Shown here one piece after another: positions 1-64,000 of a DNA stretch of 64,000 bases. Each line of letters opens with the position of its first letter. Position 1 is the stretch's first letter. Both the position numbers and the translations under genes were made by a program. Origin of the DNA: a virus; IMG/VR virus record IMGVR_UViG_3300025168_009799, positions 25,750 to 89,749 of that record. One strand, 5' to 3'. The notes under the pieces were generated by a model, which was given only the letters and a program-made list of their open reading frames with translations, made no database searches and was not told the DNA's origin.

Positions 1-2
1 CA

Positions 3-2834
3 GCGTCTACAGAAGATATTACAGGATTAGCGGTTGGAACATATAATGTAACTGTCACGGATTCTAATGGATGTGTAGGAACAACAACTGTAGATATTTT
101 ATTAAGTAATGATACATTAGAAAATTTAACTCTAACTGAAATTCTTTCCGCATGCCCAGGAGGATGTGCGGGAGTTGTTGTAGATGTAAATGGAGGAGAC
201 TTTCCTTTATATTTAGAAATTTCTGAAAATTCAGGAGCAACATGGACACGAGTTTCAACTGTAGCAAATACAGGGGCAGCACAGTTTAATGAGAATACTC
301 CAGCACCATTTTTTGGAGCAGGTATAACTATCAATAGTGCAAATTATTTTAAAGAAAATACTCCAAATAGATTTTGTTTTACTAATGGTACTACATATCA
401 ATTTAGAACTCTTAGTGTAGTTAATGGATGTCCTTCATATGTTTCAAACTTTAGCCCAAGCGCTTCTAATTATATTCCTCAAACATTAACTGAAACTTTA
501 ACTCAAGCTACTTGCTGTGCTTGTAATAACTCTTCATGTAATGGAGCTATTAATGTTGTTATTACTAATGGAGTTCCAATTGCTCAAGGAGCTGGAGGTT
601 CTCCAGGAACATTATCATTTGATTGGATACTAAAGAAAGATGGAATTGATATAACGTCAATAGTTACTTATGCAGTTTCTTGTAATGGCGGATGTACTAA
701 TACAGAATATAATGAAATAGACTTTACAGATTTATATCCTGGGGATTATGAATTTATATCTACAGATGATTGTGGAGAAGTTATGACAGAGACTTGGACA
801 ATGATAGATCCTAGAGTTTATATTACAAATATTGTAAGTTCAGATCAATTATGTGCTAATGGATGTGCAGACGGAACAATAACTATAACTGCTACGGGAG
901 GTACAAGCGGTATACTAGAATATTCTATTGATGATGGAATAACGTGGTCTTCATCTAATGTATTTACTGGTGTTGGACAGGGAGTTTGGAGAGTATGGGC
1001 TAGAGATCCTATGTGCGCAACACAAATACTATTTGATCCAACTGATAATGTGTTAACTAACGCTAATGGCTGTTATAGTGATTACATCGCTGGTATATGG
1101 CCAGCAGGAACTTCAATAAGTGTATCGTCTGTATCTGCTTTAGATTTACAACATATTTCAACAACTCATAATTCTTTACCAGGTTCAACAGATGGAGAGA
1201 TAGTAGTAAACATTACAGCAGGTACTGCTCCTTATGAAATTTCTGTAGTTACTGCAGCAACATCTACACCTTTTGATGCTTGTACTGCTCAAACTTCCGG
1301 TGTACTTACACCAGGATTATCACAATATATAAATATAAATGGGGGACCTGTAGATGTTAGTGGTATAACTGTTTTGTCTGCGGGTGGAACTGTTACATTA
1401 GATAACTTATCTGTTGCTCAAAATTGGAATAGCGCTGCTTTAGAAGCTTGGTATAGAATAACTGTAAAAGATTCAACTGGATGTATTTCTTCTATTGAGT
1501 CAATGGTTGATAATGGAACTTTAGGAATCATAGGAATTTATTCAGCTACAGATTGTGATTGTAATTGTCCAGAAGGATACTCTTTAATTACACCTGCACC
1601 AACTCCTCCAGCATTACCTTGTGCAGGGTTAATAGATGTAGCTCCGATAGATCATGGACTAATGGACGCTCCGGGAAGTATACAACAATTTGGAGGTGCT
1701 AATGGATGGACAGCACAATACGGAAATCCTAACGGAGGAGTTTTATATGTTGATAGTGTATCTAATAACGCTACAACTTTTATATCTACAGCTGATACTT
1801 TTTATAAAAGTGTAGGAGCAGGAACGGCTCCATATAATATGCAATTTGCTGGAACTTCTACTGTTTTAATACCAGCACTTGATTCTAACTCAAATGTAGT
1901 ACAATACGGTTCAATATTTAGCACAAGATTATTTGATATAGGAATTTGGTTAAACCAAGGCCAAACAGTTCCTGCCTTACCTATTAATGAGTGGATAGGA
2001 ATACCTATAGAAATAAACTTCGCTAGTCAAGCTAAAGTAATTTTAGGAATAGCAGCTCATGGAAACTATAGAGTTAGTTTAGATTGTGCTTTACTTTTTA
2101 CATCAGAAACGTTAGGAGGAACTCAGTCACCAGCAGTTGATGCTAATAACTACTCAGAGTATTCTATGTTTCCTATAGCTATGTCAGCTGGAAAACATAC
2201 TCTTTTAATTGAAGTTAAAAACTCTACGGTTAATAATGCAAATTATGCTGGCGGAATAGCGTTTGATTTATTCCAAGGTGAACTATCAAATGGTTTATCT
2301 GTAACAAGTGTATTTTCTACTGCTACTGTACAAGCTACTTTAGATCCTTATCTTTTAGCAGATATAAATGGTAACCCAATTACTAGTAGAGATATTAATG
2401 GGGCAATGCATCATCCGTTTCAGTTTGGAATTACTGACGGTTATGAATGTGCGAGCGGATGTGCTAGAATAAATGGAGGAATTATTACTTGTCAAAGTGA
2501 TGATACTGCTACTTGTGATTTACCAATCAATTGTCCAGAGTATTTGATTGACTTAGTAGAATGTGTGGGTACTTTATCAAATGAAGTACACGCAAAAATG
2601 ATCTCTGGATTATTAGGTAATAATCTATCAGTTAAAGAAGTGTGGCTGGTTATGATTATAAAATATTTAATTAATCATCTAAACCCTTGCATATCTATGC
2701 AGGACTTACTATCTTGGACAAAATTTTTAGAAGACATCTGTCCGGACTGTGAATCTAGTACAAACATAACTGAAATACCTGAAGATCAGGGAACTCCGTA
2801 TGGTGGAGGCAACTTAACAGAATTCGATTTTTAA
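3..2834 (+). CDS. Large Cys-rich structural/adhesin protein with SprB-like repeats (5'-truncated by the window edge)
   Basis: The frame of ORF 783..2834 is open from nt 3 (ASTEDITGLAVGTYNVTVTDSNGC, an SprB-repeat signature). Further repeats include CADGTITITATGGT...EYSIDDG and YRITVKDSTGC. Confidence 0.75.
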   Translation, partial: ASTEDITGLAVGTYNVTVTDSNGCVGTTTVDILLSNDTLENLTLTEILSACPGGCAGVVVDVNGGDFPLYLEISENSGATWTRVSTVANTGAAQFNENTPAPFFGAGITINSANYFKENTPNRFCFTNGTTYQFRTLSVVNGCPSYVSNFSPSASNYIPQTLTETLTQATCCACNNSSCNGAINVVITNGVPIAQGAGGSPGTLSFDWILKKDGIDITSIVTYAVSCNGGCTNTEYNEIDFTDLYPGDYEFISTDDCGEVMTETWTMIDPRVYITNIVSSDQLCANGCADGTITITATGGTSGILEYSIDDGITWSSSNVFTGVGQGVWRVWARDPMCATQILFDPTDNVLTNANGCYSDYIAGIWPAGTSISVSSVSALDLQHISTTHNSLPGSTDGEIVVNITAGTAPYEISVVTAATSTPFDACTAQTSGVLTPGLSQYININGGPVDVSGITVLSAGGTVTLDNLSVAQNWNSAALEAWYRITVKDSTGCISSIESMVDNGTLGIIGIYSATDCDCNCPEGYSLITPAPTPPALPCAGLIDVAPIDHGLMDAPGSIQQFGGANGWTAQYGNPNGGVLYVDSVSNNATTFISTADTFYKSVGAGTAPYNMQFAGTSTVLIPALDSNSNVVQYGSIFSTRLFDIGIWLNQGQTVPALPINEWIGIPIEINFASQAKVILGIAAHGNYRVSLDCALLFTSETLGGTQSPAVDANNYSEYSMFPIAMSAGKHTLLIEVKNSTVNNANYAGGIAFDLFQGELSNGLSVTSVFSTATVQATLDPYLLADINGNPITSRDINGAMHHPFQFGITDGYECASGCARINGGIITCQSDDTATCDLPINCPEYLIDLVECVGTLSNEVHAKMISGLLGNNLSVKEVWLVMIIKYLINHLNPCISMQDLLSWTKFLEDICPDCESSTNITEIPEDQGTPYGGGNLTEFDF

Positions 2835-2845
2835 AATTATAAACA

Positions 2846-4183
2846 ATGGCAAACATAAGAAAATTAACAAGTAAAAAATTATCAGAATTATCCCTATCGA
2901 ATAATTTTTTATATTTACAGAATACAGCTACAGGGATTGAAAACAAACTCTCACTTAGTGAGCTAGTAAATAAAGCTTTATCGGTAGGAGTTGGAGTACC
3001 TGTTTATACCGGACTTTCTGGGAGTACTCTTAATTTTAGAAGTTTATCAGCATCTTTACCATTAACGGTTGAATCTAGCTCAACTAGTAATGAAATAAAT
3101 ATTGAATTTCTTACCTCTAGTTTAGATTTAGGAGTTTGTGATAATACGTCATCTTTATTTTTATCTACTGTTAATTTAACAACAAATGTTGGTGCAACTA
3201 TTTTACCTGTAGCTAATGGTGGAACAGGGGCTGCAACTTTAACTGATGGAGGTATATTGTTAGGGAGTGGTACAGGCGCTATTACAGCAATGGCAGCTCT
3301 TGCAGCTGGGACTATTATACAAGGAGATGGAACTACGGATCCTACAACTTTAGCGATAGGAACGGCTGGGCACGTATTAACTGTTAATTCAGGAGCAACA
3401 GCAGTAGAATGGACAGCAGCTGGGGTAGCAGATAATTTAGGGAATCATACAGCTACTACTACCCTAAACATGGCTAGTAATAATATTGACTTAGGAACAG
3501 GTGTAATAAACTATACAGGTGCAGATGTTTTAGGGTTATCCTTTGACTCAAATAATAGAGGACATTTTATTCCAACTGGAGCTACAGCTACGGGCGGAAC
3601 AGGAGCTTTAAACTTATCTGGAAGTATGCATTTAAAAGGAGATGTTGCTAGATCAATATCTATGTTAGCACCAGCTTCTGGTACTGGACAAACTTTAGGT
3701 ATTTATGGAGCTACCGCAGGAACAACGTCATCTGACGGAGGTGCGATTGTACTTAAAGCAGGAAATACTACAACTGGTACAGGAGGAGATTTGAAATTAT
3801 ATGGAGGAGACTCAACCGAAGGAAGTAATGGAGATGTTACACTATATACTGGGACTACTGCTGATACTACGTTCCCAATATTAAGAGTGACTCCAACTAA
3901 GAGAGTTTCTATACAAAATAGCGCAGCAGAAGTTGCTCCTACATCATTATTAGATGTAAGACAATTAGAAGCAGCTGGCGCGATTACAACATTAAGACTG
4001 CAACAAGCTGATCAAGATGTGGCATTTGCGCACTTTGAAGGAACATCAGCAGCAGATAGTACAACAAATATTTCTACATCTACAGCTGTAGCGGCTGCTA
4101 AGAGTGGAGCTTTAAAAATAACTTTCAATAATGGAGGTGAAGTAGTAGAGGCATGGTTAAGGACCTATGCATCTGCAGTATAA
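2846..4183 (+). CDS. Tail fibre protein
   Basis: Gly/Thr/Ala-rich beta-structured sequence with fibre motifs ILPVANGGTGA, LAIGTAGHVLTV and DNLGNHTAT; structural gene context. Confidence 0.7.
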   Translation: MANIRKLTSKKLSELSLSNNFLYLQNTATGIENKLSLSELVNKALSVGVGVPVYTGLSGSTLNFRSLSASLPLTVESSSTSNEINIEFLTSSLDLGVCDNTSSLFLSTVNLTTNVGATILPVANGGTGAATLTDGGILLGSGTGAITAMAALAAGTIIQGDGTTDPTTLAIGTAGHVLTVNSGATAVEWTAAGVADNLGNHTATTTLNMASNNIDLGTGVINYTGADVLGLSFDSNNRGHFIPTGATATGGTGALNLSGSMHLKGDVARSISMLAPASGTGQTLGIYGATAGTTSSDGGAIVLKAGNTTTGTGGDLKLYGGDSTEGSNGDVTLYTGTTADTTFPILRVTPTKRVSIQNSAAEVAPTSLLDVRQLEAAGAITTLRLQQADQDVAFAHFEGTSAADSTTNISTSTAVAAAKSGALKITFNNGGEVVEAWLRTYASAV

Positions 4184-4218
4184 AAGGAAAACTAAATTTT
4201 AATTAAATAATAACAAAC

Positions 4219-4677
4219 ATGACAACAACAATTTTAGAAACACCAAACACAATGAACAAAACGTCTTATACATACACTGATTTAGCAAACTTGTTAACAG
4301 GTTTATCAGAAGTAGAAAATTTAAAAGGAGTTAAATTTGCTTTAAAAGTATCTAAGAATATTAGATTAATTAGAGCTGAGTTAGTTGAATTAGAAGAAGC
4401 AGCTAAACCTTCAGCTGAATTCTTAACGTTAGCGGAGAAGGTTCAAGCAATTGAAGCAGACCCTTCAAAATCTGACGAAGTAAAGAAGTTAGATGTAGGA
4501 AAATTAGAAAAAGATAATAAAGAATTGGTTACAGAAAGAAAAGATCAAATTGCAGAATTTCAAAAAATGATGCAAGATACAACAGATATATCTTTATTTA
4601 AACTTTCAGAAAACCATTTACCTTTAGAAATTACAGCTAAACAATTAAATGATATTAGTTTAATAATAAAAGAATAA
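4219..4677 (+). CDS. Helical hypothetical protein, possible fibre chaperone
   Basis: 152-aa coiled-coil-like ORF directly after a fibre gene. Confidence 0.5.
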   Translation: MTTTILETPNTMNKTSYTYTDLANLLTGLSEVENLKGVKFALKVSKNIRLIRAELVELEEAAKPSAEFLTLAEKVQAIEADPSKSDEVKKLDVGKLEKDNKELVTERKDQIAEFQKMMQDTTDISLFKLSENHLPLEITAKQLNDISLIIKE

Positions 4678-4681
4678 TAAT

Positions 4682-5095
4682 ATGAGTGCAAAAGGAAATA
4701 AATTTCCAGATAATTTGGTAAAAAAACCAGATGATATACGAACTAACGAAGAACAGTTATTAAACGCTCCTTATGGACAACAAGGAGCAGTTATTCTTTG
4801 TGAAACTTCTAATGTTTGTGATGGGTTGCAGTCTCAAGTAGTAGGAGATTTTTATTGTATTATAGCAATAAAAGATGATGTAATGTTATATGCTTGTCAA
4901 ACTGAAGTTAATTGGGATCAGAATGAAGATGGAATAGTAATGGGTCAACAACCACAACAGCAACCGAATGGATGGGAGAAAGATTTTATGATGCCTGTAG
5001 GATTACCATTTTATGGGAATTTTACAAAGGTAGGATTAAAAACAGTTGTAGGAGAAGTTGCAGGAGATCCAAAATTAATAGCATATTATAAATAA
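4682..5095 (+). CDS. Hypothetical virion protein
   Basis: 137-aa ORF; the C-terminal G-LPFYGNFTKV...LIAY pattern resembles small phage beta-sandwich structural proteins. Confidence 0.5.
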   Translation: MSAKGNKFPDNLVKKPDDIRTNEEQLLNAPYGQQGAVILCETSNVCDGLQSQVVGDFYCIIAIKDDVMLYACQTEVNWDQNEDGIVMGQQPQQQPNGWEKDFMMPVGLPFYGNFTKVGLKTVVGEVAGDPKLIAYYK

Positions 5096-5364
5096 TGGGA
5101 ATAACACAAAATGCATTAGGAATAAGTCTTGTAAGGTTGCGCGCACATGTTGTCGCAGCTTTAGGGACATTTCCTCATTATCCTGATTGCTTTTTTGAGC
5201 ATACATTATTAGCAGATGAATTAATGCCTCAATTAACAATTGTAGATTTTTGTGATACTTTTGATTTAGATAGTAATGGAGATATAATGCCAGAAGTTAA
5301 TCCATATCCGTCCGGACATTTTGATACAGATGCTAATGATGATATACAACCAGAACCATATTAA
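5095..5364 (+). CDS. Small acidic hypothetical protein
   Basis: Translationally coupled (TAATG) 89-aa ORF with two FD-x-D-x-N-x-DI-x-P repeats. Confidence 0.55.
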   Translation: MGITQNALGISLVRLRAHVVAALGTFPHYPDCFFEHTLLADELMPQLTIVDFCDTFDLDSNGDIMPEVNPYPSGHFDTDANDDIQPEPY

Positions 5365-5375
5365 AATAATAAGAT

Positions 5376-7397
5376 ATGCCAACAAAAAAATTAGTACCAA
5401 GAGATAATAATGAAGGAGGTTTAGGAACTGCCGCTAAAACGTGGGGAGCTTCATGGCTACAAAATCTAGTTATAACTAATCTTCAAACTACTACTTCATT
5501 AAGTGTGCTTGTAGAAACGGCAGGTAATGTAGAAAAAAGAAGTGCCGGCAGTTTATGTACTAATGTTACAGATACAGAGAGTGCTACAACTTGGGTAGGG
5601 TTATATGAAGCAGCTACTGGGTGTTTAATGCCATTTACAGACGAACAATTTCGTTTTGATGCCTCTACAGGTAAACTATATCTTGGGGGAACAGGAGCTC
5701 TTGACTCTTTAATAGTATGGAGTCAGAATATATATTCTCATGCAGACTTTGTAATTGAATCAGGAAATACATCAAGTATTACACTTTCTGCAACTGAGGG
5801 TACTACATTCTTTACCGGTATTGGAGGAGCTGCAACAATGAAGATAAACGGTAACGGTTTATTTATTAATAATATCCCAACTGAAGCTACGCCAACACAT
5901 ATGTTAGTAGATAATACTACTACTGCTGGATTAGTAAGTAAAGCAGCAGTTGGTTCTTTAGGGATTAATGTAGCAGACACGGAAGATACAACTTGTTTTG
6001 TAGGACTTTGGGAGGCTGCTACAGGTACGTTATTACCTAAAACTGATGAGCAATTTCGTTTTGACGCACAAAAAGGAATTCTTTACATAGGAGGAACGGC
6101 ACCTGCTGACTCTTTACTGATACAAAAGCAGCTTATAAAAGCGTATGCAGATACAATTATCGAAGCATCTAACGGATCTTCTATAACTATTGATTCTACA
6201 TTTGGGGAGACGTATTTCTACGGAGGTGTTTTCGGACTACTAGGAAGTATATCAAATACAGGATTATCTATTAGTAACATACCAGTTGAATCTAGCCCAG
6301 TTAATATATTAGTAGATAACGTTGCAGCTCCAGGATTAGTTAGTAAAATGCCATTATCGACATTACCTACAACATTAATAAAAGTTTTAGACACAGAAGT
6401 TACTACATGTTTTGTAGGACTATGGGAAAGCGCTACTGGAAATTTAGCACCTAAAACTGATGAAGGATTAACATATAATGCTCAGACAGGATCTGAAGTT
6501 CTTAGTATTGCAGGAGATATACTAATGGGAGATGGGACACATAATGATCTGGCTACTATCGATGTAAAAGTTGGTAATGCTGGTATTGGTGGTAATCGAC
6601 TTGTGTTAAATGCAGGAGATTCTGGAGCCGGTACAAACCTAACTTGTGGAAATGTACAACTTACTACTGGTTTAGGTACAGGTACAGGTAATAATCCAAT
6701 TATTGATTTCGTTGGGACAAAACAAGTAGCTTCTGGAACAGGTCAACAGGCTACTCAAACTATGGCATATTTTCAACATTTTGGAGATGGAGGCGCTTCG
6801 TCTTATAATCATTTACGAATTGTTAGTCCTCAAGATGGAAACGATTTATTTGATGTTGCTACTTATGCAGACGGAGCTACTGTAATTAAAACACAGGATA
6901 ATGCTGCAGCTGCGGCTCATTTAGTTTTAGATTCAGATGGAGATACAAGTTTTAAGAAAACAGGTACTACATTAGCAACAGTTGAATCTTTAAGAACAGA
7001 GTCATTCTTATTAGCAGCTTCTGATGAAAGTACACTTTTAGTTGCAGGACTTAGAAAAGTTAGATTTAGAATACCTTATGCATTTACATTAACAAATGTA
7101 AGATTAAGTTGTAATGAAGCTCCTACAGGATCGGATATCCTAACAGTAGATATAACTAAGGACGGAGTAAGTATTTTTGATGATGGTACAAATAATGGTG
7201 TTAGACCTACAATAGCTGCTTCTGCATTGACTTCTGTTGGAGGTACTGCACATGTTTTTGCAACAGGTGGTGGAGCAGTTACATCTACAGTTGCTATTGC
7301 AGACGACTCTATTATAGGAGTAGATCTAGATGTAATAGGAAGCACACTTGCAGGAAGAGGATTAAAAGTTACATTAATAGGACATAAAACAGTATAA
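5376..7397 (+). CDS. Tail fibre/spike protein with three internal ~135-aa repeats
   Basis: N-terminal PRDNNEGGLGTAAKTW fibre motif, three DTE..T.(F/W)VGL(W/Y)E.ATG.L.P.TDE repeats, and a C-terminal beta-sandwich head (FRIPYAFTLTNVRLS...GRGLKVTLIG). Confidence 0.7.
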   Translation: MPTKKLVPRDNNEGGLGTAAKTWGASWLQNLVITNLQTTTSLSVLVETAGNVEKRSAGSLCTNVTDTESATTWVGLYEAATGCLMPFTDEQFRFDASTGKLYLGGTGALDSLIVWSQNIYSHADFVIESGNTSSITLSATEGTTFFTGIGGAATMKINGNGLFINNIPTEATPTHMLVDNTTTAGLVSKAAVGSLGINVADTEDTTCFVGLWEAATGTLLPKTDEQFRFDAQKGILYIGGTAPADSLLIQKQLIKAYADTIIEASNGSSITIDSTFGETYFYGGVFGLLGSISNTGLSISNIPVESSPVNILVDNVAAPGLVSKMPLSTLPTTLIKVLDTEVTTCFVGLWESATGNLAPKTDEGLTYNAQTGSEVLSIAGDILMGDGTHNDLATIDVKVGNAGIGGNRLVLNAGDSGAGTNLTCGNVQLTTGLGTGTGNNPIIDFVGTKQVASGTGQQATQTMAYFQHFGDGGASSYNHLRIVSPQDGNDLFDVATYADGATVIKTQDNAAAAAHLVLDSDGDTSFKKTGTTLATVESLRTESFLLAASDESTLLVAGLRKVRFRIPYAFTLTNVRLSCNEAPTGSDILTVDITKDGVSIFDDGTNNGVRPTIAASALTSVGGTAHVFATGGGAVTSTVAIADDSIIGVDLDVIGSTLAGRGLKVTLIGHKTV

Positions 7398-7399
7398 AT

Positions 7400-8092
7400 A
7401 TGATAAATTCTCATCTACCATATTACGCTCCATTTTTAGAAGGTTCTGATTTAGTGCTTTGGTTAAATTTAGATCCTGATTATAGAACTACAGCTACTAC
7501 TGTAAACGATTGGAAGAATTATAAGAAAGTCTCTGATGTATTTTCTCAATCAAATGCTTCAAGACGTCCTACAGATAACGGTACACATATAACATTTGAT
7601 GGAGGCGATAATTTAGCATGTAATGTAGATAGAGTTTTAGATGTTAGTGCTACAGGATGGACTGTATGTTCGAGATACACAGAAACTGATTGGACATCAA
7701 ATTCTACGCTAGCCTCTGATAACGATACTAATAACTCATTTATAAAAAATGTAGGTAATAGTATTTCAGTAAAAGCAACTGGTACTAGTGGAACACAAAC
7801 AAAGGTTATAAATTTTGATGCTCCTACAAATTTAGTAGATAGTCAAATTTATAATATAGCAGTAACATGTACTACTGCAGGACTGTTAACAGTTTATATA
7901 GACGGAGTAGCACAAGCAGATACTGCTACTTTTGGTGATGATACTTATGATATAACAATGTCAGAAGTAGGAGGAAAAAACGGAAATAGCTGGATGATGG
8001 TAGGAGATATACAAGAAATAATAGTGTATCATCGGCCTTTGTCTCAAGCAAATATTACAGATCTTAACACATATTTAAATAATAAATTTTAA
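7400..8092 (+). CDS. Concanavalin A-like/LamG lectin-domain protein (putative receptor-binding)
   Basis: LVLWL...W...IAVT...LTVYIDGV...GDIQEIIVYHRPLS...YLNNKF LamG pattern. Confidence 0.75.
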   Translation: MINSHLPYYAPFLEGSDLVLWLNLDPDYRTTATTVNDWKNYKKVSDVFSQSNASRRPTDNGTHITFDGGDNLACNVDRVLDVSATGWTVCSRYTETDWTSNSTLASDNDTNNSFIKNVGNSISVKATGTSGTQTKVINFDAPTNLVDSQIYNIAVTCTTAGLLTVYIDGVAQADTATFGDDTYDITMSEVGGKNGNSWMMVGDIQEIIVYHRPLSQANITDLNTYLNNKF

Positions 8093-8111
8093 TAACAATA
8101 AATAAAAAACA

Positions 8112-8552
8112 ATGGCAAATTTAACAGTAAAAACAGTTTTATCTAGTGCAGACCTTCTGGGAATTCCTTTAGATATACACTCTAAAATATCTCTTTCAGG
8201 TAATGGAAAAGGTAAATCGTTTAGTAAATTTACTACACAGACTGCTACGGGCACACCTGTTGCATTACCAGCTAGTGCTTTTTCAAGTACTGATAAAAGA
8301 GTATTTATCTATATAAAAAATAGCGGTGTAGATGCTACCCATTATGTTAATCTTTGGGTTAAAAATACATTATCAGCTGCAACATTAAATGCTACTGATT
8401 GTACTAGTTGTGGAGATTACACTCAGTATATACAGATAGCAGAAATTCCAGCAGGAGGAGTAATTTTATTACCTTTTGCAGGGCATGATTATATATATAT
8501 AGATGCAGCTGCAGGAACTCCAGAAGTAGAATACTTAATAATGGAAGAATAA
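8112..8552 (+). CDS. Hypothetical virion protein
   Basis: 146-aa ORF in the structural cluster with beta-rich pattern (VFIYIKN, EVEYLI). Confidence 0.55.
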   Translation: MANLTVKTVLSSADLLGIPLDIHSKISLSGNGKGKSFSKFTTQTATGTPVALPASAFSSTDKRVFIYIKNSGVDATHYVNLWVKNTLSAATLNATDCTSCGDYTQYIQIAEIPAGGVILLPFAGHDYIYIDAAAGTPEVEYLIMEE

Positions 8553-8555
8553 TAT

Positions 8556-9641
8556 ATGAAGAATTTCTTAATATTTTTATTACTAGTATGTTCAACTAGT
8601 TTATATTCTCAAGATGTAGATTTTAAAGAGCTTATTAAAAAGCAATTGAAATTCTCTACGGTTTATGGGGCTGTAAATGGAGGAACTTCTGTATCAGATG
8701 TTAATAGATTTTCTGTTTTAGATGGGCTACAAACATCTATTATAGAGACTCCTTATGATTACTCTGTTACTTTTGGATTAAGAAAAATAGCAAGATTTGG
8801 TTATGAGAATAAAGCACAAACATTTTATGATGGTACAGAGTCTAATTATAGTGATGCTGCTACAGTAGGAAAAGTAAGAGGATTTGAATATTTATTTGAG
8901 ATAGATTACGCTAGACAACAAGGGGTAGATTATATAGATCAGCATCATTTTATTAGATATAGCTCTGATGATGATTGTGAGGGTCCTTATTGTATAGATC
9001 ATTTTGCAGCTAAAGCAGAGTATTTAAAAGACGGATTTGCTGATATAGAATATTTTGAATTATCAGAAAGGTATAGAATAAAAAGAAATAGAGATTTAGC
9101 AATTAGTATAGGTGTAACACATAGATTAGCAGAACCATATGGGTACAACCCTTTAGATGAATGGATGTTAAGTAATGGTAATTTACACTATACATATTTA
9201 GCTATAGAAGAAGGATATACAATAGATGTACGTGCAAATGAATATAAAGACCCTGATGGGAATGTAGTTGCTAATAGCGCAGAAGTATGGAAGGAAGTAG
9301 TAGTTCCACAAATACTATCTGACTATACTGAAAAGAAAAGAAATGAGTTAAAAAATATTATACAACATTCTCTTGTGATAGGATTTGATTATTATAAATA
9401 TAATAAAAAAACATGGTTACATGCTTGGGGTAATTTAATGCCTTGGCATTATAATGACGGTAACGAATTTTCATACCATAATTATATAACTGACGACCAA
9501 TGGTATGATTATTCTGCTGGACTTATATATGGTATAAAGCATAGTAAAAACTTAGGGTATTTTATTGAAGGAAAATATAATAAGTATTGGAATAGAGAAT
9601 GGTATGATTTTAAATTAGGAATTAATTACGTAATATTTTAA
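8556..9641 (+). CDS. Putative outer-membrane beta-barrel protein with signal peptide
   Basis: SPI signal MKNFLIFLLLVCSTSLYS|Q, aromatic-rich alternating strands, and a C-terminal BAM-type signal DFKLGINYVIF ending in Phe. Confidence 0.7.
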   Translation: MKNFLIFLLLVCSTSLYSQDVDFKELIKKQLKFSTVYGAVNGGTSVSDVNRFSVLDGLQTSIIETPYDYSVTFGLRKIARFGYENKAQTFYDGTESNYSDAATVGKVRGFEYLFEIDYARQQGVDYIDQHHFIRYSSDDDCEGPYCIDHFAAKAEYLKDGFADIEYFELSERYRIKRNRDLAISIGVTHRLAEPYGYNPLDEWMLSNGNLHYTYLAIEEGYTIDVRANEYKDPDGNVVANSAEVWKEVVVPQILSDYTEKKRNELKNIIQHSLVIGFDYYKYNKKTWLHAWGNLMPWHYNDGNEFSYHNYITDDQWYDYSAGLIYGIKHSKNLGYFIEGKYNKYWNREWYDFKLGINYVIF

Positions 9642-9652
9642 AAATAAAAAAA

Positions 9653-9757
9653 ATGAAAAAGAAAATTTGTAAATGGGTTCAAGCTATAACATTTGGATTA
9701 ATATGTTTTGGTTGGTGTGTATGTGAGTGTGGTAAAGATAATTGTTGTCAAGCGTAA
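9653..9757 (+). CDS. 34-aa Cys-rich hydrophobic peptide (not in the ORF track)
   Basis: Translated by hand as MKKKICKWVQAITFGLICFGWCVCECGKDNCCQA*. It has an A-rich leader, and its stop overlaps the next ATG (TAATG at 9755-9759). Confidence 0.6.
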   Translation: MKKKICKWVQAITFGLICFGWCVCECGKDNCCQA

Positions 9758-9999
9758 TGAAAACTAGTGTGAAAGACGAAATAATATTAATGGAACATAG
9801 AATGAATTCAATGGAAGATAAAATGGATAAAATAGATTCTAAGTTGGATATGCTAACTGAAAAATTATTAGACCCAGATTATGGTGTAACAGCTAGAGTA
9901 AACAGAAATACTACTCATCGTAAATTAATGAGTAAGGCTTTATGGGTTATCTATGCTGTAGTAATAGGTGTAGTTATTAAATTGGTATGGAATGGCTAA
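9757..9999 (+). CDS. Small coiled-coil protein with C-terminal TM helix (holin/spanin-like topology)
   Basis: Likely start is ATG 9757 (MKTSVKDE); heptad MEDKMDKIDSKLDML; TM segment ALWVIYAVVIGVVIKLVW. Confidence 0.6.
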   Translation: MKTSVKDEIILMEHRMNSMEDKMDKIDSKLDMLTEKLLDPDYGVTARVNRNTTHRKLMSKALWVIYAVVIGVVIKLVWNG

Positions 10000-10303
10000 A
10001 GAATTAAACGAAAATACAACATTTAATATGAGTGTGAAAACAATGCTAGCTTTAGGGTTTGGCATTGCTACTTTAATAGCTGGGTGGTATTCATTAATGG
10101 CTGAGATACAAGAAGCTAAAGAAACTCCAACTCCAATTACTATTGAAGAAATAATTAAGGAGATACCAGAGGCTGAAATAACTAGAATGGAGTTTGATAT
10201 GAAAGATCAGATGATTAGACAAACTATTATGACAACTCAATCTGATGTCGAAGAAATGAAAAAAACTCTTGAAAAGATAGAGGATAAACTTTATAATAGA
10301 TGA
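9992..10303 (+). CDS. Single-TM coiled-coil membrane protein
   Basis: N-terminal TM (MLALGFGIATLIAGWYSL) and C-terminal coiled coil (DVEEMKKTLEKIEDKLY). Confidence 0.6.
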   Translation: MAKELNENTTFNMSVKTMLALGFGIATLIAGWYSLMAEIQEAKETPTPITIEEIIKEIPEAEITRMEFDMKDQMIRQTIMTTQSDVEEMKKTLEKIEDKLYNR

Positions 10304-10659
10304 AAGACAAGATTACATGGAAGATGTTTACTCTGTATATGTTAATTATTGCTTTCATGTTAGTATGTAGCGGAGCGTTTGCTCAAGTTCAAGTAGCATA
10401 TTTTAATGCTAGTTGGAATAACGCTAATGATGTTAAATGGGTAAATAAGTTAACTGATGTAAAAACTTTTAACTTTATAGATATAAGTAACGATACAGAA
10501 CTACAGAAGAAGCATAAAATAGCAGTTGTACCTACTATTATAGTATTTAAAGATAATGTAGAAGTTGTTAGGTTTCAAGCTGATTTAAGTTTTAAAATGG
10601 TAGCAACAAGAGAAGAAGTACAAGAAGAAATAGATAACCAATTAATGAGTGATTTTTAA
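10300..10659 (+). CDS. Exported thioredoxin-fold protein lacking CxxC
   Basis: Signal/TM ending GAFA|Q; YFNASWN in place of FxAxWCxxC; IAVVPTIIVFKDNVEVVRF matches the Trx cis-Pro/C-terminal motif. Confidence 0.7.
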   Translation: MKDKITWKMFTLYMLIIAFMLVCSGAFAQVQVAYFNASWNNANDVKWVNKLTDVKTFNFIDISNDTELQKKHKIAVVPTIIVFKDNVEVVRFQADLSFKMVATREEVQEEIDNQLMSDF

Positions 10660-13020
10660 ATGAGAAAAATATTATTATTATTATTATTACCTATAATAAC
10701 TTTTGCACAAAAAGAAGTTGTTATACATGTAACAACAGATAATTATCCATCTGAAACAAGGTGGGTATTACATGCTGATAGTTTTCAAGGTCCTATACTA
10801 GATGAAGTAGCTTATGGATATTATGATTCTTCTAGTACTACTTATACGGATACAGTTTATATCCCAGATAGTATAACTAATATTTCTTGGGTTATATACG
10901 ATCAATATGGCGATGGTATGCCAGGAGGGAGTTATTATGTTTCTATATGTGGAGATACTATAGTTAATTATCCTGTACCTACATTTACAAATGGGTTAAT
11001 ACACAATAGAGTAGTTCCTCAATGTATGCCTAATCCACCACCGTGTGTACCAGCTAAGGTTATAATTAACTTAGATCAATATCAAAGTGAGACATCTTGG
11101 GACATAAAAGACACAAATGGGATAATTTATGCAGAATCAGTTACATACGCAGGAAATCCTGACTATGCTACTATTATAATACCTGTATGTGTACCTAAAG
11201 GAGACTTAATTTTTACTATATATGATAGCTATGGTGATGGGTTAAATGGTTCTTTATGGCAAGGGCAAGACGGTTCTTATTATTTAACACAATGTAATGA
11301 CACATTAATATATGGTACAGATCCAGCATTTGGTTCTGATACAACGCATGTATTTGCATCTGATTCATGCCCTCCTATATTAGGATGTACTGATCCAGCT
11401 TATACAGAGTTTAATCCATTTGCTAATTTAGATGATGGGTCTTGTTCTATATTAAAGATATTTGGATGTATTGATATATCAATGTACAATTTTGATCCTA
11501 CTGCTAATACAATGGATATGATTGATAGTTGTGATTACACATTAGTATTACACGATTTAATGGGTAATGGATGGGTTGGTTCTTCTTTAAAGATATATGC
11601 TGATGACACAACAGAATATTACAATGCTGGTGGATTTGATGATATTTACAGCGTTAGTTTAAGGGCTCCGGAATTAATAAGTATACAATTTTTTATTAGT
11701 TCTCAAGCAGCTTTAACAACAATAGAATGTGGTTTTACTTTAATTAATCCAGAAGGTGATACATTAATAAGTGTTCTACCTCCATTCATACAACCTTTAT
11801 TTGTTTATAATGTAATAACAGATTGTGGTAATACTTGTATCGAAAAGATATATGGGTGTACAATCTTAACAGCAGTAAATTATGATCCACTTGCAAATAC
11901 AGACGATGTAAGTTGTTATTATGATCCTGGATGTACTAGCCCTGCATTTTTAGAATATTATACTCAAGGGTTTGTAGCTGATTACGACGATGGTTCCTGT
12001 GCTACACAAGCTGTTTGGGGTTGTATTGACAGTACAGCATTTAACTACGACCCATTAGCTAATATAAGTAATGGAGGATGTGTACCTGTTATTATAGGGT
12101 GCATGCAACCTTTAGCATTTAATTATAATCCTAATGCTAATACTTCTGGGCCTTGTACTCCTATTATATATGGATGTATGAGCCAATTAGCTATTAATTA
12201 CGACTCATTAGCTAATACAGATGATGGAAGTTGTATAGGAATAGTGTATGGATGTACAGATACTTTAGCTTTTAATTGGGACCCTAATGCTAATGTAGAT
12301 GATAGCTCATGTGTGCCTGTTATATATGGGTGTATAAATCCAACTATGTTTAACTATTGTGATAGTTGTAATACTAACGATGGAAGTTGTATAGAAATAT
12401 TATATGGGTGCACTGATAGTACAATGTTTAATTATAATTCTTTAGCTAATGTTGATAACAGTTCTTGCATACCTTATATTTACGGTTGTACTGATCCTAG
12501 CATGCTTAACTATGAACCAACTGCTAATACAGAAGACTTTAATTGTATTCCTTTTGTTTATGGGTGTATGGATAATACTGCTATTAACTATGATACGTTA
12601 GCTAATACTGACAATGGTTCTTGTATTGAAGCGATTGCAGGATGTAGAGATCCAAATGCGTACAATTATAATCCTCTAGCAAATATATTAGCACATGACT
12701 CTTTAGGGTGTTTATATGCCGCGGATTGGTGCATAAATGGATCTGGTAACCCTTTCTTTTTAAACGACGAGTGTTATGCTTGGGTAATATCAGTAGATGA
12801 TTATTGTTGTGAAAATGAATGGGATAGTATCTGTCAATTAACTTATAATCATTGTGATGATAATTGGACAGGGTCTATACCTTCTAGATTAATGGTTACA
12901 AGTAAACGTACTTTAATAACTATTGTAGATGTTTTAGGTAGAGAAATAAAAGAAGAAACTAATCAGCTTCTATTCTATATATATGATGATGGAAGTGTAG
13001 ATAAAATAATAAAAGAATGA
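10660..13020 (+). CDS. Secreted Cys-repeat protein with T9SS-like C-terminal domain
   Basis: Signal MRKILLLLLLPIITFA|Q; D.YGDG domains; about 13 GC.D..A.NY.P.A..DDGSC-type repeats; C-terminus LITIVDVLGREI...LLFYIYDDGSVDKII typical of flavobacterial T9SS CTDs. Confidence 0.7.
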   Translation: MRKILLLLLLPIITFAQKEVVIHVTTDNYPSETRWVLHADSFQGPILDEVAYGYYDSSSTTYTDTVYIPDSITNISWVIYDQYGDGMPGGSYYVSICGDTIVNYPVPTFTNGLIHNRVVPQCMPNPPPCVPAKVIINLDQYQSETSWDIKDTNGIIYAESVTYAGNPDYATIIIPVCVPKGDLIFTIYDSYGDGLNGSLWQGQDGSYYLTQCNDTLIYGTDPAFGSDTTHVFASDSCPPILGCTDPAYTEFNPFANLDDGSCSILKIFGCIDISMYNFDPTANTMDMIDSCDYTLVLHDLMGNGWVGSSLKIYADDTTEYYNAGGFDDIYSVSLRAPELISIQFFISSQAALTTIECGFTLINPEGDTLISVLPPFIQPLFVYNVITDCGNTCIEKIYGCTILTAVNYDPLANTDDVSCYYDPGCTSPAFLEYYTQGFVADYDDGSCATQAVWGCIDSTAFNYDPLANISNGGCVPVIIGCMQPLAFNYNPNANTSGPCTPIIYGCMSQLAINYDSLANTDDGSCIGIVYGCTDTLAFNWDPNANVDDSSCVPVIYGCINPTMFNYCDSCNTNDGSCIEILYGCTDSTMFNYNSLANVDNSSCIPYIYGCTDPSMLNYEPTANTEDFNCIPFVYGCMDNTAINYDTLANTDNGSCIEAIAGCRDPNAYNYNPLANILAHDSLGCLYAADWCINGSGNPFFLNDECYAWVISVDDYCCENEWDSICQLTYNHCDDNWTGSIPSRLMVTSKRTLITIVDVLGREIKEETNQLLFYIYDDGSVDKIIKE
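11383..12711 (+). repeat. About 13 GCxD...NY..AN.DDGSC protein repeats (~26-aa period in the tandem part)
   Basis: Counted directly in the translation of 10660..13020. Confidence 0.85.
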
Positions 13021-13628
13021 AATATTATAGAGAACAGATTCAAAAAGTAATGTTAGAGAAAGGATACAAATATTTTACAAATGATAACTATGATGTAAAT
13101 ATTATAGGTATTAGGAATTCTGATACCCACGGTAAAGTTACAAATGCATTTGATGATATAATAACTATAACATTTAAAGATGAAGAGGGTAAATGGCATT
13201 ATAATGAATATGAGTGTACTACAGATCCTGGTACCTCTTATATGGATAATCCAATATTAGAAAATACAGGATGTGCAATATTAAAACCGGGGCAATATAG
13301 AGGATCTCATAAATTAAGATTGCATGCAGGTAAATATTTAGCATTAGGTCAAAAGAAAAATGTTACAGTGTATAGAGATAATGATAGAGACGATAAGTAT
13401 GATCTAAATGAATCTAATACTGACACAGGATTATTTGGCATAAACATACACAGAGCAACTGGCAGATCTGGCAAGACCTCTACTTATGTAAACAAGTGGA
13501 GTGCAGGGTGTCAAGTAATAGCAAGTAATGATGATTGGCATGAATTCTTAGATATATGCCAAACAGCTAGAGAAGTGTGGGGAAATAGTTTCTCTTATAC
13601 ATTATTAGAAAGTAAAGACATTATATAA
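13017..13628 (+). CDS. Putative endolysin, L,D-transpeptidase (YkuD)-like Cys peptidase
   Basis: GINIHRA...WSAGCQV His/Cys motif; adjacent to the holin. Confidence 0.65.
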   Translation: MKYYREQIQKVMLEKGYKYFTNDNYDVNIIGIRNSDTHGKVTNAFDDIITITFKDEEGKWHYNEYECTTDPGTSYMDNPILENTGCAILKPGQYRGSHKLRLHAGKYLALGQKKNVTVYRDNDRDDKYDLNESNTDTGLFGINIHRATGRSGKTSTYVNKWSAGCQVIASNDDWHEFLDICQTAREVWGNSFSYTLLESKDII

Positions 13629-13643
13629 ATTAAAAATAAAATT

Positions 13644-14036
13644 ATGAGTATATTAACAAAAATATTTAGTGGTGGTGCAACAGAACTAGTAAAAGGTGTA
13701 GGCGGTGTAATAGATAATTTACATACATCTAAAGAAGAGAAGCTTGCTGCTACACAAAAAATACAAGAGCTTGTAGCTAGCTATGAGACTCAGATGGAAA
13801 AAGAAATCTCATCAAGGTGGAGCGCAGACATGAAGTCTGACTCTTGGTTGAGTAAGAATGTTAGACCTTTAGTTTTAGTATTCTTAGTTGTATGTACAGT
13901 ATTAATGATATTTATTGATGCTGGATCTATTAAATTTGTAGTAGAGCCTAAATGGACTGACCTATTACAATTAGTATTAATAACTGTGATCGGTGCCTAT
14001 TTTGGAGGTAGATCGCTAGAGAAGACAAAAAAATAA
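13644..14036 (+). CDS. Holin (3TM, GTA-holin-like)
   Basis: VIDNLHTSKEEK...RWSADMKSDSWLSKNVRP...GAYFGGRSLEK, the signature of the Holin-of-3TMs family. Confidence 0.85.
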   Translation: MSILTKIFSGGATELVKGVGGVIDNLHTSKEEKLAATQKIQELVASYETQMEKEISSRWSADMKSDSWLSKNVRPLVLVFLVVCTVLMIFIDAGSIKFVVEPKWTDLLQLVLITVIGAYFGGRSLEKTKK

Positions 14037-14042
14037 AAAACT

Positions 14043-14357
14043 ATGGGATTAACAGGGACAATAACACCAGAAATGGGTATAGCTATTGATGGCGCATTCG
14101 TACAATTACGAGATATATATGTAAACAAAGCACTAACGGCTTCTTGTACAGCAGATATTTTTAAAGATTCTGAAACGGCAGCAACTCCATCGAGATTAAT
14201 AGAAACAATAAAATTTTCTTTTACATATAATAAAGCAGGAGAAACTAATTTAATTGCACAAGCACAAACTGCTTTAAAAGCGTTGACTTCAGTAACACTA
14301 GTAGATGGTACTGTAAGAAGTTATAATCTTACTGGATTTGAAGAGAGTGCAGCTTAA
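14043..14357 (+). CDS. Hypothetical protein
   Basis: 104-aa ORF with a good A-rich leader, between the holin and the ring protein. Confidence 0.55.
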   Translation: MGLTGTITPEMGIAIDGAFVQLRDIYVNKALTASCTADIFKDSETAATPSRLIETIKFSFTYNKAGETNLIAQAQTALKALTSVTLVDGTVRSYNLTGFEESAA

Positions 14358-14375
14358 CTATTAAAATATTAAACT

Positions 14376-15065
14376 ATGACACTTAATGAAATAGCGTATA
14401 ACTTACTAAATTTAATCCGAGGGGGTAAATCTCATCATCATGAGGATATCTCTTTAGAACAAATAAAATTTAATATACGTTATTATAGAGCTATGTTAAT
14501 CAGAAGAGATTATGCTAAAAATGGAAATATTACTAGGCATTTAGAACAAGATCTTGGATGTCTTAATTTAGAGATAGTTAACGGGTCTAAATGTTGTGGG
14601 TTAGAGATTGATTGTGAAGTAGCTAGAACGGTTCTAACAATACCAAAAACAGTTAGGTTCAATTTTGAAGACGCAATTACTTTTGTAGGAGCAGGAGATG
14701 GATTAACTAGAATTCCTTTAATCAGTCCTCAAATAGCTAAATTTGCTCAATATGAAAAGTATACATCACAAAATCAGAAAGCATATATGATCGAGGATTA
14801 TTTATATATTATGAATCCAAAAGGTCTTGAGTTTGTAAATGTGCGAGGGGTCTTTGAAAATCCTGAAGATGTTGCTAAATACGAGTGCCCGTCTGGAATA
14901 TGTTATGATTCAAATTCAGAATATCCTATCCCTATGGATATGGTAGAAGCTTTAACAAAAGGTGTATTAGGCGGAGAGTTACAATTGCTAGTACAAACAA
15001 TTAATGATTCAGAGAACAATGCAGTGCAAGACGAACAAGCAGCTCCAAGACAGTCAAGAGAATAA
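14376..15065 (+). CDS. crAss-like ring/tail structural protein
   Basis: MTLNEIAY...YRAMLI...VRGVFENPE...YPIP pattern typical of crAss-like ring proteins; located upstream of Ttub/Tstab. Confidence 0.7.
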   Translation: MTLNEIAYNLLNLIRGGKSHHHEDISLEQIKFNIRYYRAMLIRRDYAKNGNITRHLEQDLGCLNLEIVNGSKCCGLEIDCEVARTVLTIPKTVRFNFEDAITFVGAGDGLTRIPLISPQIAKFAQYEKYTSQNQKAYMIEDYLYIMNPKGLEFVNVRGVFENPEDVAKYECPSGICYDSNSEYPIPMDMVEALTKGVLGGELQLLVQTINDSENNAVQDEQAAPRQSRE

Positions 15066-15538
15066 TGGAATATACGATAACAAATATATATAACGACTAT
15101 ATAAATAATCATGAGAATATTGATAAGAAACTATTTATTGATATTTGCTCTGATTTTAATATACTAGTTGTAGAACATTTACTTGAAGGTAGAAAACTTA
15201 AATTAGGAAATAACTTATCCTATATACAAATTGTACGAATGGACAGAGATCCTAGATCCCCTAGAGTAGATTGGGTAGAAAGTAACAATTATAAAAAAGA
15301 ACTTATAGATAAATCTATTAAGTTATATGATAAAGAAACAGGAGAGGGCCAGAAATGGCAAATTTATTATACAGATGAGTATTATTTTAAATATTATTGG
15401 AACAAAGGAAGTTGTAGAGTACCTAATAAATCTGTATATAAATTTACAGCTACTAGGGGATTAAAAGGGAATAAAGAAAAGTTAACTAATCTTTTGAAGT
15501 CTGATGATTTAGCATATTTAAAATTTAAAAAATTATAG
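15065..15538 (+). CDS. crAss-like IHF-like protein (IHF_53 type)
   Basis: FN...LLEG..LKL..NLS.IQI...VDW.ES...YFKYYW; syntenic position just before the tail tubular gene. Confidence 0.6.
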   Translation: MEYTITNIYNDYINNHENIDKKLFIDICSDFNILVVEHLLEGRKLKLGNNLSYIQIVRMDRDPRSPRVDWVESNNYKKELIDKSIKLYDKETGEGQKWQIYYTDEYYFKYYWNKGSCRVPNKSVYKFTATRGLKGNKEKLTNLLKSDDLAYLKFKKL

Positions 15539-15542
15539 AAAT

Positions 15543-16412
15543 ATGGCAATATATAAACACGTATCAAGTAAAACAATAATAAGAAAAATCTTTAGAGATT
15601 TAAATGTATCTGGTGATAATTGGATAGAGGATTCTATTGAATGGATGGGAGAAGCTTTAGAACATATTGGAGCTAGTCCTCAGTTATGTCAGAAAGGTAC
15701 TACAATATCTATAGCAGATTATACTGGAGCATTGCCATCTGACTTATACTATATAAACCAAGTGGCTGTAAATAATACTGTAGGGTCTGCTACGAAGTCT
15801 GAACTAACAGATGTATTAGCTAAGATTAAAGTTATAGAAAATAAACTATCGGCAGATCCTAATCAAAATTTTTCTACAGATTTAAGAAAATTAAATGAAA
15901 GAATGTTAGTACTGCAAAATATTTATCTAACTGGCAGTCAAGGAAGTTTAGTACCTATGGCTTATTCAACAGATACATTTCCTACAGCATTACATTGTGA
16001 CGATTGTGTAAATGAAAAAGCTATAAGTGATGATACATATTTTATTAACTCTGGGCATATAAAAACGTCTTTTGAAAAAGGAACAGTTTGTTTAAGTTAT
16101 ACAGCTTTTCCAATAGATGATGATTGCTATCCTATGGTTCCAGATGACATTAGTTTTAAAGAAGCTTTATTTTGGTATATAGTTAAAAAATTAGTATTGA
16201 GAGGTACGAGACTACCAACCCAATTAGGGTATGAAATGGCAGAAGGGCAGTGGAAGTATTACTGTTCTCAAGCAAGGAATGCAGCTAACTATCCAGATAT
16301 AGATAGAATGGAATCATTTATGAATCAATGGGTTAGATTAATCCCAGAAATTAGTCGTGCAGATAATGGATTTAAACATTTAAATGTACGAGAAAGTTTA
16401 GATAGAAGCTAA
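15543..16412 (+). CDS. Tail tubular (ring) protein, Ttub-like
   Basis: IEWMGEALEHIG...IKTSFEKGTVCLSY.AFPIDDDCYPMVPD...W..YCSQA motifs; precedes the muzzle gene. Confidence 0.75.
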   Translation: MAIYKHVSSKTIIRKIFRDLNVSGDNWIEDSIEWMGEALEHIGASPQLCQKGTTISIADYTGALPSDLYYINQVAVNNTVGSATKSELTDVLAKIKVIENKLSADPNQNFSTDLRKLNERMLVLQNIYLTGSQGSLVPMAYSTDTFPTALHCDDCVNEKAISDDTYFINSGHIKTSFEKGTVCLSYTAFPIDDDCYPMVPDDISFKEALFWYIVKKLVLRGTRLPTQLGYEMAEGQWKYYCSQARNAANYPDIDRMESFMNQWVRLIPEISRADNGFKHLNVRESLDRS

Positions 16413-19400
16413 TGAAATATCTTAAGGGAATAAATAGAGACGTAGGACCTACAGCCCAACCAGAGGGAACTTATAGATTTGCTAATAATGCAGTTCTTAA
16501 AAAAGATTATGGCGCTATAGCTAATGAAAGTGGTACAAATGAATTTCCTTCGACAGTTTATATTATTGGAGAATGTAGTTTAGATAATGGAGATTTTATA
16601 TTATTTGAAGCAGACCAAGATCCTACTGGAGATCATTATATAAATAGATATGATAAAAATGGAGTTTTTTTAAATACAGTACTGCATAGGAATGATTTAA
16701 ACTTTTCTACTCTGTTTCCTATTAAAGCTGTTTCTAAAAGAGTTGCAGATGAGTATATTGTTTATTGGACAGATAATAATAATAAACCTGCAGTTTTAAA
16801 TATAGCTAGGCAAGAGACTGCAAATACTACAGTTCCTTTTAATGATTCATTAATATACGGAAGTATTATTAAGGATATTAATAATTTATCTTTAATGAGC
16901 TATTCAGGTTCGGTTCCAGTTATTACAAGCGCAACTGTGGAAGAAGGAGGTAATTTACAAACAGGTACATATTATTTAGCATTAGCTTATATGGGATTAG
17001 ACCGGGTTACTACAAATTATGTAACTATTTCTAATGCTGTATATGTACCAGGATCAAAAGATACTTATGCATGGACAAATATAGTAGGATCCCCAAGTGG
17101 TATTCCTTCTAACAAACAGATAGTTTTTCATGTGGGTAATTTAAATACAACCTTTGAGTTTCTACAACCGGTCATATTAAGACGAGCAGGGGGTGGATAT
17201 GATGCGTTTAAACTAACAGTACAAACAATTGAGGCAGCCGTAGATATAGTTACTTTTTCAGGATCTGAAAATTACTCTACAGCATCTCCAGCAGAAGTCA
17301 TTATAGATTATCCAGTATATGATAAAGCAAAAGCGTTAGAGATTGTTGACAGTGTTTTATATCTAGGAAATTTAGAAGGCTCTTTAGACGTTGGGTATCA
17401 ACCATATGCAAACGCAATTGAATTAGAAGCTACAACTAAGATTATTCACAATTACGAGGACATAGATTTTGTTGAATCTACCTTAGAAGATAATGTAGTT
17501 AAACCTTTAAATAAAAATTCTTATCGTCACGCTCATATGAGTTATATGTATAAAGGTTATACTAGAGAGGAGGTATATGCTTTTTATATTGTATGGGTTT
17601 TAAAAGACGGAAGAGAGACCTATGGGTATCATATACCTGGTAGAACATCATCAAATAATGATAATGAGTTAGACTTAGTAACCAACCCTACAACTGTATT
17701 AGAAAAACAAGTTCCTAATGTTTTTAATTTCCATATGAATTCTTGGATAGATAATAGTAATTATGTTAATAATATGGGATATTGGGAAAATCAAGATGAA
17801 CGGTATCCTATTTCTGATAATTATGAAACTTTGGATGTAAGTGTTGTTGGTAATCCAATTGCTTCATCTAAACCAGATTTAGCAGGAGAGGCAGTTAGAC
17901 ATCATCATTTTCCAAGTAATAATACGTGTGACGATAATACAAATGATTTAAATCCTATTATATCTAATAGTGTTTCTAGTTCATTCACAACAGGTGTAGA
18001 TATTGTAGATGAAGTAGCGCCTGTAAATTGGAATTATGCAGCAGACCCAACAAATATAGACGTAAGAGATTCATTTGGACAAACTCCTCCAATGGGTAAT
18101 AGAATAGAAATATCTACACTTGATGGATTAATATTTTTTGAGCCCAGAAATATTGCAGACGATGCTACAGGAGCAACGCCTTATTATAGCGGTCCACAAC
18201 TTCCTCCAGGATCTTCAACTGATTGGGGTACCAGATTAGCTGGACAAGATTGGATAGAATTTTTTGATTGGCAAACGGGTAATGCAAGTCCTACAGCAGA
18301 TGAAACAAATTTTTTGAATGCAATGAATGCAGTTGGCCCTTTTCATTACGGAGGATTAAGTGGGAGCACTCCTCCTGGAAGTGGTCCTTTGCAATGTAAT
18401 TCTTTTGTACATGGGTGGACTGATCCTTATGGATTTATGTATTCAGCACCAGGTACAACACCAGCTCAAATTGTAGCTAATCCACAGCCTCACCACTGGG
18501 CATTGAATGCATTGGGATCTGCTTCTTGGTGTGCTCCTGGTGCTTGGGGTGTTCATACTCAAGGGTTTGCGTATAAACCAGGAGTAAATGATCATAATAC
18601 TTGTAGTTGGGGAGGTGGAACTATGAATGGCCTTTGGCCCTATGGTGTCCCTAGTTGCCCAGTTGTTTCAGCTCCGCCGTGTGCTTGTGGGTCTCCTACT
18701 AGTGGTACTCCATACCATGGAAGAAAAGAAAAAGCAATATATTATAAACAGTGGTATAATGGACCAATGCCTAATTATCTACAATATGATATTTCATTTA
18801 AAATTAGATGGGTAGGGTCTGGGGTAGCGCAAACATCTACTACTTACACTAGTCCTGGACCAGCTCCTTCGGATTTAAATATCTTAGGATTTCATTTGAA
18901 TAACGTTAAAGTGCCTTCAGATATTGCAGATACTGTTCAAGGGTTTAGAGTTTATAGAGCAGAAAGAGATTGGAAAAACAAACGAGTATGGGGACAAAGC
19001 CCTGCTATTTCGATGAGAGCAGTAGGAGGGTATGACCCTAATCAAGGTGGTGGTAGTAATGTAGGAGTAGTATCACCCTGGCCAAAAGATGAAACGCAGA
19101 CAGATTTCATTCCTAGCGCTGCTGGAGGAAATACGATGTTGCCATATAAGACTTCAGGTTCACCGCCTAAAGGAGCCGAGTATGGAGATATGAGAACAGT
19201 TTGGGTTAGAACAGCTAATCCTGAAAGTCTTGAACAAACGTATCAATCAGATAAAGGGAATCCTACATTCTTTGGTGACCCTGCACAGTATGATATAAAA
19301 TATCCTAACGCTGGATTTGCATTATATGATTTTACATTATTAAGACAATTAAAAAATATTAGACCTGTAAGTTATTTAAGTCTTGTACATTATACCAGGA

Positions 19401-21775
19401 ACCAAGTATTTTCTACTATGCATAATTTAGGGGTTGTACATAATACTGCCCACTGTGCTATGGAATTTATTCCATCTGAAGAAAATAGAATGATTAGAAA
19501 TAGGGCTATTACTTATCAGGGAGCCGCTGATTTAATAGGAGCTAAAGGACTAGGATTTACACAAGAAGATATTATAGGTAGTGGATTTGATAATGAAGCT
19601 ATGGGTAAAACAAATGCTGGTTATACTTCTATAACTTGTCAAATTTCTCCGAATGGTACAGAAAATTCTGGGTCCGAAATTTATTTTACACATCCTTCTA
19701 CGGGCCAGTGTAAAGGTTGGGAAGAACATCCAAGTTATAATCAGGATTGGTTAGCTTACAATACATGGAGTTTTGATCCTTATACTAGAAATTATCCAAT
19801 GATGTTTTCACAAACGCTTCAAGCAAATGGTGCTGAATCTATGACTCCAATAGTTAATCTATCTAGTTTAAAATATAATGTTTATTCAAGATGGAATACG
19901 CAAAAATTAATTCAGACTGGATATTATTGCCCTATAGATAATTTTGATCCTAGAAATCCTACAGCTACATTTAGTACGAAAGATATTTATCCAGACGGTA
20001 TATTTGGAGGAGACACATTTATATGTAGAGTTGGGTATAGAGCAGGACATATGGATAATTATGGAGAGGCATACGCAAGAACTACCGGTTCTAATGTTAT
20101 TAGAACTAACATCTACTCTTCTTTTTCTGCTTCACATAAGAGAGATAATCCACCTCCTTTACAATATAAGGCATTATACTGTACTATGGCTGAAAGTACG
20201 GATAATATCAATTTTAGATATGAGCATTATGATAACTCTAATAACTTATATAAAGCTTGGCCTGCAAGTTCTGCCCAAGCGGTAGTGAATCAGCCTTTAA
20301 CTTTTGATTTAAATAATCAAGTAGGACATGCTTATGATGAAGTTTATTCAGCAGATAATGATGTAAGGTATGCGATAGCGTTTCCATTTATAGATGATAC
20401 AATGGATAAGTTCCCAAACAGAATTATCAAATCAAATGTTGATGCTCAAACTAAAATAGACGCTAATAGAGTATTCTTAGCGAATGATTATAAAGATATT
20501 AGTACTAGTAAAGGTCCTATTAATGAGCTTTTAAATTTATCTAATTTGTTATATATACATTGTGATAGAAGTTTATTTGCAACTAAAGGTAAACAGACGG
20601 TTCAGCTTACTGATACTTCAGAAGCATTTATTGGAAGTGGTGATATTTTTCAACAAGAGCCTCAAGAAGTAATATCTGTTGATCATGGATATGGAGGAAG
20701 ACAATCTATTTTTGGAGGAGTCTCTACACGTTATGGATATTTCTTTATGGATAAAGAAGCTGGAAAAGTATTTCAGTTTGATGGAGAGTTAAATGAGATT
20801 AGTAAATTAGGATTAGAAAAAACATTTAAGGAATTAGCAGGAAGTCCTTTATCTGTTTATGGAGTTCCAGCAGATAGTCCTCTTAGGGGCTTTGGAGTTT
20901 CTTTAGGATGGGATCCTAAATATGATAGACTTTTAGTTACTATAAATACCGTGTCTCCTACTGCAACATTTCTTACTGGCATATCATATAATGGACCTCT
21001 TGGTCCTAATAATGGAGACGGCGCTATAGCCTATTATCCTCCCACTGGGTACTTTCGTGTATTTAGGAATGATGGTGGAGTTCCTAATTGGATTACTTTA
21101 GAATATTCTAATACTGGATATTTTAATCAAGATCATATAACAATCTCTTATTATCCAGAATTTAAAATGTGGGGATCTTTTCATGATTACCATCCTTTTA
21201 TGTATTTTAATAACTACACAAAATTCTTTAGTCATCCTGGAGTATCTGGATCGTTCTTTGATCATTTAGCTGATACTATCCCTGGAAACTTTTATGCAGG
21301 ACAAACACCTGCTGTTCAAGGAATATTTGAGTTTGAATATGTAGTTAATCCACAACCAGAACAGAGTAAATTATTTTATAATGTGCATTATGATGTACAA
21401 GTAAAAAATTCAGCAAATAATCCTGAACATGATTCTGGATTTGACAGTTATTATGTTTATAATTCTAAACAAATCTGTCAGGAGACACAAATTTTACACT
21501 TAGTAAATGCTAGAGTTGTAGACACTTCTGTTATATTAAATCAGTTGAGAGATGATACTGATTTTACTACTGGAAATCTACCAAATTTTACCATGTTTAC
21601 TAATAATTTAACTGGAGCTATAAACAATTCTTATATAGATGCAGCCAAAACAGATCTTAATCGTAGTCGTTTTGTAGATAAATATTTAATTATACGATTA
21701 AAATATAGTAATTCTACAAATAATTTATTAAATTTGTACTCTGCAAATGCAGGGTATCGTCAAAATCACAGATAA
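16412..21775 (+). CDS. Tail stabilisation/muzzle protein (Tstab-like)
   Basis: KGINRD, YWTDNNN.P, LYLGNL, GYTREEVYAFYIVW, RHHHFP, FGGDTFI and GYFFMD...LNEISKLGL motifs of crAss-like muzzle proteins. Confidence 0.8.
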   Translation: MKYLKGINRDVGPTAQPEGTYRFANNAVLKKDYGAIANESGTNEFPSTVYIIGECSLDNGDFILFEADQDPTGDHYINRYDKNGVFLNTVLHRNDLNFSTLFPIKAVSKRVADEYIVYWTDNNNKPAVLNIARQETANTTVPFNDSLIYGSIIKDINNLSLMSYSGSVPVITSATVEEGGNLQTGTYYLALAYMGLDRVTTNYVTISNAVYVPGSKDTYAWTNIVGSPSGIPSNKQIVFHVGNLNTTFEFLQPVILRRAGGGYDAFKLTVQTIEAAVDIVTFSGSENYSTASPAEVIIDYPVYDKAKALEIVDSVLYLGNLEGSLDVGYQPYANAIELEATTKIIHNYEDIDFVESTLEDNVVKPLNKNSYRHAHMSYMYKGYTREEVYAFYIVWVLKDGRETYGYHIPGRTSSNNDNELDLVTNPTTVLEKQVPNVFNFHMNSWIDNSNYVNNMGYWENQDERYPISDNYETLDVSVVGNPIASSKPDLAGEAVRHHHFPSNNTCDDNTNDLNPIISNSVSSSFTTGVDIVDEVAPVNWNYAADPTNIDVRDSFGQTPPMGNRIEISTLDGLIFFEPRNIADDATGATPYYSGPQLPPGSSTDWGTRLAGQDWIEFFDWQTGNASPTADETNFLNAMNAVGPFHYGGLSGSTPPGSGPLQCNSFVHGWTDPYGFMYSAPGTTPAQIVANPQPHHWALNALGSASWCAPGAWGVHTQGFAYKPGVNDHNTCSWGGGTMNGLWPYGVPSCPVVSAPPCACGSPTSGTPYHGRKEKAIYYKQWYNGPMPNYLQYDISFKIRWVGSGVAQTSTTYTSPGPAPSDLNILGFHLNNVKVPSDIADTVQGFRVYRAERDWKNKRVWGQSPAISMRAVGGYDPNQGGGSNVGVVSPWPKDETQTDFIPSAAGGNTMLPYKTSGSPPKGAEYGDMRTVWVRTANPESLEQTYQSDKGNPTFFGDPAQYDIKYPNAGFALYDFTLLRQLKNIRPVSYLSLVHYTRNQVFSTMHNLGVVHNTAHCAMEFIPSEENRMIRNRAITYQGAADLIGAKGLGFTQEDIIGSGFDNEAMGKTNAGYTSITCQISPNGTENSGSEIYFTHPSTGQCKGWEEHPSYNQDWLAYNTWSFDPYTRNYPMMFSQTLQANGAESMTPIVNLSSLKYNVYSRWNTQKLIQTGYYCPIDNFDPRNPTATFSTKDIYPDGIFGGDTFICRVGYRAGHMDNYGEAYARTTGSNVIRTNIYSSFSASHKRDNPPPLQYKALYCTMAESTDNINFRYEHYDNSNNLYKAWPASSAQAVVNQPLTFDLNNQVGHAYDEVYSADNDVRYAIAFPFIDDTMDKFPNRIIKSNVDAQTKIDANRVFLANDYKDISTSKGPINELLNLSNLLYIHCDRSLFATKGKQTVQLTDTSEAFIGSGDIFQQEPQEVISVDHGYGGRQSIFGGVSTRYGYFFMDKEAGKVFQFDGELNEISKLGLEKTFKELAGSPLSVYGVPADSPLRGFGVSLGWDPKYDRLLVTINTVSPTATFLTGISYNGPLGPNNGDGAIAYYPPTGYFRVFRNDGGVPNWITLEYSNTGYFNQDHITISYYPEFKMWGSFHDYHPFMYFNNYTKFFSHPGVSGSFFDHLADTIPGNFYAGQTPAVQGIFEFEYVVNPQPEQSKLFYNVHYDVQVKNSANNPEHDSGFDSYYVYNSKQICQETQILHLVNARVVDTSVILNQLRDDTDFTTGNLPNFTMFTNNLTGAINNSYIDAAKTDLNRSRFVDKYLIIRLKYSNSTNNLLNLYSANAGYRQNHR

Positions 21776-21776
21776 T

Positions 21777-23153
21777 ATGAAAACAAAAAACTTTAAATAT
21801 GAAAAAGGAGGCGCAGGTGCAAGCATGTCTAGATATAAGAAACCTAAAAAATATCAGACTGCTGGAGTATATGGCCAATCTCAACTAAATCTAAACCCTA
21901 ATAACGCTGGTACTCAACAGTTTAGGTATACTTCTCAAGATCCCAATGCTATGGCTCTTGCACAACAAGGAGCCGATCAAGCAGGTCAAGACTATGATCA
22001 AGGTATCCAAGAGCATGATATGCAAATGGAGCTAGACGCAAAGAAATCTCAGATGGCTAATACAGCTGTTGGTACTGGATTAACCTTGGCAAATAAAGGA
22101 AATATGACAGCTAATTTTGCTGCTCAGAAGGCTTTTAAACAGCAAGTTTCTGATCAAATGGCTACAGGAATGTCAAAAAAGATGGCAACTGACGCTGTAC
22201 TACAAAGCGGTGCAACAAAACCAATGGCTCAAGGACTATTAGGTACAGGAACAGCTACAGTAGGTATGTCTAATGCTATTAATGTAGGTTCTTTAATTGG
22301 ATCTGTAGGAGGAAACTACTTAGAAGGAGCTTGGTCAGATGATGATGCTACTACTTATACTACAAAAGAAGGTATAGCAGGAGCTATAAAGACTGGATCT
22401 ACTTGGGCTGGATACGGTAATATGATATTACCAGGAGTAGGAGGACTAGTTGGAGGTGTAGCAGGAGTTGTGTCTAGTATCTTTACTGGTAAAAGTAAAG
22501 CAAGAAAAGCTAAAAAAGAGCGTAAAAGACTAGAACGAGAGTTTAAAGATAGACAAGGGCAATTTACGCAGAGGATAGGACAACTTAGATCTCAGGGTCA
22601 GCAGCAAGTTGGAGCTATGATGGGTAATAAATTAGGAGGTCCTAGACAATACGCTCATGGAGGACGTAGATTATATGGAAATGGAGGACCACCAATGGTA
22701 TATGGAAAGGGAGGAATGCAAATGGTATATGGAGATGGAGGACCCCCAATTGATCCACCACCAATGGAGCAAGATACCACTCGTGTTGAATTAACAGCAC
22801 AGCAAGAATATCAGCGATGGTTAGAAATGCAAAGACAGTTAGAGATGCAAAAATATATGGAATCAACAATGAGGCAGACTGCTGATAACGAAAGGCTAAT
22901 GCCAATGCCAATGCCTCCTCCTGCTGCCGCAGATAATACTTATGTACCACCATCAGCTGAGGAGTTAATGGAGCTGCAAAAGTTGTATCAGATGCAAAAG
23001 ACGACGGGTCAGTCAGGTAAGATGCAACTTGGAGGAATTCAAGCTATACCTGAAGAACAAATGGTTACAATGCAGCAATATCAACAACCTATGCAAGGTA
23101 TGCAACCAATGAATACTATGCCTTTTCTTAGAGGAGGATTTAAAAGATATTAA
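21777..23153 (+). CDS. Ejection/cargo protein with Gly-rich TM segment and xxxGG repeats
   Basis: Likely start is ATG 21777; LPGVGGLVGGVAGVVSSIF followed by a basic KARKAKKERKR stretch; no Cys; follows the muzzle gene. Confidence 0.65.
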   Translation: MKTKNFKYEKGGAGASMSRYKKPKKYQTAGVYGQSQLNLNPNNAGTQQFRYTSQDPNAMALAQQGADQAGQDYDQGIQEHDMQMELDAKKSQMANTAVGTGLTLANKGNMTANFAAQKAFKQQVSDQMATGMSKKMATDAVLQSGATKPMAQGLLGTGTATVGMSNAINVGSLIGSVGGNYLEGAWSDDDATTYTTKEGIAGAIKTGSTWAGYGNMILPGVGGLVGGVAGVVSSIFTGKSKARKAKKERKRLEREFKDRQGQFTQRIGQLRSQGQQQVGAMMGNKLGGPRQYAHGGRRLYGNGGPPMVYGKGGMQMVYGDGGPPIDPPPMEQDTTRVELTAQQEYQRWLEMQRQLEMQKYMESTMRQTADNERLMPMPMPPPAAADNTYVPPSAEELMELQKLYQMQKTTGQSGKMQLGGIQAIPEEQMVTMQQYQQPMQGMQPMNTMPFLRGGFKRY

Positions 23154-23154
23154 T

Positions 23155-25779
23155 ATGAATACTAAAGCATTACTAAAAATACTAGAGAAAAGACTTAAAG
23201 AGAAAGAAGTTACTAAACTTCCTGGAGGAGAAATGAAAACGATTCCTGGTTCAGACGCTGTAGAGTTTAAAGGACAATCACATGAGCAGGGGGGTATTAA
23301 ATTAGACAAACTTACTGAAGTAGAAGGAGGAGAAACTATGGATAAAGTAGTTTTAAAAGATGGTGTTCCTAATGACTATTTCTTTTCAAAACATTTAAAA
23401 CATAACGGTAAGAGCTTTGCTCAATTACATAAAGAGATTTTAAAGTTTGGAGGTGCAAAATCACAGCAAAAGATTCAAAATTTAGCTAGGCTTCAAGAGC
23501 AGAGAGCGGGCCGAGATGTGAATATAGTTTTAGGTGATAAAGTTATGTATGGTAATGATGCAGGAAAGTATATGAGTAATTATGTAGCACGAAAAGGAGG
23601 AGTAAGAAAATACCATATGGGAGGTAAAAAAGAACATGGGGTGAATACACCTATGCCTCTACTTCAACACACGCATACAAGTTATAATAAGAATCAGACA
23701 GACACAGAATGGGAAGAAGGGTCATCTCTTTATAATGGAGAATCAGCAACAGAATCTATTATTCTTTCTAGACCGGTATCTATAGATGATTTACAAAAGT
23801 TTTCAGAGGCAGAACTAAATGAATTTATAGAAAAGGAAGGTAAGTGGGTTCCAAAAAGATTTGAAGCAAAGTACCCAGAACTTACTCAAAAAATATTAGA
23901 CGGAAAAAGAAAAGCTCGACAGGATGCAATAGACTATAATTTTAATCAGGATATGCAAAGAACTCAAGCAATGAGTGTAGCGCAAACAGATAATACTACA
24001 GTGGTTAATAATCAACTTTATCCGGATGGTCAGGGTGGTTATACTAGCATGAATGACGACTATGAGGAGCCGTCTTATAATCATATAGAAATTCCTCATC
24101 AAAATGTAGATCTAGATTACAATCCACTGCAAAATGCTACTCTTGTACTAAAGAATGCTCAAATTAGAAATAATAATATTAATAATAAGAATAATACTAC
24201 AAAAAAGAAAAATTCTGGAAGTGGAAGTGGGAGCGGAAGTGGAAGTGGAAGTGGAAGTAATAATAACTCTACTAAGAAACAGGATTATAAATATACAGGA
24301 TTTGAGAATAGAGCTGATGGTAATAGATTTAGAAACTGGTTAAATTTAAATTATCCAGAATTTGCTTCAGAAATTGATTTAGATAAAAAAGGAAGTCATA
24401 CTAATAAGTATATTAAAAAGGGTTTAGAAAAATATGGAGATGAGTATACTGCATATTTATCTAACGAAGATAATTATGGAGGAGATACTTTTGATGTAGA
24501 TGAAAATAGAGACGGAGATGATCTTAAGGTTAATCAGTTTGGATATACTCAAGACGAGTGGTATAACTTACCTATGGCAGAAAAAAATGCATACTTCGCT
24601 GGAATAGATAATGAAAGGGTTGCAGAAGATGAAAACTATATAGAAGATGCTAATAAAGCTTACCACTTAGATAAGTTTGATCAACAATCTAATTTATCTA
24701 ATGATTGGGTAGACGTTGTAATGAAAGACGGTAGAAAAGTTAGAGTCCCTCGAGATAAGAAAGATGCTTATGTAGGTAATGATAATTATGATGAGGCTGC
24801 TTCACATTGGACTGATAACTTATCACAAAGAGAATCGGTCACTGGATTAGGTGAAGGGAGTTACACAGATGACGAAGGAAACTTGTGGGAGAAAGACAAA
24901 GCAGGTAGATGGAGAGTGAAGTATTCAAAACCAGGTACTGAGTTTGGAGACGATGAAAAAGTTTTAGATGATGACTGGACAACACTGGAAGCTAGAAATT
25001 ATCCAGGAGAAATGAATTTAACTCCTATGGGAGATCAAACTGATGGTACAAATGATAAAAAGGGTAAAAATAGTATGTGGCAAAAAACTAAAAACTTTGT
25101 TGGTAATACAGATATAAAAGGTTTATTAGTTGATTTAGCACAATTCTTACCAGTACATATGGCAATGAAAGATAAGCCAGGGCATATGAAACAATATGCT
25201 CCAATGCCTGAAGTAAGACTAAATAGAGTTAAATTTAATGAAGCTAGATCTAAGAACTCTGCAGATTTTAATGCATTAAATTTAGGTATAGATAATGCAG
25301 GACATGATCCTAGTTCTTTTGCTAAAAAGATGGCCTTATATGGTAAATCACAACAAGCTGATTTAGCTATTGATGGGACAGAAGCTAGAGAGAATGCAAA
25401 AATAGACGCAGCTGAAGCAGGAACAAACGTCGGTATTAGATCAGAAAATCTTAAAAATAGATTATATGTAGACGAGTTTAACTTGGCTTCTGACTCTGCT
25501 ACATTTGATAGAAAGTTAAATGCTATGAGCTCAGCAGTTCAGAATTTAGGATTGCTAAGAGAAAGAGCGTTACAATATAAAGGACAAAAATTAATGGCGG
25601 ATGCTGTTGGTAGAGACGGTATTAATACAAGACAAAACTTACGTGGAGACATGTTAACTAAATATTCACATAGAACTATTAATGGTATGAAATTCTCTGA
25701 GATGAATGACGCTGATCAAAGTTCTTTTATTGCTAATGTAACTAACAATAATCTGAATGTAATGGATTTGTTCGATTGA
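23155..25779 (+). CDS. Ejection/cargo protein
   Basis: GQSHEQGGI...EVEGGET motif, low-complexity linkers, no Cys; cargo gene block. Confidence 0.65.
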   Translation: MNTKALLKILEKRLKEKEVTKLPGGEMKTIPGSDAVEFKGQSHEQGGIKLDKLTEVEGGETMDKVVLKDGVPNDYFFSKHLKHNGKSFAQLHKEILKFGGAKSQQKIQNLARLQEQRAGRDVNIVLGDKVMYGNDAGKYMSNYVARKGGVRKYHMGGKKEHGVNTPMPLLQHTHTSYNKNQTDTEWEEGSSLYNGESATESIILSRPVSIDDLQKFSEAELNEFIEKEGKWVPKRFEAKYPELTQKILDGKRKARQDAIDYNFNQDMQRTQAMSVAQTDNTTVVNNQLYPDGQGGYTSMNDDYEEPSYNHIEIPHQNVDLDYNPLQNATLVLKNAQIRNNNINNKNNTTKKKNSGSGSGSGSGSGSGSNNNSTKKQDYKYTGFENRADGNRFRNWLNLNYPEFASEIDLDKKGSHTNKYIKKGLEKYGDEYTAYLSNEDNYGGDTFDVDENRDGDDLKVNQFGYTQDEWYNLPMAEKNAYFAGIDNERVAEDENYIEDANKAYHLDKFDQQSNLSNDWVDVVMKDGRKVRVPRDKKDAYVGNDNYDEAASHWTDNLSQRESVTGLGEGSYTDDEGNLWEKDKAGRWRVKYSKPGTEFGDDEKVLDDDWTTLEARNYPGEMNLTPMGDQTDGTNDKKGKNSMWQKTKNFVGNTDIKGLLVDLAQFLPVHMAMKDKPGHMKQYAPMPEVRLNRVKFNEARSKNSADFNALNLGIDNAGHDPSSFAKKMALYGKSQQADLAIDGTEARENAKIDAAEAGTNVGIRSENLKNRLYVDEFNLASDSATFDRKLNAMSSAVQNLGLLRERALQYKGQKLMADAVGRDGINTRQNLRGDMLTKYSHRTINGMKFSEMNDADQSSFIANVTNNNLNVMDLFD
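24214..24258 (+). repeat. GGAAGT hexamer microsatellite encoding a (SG)n linker
   Basis: tctggaagtggaagtgggagcggaagtggaagtggaagtggaagt translates to SGSGSGSGSGSGSGS. Confidence 0.9.
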
Positions 25780-25793
25780 TAAAATAATTAAAT

Positions 25794-28376
25794 ATGGCAA
25801 CTAAATATAGTAAAATAGGTATAGTAAAACCTTATGTTCCTCGATTTGTAGATGACGGGTCTGTAAAGATAAACACGTTATTATCAGAAAGATATGACAA
25901 TGCAATTGCAAATGAAAGTCTTTTAGAAGACGCTTATAATCAAATGCAAGTGGCAGACTTTGAGGGCGATCAAGAACTAGCAGGAGAACTAAGAACTAGA
26001 GTAGATAAAGAATTAAATTCATATAAAAGCCGAGGTGATTATGAAAATTTAGGTAGAGCAGTAAACAGGTCTGTTCAAAATTTTAAAACAGATTATAAAC
26101 CTTTAATGGATAATTATAGTGCTTGGTCTGGATATAAACAAGAGTTACAAGGAAGAGAAGATTTAACTCCAGCTCAGAAAAGTAAACGAGTACAAGCTGC
26201 TAAAGACGTGTATAGTAAAACTGATGGTTTAAAAAAAGATAAAGACACTGGTTTATGGGAAGGATTCTTTAGTGGTAGACAATGGGCTAAAGGGTTAGAG
26301 CTTACAGAAATGGCTGGTGATATTGCTAAAGATTTAAAAACAGAGTTAGTAGCTAGCGAAGGTTTTACAGAAGACCCTGCTACAGGCATTCTTATGAAAG
26401 TAGGTACTAGTAATGAATACTTAACTCCTCAGATGATTTATGATAGAGCTATGATTATGTTATCTGGTAGAGAAGATGTTAAAGCATTCTTACAAGATGA
26501 AGCATATATAACTTCTTCAGAATATACTCCAGATATGAAAGATGCTTTTGAAGGAGAGTCTTTAACAGACTTTAATAGCACAGTAGCACAATTAATGGAG
26601 AATGGAACATTTGAAGATCAGACTGAAGCAGAGGCAGCTGTATACGGACAATTAGCTTCACAAGGAATGTTAGACACAGCACTAAGAGCTGCAGGTGAGG
26701 TATACCAAGTTAAGAAGTTTAAACAAAGTATAGACGCACTTCCAGAATATATGCAATATGCTCATAATAGTAAATACGCTCAAAGTAGAAATGTTATCTC
26801 AGCTACTACAATATCTCAAGATGAATTTGTAGATTTAGGATTAATACAAGCTGCTAATAGTGAGTCTATGGATTTAGCGGAGAATACAGGAAATATTTTA
26901 AATTTAGCATTAGAGGAGTTTGGAAAAGATACAGGCTTAGATGCAGGTACTGCTAGATTAGTTTTAGAGAATTATAATCAACTAATGATGAGTAATCCTG
27001 AGTATACTACAGCGCCTCCAGAGGAGATAGCTGGAGTTATAGGAGTTACACCTCAACAAGTGTATCGTATACAAGAGTATGCTCCAGACATAAATAGATT
27101 GATTAATGATCACGCAACGTATCAAAAAAATGCATCTCAAGGTAGTAACTATCAAAATGAGTTATTTACTTTAGCTAAAGAGAATGGATTTGATATAGAC
27201 GGTTACATACAAGAAATGTGGGACAGTACACCATCTACTTGGACATCAAATGTGTTTGGAGAATCGAACAGTAGTGGTTTTGATATGCGTAAAGCAGAAG
27301 GAGCTGATATAGGGTGGTTAGGTACATCTATGCCTTGGAACTGGGACGAGTTAGAAAAGATGGAGTATGAAGATTTTAGAGAAATAGTTCTAACTGGAAA
27401 GTTACAAGATGGTCATGATTTAGGAGATGGAGGGTGGAATGAAGGAGACTTAGGTATGCTTAATCAGAAACTAACTACAGGTGAGGGAGTTGCTAGAGAT
27501 ATTAGATATAGATTAATGAATAAAGTTAATGAGATAGTACAAGCTAATCCAGACGCTTTATCAGGATCTGTGATTACTAATGCAGATAAGAAATCTCCTC
27601 TTAATAAACTTAATGTAGATATAACTACAGCTTTTAATGCTAATAAAAATGGATATACAGTTAAAGATATATACGGTAAAGATATTACTTTTGCAGATCA
27701 CTTAGTAGAGAATGGAGTATTAAACGATTATGGAGATATTAATAAGTGGGATATGGAAGAAGCATGGCCTGCTACTGGAGGATTTGTAAGTGATAATCCT
27801 TTAATGATGGTAAAGCTGAAAAATAATGAGAATGGAGAAACCATGACTACTACTATGCCTATGCAGCAATTACAAACTGAAACTTATAAAAGTGCAATGA
27901 TTACAGCATTAGATCATGAGAGTAATCCTGTAAGCAGACAACGTATGTTACAATCTTATGGACATAACATGGTTAATGTAGGAGGACAAAATGATTTTAA
28001 TAATAGTAATAAATTAAATATTAGTACTTTCTTTAATAGCGCTTTTCAACCAGATGTAGGAATTCAAAATGAAGTGGGCGTAACTTCTGAGCGAGCTTTA
28101 AAAATTGATTTACCTATATTTAATGGTGGAGCAAGTTTAAGAGTAGGTAAAAGGAAAATGCAATCAGGTCAGATGTATTATGATATTAAGGTAGCAGATC
28201 ATAATACGGGAGAGTTTTATGATCTAGGAGATCAAAGTGCTTTAGGCCCGGAAATAGTACAGTCATTACAGATGTTAGATAATAGACTATTAAGTAAGTC
28301 GTATAACAATGAAGCAATGTTATATGAGTTAGTTGGAGCATTAAATTATATTTCTGATAAAGGAATAATTAGATAA
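25794..28376 (+). CDS. Ejection/cargo protein
   Basis: 860-aa helical, Cys-free protein with N-terminal PYVPRFV; cargo block. Confidence 0.6.
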   Translation: MATKYSKIGIVKPYVPRFVDDGSVKINTLLSERYDNAIANESLLEDAYNQMQVADFEGDQELAGELRTRVDKELNSYKSRGDYENLGRAVNRSVQNFKTDYKPLMDNYSAWSGYKQELQGREDLTPAQKSKRVQAAKDVYSKTDGLKKDKDTGLWEGFFSGRQWAKGLELTEMAGDIAKDLKTELVASEGFTEDPATGILMKVGTSNEYLTPQMIYDRAMIMLSGREDVKAFLQDEAYITSSEYTPDMKDAFEGESLTDFNSTVAQLMENGTFEDQTEAEAAVYGQLASQGMLDTALRAAGEVYQVKKFKQSIDALPEYMQYAHNSKYAQSRNVISATTISQDEFVDLGLIQAANSESMDLAENTGNILNLALEEFGKDTGLDAGTARLVLENYNQLMMSNPEYTTAPPEEIAGVIGVTPQQVYRIQEYAPDINRLINDHATYQKNASQGSNYQNELFTLAKENGFDIDGYIQEMWDSTPSTWTSNVFGESNSSGFDMRKAEGADIGWLGTSMPWNWDELEKMEYEDFREIVLTGKLQDGHDLGDGGWNEGDLGMLNQKLTTGEGVARDIRYRLMNKVNEIVQANPDALSGSVITNADKKSPLNKLNVDITTAFNANKNGYTVKDIYGKDITFADHLVENGVLNDYGDINKWDMEEAWPATGGFVSDNPLMMVKLKNNENGETMTTTMPMQQLQTETYKSAMITALDHESNPVSRQRMLQSYGHNMVNVGGQNDFNNSNKLNISTFFNSAFQPDVGIQNEVGVTSERALKIDLPIFNGGASLRVGKRKMQSGQMYYDIKVADHNTGEFYDLGDQSALGPEIVQSLQMLDNRLLSKSYNNEAMLYELVGALNYISDKGIIR

Positions 28377-28381
28377 TAGAT

Positions 28382-31300
28382 ATGAGTAAAATAGATTTAC
28401 TAGGAAATGTAGATAATACTGCTGAGTTAGTATCATCTGCTACTAAGAATAATTCAACAACCCCTAAAGGACCTAAGATGGACTTATTTGGGGGCGTTAA
28501 ATCTGCATCTAAAGCAGCTGAGTTAGGAGAGCTTCCTACTTGGGATGCTTCTGGAGATTTATTTAAACGATATAATAATTTAGATTTAGATAATTACAAA
28601 AAATATTTTACAGTTGATGGGCAAGTAGAAATTCCTGCAGTTAATTTAGACGCTTTAAATGAAGGACGAGCTCGACATCAAAGTACGTTGGCTCAAATTG
28701 GTAATGGTCTAGGTAAAGCAGGGGTTACTTTTGTATCTGCTGTAGGAGAAAATACAGTAGGATTAGTTAATGGTACTTTATCAGCTCTGTATAACTGGGA
28801 TATAAGTAAACTTTATGATAATAATGTAAGTAATGTATTTCAGGGTATGCAAGACTGGGCTCAAGAATCAATGCCTAATTATAATACTCGAGAAATGGAA
28901 CATGCTAATTTCTTTGAGCAGATGTATAATCCAGGTAAAGGAGTTGCTAACTTTTGGGCAGATAAGTTTGCTAATGGATTTGCCTATACATTAGCTTCTG
29001 TAGCTACTATTATAGCTACTGGAGGATATGGGTCTATAGGAGTTGCAGGAAGTTTAGGTAGAATGGGATTACAAGCAGCAGCTCAAGGAGGTAAAAAATT
29101 ATTATTTCAAGCCGCTAAAGATGCTACTAAGAAGACTGTTAAAAAAGGTATAAGAACTATGTTTAAAGAAGGTATGAAACGTAGTGGATCTAGTATTAAT
29201 AGTGTTAGGCAGGGAGTACAAAATATAGCTAAAGGTAATGTAAATGCACAAGCTTTAAAAACTTTAGACGCTGGAATGTCAATGGCTTGGGCAGAATCTT
29301 CGATTGAGGCTAGAGATACTTATGACACAGCTTACGGTTCATTAGTTCAGCAGTATATGGATGAGAATGGATTTGTTGATGAAAGGCAAGTACCAGAACA
29401 AATTAAAGAAAAACTTAGCGGAGAAGCTCAGGCAGCTTCGAATGTAAATTTTGCTGCGAATTTAGCTATTGTAGGTACTACTGATGTTTTAATGTTTGGT
29501 AGAATGATTAATGGTTATAAACCTAAAATTAAATTCAATCCTCTTTCTGGGACAGGTAAAGCTGCTGTAGATGCTACTCTAATAGAAGGTAGTAAATTAT
29601 CTAAAATGAGAAGGATATGGAGAAATACTAAAGCTTATTCAGCAGCTGCGGGTACTGAAATGACCCAAGAGGGTCTGCAATATGTATCTAATAACTTTGT
29701 AACAGATTATTATTTAGATAAGAATTCTGATTCTGGACAAGCTGATATGGTAAATTCATTAGGAAATGCTTTCACTGATTTATTTGGCACTAAAGAGGGT
29801 AAGGAATCTATGTTACTTGGATTTTTAACAGGAGGAGTATCTACTATTAAAGGTACGAGTAAAGCATTGGCAGAGCAAGATGCTAATACTGAAAGTTTAA
29901 TAAACAGAGTTCATACAGGATTTTTAAGTGAAACAAGAGCAAAATTGGAGAAGAAAGAAGCTAGTGGTAGATATACATATTTAATGCAGCAAGCAGAACA
30001 AGAAGGAGATTTAGAAGCTTTTGAAGAAGCTCATCAGGCTTTAATACAAAATGAAGTAATGGCTTCAATTCAAGAAGGTACTCTAGAGGAGTTTAAAGAA
30101 AGAGTCGCAGACGCAGCAGAAATGTCAGATGAAGAATTTTCTGAAACGTTTGGAATTGATTTAGATGCTGTAAAAATAGATAAATCTAGCTATATAACTA
30201 AGCTTCTTAAAAAGGCTGAAAGAATAGAAGCTGTATATCAAGAAGCTTCCCAAGCATTTCAAGTTCAAGAACGTAAAGGTTTATATAGATGGGCAACTGA
30301 GAAAATGGCACCTGAAGAGTTAAAGACGATGGAGGTAAGAAATGAGAATATGAATATTTTCAGATCTCAGTATTTTAACTCTGTTATGCAAATGGATAAT
30401 CTTGATGCTAAAGAAAAAGAGAATGCAGATTTATTGTCAGACTTAACTAATGGAGAAGTTAACTATACAGGTATGAGAGACCTTATAGAAACTACTGAAC
30501 AAGAAGAAGCACTTGATGATCGTCAAATGGACCTTAAGAGACGTATAAACGAAAATTTAGATGATACTGGACAACCTAAAGATCCAGCATTACATGGACA
30601 GCTTGTAATGGAATCAGAGCAGTTAAACATACAACGTGCAAACTTACTAGATAAATTGTCTGAGCAGCATGAAAAAACATTAAAAGGAGAATTTGATAAA
30701 CAATTCTCAGCGTGGTCAACTAAAGTTCAAAAACAAAAAGGTAGAGTAGATCTTATCGACAAAGCTTCTAAAGCTAAGATAGAACTTGATTATGCTAGGG
30801 GCCTTAGAAACCAAGCTGTTCAAGCATTTAATGCGTTAAAAACAGAAGATGGAAGAACGGCACTACTTGAAGATATAGGTAGAATAGAAAAGCTTAGAAG
30901 AAACGATAGGCATAGTGGTGTTCTTATGAGAGAGGCACAAGAGATGGGTATGTCAGAATATACTTATGCAAAGCTTTATGCAATGTCTCAAATGCCAGGG
31001 TTAAACGACAAAGCACGTAAAGCTATACGTAAGAAACAAGCTGATTTAATGAAGATGGAAAAGAGATATAGAACTATGTTCCGTAATATGTCTGATGAAC
31101 AATTAGCAGAAGCATTAATAAAATATAATAATAATTTTATTGTAGGGCTTGTAGGGGAGGAGCTTCTGACCAGATCTGAACAAAAAAGAGTGGATCTAGA
31201 TGAGGAACGTCAACGTATAGAAGAAGAGCAAGAGAAACAAAAAGAACAGGATGAGAAAGTTAAAAGGGACGAAGAGGAAAGGCAAAATGATATATTAGAT

Positions 31301-33784
31301 AAAGAGAAACAGTTAAGGGATAAGCCTGAAACTGAAGAGAATATAGATGATATACAAGTTATAAACCACACTGACTCTAAGTTAATAAAGATTGACCAGA
31401 AGATAGCAGAATTAGAAAGGGAAATTGCAGCTCAAAAACTAATTGTAACTCCTGAAGTTGATAGAATAACAGCTTTAGATAAAACTCTAGATGAGTCAGG
31501 TAGGGCTTTTGTAGATCTCATGAGAGAGAAAGGCAAGGATCAGGGTATGATTGACGCTAAGATAAAAACTGAAGCTAGAAAAACTGCAGCAGGGAATCAA
31601 TTACTAACAAAATATAAAGCTGAAGATACATTACAAAATCCAGAAGGAAAGAAATTAGCTAAACTAGTTGCTGCATATAGTTTATTATACACAGATAGAT
31701 ATATACCAGAAACTACAGTTAATAATACTTTATATTCATCTCCTGATTTAAGAACTCAAAATTTAGGCAATACTGCTTCAAATTACGGAGTTCAACAAGC
31801 TCTCCTTGGTTATGAGGCGTGGGCGGAAAGAGGTGAGACTCTCTCTAATCTTAAAGGGCAAAGAATAGGAATCATAGCTCAAAACAAAAGTAAGACAGAG
31901 GCTGTACCTAAGAATCCTAGTAATGAAACAGGTAGGAAACAAGGACAAGTTATTAGTAGAAATGGACAATATATAAACGAAGATCCTCAAGATAGGTCTC
32001 CAAAGTTTGATGAAAATTTTAATCCAACTAACCATAGATCTAGTGTTACTGTTAACGGGCAAGAGATTAAAATACATAGAGAGCTGTTAACTGATCCTGA
32101 TCTAGCTTCAATGGATACAGAGGTTACGTTAAGAGTGTTACCTACAGATGAGTGGGTTAAATTAGCAGCTGATCCTGGAGCTCCAGAAAAAAAATACCCA
32201 GACTATTCAACTATTCCAGTAGGAATATTTTTGGAGATAGAGAATTATGACGTTCTTGTAGGAACTTTAGGATATCATCAAGGTAATGCAGAATTTACTG
32301 TTGAAAGACAACGTATCTATAATAATTGGAAGAAGGGAAAAGATACTAGAGCTGTTATTAAAAGATATGAAACTGATAATATAGGAATTGATTCTGCTCC
32401 AGGATACAGCAGTAGTAAACTTACTAGTAATGGAGATATTCAAAATTATAGAGATAAGGACGGACTAGGAGTACAGAAATCTGTTTCAGAGATTTTTGCG
32501 TTATCGGAACAAGGCTATGGGCAGCCCGTTATTGCGGTAGTTGCAGGTAGTCAATTTTCTCCGGAAGGTCTTAATATTACTCTTGGATTAAATGCTCCTG
32601 AATTAGACTTAGATAATATACCTGTTCCAAAGTCTCAGATAGCAGGGTCAGTAGGTATGATTGTTCAGGACCCAAATGGTTATGATTTGTTCATACCTTT
32701 ACAAACTAGATTCTTAGGAGAGAACGCTATTAATACAATAATAACGAATGCTGTAGCTAATAACGTAAAAGATATTGAACAGACTACTTATGCTGATTAT
32801 TCGTTACAGGATTTAGAAGATTGGGGATATAGAGGAAGTAGTGTACCTGTAGATTCTAGCTCAGGGTTAGCAAATAATTTTTATAAAATTTTAGCTAAAA
32901 AAGATTCAGAGGATAACTTCTTAGACAGTACACATCTTTTTTACACTCCTTATAAAGATAGTATGGTTCTAGTAGGAGCATCTAACAAGGCTCTTAAAAA
33001 TCAAGGACCAGTTAAAATGTATGAAATAACTGAACAGGGTCTGAAAGTTGTACCGCAAGATAAACAACCGTCTGGATTACCAGATGCTGAGACAGCGATG
33101 AGAGACATGCTATCTAGAAAAAGATATCAAGTAGATGCTAGTAAATTTAATAATACTAATCTTCAATATAAAAGTCCTGTAACTGGTATAACGCACCGTA
33201 ATTACCAAGAATATTTGATGTCTGAGCAAGAGGCTAAGACTGAAGGAGGGGAGGTTCAAGAAAGACGTAATGGTGCTCCAGGAAGTAGCTCTGCTATTAT
33301 CGCTTCAGATGTATATGTAAGAAGAATGGAGAGACCTCTCGCGGGCCCTCATCGTAGTATACATGCGAATGTAAATATTGCTATGAGAATTCCTGAGTTA
33401 GATAATTTTAAAGGTCAGGAGTCTAACACAGATTTAGCTGATCCTATTACTCATAGCGAGGTAATTATAGAGCAACAAGAAAAATTATTAGAACAACAGG
33501 TTGCAGATATGTTAAATATTCCTAACTTTGACCCCTCTCAAATAGACTTCACTGGCGGAGTGATCCCAGGTGCTAGTGATTTAAATAAAATTGAGGAAGA
33601 TATAGTTAATAAAGAGGCTAAAAGATTTAAGAATGAACAAGAAAATAAGGAGGTAGATCCTATAAAAACTAATGAAACAAAGTCTGAAACTTCCACAGAG
33701 GAATTATTAGATAATAGTGACGAGGATATTCCTGATACAGATGCAGAAGATGATGGTATTGTTGGTAACGAAAAAGAATGTTAA
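28382..33784 (+). CDS. Giant ejection/cargo protein A (N-terminal membrane-inserting helices, coiled coils)
   Basis: Gly/Ala-rich hydrophobic segments and AESSIEARD / EMTQEGLQY motifs seen in crAss-like large virion proteins; single Cys at the C-terminus. Confidence 0.7.
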   Translation: MSKIDLLGNVDNTAELVSSATKNNSTTPKGPKMDLFGGVKSASKAAELGELPTWDASGDLFKRYNNLDLDNYKKYFTVDGQVEIPAVNLDALNEGRARHQSTLAQIGNGLGKAGVTFVSAVGENTVGLVNGTLSALYNWDISKLYDNNVSNVFQGMQDWAQESMPNYNTREMEHANFFEQMYNPGKGVANFWADKFANGFAYTLASVATIIATGGYGSIGVAGSLGRMGLQAAAQGGKKLLFQAAKDATKKTVKKGIRTMFKEGMKRSGSSINSVRQGVQNIAKGNVNAQALKTLDAGMSMAWAESSIEARDTYDTAYGSLVQQYMDENGFVDERQVPEQIKEKLSGEAQAASNVNFAANLAIVGTTDVLMFGRMINGYKPKIKFNPLSGTGKAAVDATLIEGSKLSKMRRIWRNTKAYSAAAGTEMTQEGLQYVSNNFVTDYYLDKNSDSGQADMVNSLGNAFTDLFGTKEGKESMLLGFLTGGVSTIKGTSKALAEQDANTESLINRVHTGFLSETRAKLEKKEASGRYTYLMQQAEQEGDLEAFEEAHQALIQNEVMASIQEGTLEEFKERVADAAEMSDEEFSETFGIDLDAVKIDKSSYITKLLKKAERIEAVYQEASQAFQVQERKGLYRWATEKMAPEELKTMEVRNENMNIFRSQYFNSVMQMDNLDAKEKENADLLSDLTNGEVNYTGMRDLIETTEQEEALDDRQMDLKRRINENLDDTGQPKDPALHGQLVMESEQLNIQRANLLDKLSEQHEKTLKGEFDKQFSAWSTKVQKQKGRVDLIDKASKAKIELDYARGLRNQAVQAFNALKTEDGRTALLEDIGRIEKLRRNDRHSGVLMREAQEMGMSEYTYAKLYAMSQMPGLNDKARKAIRKKQADLMKMEKRYRTMFRNMSDEQLAEALIKYNNNFIVGLVGEELLTRSEQKRVDLDEERQRIEEEQEKQKEQDEKVKRDEEERQNDILDKEKQLRDKPETEENIDDIQVINHTDSKLIKIDQKIAELEREIAAQKLIVTPEVDRITALDKTLDESGRAFVDLMREKGKDQGMIDAKIKTEARKTAAGNQLLTKYKAEDTLQNPEGKKLAKLVAAYSLLYTDRYIPETTVNNTLYSSPDLRTQNLGNTASNYGVQQALLGYEAWAERGETLSNLKGQRIGIIAQNKSKTEAVPKNPSNETGRKQGQVISRNGQYINEDPQDRSPKFDENFNPTNHRSSVTVNGQEIKIHRELLTDPDLASMDTEVTLRVLPTDEWVKLAADPGAPEKKYPDYSTIPVGIFLEIENYDVLVGTLGYHQGNAEFTVERQRIYNNWKKGKDTRAVIKRYETDNIGIDSAPGYSSSKLTSNGDIQNYRDKDGLGVQKSVSEIFALSEQGYGQPVIAVVAGSQFSPEGLNITLGLNAPELDLDNIPVPKSQIAGSVGMIVQDPNGYDLFIPLQTRFLGENAINTIITNAVANNVKDIEQTTYADYSLQDLEDWGYRGSSVPVDSSSGLANNFYKILAKKDSEDNFLDSTHLFYTPYKDSMVLVGASNKALKNQGPVKMYEITEQGLKVVPQDKQPSGLPDAETAMRDMLSRKRYQVDASKFNNTNLQYKSPVTGITHRNYQEYLMSEQEAKTEGGEVQERRNGAPGSSSAIIASDVYVRRMERPLAGPHRSIHANVNIAMRIPELDNFKGQESNTDLADPITHSEVIIEQQEKLLEQQVADMLNIPNFDPSQIDFTGGVIPGASDLNKIEEDIVNKEAKRFKNEQENKEVDPIKTNETKSETSTEELLDNSDEDIPDTDAEDDGIVGNEKEC

Positions 33785-36700
33785 ATGGCGAATTGTATAA
33801 ATAGTATAGATAGTTTAGTTGAAAGAAGGGTACAAATGTTATCCTATATTCAAAACAGATTTGGTAAAGATGTTTCTGTTACTATCAATAATTATGTTAA
33901 AAGGGTGGGTAATGAGAATGTACATGGTATGTTTAAAAACATGGCATTTACTTTATCTACTTTAGGTGAACCAGGTGTAGAGTATCATGAAGCTTTTCAT
34001 GGATTCTTTACTATGTATTTAACAGATGGACAGCGCGCGTCTTTATTAAAACAGGCAGCACAAAGATATGGAGAGCCTAGCCAAGTAGAGCTAGACGCTG
34101 TAAATGGAGTAAGAGAATTAGCTCTAGAAGAAAAAATGTCAAATGCATTTCAAGAGTATTCATTAACTGAAGACCCTAAAGGTATACCTGCTAAGATAGC
34201 TAAGTTTTTTAAAGACTTATGGAATTTAATTAAGAGTATGATTTCTGATTCTATAGGAATTAATCAAGCATTTTCTATATTAGAATCAAATAATATTCCT
34301 ATGAAGTTCAAACGGAATATGCACATGTTTAGAGGAGGGAAGCCTGCTATGTACTTAAAGAAACGTGTGGATTATACAACACAAGAAACTAAGGATACAA
34401 CTTTATTTATTAGATCTAGATTTATGAATTTCTGGAGGTCATACCAACAACAGGCTAAGCAGGATCCATTTAAGGTAGCTATTAATAGACAAATGGATAA
34501 AGTTAGAACAGCATTTCCTGCTATGACTAGATCAGAATCTTTAGTTAAAGTTTTAACGTCTCATACTAAGAATACGTTTTTAAGAAACGCTTGGTCATAT
34601 ACTGAGAAAGCTGAAGGAAAAGATGCTGGAACTAAAATTGATTTAAAGCAAGCAAGAGAATTACACGGACTAAGAAGAGAAGGAAAGACGGATGAGTATA
34701 TGAATAAACTTTCAGAATATGGAATTCAAGAGCGTGCAGCATTTGGGTGGTCTCCTAACCCAGGTAATAGAGTTAGAATGGATAAGACTACTACTAATTT
34801 TCAACACTTTATTGATATATATGAAAATTGGGGAGATACTATTCAGACCGCTGAAATTACAGATGATAACGGAAAGAAGAAAGAAGTTAAGATTAATACT
34901 ATAGACCAAGGATGGTGGACTGGGGTAGAAGAACTCTTACCAGATGTAGGATTAAAGATTAGACATAGAGAAGTAACTGAGGGATTAGAAGAACTACCAT
35001 TGGACCCAACTGAGACAGACTCTCCTAGTCCTGAAGGAGGAGAAAGGATTTATGAATTAAGCCATTATGAACAAGATAGTTGGAAAGGTATGTCAAAAGA
35101 GTTACGTATGTACTTTGAAGATATATTAGATTACTCATCAGAGATTCCAAACCATTTACAAGTACATAGACCTCATGGAGGTAAACATGTATATGAAGTA
35201 TTAAAATTAGCTTTATCAAATACTACAAGTTTTACACAAATGAAAGACGTGCTAAAAGAGAAAGCTACATTACATGGTCCTAATAGTATTTATGGTATAA
35301 TGTTTTCTCGTGTTACTGGCATAGGATTAGAAGGACGAGTAGAGAATATTACTATGCAGCTTCCTGCTACATTAGTATCAGATTTTCATGGATTATTTAG
35401 AAATACTACTAAAGAATTTAAATCGGTAAAGGTAAATAGAAGTAAGCGTAAAGACGCGCAAGGCATGTTGCCTGCACCTGAAGTAGTAGTTTATAACCCA
35501 GATCAGAATTCAATTATTAATAATTTAGTTAATAATCAATATAGAAAAAATATTATTGATGTAACTGGAGTTAAAACTGAAAGAGCTTTATACAATAAGG
35601 CTGTTACTGTAGAGCCTGGAACCAAAGATCAGAGTATAGAATATATACCTATTAGAGAGAATCTACAAGACTTTCAAGCCCACGTTAAAGATTTAAATTC
35701 TTTAACTTCAATGCGAGGAGAGCTTAATGAGTCCGAGCTGGTTGAGGCTACAAGAGCCTTTAGAAAAATAGTAACTTATTTAGGAGTTGATTTACCAGGT
35801 ATATCTCCACAAGACCAAGATACTGTTCTTTACGATATAGTAAATCAAGGGGTATCTATACCAAATAGATTTGGTAAGTATACTACATATCAAGGCAAAA
35901 ACTTTTTTAGATATTTTTTAAAAGGAAGCAAGACAAAATCAAAATCTAATTTATTAACTGTAAGTGCGCAGATTATAGATCAAAAAGGCGAACCTAAGAA
36001 GCCTACGTTTGAGCCATTTTCTAAAGGAGCCTCAAGAGGACTCTTAATGAATTTAGCAGCTTTTCAAAAAGCTTTAGGTATAAATGGAGAACCTAATTAT
36101 GTTAATGAGTTTGGTAAATCTATTTATAAAATTAACATGCCTACTGCTTTTGATAATACTGTGAATAGAATTAAGAGTGGTAAAATATTTGATGCAGACC
36201 CTAACAATATAGAATATGGTAATTTAGACAAAGATCCTTTGTTCGTACCAGTGCAAAAACCGGTTGACGGTACAAGCTCTTGGGCTAATTATGTAAGCCC
36301 TTTATATATGTCTATGATTAATAACACTGACGGTTTAAGAGAGAAGTTAAGTCTAGAAAATATTAGTGCTTTTACTTTAGATTCAAATAGAGGATATAGT
36401 GATTTTGGCCAGATGAGTGAGAGCGATGAATATTTATTACGTTTATTTCTATTTCAAAAAGGTACTCATTCGGATAACTTAACTAATATGATGATCGATA
36501 CTCAAGGGGATAGAGGAGTATCTAGTACTATGGGATTACCTAGAGTAATATTAGAAGGGGAAGGGACTAGAAGCCTTGATAATTCTATGTACGGCTCTAA
36601 TGGATTTAAAACTCTAACAGATTTTAGTAATGCTTATATTATTCAGGATATCGTTAAGATGCAACAAGCTGACTCGCATGTAGAACTTGCGGAAGATGGC

Positions 36701-39700
36701 GAATCTTTATTTGATACTTATCATTATACTAACCCTAGTGATAAAAAAGCTAAAGATGGTAAAGCATTTAAATTTACGCAATTGCCTTTTGCACAAGACA
36801 TGCTAGAGCGTGGGGACTTAGACTTATCTCCAGGTATAAACTTAACACAAATTAATGTAGAAGATTTTGTTAACGGTGAACAGAGTATTAGAACTAATAA
36901 CTATATAGAAACTGAACAAGAAACTGTTAGCAGAGATAAAGTTATAGCATTGCTAGATAAAATATCAATGGAGTTTGGAAAAAACATAGATAGGTATACA
37001 GATCAATGGGTGTCTGATATGAAAAAGATGAAAGTCTGGGATAATAATATATGGGTAGATACTGATTTTCTAAAAAAGATACACGGAGGAAATGCAGCGA
37101 TCAATGACATAACAAAGAAATATCTAATTAAAAATTATATCGTTAATGATGTAATTAATAGATTAGAAATGAAAAAGATATTACGTATTACAGATGATTT
37201 CACAAACAATACGGAGATAGCAGCTAAGAGATTTGGACTTGGATCTACTCCAGGACTACAATTATTAATGAAAGGTCAAAATTTAGCGGACCCTTCTTGG
37301 GGAATGACTCCTACATTTAGTGAATTAATAATTGAAGATTTATATAATATACAAGCAGATAGTGGAAGACATGAAAGGTTTGCAGAATCTCTTAATACGT
37401 TAGGGGTACCTTTAAAGTTAATTAATCAATTTGCTTCTCAATATAGACCAGGACAATCTAATAAGACAGACGCTTCTGGATGGATGTCAGTACATGCTTG
37501 GCGTAACAGATTACAAGGCCAACCTAATGGATGGACTAATGCACATGAGAAAGCATATAACAATTATAAGCAGTCTGGCGTATGGGGATTTTATAAAAAT
37601 ATTTATAATTTTAAAGAAGGTAAAACAGAACAAATTCTAGTACGTCCTCCTGTATTACCTATTAAAGAGTATTATGAATCACATGAATTGTATCAAGGTA
37701 ATACTTTAGCAGTTAATAATACTAAGAACTCTTATTTACCTTTATTAAAAGAGACAACAGACATAGCTGGTCAAGGCCTAGAGCTTATTAGATTAAGATT
37801 AGAAGGGAAGGAATTAAACGCTGCGGATAAAGCGGCAGGGAAAACTCAATTTGCTACACATACTCCTATAGATGTAGCTAATACAGTAAGCGCTAAAAAA
37901 CTTGCTAGACTTAACGTTATAAAATTTCAAAATAATGATGGTACTTTTAATATATCAGGATTAGTTACTGCTAAACCTGTTGTTTTAAATTCTAATGGAA
38001 TAAAGATTCCACAAATTAAACCTTCTACAGCAACTAAGAAATTTACTATTTGGGGCACACAAGTGAAGAGAAATGCAATTGCTAATGTACAAGATGATAC
38101 TCAATATACTCTTCCTCAAGGTAATAAATTATCTGGAAGTATGGTAAAATCTTTATATCATAAAGCTGCTCAAGCGAATATGGATACTAGTATTGAGAAG
38201 TTAGAGAAAGCTTTTGGATTTTCAAGATTGAAAGGTTTAAAACTTGGAGACAACGGTTATGATAACGCCAAACTTCAGCATTTAAAATACATTAGAGATT
38301 TAATTCAAAGAGAAGTTATAGAAAGAGGGTTACCACAAAGTTATATAGATTCTTTAGAAATAGTTAAAGATACAAAACAAGGATGGAAGTTTCAAATACC
38401 TTTAGATTTTCCAGTGTACCAGAGAAGATTTCAAAATATATTATATTCATCTTTTAGAAAAACAGCTTTAAGACAAAAGATAAACGGCCTACAGGTTGTA
38501 CAGATGGCTGATGTAGGAGGAAGAGATACTCAAACTTTAACATCTACAGATCTTAAATTTATTGATATAAATAACGGAAAAATAACTAAAGCAGAGATTT
38601 TAATATCTGAAGATATAGCAGCTAGATTTGGATTAAAGAAAGGAGAGTCATTAGAGATGGCTGATCCTGAATTATTAGATATGATAGGATATAGAATTCC
38701 TAATCAAGGTAAAAACTCTATATTAGCTTTAACAGTAAAAGGTATACTACCGGGACATGAAGCAACAGTAGTTGTGCCAGGAGAGATTACCACTCAGATG
38801 GGATCTGACTTTGATATTGATGCTTTATTTTTAATGATTAAAAATGGACAACGTAATAGCCAAGAAGCAATTGATAGAGGTGAACCTGTTGTTAATAAAG
38901 TTAGCTATCCTTTAGAAGAGATGACAGGAAAAGCAGTAGCTAATAAAAGTTTAACTGCTTATTCTAAACCGCAATTAGATAATTTAATTATTGATTTAAC
39001 ACAAGCTATTGTTACAAACGTAAATCATTTACAAGAAACTATTACTCCATTAGATCCTGCTGAATTTAATATGGGAGATCCAAATTCTTTTATTAATAAA
39101 GTTATTAATATAATGGGTACTGCAGAACAGTTAGATAAGTTAAATCCTAAGAGTCAAATTGAGTTATTAATGCGTAATAAAAACGGGGCTACAGGTATTG
39201 GAGTATATGCAAATACTTTATCTGTACGAAATGTATTATCTGCTCTTGACTTACCAGTAGCTAAAAAATATCAAATTAAACTAATTATAGATAAGTTAGG
39301 AGAAAATTTAGATCGTCAAGGTAATCCAGAGGTAGTTCAAGAAGAAGTAATTTTAAACAATTTTAATGTTATAAAAGATGCTTATGGAGAAGAGACTGTT
39401 GATGTGCATGCCTCTAAACATGTATCATTAGCTGTGGATAATGCTAAAGATCCTAGAATGTATTATTTAAATGATAATCCTTTAACTTGGACTGCAACTT
39501 CTTACATGTTAAGTATGGGGATGACGGCTAGAGACGCAGCTGTATTAAGATTACAACCTATGGTATGGGAAGTGGTTCAAGAAACATTAAGAACAGGTGG
39601 GTCTGTATTTGACTTAAAAACTGCGGCTGTTGAGAAAGCTAAATCGTATGCTTTAAAAAACGGTATTGATATATTAAGTGCGACGGATGAAAAGATGATT

Positions 39701-42175
39701 GGATTTAGAGATTCTTTCTTTAATAATTTAGGGTCAAGAGTAGTGAAGTTTCAAGTTGAATTAGCAGCATCTCAAATAGGCTCTACTTTAGAAAATCAAA
39801 ATAATCCTAACAAAGCTTATGGGTATTTATTAGGCCAAATGGTAGCTATCAACAATCTTCTAGCTATGAACAATGCTGGTCGAGATTTACAGACGTTAGC
39901 TAGAATAGTAGTTCCAGACAGTAAAGCAGAATTAAGTACAGCTGAATCAGCTAATGAATTTTTTGATGCTAAATATTTTTTAGAACAAAATGATTTAGAC
40001 ACATTCTCTGTTAATGCTCCAGACTTTGTTGCATTATTAGATGGTTCTAAATATCAAATGGTAAAAGGTATGCACGATGTTCTTACATCAACCGTAAATA
40101 ATATGTCTACTTTATTCAGACAGGGTAGTCCGTTATTATCACCTATGAGAGTTGCATCTGCTAATATGGATTTTGGACGACAATTCTTTGATAAACAAGG
40201 ACAACAAGCATTATCAGCATTCTTGTTATATAATGCTATGACTTCTCCTGGTAGTCCTATTAGAAATCTCGTTACTGAAGAAAATATAGAACGTTTATTA
40301 GTATCTAAAGAAACAAATTTTGCGAAAACATTAGAAGAAACTAAACTAACTAATCAAGAAGTTGCTACTAATTTATTTTTTAGTAGATTATCTACATCAG
40401 AAAGAATTTCTAAATTAGATAAGCAAATATTTTTATTGGATTTTAATCAAAATTTTATAGAAGGTAAAATTTCTAAAGACGCTGTAATTCAGGCTTTAGA
40501 GTCTGCATTAAACAGTGTAAATCCTAGTATTAGAGCTCTTGCTAAAGATGCTATTACTGTACAATTATTATCTAGTGGAATGGATAGTATAGGATTTAAT
40601 AATTTTATTGAATTTGTTCCTCCATCTTTTTGGACAGGATTAAAGTTTACTGAGAATTATGGTACTCAACAACAAGTAGAAACAGATGTAGAATCTTTTA
40701 TTGCGTCTAGATTACAAGAGCTTACAACTAGTGGGCTATCAGCGATACCTTCAGGAGGTATGGATAATTTTGTTAGGATTTATGGGCCTAGAGTTAAGAG
40801 TTTACTTAAACATATACCTTTAAAAACATTACCTAAGAAAAAAGGAATACGAGCTGGTATGCAACCGTCATATGAAATTGGAGTATTAGATGATGCTGCA
40901 GGTAGAGTTGTTTTTAACAAGATTCCAATTACATATTTTAAAACCACAAATAAGAGTGGGGAATTAGAAATGTATAAATTCAATATGGGTAAATCTAATG
41001 AAACTGTGTTGTTTTATGAGAAGCTTAATATGACTGATGATTTTAAATTTTTATACTTACATAATGTTTTAGACTCTAATGGAAGGCAAGTAGAGGAATC
41101 TGTATTACCTGATAGAAGCGCTCCAGGCCCTATGAGCCCGTTTACTCAAGCTAGTCCAGAGCAGTTACAAGCACAGTACGATCAAATGACTGAGAGTACG
41201 TTAAACCAATACGATAGACAAGCTCAGTCTTTTATGAATATGTTAACTAATGAGTCTGATTCAATTGATAGTACACCTATTATTGGAAAATCAGTTTCAA
41301 AACCTCTCAAAAAAGGTCTACCAGGAGTTTTTAATGAAGAACTACAACAAATAGGAACAGAAGACCAATACTCTGAGTATTTAGATACTGTATTTCCTAA
41401 TAGTAAAGTAAAAGAGATTGTTTATAGAGGAGTAGCAAAAACTAGACAACAAAAAGCCGCTGCTAATTTAGGTAAAGGTGTTTATTTTGCAATGGAAAAA
41501 GAGAAAGCTGAAAGATACGGAGACGTTACTGCTTCAATTGTTAATGTTCAAGATCCTTTAATAGTTAATATAACTAAGAATGATAACAGGGGGTTTGATC
41601 CAGGAAATGTAAGTGTTAAGAAAGCAACAACTAATGCTGAAAACCCAAGCGGTAAAGACGCAATGGTAAATTATGAATACTTAGCTAAAAATGATTATCA
41701 AGAGTATAATCAATATACTGGTTATTATGTAGGACCTTTAAATGTAGATGGGTCGCCTGCACAAAATGAATTTAAACAGACTCCTTATGCTACAGAATTA
41801 GCTGTTCAGTCAGACGCTCAAGTACTTGAATTAGGATCTAAAAAAGATATAGAAGGATTTAAGAAGTTTGTATCTAAACCAACATCTACTGTTACTGTTG
41901 GATCTGAACAAGCGCCTCCAAGTAATGCTATTCCTAAAGGAGCTATAAACTTTGGAGAGAGTGTATTTGGTAAAACAGATGAGAATTTAGATTTATTACC
42001 TAAAGAAGATTTAATAGAGATTCTTAAAGGATTAACAAATAATATGGCCGAAGTTAATAAAGAAGCTATCATGGCTGAGGCTGAAGGTATGAGTCAAAAA
42101 GATCTAGCTAAAATGGTCGAAGACATGAAAAAGGATGAAGATATTACTGAAGATGATTGTAATAGTCCACTATAA
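33785..42175 (+). CDS. Virion-packaged RNA polymerase (crAss/phi14:2 gp66-like) with N-terminal zincin and C-terminal ART-like domain
   Basis: GYRIPNQGKNS...QMGSDFDIDAL catalytic motif (DFDID at 38807-38821), AVDNAKDP, and N-terminal HEAFH. Confidence 0.9.
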   Translation: MANCINSIDSLVERRVQMLSYIQNRFGKDVSVTINNYVKRVGNENVHGMFKNMAFTLSTLGEPGVEYHEAFHGFFTMYLTDGQRASLLKQAAQRYGEPSQVELDAVNGVRELALEEKMSNAFQEYSLTEDPKGIPAKIAKFFKDLWNLIKSMISDSIGINQAFSILESNNIPMKFKRNMHMFRGGKPAMYLKKRVDYTTQETKDTTLFIRSRFMNFWRSYQQQAKQDPFKVAINRQMDKVRTAFPAMTRSESLVKVLTSHTKNTFLRNAWSYTEKAEGKDAGTKIDLKQARELHGLRREGKTDEYMNKLSEYGIQERAAFGWSPNPGNRVRMDKTTTNFQHFIDIYENWGDTIQTAEITDDNGKKKEVKINTIDQGWWTGVEELLPDVGLKIRHREVTEGLEELPLDPTETDSPSPEGGERIYELSHYEQDSWKGMSKELRMYFEDILDYSSEIPNHLQVHRPHGGKHVYEVLKLALSNTTSFTQMKDVLKEKATLHGPNSIYGIMFSRVTGIGLEGRVENITMQLPATLVSDFHGLFRNTTKEFKSVKVNRSKRKDAQGMLPAPEVVVYNPDQNSIINNLVNNQYRKNIIDVTGVKTERALYNKAVTVEPGTKDQSIEYIPIRENLQDFQAHVKDLNSLTSMRGELNESELVEATRAFRKIVTYLGVDLPGISPQDQDTVLYDIVNQGVSIPNRFGKYTTYQGKNFFRYFLKGSKTKSKSNLLTVSAQIIDQKGEPKKPTFEPFSKGASRGLLMNLAAFQKALGINGEPNYVNEFGKSIYKINMPTAFDNTVNRIKSGKIFDADPNNIEYGNLDKDPLFVPVQKPVDGTSSWANYVSPLYMSMINNTDGLREKLSLENISAFTLDSNRGYSDFGQMSESDEYLLRLFLFQKGTHSDNLTNMMIDTQGDRGVSSTMGLPRVILEGEGTRSLDNSMYGSNGFKTLTDFSNAYIIQDIVKMQQADSHVELAEDGESLFDTYHYTNPSDKKAKDGKAFKFTQLPFAQDMLERGDLDLSPGINLTQINVEDFVNGEQSIRTNNYIETEQETVSRDKVIALLDKISMEFGKNIDRYTDQWVSDMKKMKVWDNNIWVDTDFLKKIHGGNAAINDITKKYLIKNYIVNDVINRLEMKKILRITDDFTNNTEIAAKRFGLGSTPGLQLLMKGQNLADPSWGMTPTFSELIIEDLYNIQADSGRHERFAESLNTLGVPLKLINQFASQYRPGQSNKTDASGWMSVHAWRNRLQGQPNGWTNAHEKAYNNYKQSGVWGFYKNIYNFKEGKTEQILVRPPVLPIKEYYESHELYQGNTLAVNNTKNSYLPLLKETTDIAGQGLELIRLRLEGKELNAADKAAGKTQFATHTPIDVANTVSAKKLARLNVIKFQNNDGTFNISGLVTAKPVVLNSNGIKIPQIKPSTATKKFTIWGTQVKRNAIANVQDDTQYTLPQGNKLSGSMVKSLYHKAAQANMDTSIEKLEKAFGFSRLKGLKLGDNGYDNAKLQHLKYIRDLIQREVIERGLPQSYIDSLEIVKDTKQGWKFQIPLDFPVYQRRFQNILYSSFRKTALRQKINGLQVVQMADVGGRDTQTLTSTDLKFIDINNGKITKAEILISEDIAARFGLKKGESLEMADPELLDMIGYRIPNQGKNSILALTVKGILPGHEATVVVPGEITTQMGSDFDIDALFLMIKNGQRNSQEAIDRGEPVVNKVSYPLEEMTGKAVANKSLTAYSKPQLDNLIIDLTQAIVTNVNHLQETITPLDPAEFNMGDPNSFINKVINIMGTAEQLDKLNPKSQIELLMRNKNGATGIGVYANTLSVRNVLSALDLPVAKKYQIKLIIDKLGENLDRQGNPEVVQEEVILNNFNVIKDAYGEETVDVHASKHVSLAVDNAKDPRMYYLNDNPLTWTATSYMLSMGMTARDAAVLRLQPMVWEVVQETLRTGGSVFDLKTAAVEKAKSYALKNGIDILSATDEKMIGFRDSFFNNLGSRVVKFQVELAASQIGSTLENQNNPNKAYGYLLGQMVAINNLLAMNNAGRDLQTLARIVVPDSKAELSTAESANEFFDAKYFLEQNDLDTFSVNAPDFVALLDGSKYQMVKGMHDVLTSTVNNMSTLFRQGSPLLSPMRVASANMDFGRQFFDKQGQQALSAFLLYNAMTSPGSPIRNLVTEENIERLLVSKETNFAKTLEETKLTNQEVATNLFFSRLSTSERISKLDKQIFLLDFNQNFIEGKISKDAVIQALESALNSVNPSIRALAKDAITVQLLSSGMDSIGFNNFIEFVPPSFWTGLKFTENYGTQQQVETDVESFIASRLQELTTSGLSAIPSGGMDNFVRIYGPRVKSLLKHIPLKTLPKKKGIRAGMQPSYEIGVLDDAAGRVVFNKIPITYFKTTNKSGELEMYKFNMGKSNETVLFYEKLNMTDDFKFLYLHNVLDSNGRQVEESVLPDRSAPGPMSPFTQASPEQLQAQYDQMTESTLNQYDRQAQSFMNMLTNESDSIDSTPIIGKSVSKPLKKGLPGVFNEELQQIGTEDQYSEYLDTVFPNSKVKEIVYRGVAKTRQQKAAANLGKGVYFAMEKEKAERYGDVTASIVNVQDPLIVNITKNDNRGFDPGNVSVKKATTNAENPSGKDAMVNYEYLAKNDYQEYNQYTGYYVGPLNVDGSPAQNEFKQTPYATELAVQSDAQVLELGSKKDIEGFKKFVSKPTSTVTVGSEQAPPSNAIPKGAINFGESVFGKTDENLDLLPKEDLIEILKGLTNNMAEVNKEAIMAEAEGMSQKDLAKMVEDMKKDEDITEDDCNSPL

Positions 42176-42191
42176 TTAATATATTTGCAAT

Positions 42192-45100
42192 ATGGCATGT
42201 AGAATAAATAGAGACGCAAGTGATAATATACTAGAGGTACTAACTTCTAGAGGAGTTCCTTCGCAATTATATGAAGATATAGTAAAAGATCTTACAGTTA
42301 ATCAGAATAAGAGGTTAGCTGCTTTGAAAGACCCGTTTGTAGCATCAAGATTATCTAAAGGTAATGTAAGGAATACAACAGCTGAAGAAGTAGCATTTGG
42401 TATTTATGCTAAAGTATCAACTTCTGAATTTCAAAATCAAGTACAAAAAAATTCATATAGAGATTTAAATAATGAGATTTCTGTTACAGATCCTTCAATT
42501 CAAAAGTTATATCAAGTTCCTACATCTAATACTGTAGAAGGTAACATGGATATACGAAACCAACAAACAGCAAATATTTTAAGTGCCTCATTTGCTAAAG
42601 CTGGTATTAAAACTCATATAAAGATTAATAATAATTTATCAGATGCTGCACGATTAATGCCACAAGCTGCTGATGGGACTTTTGTTATTCAGATTAATCC
42701 AAATAAACTTCCAGGTGATGCTGTTTTTCATGAATTTGGCCATATCTATATAGACTTATTAGGATTAGAACACCCTGTTATTAAACAAGCTGTAGAAGCT
42801 TTTAAATATTCTAGGTTATGGAAATTTATAGAAAGAGAGTATCCAGGGTTAACATATGAACAATTACAAAAAGAAGTTTTAGCAACAGCTATAGGATTTG
42901 AAGGTGAAAGAATAATCAAAACAGAAGAAAGCTCTACTGTATTAGAACGAGTTATTAGAAATATCTTAGATGCAATTGGAAAATTATTCTCTATTACATT
43001 TGTAGGTAAAAATTATAGAAATTCAGCTAGAATGTTAGCTCAAGAATTATATACAGGTAATGTTAGAACTGATATCAATTCAGTTAGTGCTGTAGATTAT
43101 ATACAACGACGAAAAGATTATAATGAATTAGATGCTTTAGTACAAAATACAGAAATTGCACTTAAAGAAAATATAAACTCATTACGTAGTAAAGGGTTCG
43201 AAGTTAAAGCAGAAATACTAGAAGATAACTTAAAGAAATTAAGAAAAGCTAAAACAAGAGCTAATACAATAAGACAATTAATTAAATATGCTCAGGTTGT
43301 ATCTTCTCAAACACAAAATATGATTAATTCTATTAATCAGTTAGAAGTGCTGCATGAGAATAATGATCCTACTATAAGTAAATACTCTAAAAATATTGCT
43401 AGTATTTATCAATATATACATTCTCATGACCATTTAGAACAAATACAAGACTTTTTAAATAAAGAAAATTTATCTCCAGAAGAAGCAAAATTACTAAGCA
43501 CTCATAATATTCCTCAAGTTGTACAAGATTTACGAGATGCTTCTAGTAAATTTAGAGAGATAGAAAGAAAGTATAATTATATAGCTCCTTATATCTTAGC
43601 AGACCAATTATTAGATTATCATAATCAGGACATTGACTCAGAGCTAGAGAAACATTTAGCTACAATGGCAAAGAATAAAGAGGATGGTAGATTTTTTACT
43701 ATACAATTAGATAAAAAAGATCCAGATTATGTTACTTTAAAACAACAAGAGACGGACGGTATATTAACTCCGGAAGCTTTTAATGAGAAAGTAATGCAAT
43801 TAAATATAGAGCAGTTAAAAAATAAATTTACTGTAGGTAGAACTCAATTAGTGGAGACTTTAAGAAAGAGTATACGTGATAAAAGTGGAATTTCTATGTG
43901 GTTAGATCCTTTTGTACACTCAACTGATGTTAGTTTTCAACTATTTGCTAAAAAAGTTAAACATGCTTTTGATAGAGCGGATGTAGTTAGTACTCATAGT
44001 AGAAACTTTTTAGGAAATGAATTGGGTAGATACTTAAAAGCAACTGGTCAAAGTTCTTTTAGACCTGAAAAATTAAATGCGCCTTTTGTTGAAGTTATAG
44101 ATATGTTACAATATAATCCTAATACTGGTGCATATGAATTAAGAAAACATAAAGCTTTTGTACAAGAGTATGATGTAAGTAAATTCTATGAAAAGAAAAA
44201 GAAATTTATTGATGAATTATATGAACGGTTAGAATATCCTAAGAACGGTACTGAACAAGACATAGCGAACTGGATGGATACACATACTAAGCAAGTTACT
44301 CAAGAACTTAAAAAATGGGATACTGAAAATACTGTACCTATTGAAGGCGCTGATCAAACTATTAAATCTAAATTAGCAGAATTAAATAAAGCTTATAAAC
44401 TTCGTAAAGAAGCTGAAAAAAGTAAAAGGTTAGATTTAGCGGCTGCAGCAGAGCATGAAGAAAAAAGAGTTAGAATGTGGTTAAATAAAAATACTAGATA
44501 TGCTGATGGTAAGTATACTGCTATTGGATTGTTAGCTAGGCCTACTGATAACTATAAAAATCCTAAATATAATAAGATACAAGCTGATTCTGCAAAGAAA
44601 AGATATTATAACGCTCTTCGAAAAGTACATGAGGCTTCTCAAGATAAAATTGGAGAGTTTAAATTAAGAAGAAAAAGAAATTCTTGGAATAACCATAGTT
44701 ATATTTTACCTTCTGTAAGAAAACAAAAAAGAGACATGCTGTTTGAAAACGGTATGCTTAAAGTAATAAAAGAAGCAAGTCAAAGTCTAAATGTACAAAA
44801 AGGGGATGATATTTATAATTCTAGTATTGTTCATACAGAGGATGAAACGAAAAAGATTCCTATTTATTATACAGAAGACATGGTACCTGAAGATGTGAGT
44901 GTTGACTTAGCTAATTCTTTACTAAGTTTTGATCATATGGCTAACTTGTTTCAAAGTAAATCTGAAATTCAAGATACAGTTCTTATGATGGAAGCTCAAA
45001 TTTCAAATAGAGATCAAGTATCTACTGCACCAGACGGACAGCCTTTAATGAAAAGGTTAGCTAAAACTTTAGGATATAATGTACATTCTACTAAGAAAGC

Positions 45101-46568
45101 AGCAAATAATAATAATTTAAAAGCTTTACGTAACTTCATTGATATGAATTTTTATGGAGAACAAAATGTAAAATCACAAGTTGTTGTTCCTCTATTAAAT
45201 AAACAAATAGAAATGAATAAGGTAAGTAGTACTCTTATTGCATATACCGCAATGAACGCTTTATCTTTTAACTTGCTACAAGCTACAAATCAAGTTGTTC
45301 TTGATGATCTTATGAATTATGGAGAAGCTATGGGTGGAAAATATTATAATAGAAAACAATACTTTGCAGCTAAGAAAGAATATACTAAATATGGTATGTC
45401 TATGAAAGATTTAGCAGCTGGACGAGCTGTTACTAAATTAGGAGCTGCAATTGAGATGTTTGATCCTCTACAAGGAGAAATGAGTAGTAAATTAACCGGG
45501 AGATCTTTAGGTAGTAAAAGTAAACGAATGATGACTTCAGATTTTACCACGTTCTTACAACACGGCGCTGAACATGAAGTTGCTGTAACAAGAATGATAG
45601 CTCGTTTAATGAATATAAAACCTAAGAACGATAAGGGTAAATATATTAATAGACAAGGTAAAGAAACTGATATAAAGTCTCAAGGTGCTAGTTTGTGGAA
45701 TATGATCCAACAAGGAGATGTTAGACAAGAAAATGGTAATTTAGTACTTAAGAATGGTATTACTATTACTGATATAGAAATTAATAATATTAAAAATCAA
45801 TTACATGGTTTAACTAAATTATTAAATGGTGTTTATAATCAATTTGATAAAGCTGAGCTTAAAAGGCATTGGTGGGGAAAACCTTTCTTATTATTTAGAA
45901 GTTGGATGATGCCTGGTGTACGTAAAAGATATGGCCGAGAAGCTGGTTTAGGTATGCATATTGATGAAGAGTTAGGTACGTTAGGTGAAGGGTCTTATGT
46001 ATCCTTTGTTAGAGCCTTAAGGAATATGGTAATGGAAGCTAAAACAGGAGACTATTCTGAAGCTATGAAGATATTAGCAGGTAAAAGTGATACTTTAACC
46101 GATATGGAAAAATTAAATGTTTCTAGAACATTAAATGAAGTAATATCTATTGGGGTAACAATGATCTTATTTGCAGGATTAATGTCTATGATAGATGATG
46201 ATGACGATGAAATAGGATATGGTATGAATTTTACATTATATCAAGCTAAAAGATTACAAACAGAATTAAGAGCTTTTGTTCCGCTTCCTATGCTTGGTAT
46301 GACAGAGTTTTTACGTTTATTAGAATCTCCTACAGCTACATATAGCTCACTTGATAAGTTTGATGGCCTTTTAAAAGAGCTATTAACGCTTGGAGGTGAT
46401 ATGTTAGATGGAGAGTTAGAGGAGGGTAGAAGGTATAAGAGAAAAACTAGCGGCTATGAGAAAGGTACTCTTAAACTTAAAAAGAAATTTTGGGATGTAG
46501 TACCTATTATAAGAGGTCTTGAAAAAACTAAGACTCCTGAAGACGCTCTTAAGTGGTTTCTTCTTTAA
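42192..46568 (+). CDS. Giant ejection/cargo protein C with zincin-like HExxH domain
   Basis: HEFGH...KEVLA metallopeptidase motif; LNGVYN.FDK...FRSWM C-terminal region typical of crAss-like large virion proteins. Confidence 0.7.
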   Translation: MACRINRDASDNILEVLTSRGVPSQLYEDIVKDLTVNQNKRLAALKDPFVASRLSKGNVRNTTAEEVAFGIYAKVSTSEFQNQVQKNSYRDLNNEISVTDPSIQKLYQVPTSNTVEGNMDIRNQQTANILSASFAKAGIKTHIKINNNLSDAARLMPQAADGTFVIQINPNKLPGDAVFHEFGHIYIDLLGLEHPVIKQAVEAFKYSRLWKFIEREYPGLTYEQLQKEVLATAIGFEGERIIKTEESSTVLERVIRNILDAIGKLFSITFVGKNYRNSARMLAQELYTGNVRTDINSVSAVDYIQRRKDYNELDALVQNTEIALKENINSLRSKGFEVKAEILEDNLKKLRKAKTRANTIRQLIKYAQVVSSQTQNMINSINQLEVLHENNDPTISKYSKNIASIYQYIHSHDHLEQIQDFLNKENLSPEEAKLLSTHNIPQVVQDLRDASSKFREIERKYNYIAPYILADQLLDYHNQDIDSELEKHLATMAKNKEDGRFFTIQLDKKDPDYVTLKQQETDGILTPEAFNEKVMQLNIEQLKNKFTVGRTQLVETLRKSIRDKSGISMWLDPFVHSTDVSFQLFAKKVKHAFDRADVVSTHSRNFLGNELGRYLKATGQSSFRPEKLNAPFVEVIDMLQYNPNTGAYELRKHKAFVQEYDVSKFYEKKKKFIDELYERLEYPKNGTEQDIANWMDTHTKQVTQELKKWDTENTVPIEGADQTIKSKLAELNKAYKLRKEAEKSKRLDLAAAAEHEEKRVRMWLNKNTRYADGKYTAIGLLARPTDNYKNPKYNKIQADSAKKRYYNALRKVHEASQDKIGEFKLRRKRNSWNNHSYILPSVRKQKRDMLFENGMLKVIKEASQSLNVQKGDDIYNSSIVHTEDETKKIPIYYTEDMVPEDVSVDLANSLLSFDHMANLFQSKSEIQDTVLMMEAQISNRDQVSTAPDGQPLMKRLAKTLGYNVHSTKKAANNNNLKALRNFIDMNFYGEQNVKSQVVVPLLNKQIEMNKVSSTLIAYTAMNALSFNLLQATNQVVLDDLMNYGEAMGGKYYNRKQYFAAKKEYTKYGMSMKDLAAGRAVTKLGAAIEMFDPLQGEMSSKLTGRSLGSKSKRMMTSDFTTFLQHGAEHEVAVTRMIARLMNIKPKNDKGKYINRQGKETDIKSQGASLWNMIQQGDVRQENGNLVLKNGITITDIEINNIKNQLHGLTKLLNGVYNQFDKAELKRHWWGKPFLLFRSWMMPGVRKRYGREAGLGMHIDEELGTLGEGSYVSFVRALRNMVMEAKTGDYSEAMKILAGKSDTLTDMEKLNVSRTLNEVISIGVTMILFAGLMSMIDDDDDEIGYGMNFTLYQAKRLQTELRAFVPLPMLGMTEFLRLLESPTATYSSLDKFDGLLKELLTLGGDMLDGELEEGRRYKRKTSGYEKGTLKLKKKFWDVVPIIRGLEKTKTPEDALKWFLL

Positions 46569-47133
46569 AATGTCTATCATAAAAAGAATCTTTAGTCCAT
46601 TCAAAAGTTATATCTACACCGTTCTCTCTAAGCCTTTTAAATTGACCTAAAAGCCATTCACTAGCTATAAGTAGAAGTTTATATGCATTATTACCTAGAG
46701 AAATATGTTTATGACCAATAAGATCCATACCATATACTTTAATATATGTTGCACCTAATCTAAACGCAAAAACAATTCCTACAAAAGTAGATGTCTTAGA
46801 GGTTGGAAAAATATTAGCATTGTCTATTGTATTTGATTGGATATCTGATTTAATTGCATAAGGCAAAAGCATTTCAGTAGGATTTTGCAATTTAATAGGA
46901 TTAAACTCATCATAATAACTAGTATTAAAAGTTACTAAGTTTTTTCTAGGTTTAGAATTTTTAATAGTAGATAGTCTATCTTTTGTAAAATTTTCAGGGG
47001 GATCCAGTACTAGTAAGTAATCGACTGTAATATTATATTTTTCAATATCATTTACACCTATTACTACATCGTAATTAGAAGATTCTTTATAATCTTTAAG
47101 AGAAGGGCCTAATCCTAAGACTGCAACTCGCAT
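46549..47133 (-). CDS. DUF115/MptE-Maf-like (sialyltransferase-fold) transferase
   Basis: VAVLGLGPSL...IGVN...TSTFVGIVFAFRLGATYIKVYGMD signature. Confidence 0.65.
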   Translation of the reverse strand: MRVAVLGLGPSLKDYKESSNYDVVIGVNDIEKYNITVDYLLVLDPPENFTKDRLSTIKNSKPRKNLVTFNTSYYDEFNPIKLQNPTEMLLPYAIKSDIQSNTIDNANIFPTSKTSTFVGIVFAFRLGATYIKVYGMDLIGHKHISLGNNAYKLLLIASEWLLGQFKRLRENGVDITFEWTKDSFYDRHFKEETT

Positions 47134-47441
47134 AAGTTATATAAACTATATTTTAAAGTTAATTCTTTTCCTTCTTCTATTTTTTTAATAGTTTTTAATC
47201 GTTTATATTCATCGTTTTCGTCTTCAATTAATTCACAATTAGGAGTATCGTTATGATTTATAAAGCCTCCTAAAGGAGTTCTAATCCAATCATGTTGAAA
47301 GTTTGGGTCATAGACATGACTTATACCAATGATAACACCTTGCGGTACATCTTCATTTGCAAAGATGCCCGCTCCGTGTATATCAGATGGTCCTATTGAT
47401 AAATAGTCAGGTAATGGTTTATAAGGTTTTTTATTTATCAT
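47115..47441 (-). CDS. SET-domain protein (putative protein-lysine methyltransferase)
   Basis: SDIHGAGIFA, FINHNDTPNC and IEEGKELTLKY SET motifs. Confidence 0.85.
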   Translation of the reverse strand: MINKKPYKPLPDYLSIGPSDIHGAGIFANEDVPQGVIIGISHVYDPNFQHDWIRTPLGGFINHNDTPNCELIEDENDEYKRLKTIKKIEEGKELTLKYSLYNLCELQS

Positions 47442-47844
47442 TTTCTAATTCTTTTTGTAAATTAGCCAATGCTCTCCAAGCAACCTTAGCAGAATGTCTT
47501 ATACCATCAGTATCTAACGTTCCTGCATCAATCAAATGTCTAGATAAGGAGTCTAATTCATCAGTAGACTTATTACGGTCCCAATGTAGAGGCTTTTCTG
47601 GATGATGTTGATTATTTCCTGCTAGAGACACTTTTGATACTTCTTTTATAGCATCAGGAAAGTATTGTAAAACCCCACTAAAAACAGGAGTCTTTTTTCT
47701 GTCTTCTGCTTCTTTAAAAGGATCTCTATTTCTCTCAGTGTCCCAATAAAGGGCATTATGAGTGCTACTCATAGTATAAGGAGTATCAAATTCTATACCT
47801 TCTGGTACAGACATTTTTACTTCTTTTTTCTTTTTTATAGCCAT
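47431..47844 (-). CDS. dATP/dGTP diphosphohydrolase-domain protein (DUF5664-like)
   Basis: RKKTPVFSGVLQYFPDAIKEV...LHWDRNKSTDELDSLSRHL...HSAKVAWRALA. Confidence 0.75.
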   Translation of the reverse strand: MAIKKKKEVKMSVPEGIEFDTPYTMSSTHNALYWDTERNRDPFKEAEDRKKTPVFSGVLQYFPDAIKEVSKVSLAGNNQHHPEKPLHWDRNKSTDELDSLSRHLIDAGTLDTDGIRHSAKVAWRALANLQKELENDK

Positions 47845-47978
47845 GCGTAAAAGTAAGTAATTACTTTAATAAATAAGGCCAGAAAGAAGGCTGTTGATAA
47901 AAAAGCAAATGCTGCCCAGACAAATATTAGACCTGAGCCTGCTAAATTGTCTTTGATAAGTTGAATCATAGTTTTCAT
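47835..47978 (-). CDS. 47-aa membrane peptide (not in the ORF track)
   Basis: Translated by hand as MKTMIQLIKDNLAGSGLIFVWAAFAFLSTAFFLALFIKVITYFYAWL*; fills the gap and overlaps the next start. Confidence 0.6.
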   Translation of the reverse strand: MKTMIQLIKDNLAGSGLIFVWAAFAFLSTAFFLALFIKVITYFYAWL

Positions 47979-47992
47979 AGTTTAAATTTTAG

Positions 47993-48730
47993 TTAAAAAT
48001 AATGTTTAGTATTTAGTGTTTCTTCTTCTAAGGTGGGTACACTAAGAACCTCTGAATCCTCTGGTAATTCTGCTCCTAATTTCGCTTCTAATATATTTCT
48101 ACGCACTGACGATTTAAATAATACTTGCCCTACAAATCCTTTTAGGGACTGTTTATGGAAAGCTAATATTCTAGATTTATAAAAATCTGTTAATTTAGAA
48201 TATTGTCCTTTTAAAAAGAGGTTTAACATGTCTTTAAATTTTATAGGAATTTTAAATATAAATACTATATGAGAATCTGTAGGTTTATAAGACTCTACAT
48301 AAGTAGGTAAATTTGCTAATATTCCTTTAAATTTTTTAAAGTCTGCTGTGCTCATATCATGATATAATAAAGTAATATAATAATTACTTTTATGAGGCAC
48401 TTTTATAAATACATTTAATAATAAAGTATCGTAAAAGAATGTCTTTTTAGTTTTACCTAACATAGGCAATATAAATATAGACGCTTTAGTCTTTCTCGCA
48501 GTTTGTAGATCATAATATGTATAAGTATTTTTACTTACTGCTTTAATACTATTTATCTTAAAATTGAGAGAATTTACAATTACTGTATCTCCTAACTTAA
48601 TAAGAGTTTTGTCTCCCAAAGTAAGGCCGGTAATTACACCAGAAATTTGATGAGTTTTTTTAACATTTAAAGCTCTAACTGTTAAAGAGTCTATAGGGAC
48701 TAGATGCATATATTGTTTTTCTATGACCAT
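47993..48730 (-). CDS. Hypothetical protein, crAss-like conserved
   Basis: FILPMLG...FLKGQYSKL...LPEDSEVLSVP; coupled to the exonuclease gene. Confidence 0.55.
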   Translation of the reverse strand: MVIEKQYMHLVPIDSLTVRALNVKKTHQISGVITGLTLGDKTLIKLGDTVIVNSLNFKINSIKAVSKNTYTYYDLQTARKTKASIFILPMLGKTKKTFFYDTLLLNVFIKVPHKSNYYITLLYHDMSTADFKKFKGILANLPTYVESYKPTDSHIVFIFKIPIKFKDMLNLFLKGQYSKLTDFYKSRILAFHKQSLKGFVGQVLFKSSVRRNILEAKLGAELPEDSEVLSVPTLEEETLNTKHYF

Positions 48731-49479
48731 AATTCATCGGTTTTATCTTCTAAATTTATCTCATGAACTGCTAGTTCTGGCAATACTACACCAGTCTCTA
48801 ATAATGCTTCTTCTTTAGTTTTTAGAATATAAACTAATTTAAAAGTCTCTGCAAATCTATGAATTCCTTCGTGAATACCAAACTTTTCTATGTATTTATT
48901 TAATACCATGGCAGGCATATCATCAAATTGAACGTTATTCATAAGCTTTATTGCAGTTTTAGGTCCTAATTTAGGTATTCCTTGAATTCCATCAGTAGGA
49001 TCTCCCATTAACATTTGTTTCCATAAAAATAATCCTGCTTCTGTAGGTGTTGTATGTATCATCTCTGCAGTTCTATAATTAAAATGTTCTCCCTCTACTT
49101 GATGTAAAACATCTTTATCAGGACTACAAATCATAGTATTTCCATTTAAACCTTCACCGTAAATACTTACTAAATCATCTGCTTCTAATTCTGTTATATA
49201 TGTAAAATTCCAGTTCTGCTTTAAATATTCTTTTATTGCAGGGAATATAATTGGTTTATTTCCGTGTTTTCTATTTCCTTTATATTTTTTTGTAGTTGCT
49301 CTGTTATATCTAAAACATTTTCCTACTGTTAAAAATCCAGCATATTTATTCGTCTCGGCTTTCTCTAACATTGTCTGTATTCTATCATCTATTCCTAGTA
49401 AAGCTTCTTCTAAAGTGGGTTTGCCCATTTCAAAATAAATTAGGCTGTCCCCATCTATTAAGACTGTTGTTTTTTTCAT
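48721..49479 (-). CDS. 5'-3' exonuclease (T7 gp6/RNase H-like)
   Basis: LIDGDSL, YKGNR, EADD, DKDV.QV and GDPTDGIQGIPKLGPKTA (H3TH) motifs. Confidence 0.9.
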   Translation of the reverse strand: MKKTTVLIDGDSLIYFEMGKPTLEEALLGIDDRIQTMLEKAETNKYAGFLTVGKCFRYNRATTKKYKGNRKHGNKPIIFPAIKEYLKQNWNFTYITELEADDLVSIYGEGLNGNTMICSPDKDVLHQVEGEHFNYRTAEMIHTTPTEAGLFLWKQMLMGDPTDGIQGIPKLGPKTAIKLMNNVQFDDMPAMVLNKYIEKFGIHEGIHRFAETFKLVYILKTKEEALLETGVVLPELAVHEINLEDKTDELWS

Positions 49480-49500
49480 ATTTTTAAATTTTTAAATTAA

Positions 49501-49526
49501 TATAAGGGGGCGCTAACCCCCTTATA
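49501..49526 (-). terminator. Perfect 10-bp hairpin downstream of rIIB (terminator or processing site)
   Basis: TATAAGGGGG-cgctaa-CCCCCTTATA, followed on the - strand by TTAATTT. Confidence 0.6.
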
Positions 49527-49544
49527 ATACCAATTAAACACTAG

Positions 49545-50711
49545 CTACAGCGCATTCAGCTCTGCAACTTGCCTGTCGCATTCAGCTTTCTTTTCAGATT
49601 TTTCTTGAACCGCTATAGCTCTCATTTCGTCCCACTCTGCATCTGTTTTAGCTGCATAAGTAGAACTGTGGTAAATAGACCCATTCACACCAGCTAAGGA
49701 TGAATGAACAAAATATTGCTTACATCTAATAGCACCATCTTCATCACAAGGTACTGCACCTATATGCATAGGATCTACAAATACATTATGAATCTCACCA
49801 CTATAATAAGCAATGTACTTAAGACCACCAAGATGTAGACCTTTAACACATGATACAGTATCATTAACGTTAACTTGATCCCATTTTTCTAGTCTATGAG
49901 TACATCCAACTTTGATAAAATGTCCTGGATTATTAAAACCATTAGGCCCTTCGCAAAAGAAAGCATCGCCGCTTCCACCCATTATAGCTGGCTCAAACAA
50001 TCTGTCTTCTACATGCTCTGGTAATCCATCGCCTTCTATCTCACCAGTGTCAGGATTGAAAGTACGTTTGTACCTATCAACTTTTTCACCGGTTTCTTGG
50101 TCAAACTTATGAAGCACTTCACTAGAGACTTTGTAACCATTTAGTAATCCCTCATGGGTGATTTTCATTTGGTACATCATTGCTCTTTTGGAAGCTGCTT
50201 CATCAGTAAGACCTTGTTCTACAAGCTCTTCTTTAAACTTTGGATGCTCATACTGCAAGTTCACAAAGTTAAAGAATCTCTCACAGAAATCGTTTCCGTA
50301 ACCTTGCTTCATTTTTCTCCACAAAATTGGGTTACGCAACCATCTAGTCCACATTTTAACTAAAGGCATAAAGTCTATCTCTTTATCAATAGATTCAAAG
50401 ATTCTGTCTACTAACGCTTGAGGCATAGGTATCGTAGATACTACACCTTCGTGTTTAAGAAAGAATTCTCCGGTTCCTTTATTAACGTGAATGTATTCAC
50501 ATTGTGTTTCAATAGTTTTAGTATAATCTACAACACATAAAGGAGCAAATTCTTCCATTACTTCGTTGTATTCTTCTACTGTAGTTACACCTTGAGCCTT
50601 ATGGTCAAGTTGTTTCATTCTTTCGTATAGTTCTTTACTATACTCAACTGTAAAAGCGTTGTCTCCATAGCTTCCACAGATTTTGTCATCAATGACATTG
50701 ATTGTAATCAT
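49545..50711 (-). CDS. rIIB: rIIB-like protein
   Basis: ITHEGLLNGYKV and SCVKGLHLGGLKY...VFVDPMHIGAVP motifs; downstream of an rIIA-like gene. Confidence 0.75.
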   Translation of the reverse strand: MITINVIDDKICGSYGDNAFTVEYSKELYERMKQLDHKAQGVTTVEEYNEVMEEFAPLCVVDYTKTIETQCEYIHVNKGTGEFFLKHEGVVSTIPMPQALVDRIFESIDKEIDFMPLVKMWTRWLRNPILWRKMKQGYGNDFCERFFNFVNLQYEHPKFKEELVEQGLTDEAASKRAMMYQMKITHEGLLNGYKVSSEVLHKFDQETGEKVDRYKRTFNPDTGEIEGDGLPEHVEDRLFEPAIMGGSGDAFFCEGPNGFNNPGHFIKVGCTHRLEKWDQVNVNDTVSCVKGLHLGGLKYIAYYSGEIHNVFVDPMHIGAVPCDEDGAIRCKQYFVHSSLAGVNGSIYHSSTYAAKTDAEWDEMRAIAVQEKSEKKAECDRQVAELNAL

Positions 50712-50729
50712 AATTAAATATTTAATTGG

Positions 50730-51590
50730 TTAAAAAATATACCGTATTTTATTCCACGGTATTTTGGAATTGTGTAAATTTATAAATCTTTTAATAAACT
50801 CAGACTTATGTCCTAGTTTATATCTAATATTCTCTCCCCCATATTGCGAAGTTTTTGTTTCCTGTATTGCAGGCATCCAAAGATCTTCTTCAGTTTCCGG
50901 GTGGGCATTCATATTATCTGTGTGTTTTTTAAAATTGTGCGTTAAAAATATACATTCTGAAAACACTGTCTCTTGGTTTCTTACATAAACATTTAGCAAT
51001 TCAAATAAGTGATTGTAATCATCTAGCCATCCATCATATACAATAATAGGACTAAAATTTACATGTACATCGTATCCTGCTTCTACAAATCTATCAATAG
51101 CTTGTACTCTCTCTAATATAAGAGAAGTATTAGGTTCGTGTAGATTTGCTTTATTTTGAGGCATTAGACTAAATCTAATTCTTATTTTACCGTTAGGGTT
51201 AAATTTAAGTAGATTTTTATTTACATATTTAGTTGCAAAAGAACCCATAGCTATTGGGTGATCTCTAAAGAATTCAAATATTCTTTCCCAATCATGATGT
51301 TTAGCGTGTAATGCAAAATCTTCATTACAGCTTATATCATATGTTGTGAATTCAGGATGTGTTTGATTAGGCTTTTCCACTGGTGTGAAATACGCATGAT
51401 TATTAACCGCAGTTAATATATCACCCGTATTCACAGCAATAGATAATCCCTGATCTTTATGGCGTTTCATATAACAATAAGAGCAATTATATAAACAACC
51501 AAATCCAAAGCTTGGACTTATAAAATCTGTGGACCTACCAGAAGGACGTATTTTAAACGTCTTTCTAGTGTCCTTAGTTATGAGTCCCAA
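50730..51590 (-). CDS. splB: Spore photoproduct lyase-like radical SAM enzyme
   Basis: GCLYNCSYCY (CxxxCxxC plus the two Tyr), YDISCNED (Cys141-equivalent), FATK, IRIRFSL and SQYGGENIRY. Confidence 0.85.
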   Translation of the reverse strand: MGLITKDTRKTFKIRPSGRSTDFISPSFGFGCLYNCSYCYMKRHKDQGLSIAVNTGDILTAVNNHAYFTPVEKPNQTHPEFTTYDISCNEDFALHAKHHDWERIFEFFRDHPIAMGSFATKYVNKNLLKFNPNGKIRIRFSLMPQNKANLHEPNTSLILERVQAIDRFVEAGYDVHVNFSPIIVYDGWLDDYNHLFELLNVYVRNQETVFSECIFLTHNFKKHTDNMNAHPETEEDLWMPAIQETKTSQYGGENIRYKLGHKSEFIKRFINLHNSKIPWNKIRYIF

Positions 51591-54325
51591 ACTTCACGGG
51601 CTTTAGCTCGTAGGTAGATTCTGAGTTCTTTTTCTAAGTTAGGTGGCATATCGCACTCTCTTTTGTTAAGACACTCTAGCTCATCCAGGAGCGGTTTTAC
51701 TTCTTCTGCAAATTCAACTATATTCTCATATTTAGCTAATATATCTAAGTCTGCAGCTCTCGCATTACTAATATCAGACAAGACAAACATTTCTTTCGAC
51801 TTTTCTTGCATTAGTTCTGCATCATCACATTCATTACAAAACTTTTGGAACTCATATAGTTTATCCATGTGTTCAGTTATAGCTGGTGCTACATCTCTCA
51901 CACGTCTATACTCATACTCAGAATAAAAATCATTCCTCATATCTTGTAGCTCACAATAATCTTTTTGTAATTGATCATGTATACATCCTAAACCTTGCAT
52001 AAATTTAAATTGATTTATTTTTTCTAATTTATGTGCGGTATAGTAATTTACTAGTGTTTCATCCATATTATATTCATTATTATTGTTAGTTTGTAAAAAG
52101 AAATCATCAATGTGTTTGACATTAGGGTTTTGTTTAATAAACTTAACCTTATTTTCACTCACACGTATAAATTGAGGCGCGTCCCACCCTTGAACAGGAG
52201 TAGCCCAGCTTTCATACTCTTCTCCACTATATTTCATATAACGAACAGGAGGATTATCAAACCAGAAAACAGGCCAGTTATATTCTTTATCCCAGTTATT
52301 CATAGGCCCATTTGTATATACTTTTTTGTATGAAGGTTGAATATTCTTAAGAAGAAGAGCAGCTTTTTTCATCTTACCTTCATCTTCCTTAGTACAATAA
52401 TAAGTACGATACTTACTATTCATAAGATCAATTGTTTTAGGTTCAATCTTATCCATAGTAAAGGAATCATCTTTTTTATCATCATATCTAATAGTGTAGG
52501 CAACTATTCTCTTTTCTATCTCTCTCCGTTCAGAAGGAGATAAATCAGTAAATTTAGATTTCTCTTCTTCAATAGCTATCTCTTCTTTATGTCGAGTCAA
52601 CCATTCTTCAGGAACTTCAAGCTCATCATAAGATTGGTACCATTCAGATGTTTCAATCAGTTTAACAATAGCATTACGTTTAGCTGTAACTCTAGTTTTT
52701 TGTTTCATGATTTTCTGAATAGCATCAGCATTACCTGAAGCTTTTTTAAGAGCATTATCAAACTTCTCATTTAAATCTTCAATAGTATAAGTAGCAACAT
52801 GATTTTTATGATAAGAGTCTTCTTGGCCTTTATCCATAAGATATATATCTTTGTACTTAGACCATTTACCTTCTCTTTCATAGAAATGCTTAGCATCAAA
52901 ACCGTTCCAATCTTTAATTGGTTCTCTTTTAATACCATCATGGCGATCTTCATAAGGCTTCATAATAGTCAAACCTTCAAATAATTTATTAGCTGGACCA
53001 TACTTAATTCTAGGGTCAGGTTTAAATTTAGGTTTCATATCGTCAGTATTTATAATACGTGATAATTTATTAAGAATTCTGTTCTCACTACTGTTACCAG
53101 TAATAATAGATCTACAAGCATCAACCCACTTAAGAAAGTCAGTTTCTTGTAATTCTTCTTCTATAATGTCACTAGCTTCTTGAGCAGCTGACATGATTAC
53201 ACTTTTAATGTATTTCTTAGTAGCCTCATTCCATATAACTTTCTCACGAGATGGAGTAACATCTACACCGTCTTGTAATACAACTTCTCTACCTTCATTA
53301 TCCATAACAACTTGTCTTGCAGGGCATTTGAATGCAATAGAACCATACATCTGCTCCATTTCTAGCTCACGAAAGTCAATATAACCATAGTTAATACCTG
53401 TAGTAGCATTTTCATCTTTAACAAGTACAATGTGCGGCTTGTTAAAATAGTAAGAATCAGATATTATAAGGTTTTTAGAGTTGTAAATAACTTCAGCTTG
53501 AAACTCAACTTTTCTTTCTTTCTCATACTCATCTTCAGGATCTAGAATTGTAAAGTTAACATTATCAAAGTACATTAACTGCTCTTCAATAGCTTCTTCA
53601 AACTTACTACGATTGTGCTTCTTAACGCCAAATGATACAGTAGTTTGATTAGTAGCCTCAGTAGGAACATAATATACTTTAGACCCATCACTAAATGTAA
53701 CAAAAGGATTCTGTTGTCCAGTCTCTACATTAAATGCAGGTATAATAAAATCAGTCTTGTAGTTAAAACAGTTACATTTAAACCTCATACCATTGTAAAC
53801 AGTTTCTATAGTATAAAAGTCTACACCTGTTGATAGCGCAGCTTTTGCACCAAGACCAAAGGCACCGAAATTTTCACTAGTATTTCTTTTCGTAGAATAA
53901 CCTAGTTCCAATATACCTTCTAAACGTCTTGCTCCAATACCTACTCCAAAATCAGTAACTGCAAATGTATCACAATAACCTACACCCTCATTTTTAGTAT
54001 ACATCAACTCTATCTCAGATGCAACATCTAAATGATCCCTATTATAATAACTTATATCAAAGTTACTATCTTCATATTGAGCACCGTGGCGTTCAATATA
54101 ATAGTCTTCAACTTTCTTTGTCCCCATTAATATTTCTATAGCTATTTCTTTCTCACGTTGAGAGTCACATGCATTTGTAACTAACTCTCTAACTGTAGAT
54201 TGAACAGGCATAGAATACTGTGTGGATTGAAGAATGTCAAATACCATTTTCTCAGCGCCTTTGTTAATTTTCTTAGCTATGCCGGCGCTGCCCTGCATAG
54301 GTTTATCAATTGTTTTAATACTCAT
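51578..54325 (-). CDS. rIIA: rIIA-like GHKL ATPase protein
   Basis: VRELVTNACDS, DFGVGI, STKR...GAFGLGAK and VTPSREK motifs. Confidence 0.8.
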   Translation of the reverse strand: MSIKTIDKPMQGSAGIAKKINKGAEKMVFDILQSTQYSMPVQSTVRELVTNACDSQREKEIAIEILMGTKKVEDYYIERHGAQYEDSNFDISYYNRDHLDVASEIELMYTKNEGVGYCDTFAVTDFGVGIGARRLEGILELGYSTKRNTSENFGAFGLGAKAALSTGVDFYTIETVYNGMRFKCNCFNYKTDFIIPAFNVETGQQNPFVTFSDGSKVYYVPTEATNQTTVSFGVKKHNRSKFEEAIEEQLMYFDNVNFTILDPEDEYEKERKVEFQAEVIYNSKNLIISDSYYFNKPHIVLVKDENATTGINYGYIDFRELEMEQMYGSIAFKCPARQVVMDNEGREVVLQDGVDVTPSREKVIWNEATKKYIKSVIMSAAQEASDIIEEELQETDFLKWVDACRSIITGNSSENRILNKLSRIINTDDMKPKFKPDPRIKYGPANKLFEGLTIMKPYEDRHDGIKREPIKDWNGFDAKHFYEREGKWSKYKDIYLMDKGQEDSYHKNHVATYTIEDLNEKFDNALKKASGNADAIQKIMKQKTRVTAKRNAIVKLIETSEWYQSYDELEVPEEWLTRHKEEIAIEEEKSKFTDLSPSERREIEKRIVAYTIRYDDKKDDSFTMDKIEPKTIDLMNSKYRTYYCTKEDEGKMKKAALLLKNIQPSYKKVYTNGPMNNWDKEYNWPVFWFDNPPVRYMKYSGEEYESWATPVQGWDAPQFIRVSENKVKFIKQNPNVKHIDDFFLQTNNNNEYNMDETLVNYYTAHKLEKINQFKFMQGLGCIHDQLQKDYCELQDMRNDFYSEYEYRRVRDVAPAITEHMDKLYEFQKFCNECDDAELMQEKSKEMFVLSDISNARAADLDILAKYENIVEFAEEVKPLLDELECLNKRECDMPPNLEKELRIYLRAKAREVWDS

Positions 54326-54713
54326 ATCCTTTTATAGTGTTAATTAGTTTTATAAATTTAATTTGGTTTTTTGTTAAAAATTTTTTTGGAAATGTAAAAT
54401 ATCGTTCTTCTGCATTTGCATTAATTACATTTACGTCAAAATGTCTAGATTTAGCTCCATGTTTTTTTAACTCCCCCATTGTTGTCTTCCATTGCTCATC
54501 AGACGCTGCTTGAGGATCATCTTCTTGCCTATGCCAGTAATGATTTTTATTCCAATCAGGAATATATAAATGTTGTGATCTGTATCCGTTGCTAGAACTG
54601 TCCCCATTCCATGAAAGAAATATTACAGGACAGCTGTGTTGGCCATTTAAGTATAATACAAGATCCCCTTCTTTTAGAGACTGTACCCAGTCTTGATAGT
54701 TAGGACTATTCAT
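54315..54713 (-). CDS. Hypothetical protein
   Basis: 132-aa ORF overlapping both neighbours. Confidence 0.55.
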   Translation of the reverse strand: MNSPNYQDWVQSLKEGDLVLYLNGQHSCPVIFLSWNGDSSSNGYRSQHLYIPDWNKNHYWHRQEDDPQAASDEQWKTTMGELKKHGAKSRHFDVNVINANAEERYFTFPKKFLTKNQIKFIKLINTIKGYEY

Positions 54714-54925
54714 CGGTCCAATCTTTCTTCGTCCATTTTATCTTCAAGATATGCATCTCTACTTTTTTGGTCGTATTCATAATCTTCCATAGGTTCACAA
54801 TGTTCTTTGCAGTCATAACAAAGACCTTGGTCTTCATCCATTCTTGCTCCGCAACAATCGCTTACTACAGTGTATCCATATCCATCATCAATAGGATTGG
54901 ATAACTTCCAGTTATCATAATTCAT
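54710..54925 (-). CDS. Small Zn-ribbon-like protein
   Basis: SDCCGA...LCYDCKEHC motif. Confidence 0.6.
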   Translation of the reverse strand: MNYDNWKLSNPIDDGYGYTVVSDCCGARMDEDQGLCYDCKEHCEPMEDYEYDQKSRDAYLEDKMDEERLDR

Positions 54926-54958
54926 AATTTTTTGTTTAATTGGTTAATAAAAAAGGAA

Positions 54959-55046
54959 AGAAAGGAGGAATTGTAATAGTTTCACAAAGTATAACCGCTG
55001 AGTTATATTGGGCAATAGCGCCCTTTAAATTACTAACCTCCTTTCT
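54959..55046 (-). ncRNA. Candidate structured intergenic RNA (multi-stem junction)
   Basis: Outer 10-bp stem AGAAAGGAGG/CCTCCTTTCT, then GTAAT/ATTAC, enclosing hairpins TATAAC-6nt-GTTATA and GGGC-6nt-GCCC, in the longest non-coding gap of the replication region. Confidence 0.5.
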
Positions 55047-55081
55047 AACCTATGATTGTTAAATTACAAGAAAGAGAATTC

Positions 55082-55516
55082 TTATAATTGTTTGATAAGT
55101 TCAACAACTTCATCTACTTGCTTTTTATTTCTTGGCATAAAAAGCACATATTGTTGTTTTGTATCTTTAAGATGTTTTTTAAACAACTTCCACCTTAAAG
55201 GGAAAGACTCATTTGCATAGCCTTTAGTTTCTATAATAAATTTACCTTTAGGATCTACAAAATCAGGCGTATAAGTAATTGGTCTTATCTTACTGCCTTT
55301 ATTGTATAATTTTCTAACGGTTCCTTCATAACATGCTTGAGGATACACTAAACCATCAAAAATAGTATATGTATCTTCTTCATATTTAATATCTATTTCA
55401 GCTTTTTCAAGTTCTTTATAACAATAAAGTTCTAATCTAGATTGAAATGTAATACCTTTATATGTAGATTTTTTAGCATTCTTAACTTTCTGAGATCTTT
55501 TCTTATATTTTGTCAT
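55082..55516 (-). CDS. PD-(D/E)xK endonuclease (T7 endonuclease I/DUF1064-like)
   Basis: FQSRLE...YE...YTPDF...IIETKG motifs. Confidence 0.8.
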   Translation of the reverse strand: MTKYKKRSQKVKNAKKSTYKGITFQSRLELYCYKELEKAEIDIKYEEDTYTIFDGLVYPQACYEGTVRKLYNKGSKIRPITYTPDFVDPKGKFIIETKGYANESFPLRWKLFKKHLKDTKQQYVLFMPRNKKQVDEVVELIKQL

Positions 55517-56663
55517 AATTCATAATATTAGTTTGTAAATAACCTTCTAATCCTCTGTTCTTGTTCCAAATATAAGCTTGTCCACATCGTAATGTGCCAA
55601 CATAACCTTGGGTTTTATGCCAAGCATCGTTTGCACATATACTAGGTATAAATCTAACTTTAGTTCCCATATACTCGTTAAGCATTTCTTTATGTTTATG
55701 TCCACAATGTACTTCCCTAACTCTACATCTACTCCACATTTCTGGTTGTTCTGTAGCAATTAGCAAAGGTAGCTCTTGAGGTTTTTCTTTATCCCCGTGT
55801 GTAAACATAATCATATTAGTTCCATACTCGTAATATTTTCTAGAGTCTAAACTATTATCTATATGCACATTTTTATTCTTATGGTATAAAGCATCTAAAA
55901 CTTCGCCTACATAAAACATTCTTTCAAAGTCATGATTACCTTGTATTACTACAACATCTACTGGTGCAAACCCTGATAAATAATCTATAGCTTTAGTAAC
56001 TAAATGCCAATAACCTCTAAAAGATTGACGCCAACGCATACTATCTTGTTGAGGTGTGCCTTTAGTTGTAGCTCTACTCATACCTTCTGAATTAAGCCCG
56101 TCATTACCTACAGGTAAAAGAAACCTTTCAATTTCTAATCCATCAGCTTTTCTATGTAAATCTTGAATAGCTTTTATATAGTTTATTTCTAAAGTTTTTG
56201 AAGGCTCATCAGTTATTTTACCGTAATGTATATCTGGTAAAGATATTTCATAGCAAATAGGGTCTTTTGGTTTTTTGTATTTAATTTTTGGAACTTTAAT
56301 AGATCTAGCTTTTATATAATTTAATAACTCATCTTTAACTTGAGGCTGTTCGTGCCATTGGTTATGTGTTACTATACTATATCTTTGCTCACCCATCATG
56401 TTTTGCCAAAATTTAACTGACTTAACATCTGCCATAGTTAATCCATTGTCGAGTAAATGCTTAGAAAATGCCTGACTTTGACTTAAGTCGTGACCATTGT
56501 CATTGTTCATTCTTTCTTGTACCCACTCTTCAGAAGTTACAAGTTTCTTACAATCTCTAATAATTGCTATGTCTACGTCCCATTTATCTGCTAACCATTC
56601 TGCTCCTTTTTTTAAAAATCCTTTCTTTGTTCTTAGTTTCTCAATAATTTCGTCTCTGTTCAT
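55503..56663 (-). CDS. Calcineurin-like metallophosphoesterase
   Basis: DIHYG, GND, GNHD, HGD and GHKH motifs. Confidence 0.85.
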   Translation of the reverse strand: MNRDEIIEKLRTKKGFLKKGAEWLADKWDVDIAIIRDCKKLVTSEEWVQERMNNDNGHDLSQSQAFSKHLLDNGLTMADVKSVKFWQNMMGEQRYSIVTHNQWHEQPQVKDELLNYIKARSIKVPKIKYKKPKDPICYEISLPDIHYGKITDEPSKTLEINYIKAIQDLHRKADGLEIERFLLPVGNDGLNSEGMSRATTKGTPQQDSMRWRQSFRGYWHLVTKAIDYLSGFAPVDVVVIQGNHDFERMFYVGEVLDALYHKNKNVHIDNSLDSRKYYEYGTNMIMFTHGDKEKPQELPLLIATEQPEMWSRCRVREVHCGHKHKEMLNEYMGTKVRFIPSICANDAWHKTQGYVGTLRCGQAYIWNKNRGLEGYLQTNIMNYDKI

Positions 56664-57651
56664 TTAATATGTTTTTAAGTTCATTAAAATTGCCTTCTCT
56701 GCTAATTAAATCTGATGGATCTTTAGATTCTAGTTCGCTAGGGATGCAAATGTTATTAAACCCATATAAGTCACATAGTTGAGTAGCTACTCGTTGTCCA
56801 GGATTATCTGCTTTATGAAAATCGTTGTCATATAAAACATCTATTGTATTAAATCTGTTTTTTAGCTCACTTATTAAAGCCTCATGTGGTATTTGCATTT
56901 CGCTTTGCATTGCAATAGCATTGTAACCTGCTGCATATAAACACATGACATCTTTAAGTGAAGAAGTAATGATAAGTTTCTCACCTTTTTTCGGGAGTTG
57001 GTTGTACCCTTGTACATCCGTTTTCTTTGTATTACTTAACCATTTATTTTCTTCTTCGTAAGGAGAATAGATTTTATATCGACTATTAAATTTAAAAGCG
57101 TATGTTACTGAATTACACGTAAATCTACTATTATTCACCCAAAAATGACTTATTGGTTCGACGGCAAACATACTAAGTATTTTTTTACTAACCAAATATT
57201 TAGACCAAAACTTCGCATCGTCTTTATTCCAAAGTCGCTTTTTCTTTTGTATTAATACTGGGGGTTTTGTAAATTTAGGAGTTTTTTGAGTATGTCCCAT
57301 ATAACCCATAGTAAAGTTAATAACGTCTTGTTTCACTGAATGTAATCCTAATTTAAAATCACAATCTATAATTCGCAAACAATCAAAAAAAGAACAATTG
57401 TATTTAAACCGAACATAATTAAAACAGTCAAACGTATGTTCAGTATTTCCAAAATCTTTATATAATAATTTACCGTTATAAGGTATTATAGAAACTGTAG
57501 GACTTTTATCTTGTCGAATATCACTTTTGAATTTCTTTCCTAATTCATTAAAACTATTACAATAATACATAAAAATGTCATACTCAGTAATTTTACTAAG
57601 TATGACATCTGTATGTAAGTGATCTTCACTTTTCCTACTTTGAATTGCCAT
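56641..57651 (-). CDS. DNA primase (crAss-like TOPRIM)
   Basis: SDIRQDKSPT...YKDFG N-terminus; LIITSSLKDVM, YDND and KDPSD TOPRIM motifs. Confidence 0.85.
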   Translation of the reverse strand: MAIQSRKSEDHLHTDVILSKITEYDIFMYYCNSFNELGKKFKSDIRQDKSPTVSIIPYNGKLLYKDFGNTEHTFDCFNYVRFKYNCSFFDCLRIIDCDFKLGLHSVKQDVINFTMGYMGHTQKTPKFTKPPVLIQKKKRLWNKDDAKFWSKYLVSKKILSMFAVEPISHFWVNNSRFTCNSVTYAFKFNSRYKIYSPYEEENKWLSNTKKTDVQGYNQLPKKGEKLIITSSLKDVMCLYAAGYNAIAMQSEMQIPHEALISELKNRFNTIDVLYDNDFHKADNPGQRVATQLCDLYGFNNICIPSELESKDPSDLISREGNFNELKNILNEQRRNY

Positions 57652-58436
57652 TAGAAAGGCGCTTCAACAGTTTCTTTAACTCCATTTTGAGGTTTATCAG
57701 GCATTGTCCAATCTTCATCTTCGTTAATAGTATCTGGAGATACTAAAGAAGCTGTTGATACATGAGAACCCCATTTTAAATCTACATTGAAGTCTGCATT
57801 AAATGATCCATACTCGTCGTTAAGAGAAGTAACAAAATGATCATCTCTTTGTGGTTTAACTCTACCAAAGTGTTTTACATAAGTTGTTTGATATTTACTA
57901 TCTTTAACACCTACTAATAACCTAACTTCATTATTAGCTAATGCATGAACTAAAGCTTTAATTTCTGCTACAGCTCCAGTAACAATAGCAGGCATAGTAT
58001 CATAAGATACTTCATCTCCTCCTGCTACATTAGCCCAAGATTTTGTAAAATTAATTAATGTTTCTTCACCTACAAATGCAGGACGTTGATTTTCTGGTTT
58101 CCACCAATCATATGTTGGAGCTGCTTCAGACCAGGTAGTTTGACCAACAGAGTTTATCCATTGTAATTTACCTGATTGAGATTTTCTTTCATGAGGCTGC
58201 ATTAAAATCTCTACTTTAACTGTAGTGTCTTCATTCTTTACCCAAAATATAATTTTGTTATATTCTTGATCAGAAAAGGATACTCTATAATTAGGTTCTG
58301 TTTTTACAGGAATACCTAAATCATGTAGTTCTGTCATAGTAGGATTAACTGCTATAACTTTAAAATTGGAAATACCAGAGTAAAGTTTTACTCCACCTGC
58401 TACTTCTTGTGTGCTGTCATTGCTTTTTATTGCCAT
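57651..58436 (-). CDS. Putative ssDNA-binding protein
   Basis: KLYSGI...VIAVNPT N-terminus, acidic tail ending EAPF, located between Sak4-like ATPase and primase. Confidence 0.55.
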   Translation of the reverse strand: MAIKSNDSTQEVAGGVKLYSGISNFKVIAVNPTMTELHDLGIPVKTEPNYRVSFSDQEYNKIIFWVKNEDTTVKVEILMQPHERKSQSGKLQWINSVGQTTWSEAAPTYDWWKPENQRPAFVGEETLINFTKSWANVAGGDEVSYDTMPAIVTGAVAEIKALVHALANNEVRLLVGVKDSKYQTTYVKHFGRVKPQRDDHFVTSLNDEYGSFNADFNVDLKWGSHVSTASLVSPDTINEDEDWTMPDKPQNGVKETVEAPF

Positions 58437-58457
58437 GTTTTATTTAGTTTTTAATTA

Positions 58458-58844
58458 TTAATATTCGAATTCATTAGTATCATTACCAACTACTTCTGAC
58501 GTTGTCATATCATAGTCATCTTCATTTTCATCTTCAAAAGAGTCAACATGATTTTCTGTTAATTCTTCTTCTACAGGGATACTAGTTTGGTTAGGATCTA
58601 CCGCATTTTCAGTGTCATCTACAAATTCAAAAGATAATTTTCTAACTTTCTTAGCTTTCTTACCTTTTAATGTAGGATGTTGAAATATTTGAGTTACTTC
58701 CCAAGTTTCTAATCCATATTTAGTTTTAATTCCGTCTCTGTTGATTCCATTCTCTAAATCTGTTATAATTTGTGTAGTAGTAATCTTTGCAGGCGTTGCT
58801 TGTTTTACAACTGTACCTTCAGTTGGTTCTTTTGCTTCAATCAT
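58458..58844 (-). CDS. Hypothetical protein with HTH-like N-terminus and acidic tail
   Basis: IITDLENGINRDGIKTKYGL...FQHPTLKG followed by a D/E-rich C-terminus. Confidence 0.55.
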   Translation of the reverse strand: MIEAKEPTEGTVVKQATPAKITTTQIITDLENGINRDGIKTKYGLETWEVTQIFQHPTLKGKKAKKVRKLSFEFVDDTENAVDPNQTSIPVEEELTENHVDSFEDENEDDYDMTTSEVVGNDTNEFEY

Positions 58845-58863
58845 TTTTAATCTGTTTAATTAG

Positions 58864-59562
58864 TTAATCAATAAATATATCTGACCAATTCATAGGCATG
58901 GTCTTTCCTTTCAAATGCTCACATCTAGATCCTGCAACTATATCATCCATAGAATTAAATGAAACCATAGTTTCTTCTCCTTCTCTGTATATATAACCAA
59001 CAGCATCAGCGTTAGCACATGTAATCTGCTTAATTTTACCAGTTAAATCAAGGTCCTTAACTGCAACCTCTTTACCTTTCTTTTCAAGCATTTTATCCTT
59101 TAAGTGTCCAACTAAGATAATATGATCCGCTAGTTTGTTCAAGTTATCTATCCATTTTTTGTAGGCCATTCTTAAATATAAGTAGCCAGCGCCATTAGGC
59201 AGTGATAGTATCGACATACCAGGATTCTTAGTTTCAAAGTTTTTACCCATAGGAGTCTTCATATAAATTTTCTTACCTTCTTCTTCACACCATTCTTCTA
59301 ATTTAGAAATAGTGTCAATAGCAATATATTTATATGGTTTTTCTTGTTTGAATATTTCTCTACCAACATCAGCAAGTTCTTTAAGATTAGATACTTTAAT
59401 TTTTAAAGCATCAATCATATCTGAACCGTCTTCTAAGTCAATAATTAAACAATCTTCAAGCTGTGATAATATAGTGGTTTTTCCAATTTTAGGAGCTCCA
59501 TATATTATCATGTTCTTAGGCGATTTACGGCTAGCCTTAACCTTTGTTTTTGGTAACTCCAT
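58864..59562 (-). CDS. Sak4-like AAA ATPase (AAA_24)
   Basis: YGAPKIGKTT Walker A, IIDLEDG, IAIDTIS and LVGH motifs. Confidence 0.85.
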   Translation of the reverse strand: MELPKTKVKASRKSPKNMIIYGAPKIGKTTILSQLEDCLIIDLEDGSDMIDALKIKVSNLKELADVGREIFKQEKPYKYIAIDTISKLEEWCEEEGKKIYMKTPMGKNFETKNPGMSILSLPNGAGYLYLRMAYKKWIDNLNKLADHIILVGHLKDKMLEKKGKEVAVKDLDLTGKIKQITCANADAVGYIYREGEETMVSFNSMDDIVAGSRCEHLKGKTMPMNWSDIFID

Positions 59563-59565
59563 AAT

Positions 59566-59709
59566 TTAATCATTTTCATACCACACACCATAAACTTTTA
59601 CATTATGAGGCGCAGTACACATTAATACTTTTTTTTTAATTTTTGGCCCTTCTTTTTGTTGTTTTGACCAGTACTTTGGATTCTTGCTGTTTAGCTTTCT
59701 TTTTTTCAT
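59566..59709 (-). CDS. 47-aa basic hypothetical protein (not in the ORF track)
   Basis: Translated by hand as MKKRKLNSKNPKYWSKQQKEGPKIKKKVLMCTAPHNVKVYGVWYEND*. Confidence 0.5.
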   Translation of the reverse strand: MKKRKLNSKNPKYWSKQQKEGPKIKKKVLMCTAPHNVKVYGVWYEND

Positions 59710-59735
59710 CTAATTTTCTTATATTTTCTATTAAT

Positions 59736-59903
59736 TTATTGTTTTGTTTTCCCATATTCTTTAAGTTGTTTATTTTTACAATCAAGCTCAAGTAATAAGT
59801 TTTGTTCTGAATTATACATTAGTATAAACATAAGATATGCTCCACAAAATAATCCCATTGATAAAGTAACAGTTATTGCTGTTAAGTTAGTTAGTATTTC
59901 CAT
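59736..59903 (-). CDS. 55-aa single-TM protein (not in the ORF track)
   Basis: Translated by hand as MEILTNLTAITVTLSMGLFCGAYLMFILMYNSEQNLLLELDCKNKQLKEYGKTKQ*. Confidence 0.55.
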   Translation of the reverse strand: MEILTNLTAITVTLSMGLFCGAYLMFILMYNSEQNLLLELDCKNKQLKEYGKTKQ

Positions 59904-60081
59904 TTAATTGATATTTAGTTATTAATTCAGTTCTTTTTTTCTTTAAATCATAAATTTTTGCTCGTGGAGGTCTAGCAATAGAACATTCACTTTCAACTGT
60001 ATTAATTCTATTTGCTTTTTCCATCTTTTTAATAGTAGCGTTAAGATTCATAATGATCTCTTTTGCTTTATCTTCACCCAT
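59887..60081 (-). CDS. Small basic hypothetical protein
   Basis: Probable start MGEDKAK at 60081, coupled to the collagen gene stop. Confidence 0.5.
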   Translation of the reverse strand: MGEDKAKEIIMNLNATIKKMEKANRINTVESECSIARPPRAKIYDLKKKRTELITKYQLNGNTN

Positions 60082-60626
60082 TATTCTGCTCTTCTCCAAT
60101 TACCAACTCCTCCACCTAATCTATCTTCAGGTCTTAGATCTTCTTCTTCTCCAAGTAAATGTCTTATGTAAGAATTAGCCATTTCTAATTTATCAATTCT
60201 TAATTCTAAGTTTTTTACTTCACCTGCAGCTCCTGCTGGACCAGCGTCACCTTTTTCTCCTTTATGTCCATCAGCACCTTTTTCTCCTGTAGCGCCTTTA
60301 GGACCTCTAGGACCTGTTTCACCGGTTGCTCCATCAAGACCGTCTGTACCATCTTTACCTGCTTTAGCTACAATACCGTCTTTACCATCTAGACCATCTT
60401 TACCGTTAAGTCCATTTTCTCCGTCTTTACCGTCGTCGCCATTTCTACCAGGTAAGCCAGTATCGCCTATAGTACCTTTCTCTCCTTGAGGGCCTTGGTC
60501 CCCTTTTTTAAGTTTAAAGTTACTATTTGCTATTTTTGTTACAATTCTACTCTCAATTTGTGACGCAATGTACATACCTGCAGCTATGCCTACGCCTAGC
60601 ACAGTACATAAAATTATTATTTCCAT
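60081..60626 (-). CDS. Membrane-anchored collagen-like protein
   Basis: N-terminal TM, 32 G-X-Y triplets with one Gly-to-Ala substitution, and a short C-terminal coiled coil. Confidence 0.85.
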   Translation of the reverse strand: MEIIILCTVLGVGIAAGMYIASQIESRIVTKIANSNFKLKKGDQGPQGEKGTIGDTGLPGRNGDDGKDGENGLNGKDGLDGKDGIVAKAGKDGTDGLDGATGETGPRGPKGATGEKGADGHKGEKGDAGPAGAAGEVKNLELRIDKLEMANSYIRHLLGEEEDLRPEDRLGGGVGNWRRAE

Positions 60627-60646
60627 AATTATTATTTTTTTAGTTA

Positions 60647-61600
60647 TTATTTTTTGTTTCTTTCATTAATAGTAAATGTTGACATTTCTGCCTCGAAAGG
60701 AATTATCCCTAACATACCATCCCTATTCTTTTCTATATGTATGGCTAGTAATCCCATAGGATCTTCACCGCAATAAGTATCTGTAATACCATATAAATCA
60801 TGTGGTCTTTGCAACATCATAACAACATGTGCATCCTGACCAATACTATCACCACCAAATAAATCTGTTAGTAATGGTTGGTACTGATTTTTAGCACGAT
60901 GCTCTTGTTCTATGTTACGATTCAATTGAGATATTAAAATATTAATAGTCCCCATTTTAGCTTGTAGCCACATACAACCTTTAGATACTTCATTTAGTTT
61001 TTGTAATTCATTTTCTTTATCACTTAATATGAGTCTAGAATGATCAAATACATTAACTATAGTGTAATCTGGTCGTTTATTGGTTATATCTACATTAGCC
61101 TCTTTAATAAATTCCATATTTCTAGGTATATTATTAAAATAAATAGGATAATGTGCGTATTTAAGAACTTCAGCTTTGAATGCCTCATAAGCATCTTTTT
61201 CTAACTTTCGTTCTACAGATAATAGTTCAGCAACTTCTTTATTAGTTCCTTTAGCTCCTGCACGCATGATCTGCTGATGTCCTGGCATCTCAAAACTCCA
61301 GTATAAAACTAATAGTTTTTTACCTTTATTATTATCTAGTAAATCAAATATAAGTTGATTACTAAATGCTGATTTACCTACACCTGGTCGTCCTGCAATT
61401 ACATACATTTTACCTGGTTGTAATCCTCCGAGTAAATTTCTATTTAATCTTGCCCATTTACTAGGATATACAAGACGTTGTCCTTTAATACCGCTTTCTA
61501 CTTGATACAAAGAAGCGCTAATAGATTTGTTGATACTTTTAAACCCTCTGTCTTTAAAGGGATCTAGTGATTCTTTTCTGATCGGTTGTTGTTTCATCAT
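60647..61600 (-). CDS. dnaB: DnaB-like replicative helicase (C-terminal domain only)
   Basis: AGRPGVGKS, SFEM, ISQLNR, IGQDAHVV and KNRDG motifs. Confidence 0.9.
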   Translation of the reverse strand: MMKQQPIRKESLDPFKDRGFKSINKSISASLYQVESGIKGQRLVYPSKWARLNRNLLGGLQPGKMYVIAGRPGVGKSAFSNQLIFDLLDNNKGKKLLVLYWSFEMPGHQQIMRAGAKGTNKEVAELLSVERKLEKDAYEAFKAEVLKYAHYPIYFNNIPRNMEFIKEANVDITNKRPDYTIVNVFDHSRLILSDKENELQKLNEVSKGCMWLQAKMGTINILISQLNRNIEQEHRAKNQYQPLLTDLFGGDSIGQDAHVVMMLQRPHDLYGITDTYCGEDPMGLLAIHIEKNRDGMLGIIPFEAEMSTFTINERNKK

Positions 61601-62087
61601 TTGTTATGTTTTCATATTTTTCCCAAGTATAATTATTTAACCATGTTTCTAAATTTTGCATGTATGATATGTCATCTCCTAGAATCTTTAATTGTTCATT
61701 TAGACATTCTATGATATAAGTATGTATAGATGTTCGACCTTTAGTGACTGCAAAGTATCTCTTTTTAGCTTTCTTATTTGAGTTAGCTTTTGGATCTTTT
61801 GCTCTTAACACTCTGACTCCTTGTGCTGTTCTTACTTTCCAAGGATACAATTCACATAGTTCTGTGAACATAGCATCAAAGTCTGTTAAGAAAAAGCCTG
61901 GAAACTTTTGTGTTATAAAATCATCTGTCATTAAAAATCCTTTAGTAGTCAATGAATATTTATTGGGTGAAAGAGATAATATATCTCTTAACTCAAGTTC
62001 TTGTTTAAATGTTAAATAAAGCCAAGTATAATCGTCAAGGCTTAATTCGTATTCTCTTAATATGTCTGTATCTATAGGTATTTCCAT
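61554..62087 (-). CDS. Hypothetical replication protein (replisome organiser/loader-like)
   Basis: F.ELCELYP...YMQNLETWLNNYTWE pattern directly upstream of dnaB. Confidence 0.5.
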   Translation of the reverse strand: MEIPIDTDILREYELSLDDYTWLYLTFKQELELRDILSLSPNKYSLTTKGFLMTDDFITQKFPGFFLTDFDAMFTELCELYPWKVRTAQGVRVLRAKDPKANSNKKAKKRYFAVTKGRTSIHTYIIECLNEQLKILGDDISYMQNLETWLNNYTWEKYENITNDETTTDQKRITRSL

Positions 62088-62263
62088 AATTGTATTAATC
62101 TGTAGTGTGTATCTATTCTATAACCGTCCTCATCTAATATACTAGTTTTCCAACTGAGTACCATATAGAGTCCCGTTTTGTCGTTTGTAAATTTTATATA
62201 ATCTTGTGAAATTAAGATATAAAAAAGGATTACAAATATAATCATATCAATCATTAGTTCCAA
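62072..62263 (-). CDS. Small membrane protein
   Basis: N-terminal hydrophobic helix; overlaps its neighbours. Confidence 0.45.
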   Translation of the reverse strand: MELMIDMIIFVILFYILISQDYIKFTNDKTGLYMVLSWKTSILDEDGYRIDTHYRLIQLWKYL

Positions 62264-62513
62264 ATTTTTTAGGGGTTATTATAAAGTCTGATGTAACATT
62301 TTCTATTACTTCCTGTACATCTTCAGGAGTGCAACTACAATCGAATGAGTTGCTAATTCTTTGTGAATATTCTTGGTAACTATCTGGAGCATGCTTGTCT
62401 GTAACTAGTTGAACAGCTACAGAAAGCAACGCTCTAGACAATTTCTTTGGTTCACATTTTATTGGGTTAGCCATTTTATATTTTTTAAGGTTTTTACTGA
62501 GCTTTTCAGCCAT
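62247..62513 (-). CDS. Hypothetical protein
   Basis: 88-aa ORF; the start may instead be MANPIK. Confidence 0.45.
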   Translation of the reverse strand: MAEKLSKNLKKYKMANPIKCEPKKLSRALLSVAVQLVTDKHAPDSYQEYSQRISNSFDCSCTPEDVQEVIENVTSDFIITPKKFGTND

Positions 62514-63640
62514 TTCTCTTCTTGAGAATCCTTAACATATATAATATAAACCTTACCAACCTTGCCTTCTTCATATCTAATTAATCTTCCTACTCTTTGT
62601 ATCATTGAAAGAGATTTAGAAGTTAACCCACATATGATACCGATGCTGGCACCTGGAGCATCAAAGCCTTGGTTTAAAGATTTAGTAGAACATAATACGT
62701 TAATTTTTCCGTCTGTAAATCTTTTTAAGGCTTCCTTTCTTTTCTTAGGTGTGACTCCACTGTGATATGCAGCAGCATATGGGTTGACACTTTCAGCAAG
62801 TTGACTAGTAAAAGAATTTTTACCTCCAAAAGATATGATCTTCTTATTTAAATTGGTATAAACTATGTCTTTAAATTTTTCTATCTTATTATCTGCGGTA
62901 TCTACTATGCTTTTTCTGTCTCTTATTGCTTTATAAAATCCTGCAGCATGCATCCTATCTAATGGATGTGCACTGTTATTTCCTATACATGCCTTTGCTA
63001 TATTAAAGGCATCAGGTCCTAAATGAATTTTATGTCTTACAAAATCTTGATTAATTGTATTGTAATTTACTCTTTCCTGTTCTGTTAGTTCTATTGGTAT
63101 ACAATATATTTCATACGGTGCTACTAGTCCCATGTCTACGCACTGATCTAAAGTGATCGAGTAAACTGTTGGAGCTAGTGACTGTAATTTCAAATTGTAT
63201 TCTACCTCTTCAGGTAAAGTTGCTGTCATACATAACAATCTTTCATAGATATTCTGTTCAAAGAATTTTCTGTACTCTGGACTTAATCCTAAATGTATTT
63301 CATCACATACTACTATAGTATATTGCTCATGCAATAATTTATAGGCACTGTGATAACACATAATTTCTACTCTATCTAAAACAGATTCAAAGTTCCATTT
63401 ATAAAACTCTTCTATAAATTGATCTTTTAATTGTGTTGTAGGTACTAAGAGAAGTCCGGTTGCTTGTAAGTCATTGCTAAGAGTATGATGTATAGCAGCT
63501 ACGCCACATCTACTCTTACCAAATCCTGTCCCTGCAATAATACTACCAACGTATCCGGCTTTAGCCCAAGAGTTCAAAGCTTTTCTTTGTTCTTGCGTTT
63601 TGTTATTATCTGTCTTCATTATTTTTTGTGTTGTTACCAT
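62459..63640 (-). CDS. Superfamily 2 DExH helicase (UvsW/XPB-like)
   Basis: AGTGFGKS, CDEIH, MTAT, QGFDAP and QRVGR motifs. Confidence 0.9.
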   Translation of the reverse strand: MVTTQKIMKTDNNKTQEQRKALNSWAKAGYVGSIIAGTGFGKSRCGVAAIHHTLSNDLQATGLLLVPTTQLKDQFIEEFYKWNFESVLDRVEIMCYHSAYKLLHEQYTIVVCDEIHLGLSPEYRKFFEQNIYERLLCMTATLPEEVEYNLKLQSLAPTVYSITLDQCVDMGLVAPYEIYCIPIELTEQERVNYNTINQDFVRHKIHLGPDAFNIAKACIGNNSAHPLDRMHAAGFYKAIRDRKSIVDTADNKIEKFKDIVYTNLNKKIISFGGKNSFTSQLAESVNPYAAAYHSGVTPKKRKEALKRFTDGKINVLCSTKSLNQGFDAPGASIGIICGLTSKSLSMIQRVGRLIRYEEGKVGKVYIIYVKDSQEEKWLKSSVKTLKNIKWLTQ

Positions 63641-63948
63641 GATCCTCTATCTAAATTTCTATTCATTACTTTAATGACTTTAGCTTTATTTACTCCTAAT
63701 TCTTCAGCCATTTTCTCCATAGTTTGATTAGGATTCCTATAAAAATAATCGATAATCAAAGAGTCTTCTTTATTTACTACAGTATAAATGTGCTTATCTT
63801 TCACTTTCTGTGACAAATAGGCAAGTCTTAAGTCTCTTCGATGTGCTTCTCCAATACCCACAGTAGGATCAACATCGTCTATAGTTTTGGTACTTCGTTT
63901 AAAATAATTTTCAAATTCTATTGTATTCCTCTTAAATAGTTCTTTCAA
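63634..63948 (-). CDS. HTH-containing protein
   Basis: C-terminal TMEKMAEELGVNKAKVIKVM HTH; start codon uncertain (TTG). Confidence 0.55.
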   Translation of the reverse strand: MKELFKRNTIEFENYFKRSTKTIDDVDPTVGIGEAHRRDLRLAYLSQKVKDKHIYTVVNKEDSLIIDYFYRNPNQTMEKMAEELGVNKAKVIKVMNRNLDRGSW

Positions 63949-64000
63949 GAAATTACGCTGTTTTACTTCAGCTACGAAGTTTCTAATTAAATCTTTATCT

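Follow-up and report, generated by a model that had tools for sequence, protein, structure and literature searches.

No phages are more abundant in the human gut than the Crassvirales, and the available part of PMC10172136 describes the storage and ejection of their roughly 5.5 MDa of cargo, which includes a giant RNA polymerase, as an open question. Storage and ejection are likewise called open for coliphage N4 (Schitoviridae), whose virion RNA polymerase (vRNAP) is a capsid-packed giant ejected via a narrow tail and thought to be unfolded or loosely folded (PMC13434306, in part). The initial annotation of the locus considered here started from the premise that the N4 vRNAP avoids cysteine, and this holds, with none in the 3500 aa of gp50 and none in gp51 and gp52 (644 and 150 aa).

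For the cyanopodophage A4 (Anabaena phage A-4L) a pre-ejectosome has been resolved by cryo-EM, and the consulted part of that study reports a disulfide inside the capsid between gp27 Cys1715 and gp26 Cys5, the C-terminal helix of gp27 fitting into a cleft on gp26 and the linked pair being part of a five-membered ring about the portal axis (PNAS 2025, PMC12002296). In the A-4L sequence, residue 1715 is the sole cysteine of gp27 (1717 aa) and residue 5 the sole cysteine of gp26 (1114 aa).

Our locus lies in a window of 64,000 nucleotides, positions 25,750 to 89,749 of the metagenomic IMG/VR virus record IMGVR_UViG_3300025168_009799. All window ORFs of at least 150 aa were translated and their cysteine positions listed. 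The features are as follows:

21747..28376, plus strand: three Cys-free ORFs 5' of A (468, 874 and 860 aa)
21747-23153: upstream ORF 1, 468 aa, 0 Cys
23155-25779: upstream ORF 2, 874 aa, 0 Cys
25794-28376: upstream ORF 3, 860 aa, 0 Cys
28382..33784, plus strand: protein A, first link of the proposed chain; 1800 aa, 200.8 kDa; sole Cys is residue 1800, the last
33779..33781, plus strand: TGT codon of A Cys1800, immediately 5' of TAA, which is followed by the vRNAP ATG
33785..42175, plus strand: V, predicted virion RNA polymerase, proposed middle link; 2796 aa, 314 kDa; C4 and C2792 only
33794..33796, plus strand: TGT codon of V Cys4, facing the C-end of A
33986..34000, plus strand: HEAFH, a zincin-like HExxH motif, V residues 68-72
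38807..38821, plus strand: DFDID, catalytic motif of two-barrel RNA polymerases, V residues 1675-1679
42158..42160, plus strand: TGT codon of V Cys2792, 4 residues before the C-end and facing the N-end of C
42192..46568, plus strand: protein C, proposed last link; 1458 aa, 166.8 kDa; sole Cys is C3, and the free C-end has no Cys nearby
42198..42200, plus strand: TGT codon of C Cys3
42729..42743, plus strand: HEFGH, a zincin-like HExxH motif, C residues 180-184

The placement of cysteines in A, V and C, and their absence from the three upstream ORFs, had been given exactly in the initial annotation, as confirmed by translation of the ORFs and a check of the four TGT codons; the acidic tails that it ascribed to A and V were also found, with 20 and 16 D+E residues, respectively, in the final 60 aa. 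Together the cargo ORFs carry 4 cysteines in 8,256 residues, compared with about 135 expected at the rate of the remaining 26 window ORFs of at least 150 aa (173 Cys in 10,558 aa, or 1.64%). The three upstream ORFs are probably other cargo or ejection proteins lying outside the cysteine chain; PHROG and Pfam searches assigned them to no family above the cut-off, and their single match, to Serglycin, reached 26.9 bits against a cut-off of 30.

The presence of C4 in V requires a start at ATG 33785, adjoining the TAA of A. The public gene call of V (P0001, 2779 aa) begins 17 aa downstream and lacks this residue; the longer start is favoured because P0002, an 80% identical homologue, begins MANC, as do most relatives.

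Protein A matches phrog_32390 (E 3e-23), and searches confirmed it as a homologue of phi14:2 g067 and crAss001 gp47. All 15 family members examined carry a cysteine 0-2 residues from the C-end, in 14 of them the only one, and none carries one at the N-end. For V, the initial assignment as a vRNAP was upheld: residues 1226-1944 match phi14:2 g066 and crAss001 gp50 (tblastn, E 3e-20, 22-23% identity), and DFDID corresponds to the DFDxD catalytic motif named for crAss-type RNA polymerases in the available part of 10.1101/2020.03.07.982082. In an alignment of 15 V sequences D1675, F1676, D1677 and D1679 are invariant and so, like these catalytic residues, is the C2792 column. Moreover, V is flanked by the g067-like A upstream and the g065-like C downstream, and from homology, motif and neighbours it is predicted to be a crAss-type virion RNA polymerase. 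With the polymerase core as query 80 V homologues were found, 55 of which have a cysteine at position 3-8 and 79 a cysteine within 15 residues of the C-end.

Protein C was confirmed by searches as a homologue of phi14:2 g065 and crAss001 gp49. M1 and C3 are invariant in the family alignment of 33 sequences, and 102 of 119 stand-alone members have a cysteine at position 2-12. Two seemingly full-length C proteins without an N-end cysteine, P0144 and P0151, are on contigs of 6.6 and 5.3 kb, and three V+C forms (P0113, P0169 and P0178) also lack one, their 5' context being uncertain.

Isolated phages show the same arrangement. The initial annotation had proposed phi14:2 and crAss001 for comparison, and both have terminal cysteines placed as in the window: phi14:2 carries C1797 of 1797 in g067, C3 and C2179 of 2180 in g066 and C3 in g065, and crAss001 carries C2339 of 2341 in gp47, C5 and C2404 of 2412 in gp50, together with one internal cysteine, and C5 in gp49. 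Flavobacterium phage Fpv3 has its sole gp32 cysteine (4287 aa) 1 residue from the end and C3 in gp33. In Rudgehvirus jaberico a 2018-aa protein has its sole cysteine 1 residue before the end, and the next protein, of 4098 aa, has C3 and no C-end cysteine.

A survey of junctions was then made for 80 IMG/VR loci, dereplicated to 50 clusters that we treat as lineages, by comparing adjacent large ORFs; for several downstream ORFs the start was taken as the first start codon of the open frame. Among 61 junctions cysteines occurred on both facing ends at 53, on neither at 8, and on one end only at none (Fisher p = 3.4e-10). The ORF 5' of the first chain member was Cys-free at 8/8 such junctions in relatives. 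Over 267,777 aa the chain ORFs carry 112 terminal and 36 internal cysteines, and there are two cysteines for every junction (2, 4 or 6 in all). One 1946-aa ORF (locus L069) has Cys4 and no Cys-ended upstream partner, and the IAS virus junction is unreadable owing to N bases.

One might suppose that the pattern has no function at the protein level: it could arise by chance, from faulty gene calling, or because a nucleotide signal at the junction, perhaps one for translational coupling, happens to be read as TGY. The omission of C4 from the public call of V, the first-start-codon rule used for several downstream ORFs and the predominance of TGT (88 of 106 junction cysteine codons) all lean that way. 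Against this, the probability that the 4 cysteines of A, V and C (6,054 aa) would all fall by chance in the four facing 5-residue end windows is 1.2e-10, and the pattern is kept over 50 lineages at protein identities of about 20-30%. Both TGT and TGC are used, the cysteine lies as a rule 0-4, and over all junctions 0-8, residues from the C-end and at positions 3-11, usually as M-x-C, at the N-end, and the intergenic gap ranges from -13 to +507 nt. Moreover, crAss001 gp47 is encoded on the opposite strand, not adjacent to gp50, and still retains its C-end cysteine, so the pattern is not a junction DNA signal. The isolates, the 61-junction survey and the variation in codon and position thus contradict this explanation, and we regard it as extremely improbable.

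The behaviour of fused genes is equally regular. Nine loci encode A+V+C as a single ORF of 4627-5711 aa with 0 Cys, and among HMM-defined AVC proteins terminal cysteines are absent from 10/10, with no cysteine at all in 8/10. In A+V fusions, called in 16 of 21 lineages from the length preceding the polymerase core and not from an A-profile match, the A/V pair is gone and the V/C pair kept; L018 was left out of this fused set, its ORF being cut by the contig end. Conversely, where A is separate and V and C are fused (L047, L080), the V/C pair is gone and the A/V pair kept. In L042, a four-piece variant with three cysteine pairs, the extra split is accompanied by cysteines on both new ends. The V-core tree requires at least 10 switches between split and fused for A/V and at least 8 for V/C, and the cysteines followed each time, with phylogenetically independent pairs all pointing in the same direction (7/7 for A/V, p = 0.016; 6/6 for V/C, p = 0.031). 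The cysteine pattern is therefore real, order-wide and strictly covarying with the split or fused state. The four cysteines of A, V and C, read initially as two junction pairs, behave as such across relatives, and the suggested gain and loss in pairs at splits and fusions was seen with 0 discordant junctions.

The fusion data are compatible with a cysteine that merely needs a terminal place, and pairing between different proteins is not argued from them alone. Each cysteine could instead link its chain end to a third party, be it the portal, a protein of the inner capsid, a second copy of its own protein in homodimers or rings, or a covalent modification, and be lost on fusion since it is no longer terminal, as any chain-end function would be. 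The A4 pair, lying in a ring around the portal axis, renders higher-order assemblies plausible (PMC12002296, in part). Against such a tag, the outer ends are Cys-free: an N-end cysteine is absent from all A and A-fused proteins, and none of 150 C proteins has one within 15 aa of the C-end. The new pair at the extra split of L042 and the lack of mixed junctions also speak against it, and the other cargo ORFs offer no cysteine to pair with. We consider it unlikely. The case for pairing between the different proteins is built on three points: the absence of cysteine from outer ends, the pair gained where L042 has its extra split, and the precedent of A4.

A second possibility is that the facing cysteines jointly bind Zn, Cu or Fe, perhaps together with the downstream HExxH, as in a cysteine switch or zinc hook. 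Both V (residue 68) and C (residue 180) of the window carry HExxH, HEFxH is present in the consensus of the 33 C-family sequences, and in many relatives the motif lies about 1000 aa upstream of the polymerase core. Moreover, neither a reducing cytoplasm nor an anoxic habitat would prevent the formation of such a site. A Zincin-like domain is named for gp65 in the available part of the Drobysheva preprint; protein C, searched against Pfam, matched neither a Zincin-like domain nor any other. However, HExxH occurs within 350 aa in the downstream protein at only 19/53 Cys-paired junctions, it is absent from many C members of a second clade, and crAss001-like V and C lack it with the pairs still present. 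Where it occurs, it lies anywhere between about 65 and about 640 aa from the cysteine. A usual Zn site needs more than the two thiolates that a junction provides, no conserved His, Asp or Cys lies beside the junction cysteines, and a cysteine count of twice the junction number fits bonds formed pair by pair better than a single Cys4 metal site. The A4 proteins, which bear this signature, are joined by a disulfide (PMC12002296, in part), and A-4L gp26 and gp27 are without HExxH. A metal site appears quite doubtful.

The explanation that we prefer, with a probability of roughly 0.6, is that A, V and C represent the split form of one polypeptide and that their facing cysteine pairs form inter-protein disulfides in the virion. 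The bond itself we infer by analogy with the solved structure of an unrelated podophage bearing the same signature. The three proteins would then correspond to parts of a polypeptide that is continuous in other crAss-like phages, and in the assembled, released virion the disulfides would restore a covalent, near-linear A-V-C chain some 6,050 residues long with a mass of about 680 kDa. With overhangs of no more than a few residues beyond each bond, the joint would be nearly as slim as a peptide bond. Such a chain might set a 1:1:1 stoichiometry and an order inside the capsid, and during ejection each protein might pull the end of its successor into the channel of portal and tail, the links possibly then being reduced by the host cytoplasm.

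Capsids are assembled in the reducing cytoplasm, where disulfides normally cannot form, so that the ends must first be held together by other means. The gut crassviruses inhabit an anoxic environment. A search for an Erv1-type oxidase gave no match in the 89.7-kb genome, which carries no weight as the search was also blank in its 14 control genomes, and only a sub-threshold thioredoxin-like match was present in the 89,749-bp record. Purified crAss001 virions do have disulfides that link subunits, namely those of the tail and of gp57; gp47, gp49 and gp50 gave no ordered density in the work of Bayfield et al. (PMC10172136, in part). In at least 9 lineages a single Cys-free polypeptide comprises the whole chain, so that separation after entry is either unnecessary or achieved otherwise, unless the fusions are cleaved, as is assumed in the available part of the Drobysheva preprint. 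The reductive uncoupling step is thereby weakened.

More tentatively, terminal cysteine pairs may be an evolutionary stand-in for peptide bonds: in the Crassvirales, and as an independent development in at least one cyanopodophage, post-assembly head-to-tail disulfides would turn pieces that are translated separately back into a polypeptide exceeding 5,000 residues. The injected machinery, including the RNA polymerase, would exit as one thread in fixed order, and splits and fusions would be free provided that new end pairs gain cysteines. If the bonds are real, this would be a rare case of disulfides in place of backbone continuity and would imply a redox-sensitive infection step. The junction rule, with no mixed case, tells which ends touch, in the order A to V to C, and can be tested on existing isolates (phi14:2, crAss001, Fpv3 and Rudgehvirus jaberico). 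It is also of use in annotation, where it fixes start codons, as for the public vRNAP call that is 17 aa short, separates fragments from whole genes and groups giant ORFs into one functional chain.

That the mechanism had not been described, as supposed initially, stands for the Crassvirales, for which our literature search found no account of a terminal-Cys disulfide chain; in the available portions of PMC10172136 and the Drobysheva preprint the word cysteine occurs 0 times and the disulfides mentioned are those of the tail and gp57. It does not stand for ejection proteins generally, given the C-end-to-N-end disulfide between adjacent proteins of A4. Phage A4 (A-4L, Saffermanviridae) resembles the window in having adjacent large internal ejection proteins with cysteines at facing ends, C1715/1717 of A-4L gp27 corresponding to C1800/1800 of A and C2792/2796 of V, and C5 of gp26 to C4 of V and C3 of C. 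It differs in having a single link, no chain and no RNA polymerase, and in the consulted part of PMC12002296 the bond is treated as a stabiliser of the pentameric ring, not as a peptide-bond substitute, with no comparison of split and fused forms. Profiles of crAss A, V-core and C gave no match to A-4L gp25-gp29 at E values up to 10, and the resemblance is thus one of mechanism and not of family. The N4 vRNAP differs from V in being a single chain with a T7-like, not two-barrel, polymerase and no junction cysteines. The fused A+V+C proteins of crAss-like phages share the domain order of the window (A profile, polymerase core, C profile) and differ in being continuous over 4,600-6,000 aa and, in most cases, free of cysteine. 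The proteins phi14:2 g067-g066-g065 and crAss001 gp47/gp50/gp49 belong to the same three families as those of the window and have the same terminal-Cys pattern, phi14:2 sharing the A-V-C gene order as well. V of the window is about 22% identical to its counterparts in these two phages and 400-600 aa longer, and their A, V and C proteins have been detected in virions by mass spectrometry (PMC10172136, in part, and record notes).

The three consecutive giant cargo proteins of this crAss-like phage, A, V and C, of which V is the virion RNA polymerase (vRNAP), carry their few Cys residues at the ends that face one another in gene order, an arrangement that points to head-to-tail inter-protein disulfides.

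Cargo proteins A, V and C in the window
28382-33784, + strand: protein A, 1800 aa, with a single Cys as its final residue
33785-42175, + strand: protein V, 2796 aa, with two Cys, C4 and C2792
42192-46568, + strand: protein C, 1458 aa, with a single Cys, C3

Re-translation of the ORFs bears out the positions assigned to the four terminal codons in the initial annotation, all of them TGT, together with its Cys counts for A, V, C and the three ORFs immediately 5' of A (468, 874 and 860 aa), which have none. At the rate of 1.64% Cys seen in the 26 other window ORFs of at least 150 aa, about 135 Cys would be expected in the 8,256 cargo residues, and all four would land by chance in the four facing 5-residue end windows with a probability of 1.2e-10. 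The external virion protein encoded just upstream (16412-21775, 1787 aa, phrog_15100) contains 16 Cys. C4 of V hinges on the ATG at 33785, adjoining the stop codon of A, and a public record of the same vRNAP (P0001, 2779 aa) begins at Met18, 17 aa downstream, and lacks Cys4 (window 33785-33835). The longer start is favoured because an 80%-identical homologue (P0002) and most relatives begin M-x-x-C, and the terminal-Cys rule could serve to mend start calls such as that of P0001.

Residues 1226-1944 of V match the virion RNA polymerases g066 of Cellulophaga phage phi14:2 and gp50 of Bacteroides phage crAss001 (E 3e-20, 22-23% identity), and the DFDID at residues 1675-1679 is invariant across an alignment of 15 homologues. 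The order A-V-C corresponds to g067-g066-g065 in phi14:2, all three annotated as virion proteins from MS. Protein C carries HEFGH at residue 180, with HEFxH in the family consensus, which accords with the report of a Zincin-like domain in gp65 (10.1101/2020.03.07.982082). A second HExxH occurs in V (HEAFH, residue 68, 33986-34000), and many relatives (within loci L003-L082) have an HExxH about 1000-1150 aa before the RNAP core, irrespective of split state; on these motifs, the chain may contain two zincin-like domains. The free C-end of protein C bears a conserved basic-aromatic motif, [KR]-[WF]-[FY], which reads ...KWFLL in the window (46450-46568), is present in most of 150 C family members and in fused forms, and may serve for docking or as a DNA-end element. 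Pfam yielded no family for any of the three chain proteins, a PDB sequence search gave only a chance match (E 0.067), and a search of a phage collection for DNA near-identical to the window gave no matches.

The source IMG/VR record of 89,749 bp is complete according to CheckV, and its minus-strand half encodes replication genes, including a DnaB-like helicase, AAA_24, a DEAD helicase and a 5'-3' exonuclease. Within this replication module lies a spore-photoproduct-lyase-like gene (50730-51590, - strand; PF20903, E 3e-29) with a TTG start according to the ORF list. Elsewhere, a 786-aa ORF (10660-13020, + strand) with a signal-peptide-like start contains 43 Cys (5.5%) and has no Pfam or PHROG family; a 119-aa frame just 5' of it (10444-10581, + strand) gives a sub-threshold thioredoxin-like match, scoring 17 bits where the cut-off is 23.5. 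A search of the phage genome for the PF04777 oxidase found no match, as was also the case for all 14 control genomes.

A locus search of viral contigs with a single protein as query gave no matches. With an alignment of 15 V proteins as query, 80 IMG/VR loci out of 546 relatives were examined by reading all + strand ORFs, labelling them with our own A, V-core and C profiles, and grouping the loci into 50 clusters at a core identity of at least 60%, each with one representative. Among the representatives there are 61 junctions between neighbouring large ORFs, 53 with Cys on both sides, eight with Cys on neither and none mixed (Fisher p = 3.4e-10); the corresponding numbers for all 80 loci are 75, 8 and 0. 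Terminal Cys come and go in pairs with splits and fusions, a behaviour foreseen in the initial annotation, with 0/61 junctions mixed. Each of the eight Cys-less junctions has a Cys-free upstream cargo ORF on one side and, on the other, either the chain's first member or another such ORF.

Chain architectures and their Cys
A, V and C separate: two Cys pairs
A and V fused, C separate: V/C pair only
A separate, V and C fused (L047, L080): A/V pair only
Single ORF of 4627-5711 aa, nine loci: no Cys
Single ORF in L069 and L075: one or two internal Cys
Four pieces, L042 (5876-24977): three Cys pairs

The L042 chain includes a 3890-aa ORF with a C-end Cys, a 1167-aa middle piece with Cys4 and a Cys one residue from the end, and a 1308-aa ORF with Cys4; Pfam gave no family for the middle piece. 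The chain ORFs of the representatives contain 148 Cys in 267,777 aa, of which 112 are terminal. In 52 of the 53 pairs, 0-4 residues separate the upstream Cys from the C-end, and in the crAss001 group eight do; the downstream Cys is at position 3-5 in 47/53, later N-end positions stemming from the rule that the first start codon in frame was taken as the start. L069 (767-24627) is a possible exception to the pairing rule: a 5419-aa ORF with one Cys, at 5022, and a Cys-free end precedes a 584-aa ORF that lacks Cys, and next comes a 1946-aa ORF with Cys4, which gives a sub-threshold ART-PolyVal match and has no Cys-ended neighbour.

The motif C-P-N-K-x-L-x-x-W-K follows the N-end Cys in V of some lineages (L004, L009, L011, L013, L014, L047, L048) and in C of others (L030, L037, L040, L076, L077), pointing to either a portable N-terminal plug or a shifted split point. 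By BLAST with 300-aa end pieces, the split site could not be mapped in fused relatives; the last 30-100 and first 40-200 residues did not align and the junction-proximal segments are therefore variable. In L024 a weak alignment places ...DPNK... opposite CPNK, too little to name the residue replacing Cys.

An IQ-TREE phylogeny of 51 RNAP cores requires at least 10 state changes at A/V and eight at V/C. For independent pairs on well-supported branches, terminal Cys changed in the same direction in 7/7 cases at A/V (p = 0.016) and 6/6 at V/C (p = 0.031). Raw counts come to 22/21/0 for A/V and 37/13/0 for V/C, where 16 of the 21 fused A/V calls derive from how much sequence precedes the core, combined with an upstream ORF free of Cys, and not from an A-profile match, and where L018, with an ORF cut by the contig end, was left out.

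The cultured relatives phi14:2 and crAss001 show the terminal-Cys pattern of the window, as the initial annotation had supposed, with one extra internal Cys in crAss001 gp50. In phi14:2, g067 has C1797 of 1797, g066 has C3 and C2179 of 2180, and g065 has C3, with no further Cys in any of them. In crAss001, gp47 has C2339 of 2341, gp50 has C5, C2404 of 2412 and the internal Cys, and gp49 has C5; gp47 lies on the strand opposite to gp50 and gp49, and the pattern therefore does not require gene adjacency. Flavobacterium phage Fpv3 gp32 (4287 aa) has its sole Cys one residue before the end, and gp33 has C3 and one internal Cys. The sole Cys of a 2018-aa protein of Rudgehvirus jaberico likewise lies one residue before the end, and the next protein (4098 aa) has C3 and a C-end without Cys. 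IAS virus was left out because of N bases in its record at the junction concerned. Fpv3 gp30 (L086:1895-3691, 598 aa) has a single Cys, at position 5, with no obvious partner, the last 80 residues of the preceding gene being Cys-free. That the pattern reflects chance, a gene-calling artefact or a DNA signal is contradicted by these cultured relatives, gp47 on its other strand included, by the lack of mixed junctions, by the use of both TGT and TGC for terminal Cys, and by intergenic gaps ranging from -13 to +507 nt.

The protein families show the same regularities. A C-end Cys (within 15 residues, mostly 0-4) occurs in 79 of 80 V proteins, the window V included, and a Cys at position 3-8 in 55/80. 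The 25 V proteins that lack an N-end Cys comprise 11 with A-homology at the N-end, 10 with the RNAP core from residue 2159 or later and four, P0001 among them, that appear 5'-short. Length is an imperfect proxy for fusion, since some V proteins that do have an N-end Cys show a late core as well, together with extra Pfam domains. The sole V protein with an N-end but no C-end Cys, P0074 (3681 aa), has a length after the core that suggests a V+C fusion. Gut-type V homologues with extra Pfam domains (helicase, PF08719, PF18760, PF12694), namely P0019, P0025, P0036, P0051, P0058 and others, have many internal Cys (0.2-0.9%) and retain the terminal Cys; the Cys purge is therefore relaxed in those lineages.

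For the A family, a Cys lies 0-2 residues from the C-end in 15/15 proteins, window A included, and is the only Cys in 14. An exhaustive search for C yielded 841 matches at E up to 0.001 and 150 representatives, all of them Cys-free within 15 residues of the C-end. Position 2-12 holds a Cys in 102 of the 119 stand-alone C proteins. Fifteen of the 17 others read as fragments or non-ATG starts, the remaining two (P0144, P0151) being whole-looking proteins from 6.6- and 5.3-kb contigs. As classified by profile, A+V fusions are Cys-free at the N-end and retain the C-end Cys (6/6), and A+V+C fusions lack terminal Cys (10/10), eight having no Cys whatsoever. The 21 V+C fusions have an N-end Cys only (8) or none (13); judging from their late core, eight of these 13 are probably A+V+C forms with a divergent A, two correspond, in truncated form, to longer Cys-free proteins (4717 and 5466 aa), and the other three are P0113, P0169 and P0178.

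Cys is never found at the chain's outer ends and always at its facing ends, an extra split places Cys on both new ends, and every junction accounts for exactly two Cys in the total, all of which fits pairwise bonding of facing ends. When A and V are fused, the Cys left are those of the V C-end and C N-end, and when V and C are fused, those of the A C-end and V N-end. The partners are therefore fixed as A C-end with V N-end and V C-end with C N-end, and the remaining Cys exclude a general rule by which V cyclises or A pairs with C. Were the Cys a tag for some other partner, the Cys-free outer ends and the lack of mixed junctions would be left unexplained. The HExxH motifs of V and C could favour a metal or zinc clasp, or a cysteine switch, but such a motif lies within 350 aa of only 19 of the 53 paired junctions, at varying distance, and is absent from the crAss001 group, so that this was rejected as a general mechanism. 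An intein or trans-splicing was also rejected, given ends without an intein-sized domain and fused forms without Cys at the junction, as were lipoproteins, given Cys at position 3-5 and no signal peptide or lipobox.

If the facing ends are joined by disulfides, the chain would set order and stoichiometry and draw each next terminus into the portal channel. Bayfield et al. proposed partial unfolding and N-to-C ejection for crAss001 gp45 (PMC10172136), which a linear head-to-tail chain would suit. Reductive release would be the weakest step, because many lineages use a Cys-free single chain that looks uncut.

The initial annotation knew of no description of this mechanism. For Crassvirales none was found in the literature searched, subscription papers and supplements lying outside that scope, and a term search for 'cysteine' gave no occurrences in the crAss001 virion structure paper (PMC10172136) or the gp65 preprint (10.1101/2020.03.07.982082). 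A single link of this kind has, however, been published for the unrelated Anabaena cyanopodophage A4 (PMC12002296). The order-wide rule, the chain containing an RNA polymerase and the covariation with splits and fusions appear to be new.

We infer that the bond between facing Cys in crAss-like phages is a disulfide. Other inter-subunit disulfides are reported in crAss001 virions as purified (PMC10172136), and the best support comes from the likeness to A4. The A-4L record places the sole Cys of the ejection protein gp27 (1717 aa) at 1715 and that of gp26 (1114 aa) at 5. Cryo-EM of A4 revealed a disulfide between gp27 Cys1715 and gp26 Cys5 in the outer pre-ejectosome layer, and gp27 lodges its C-terminal helix in a cleft of gp26 (PMC12002296).
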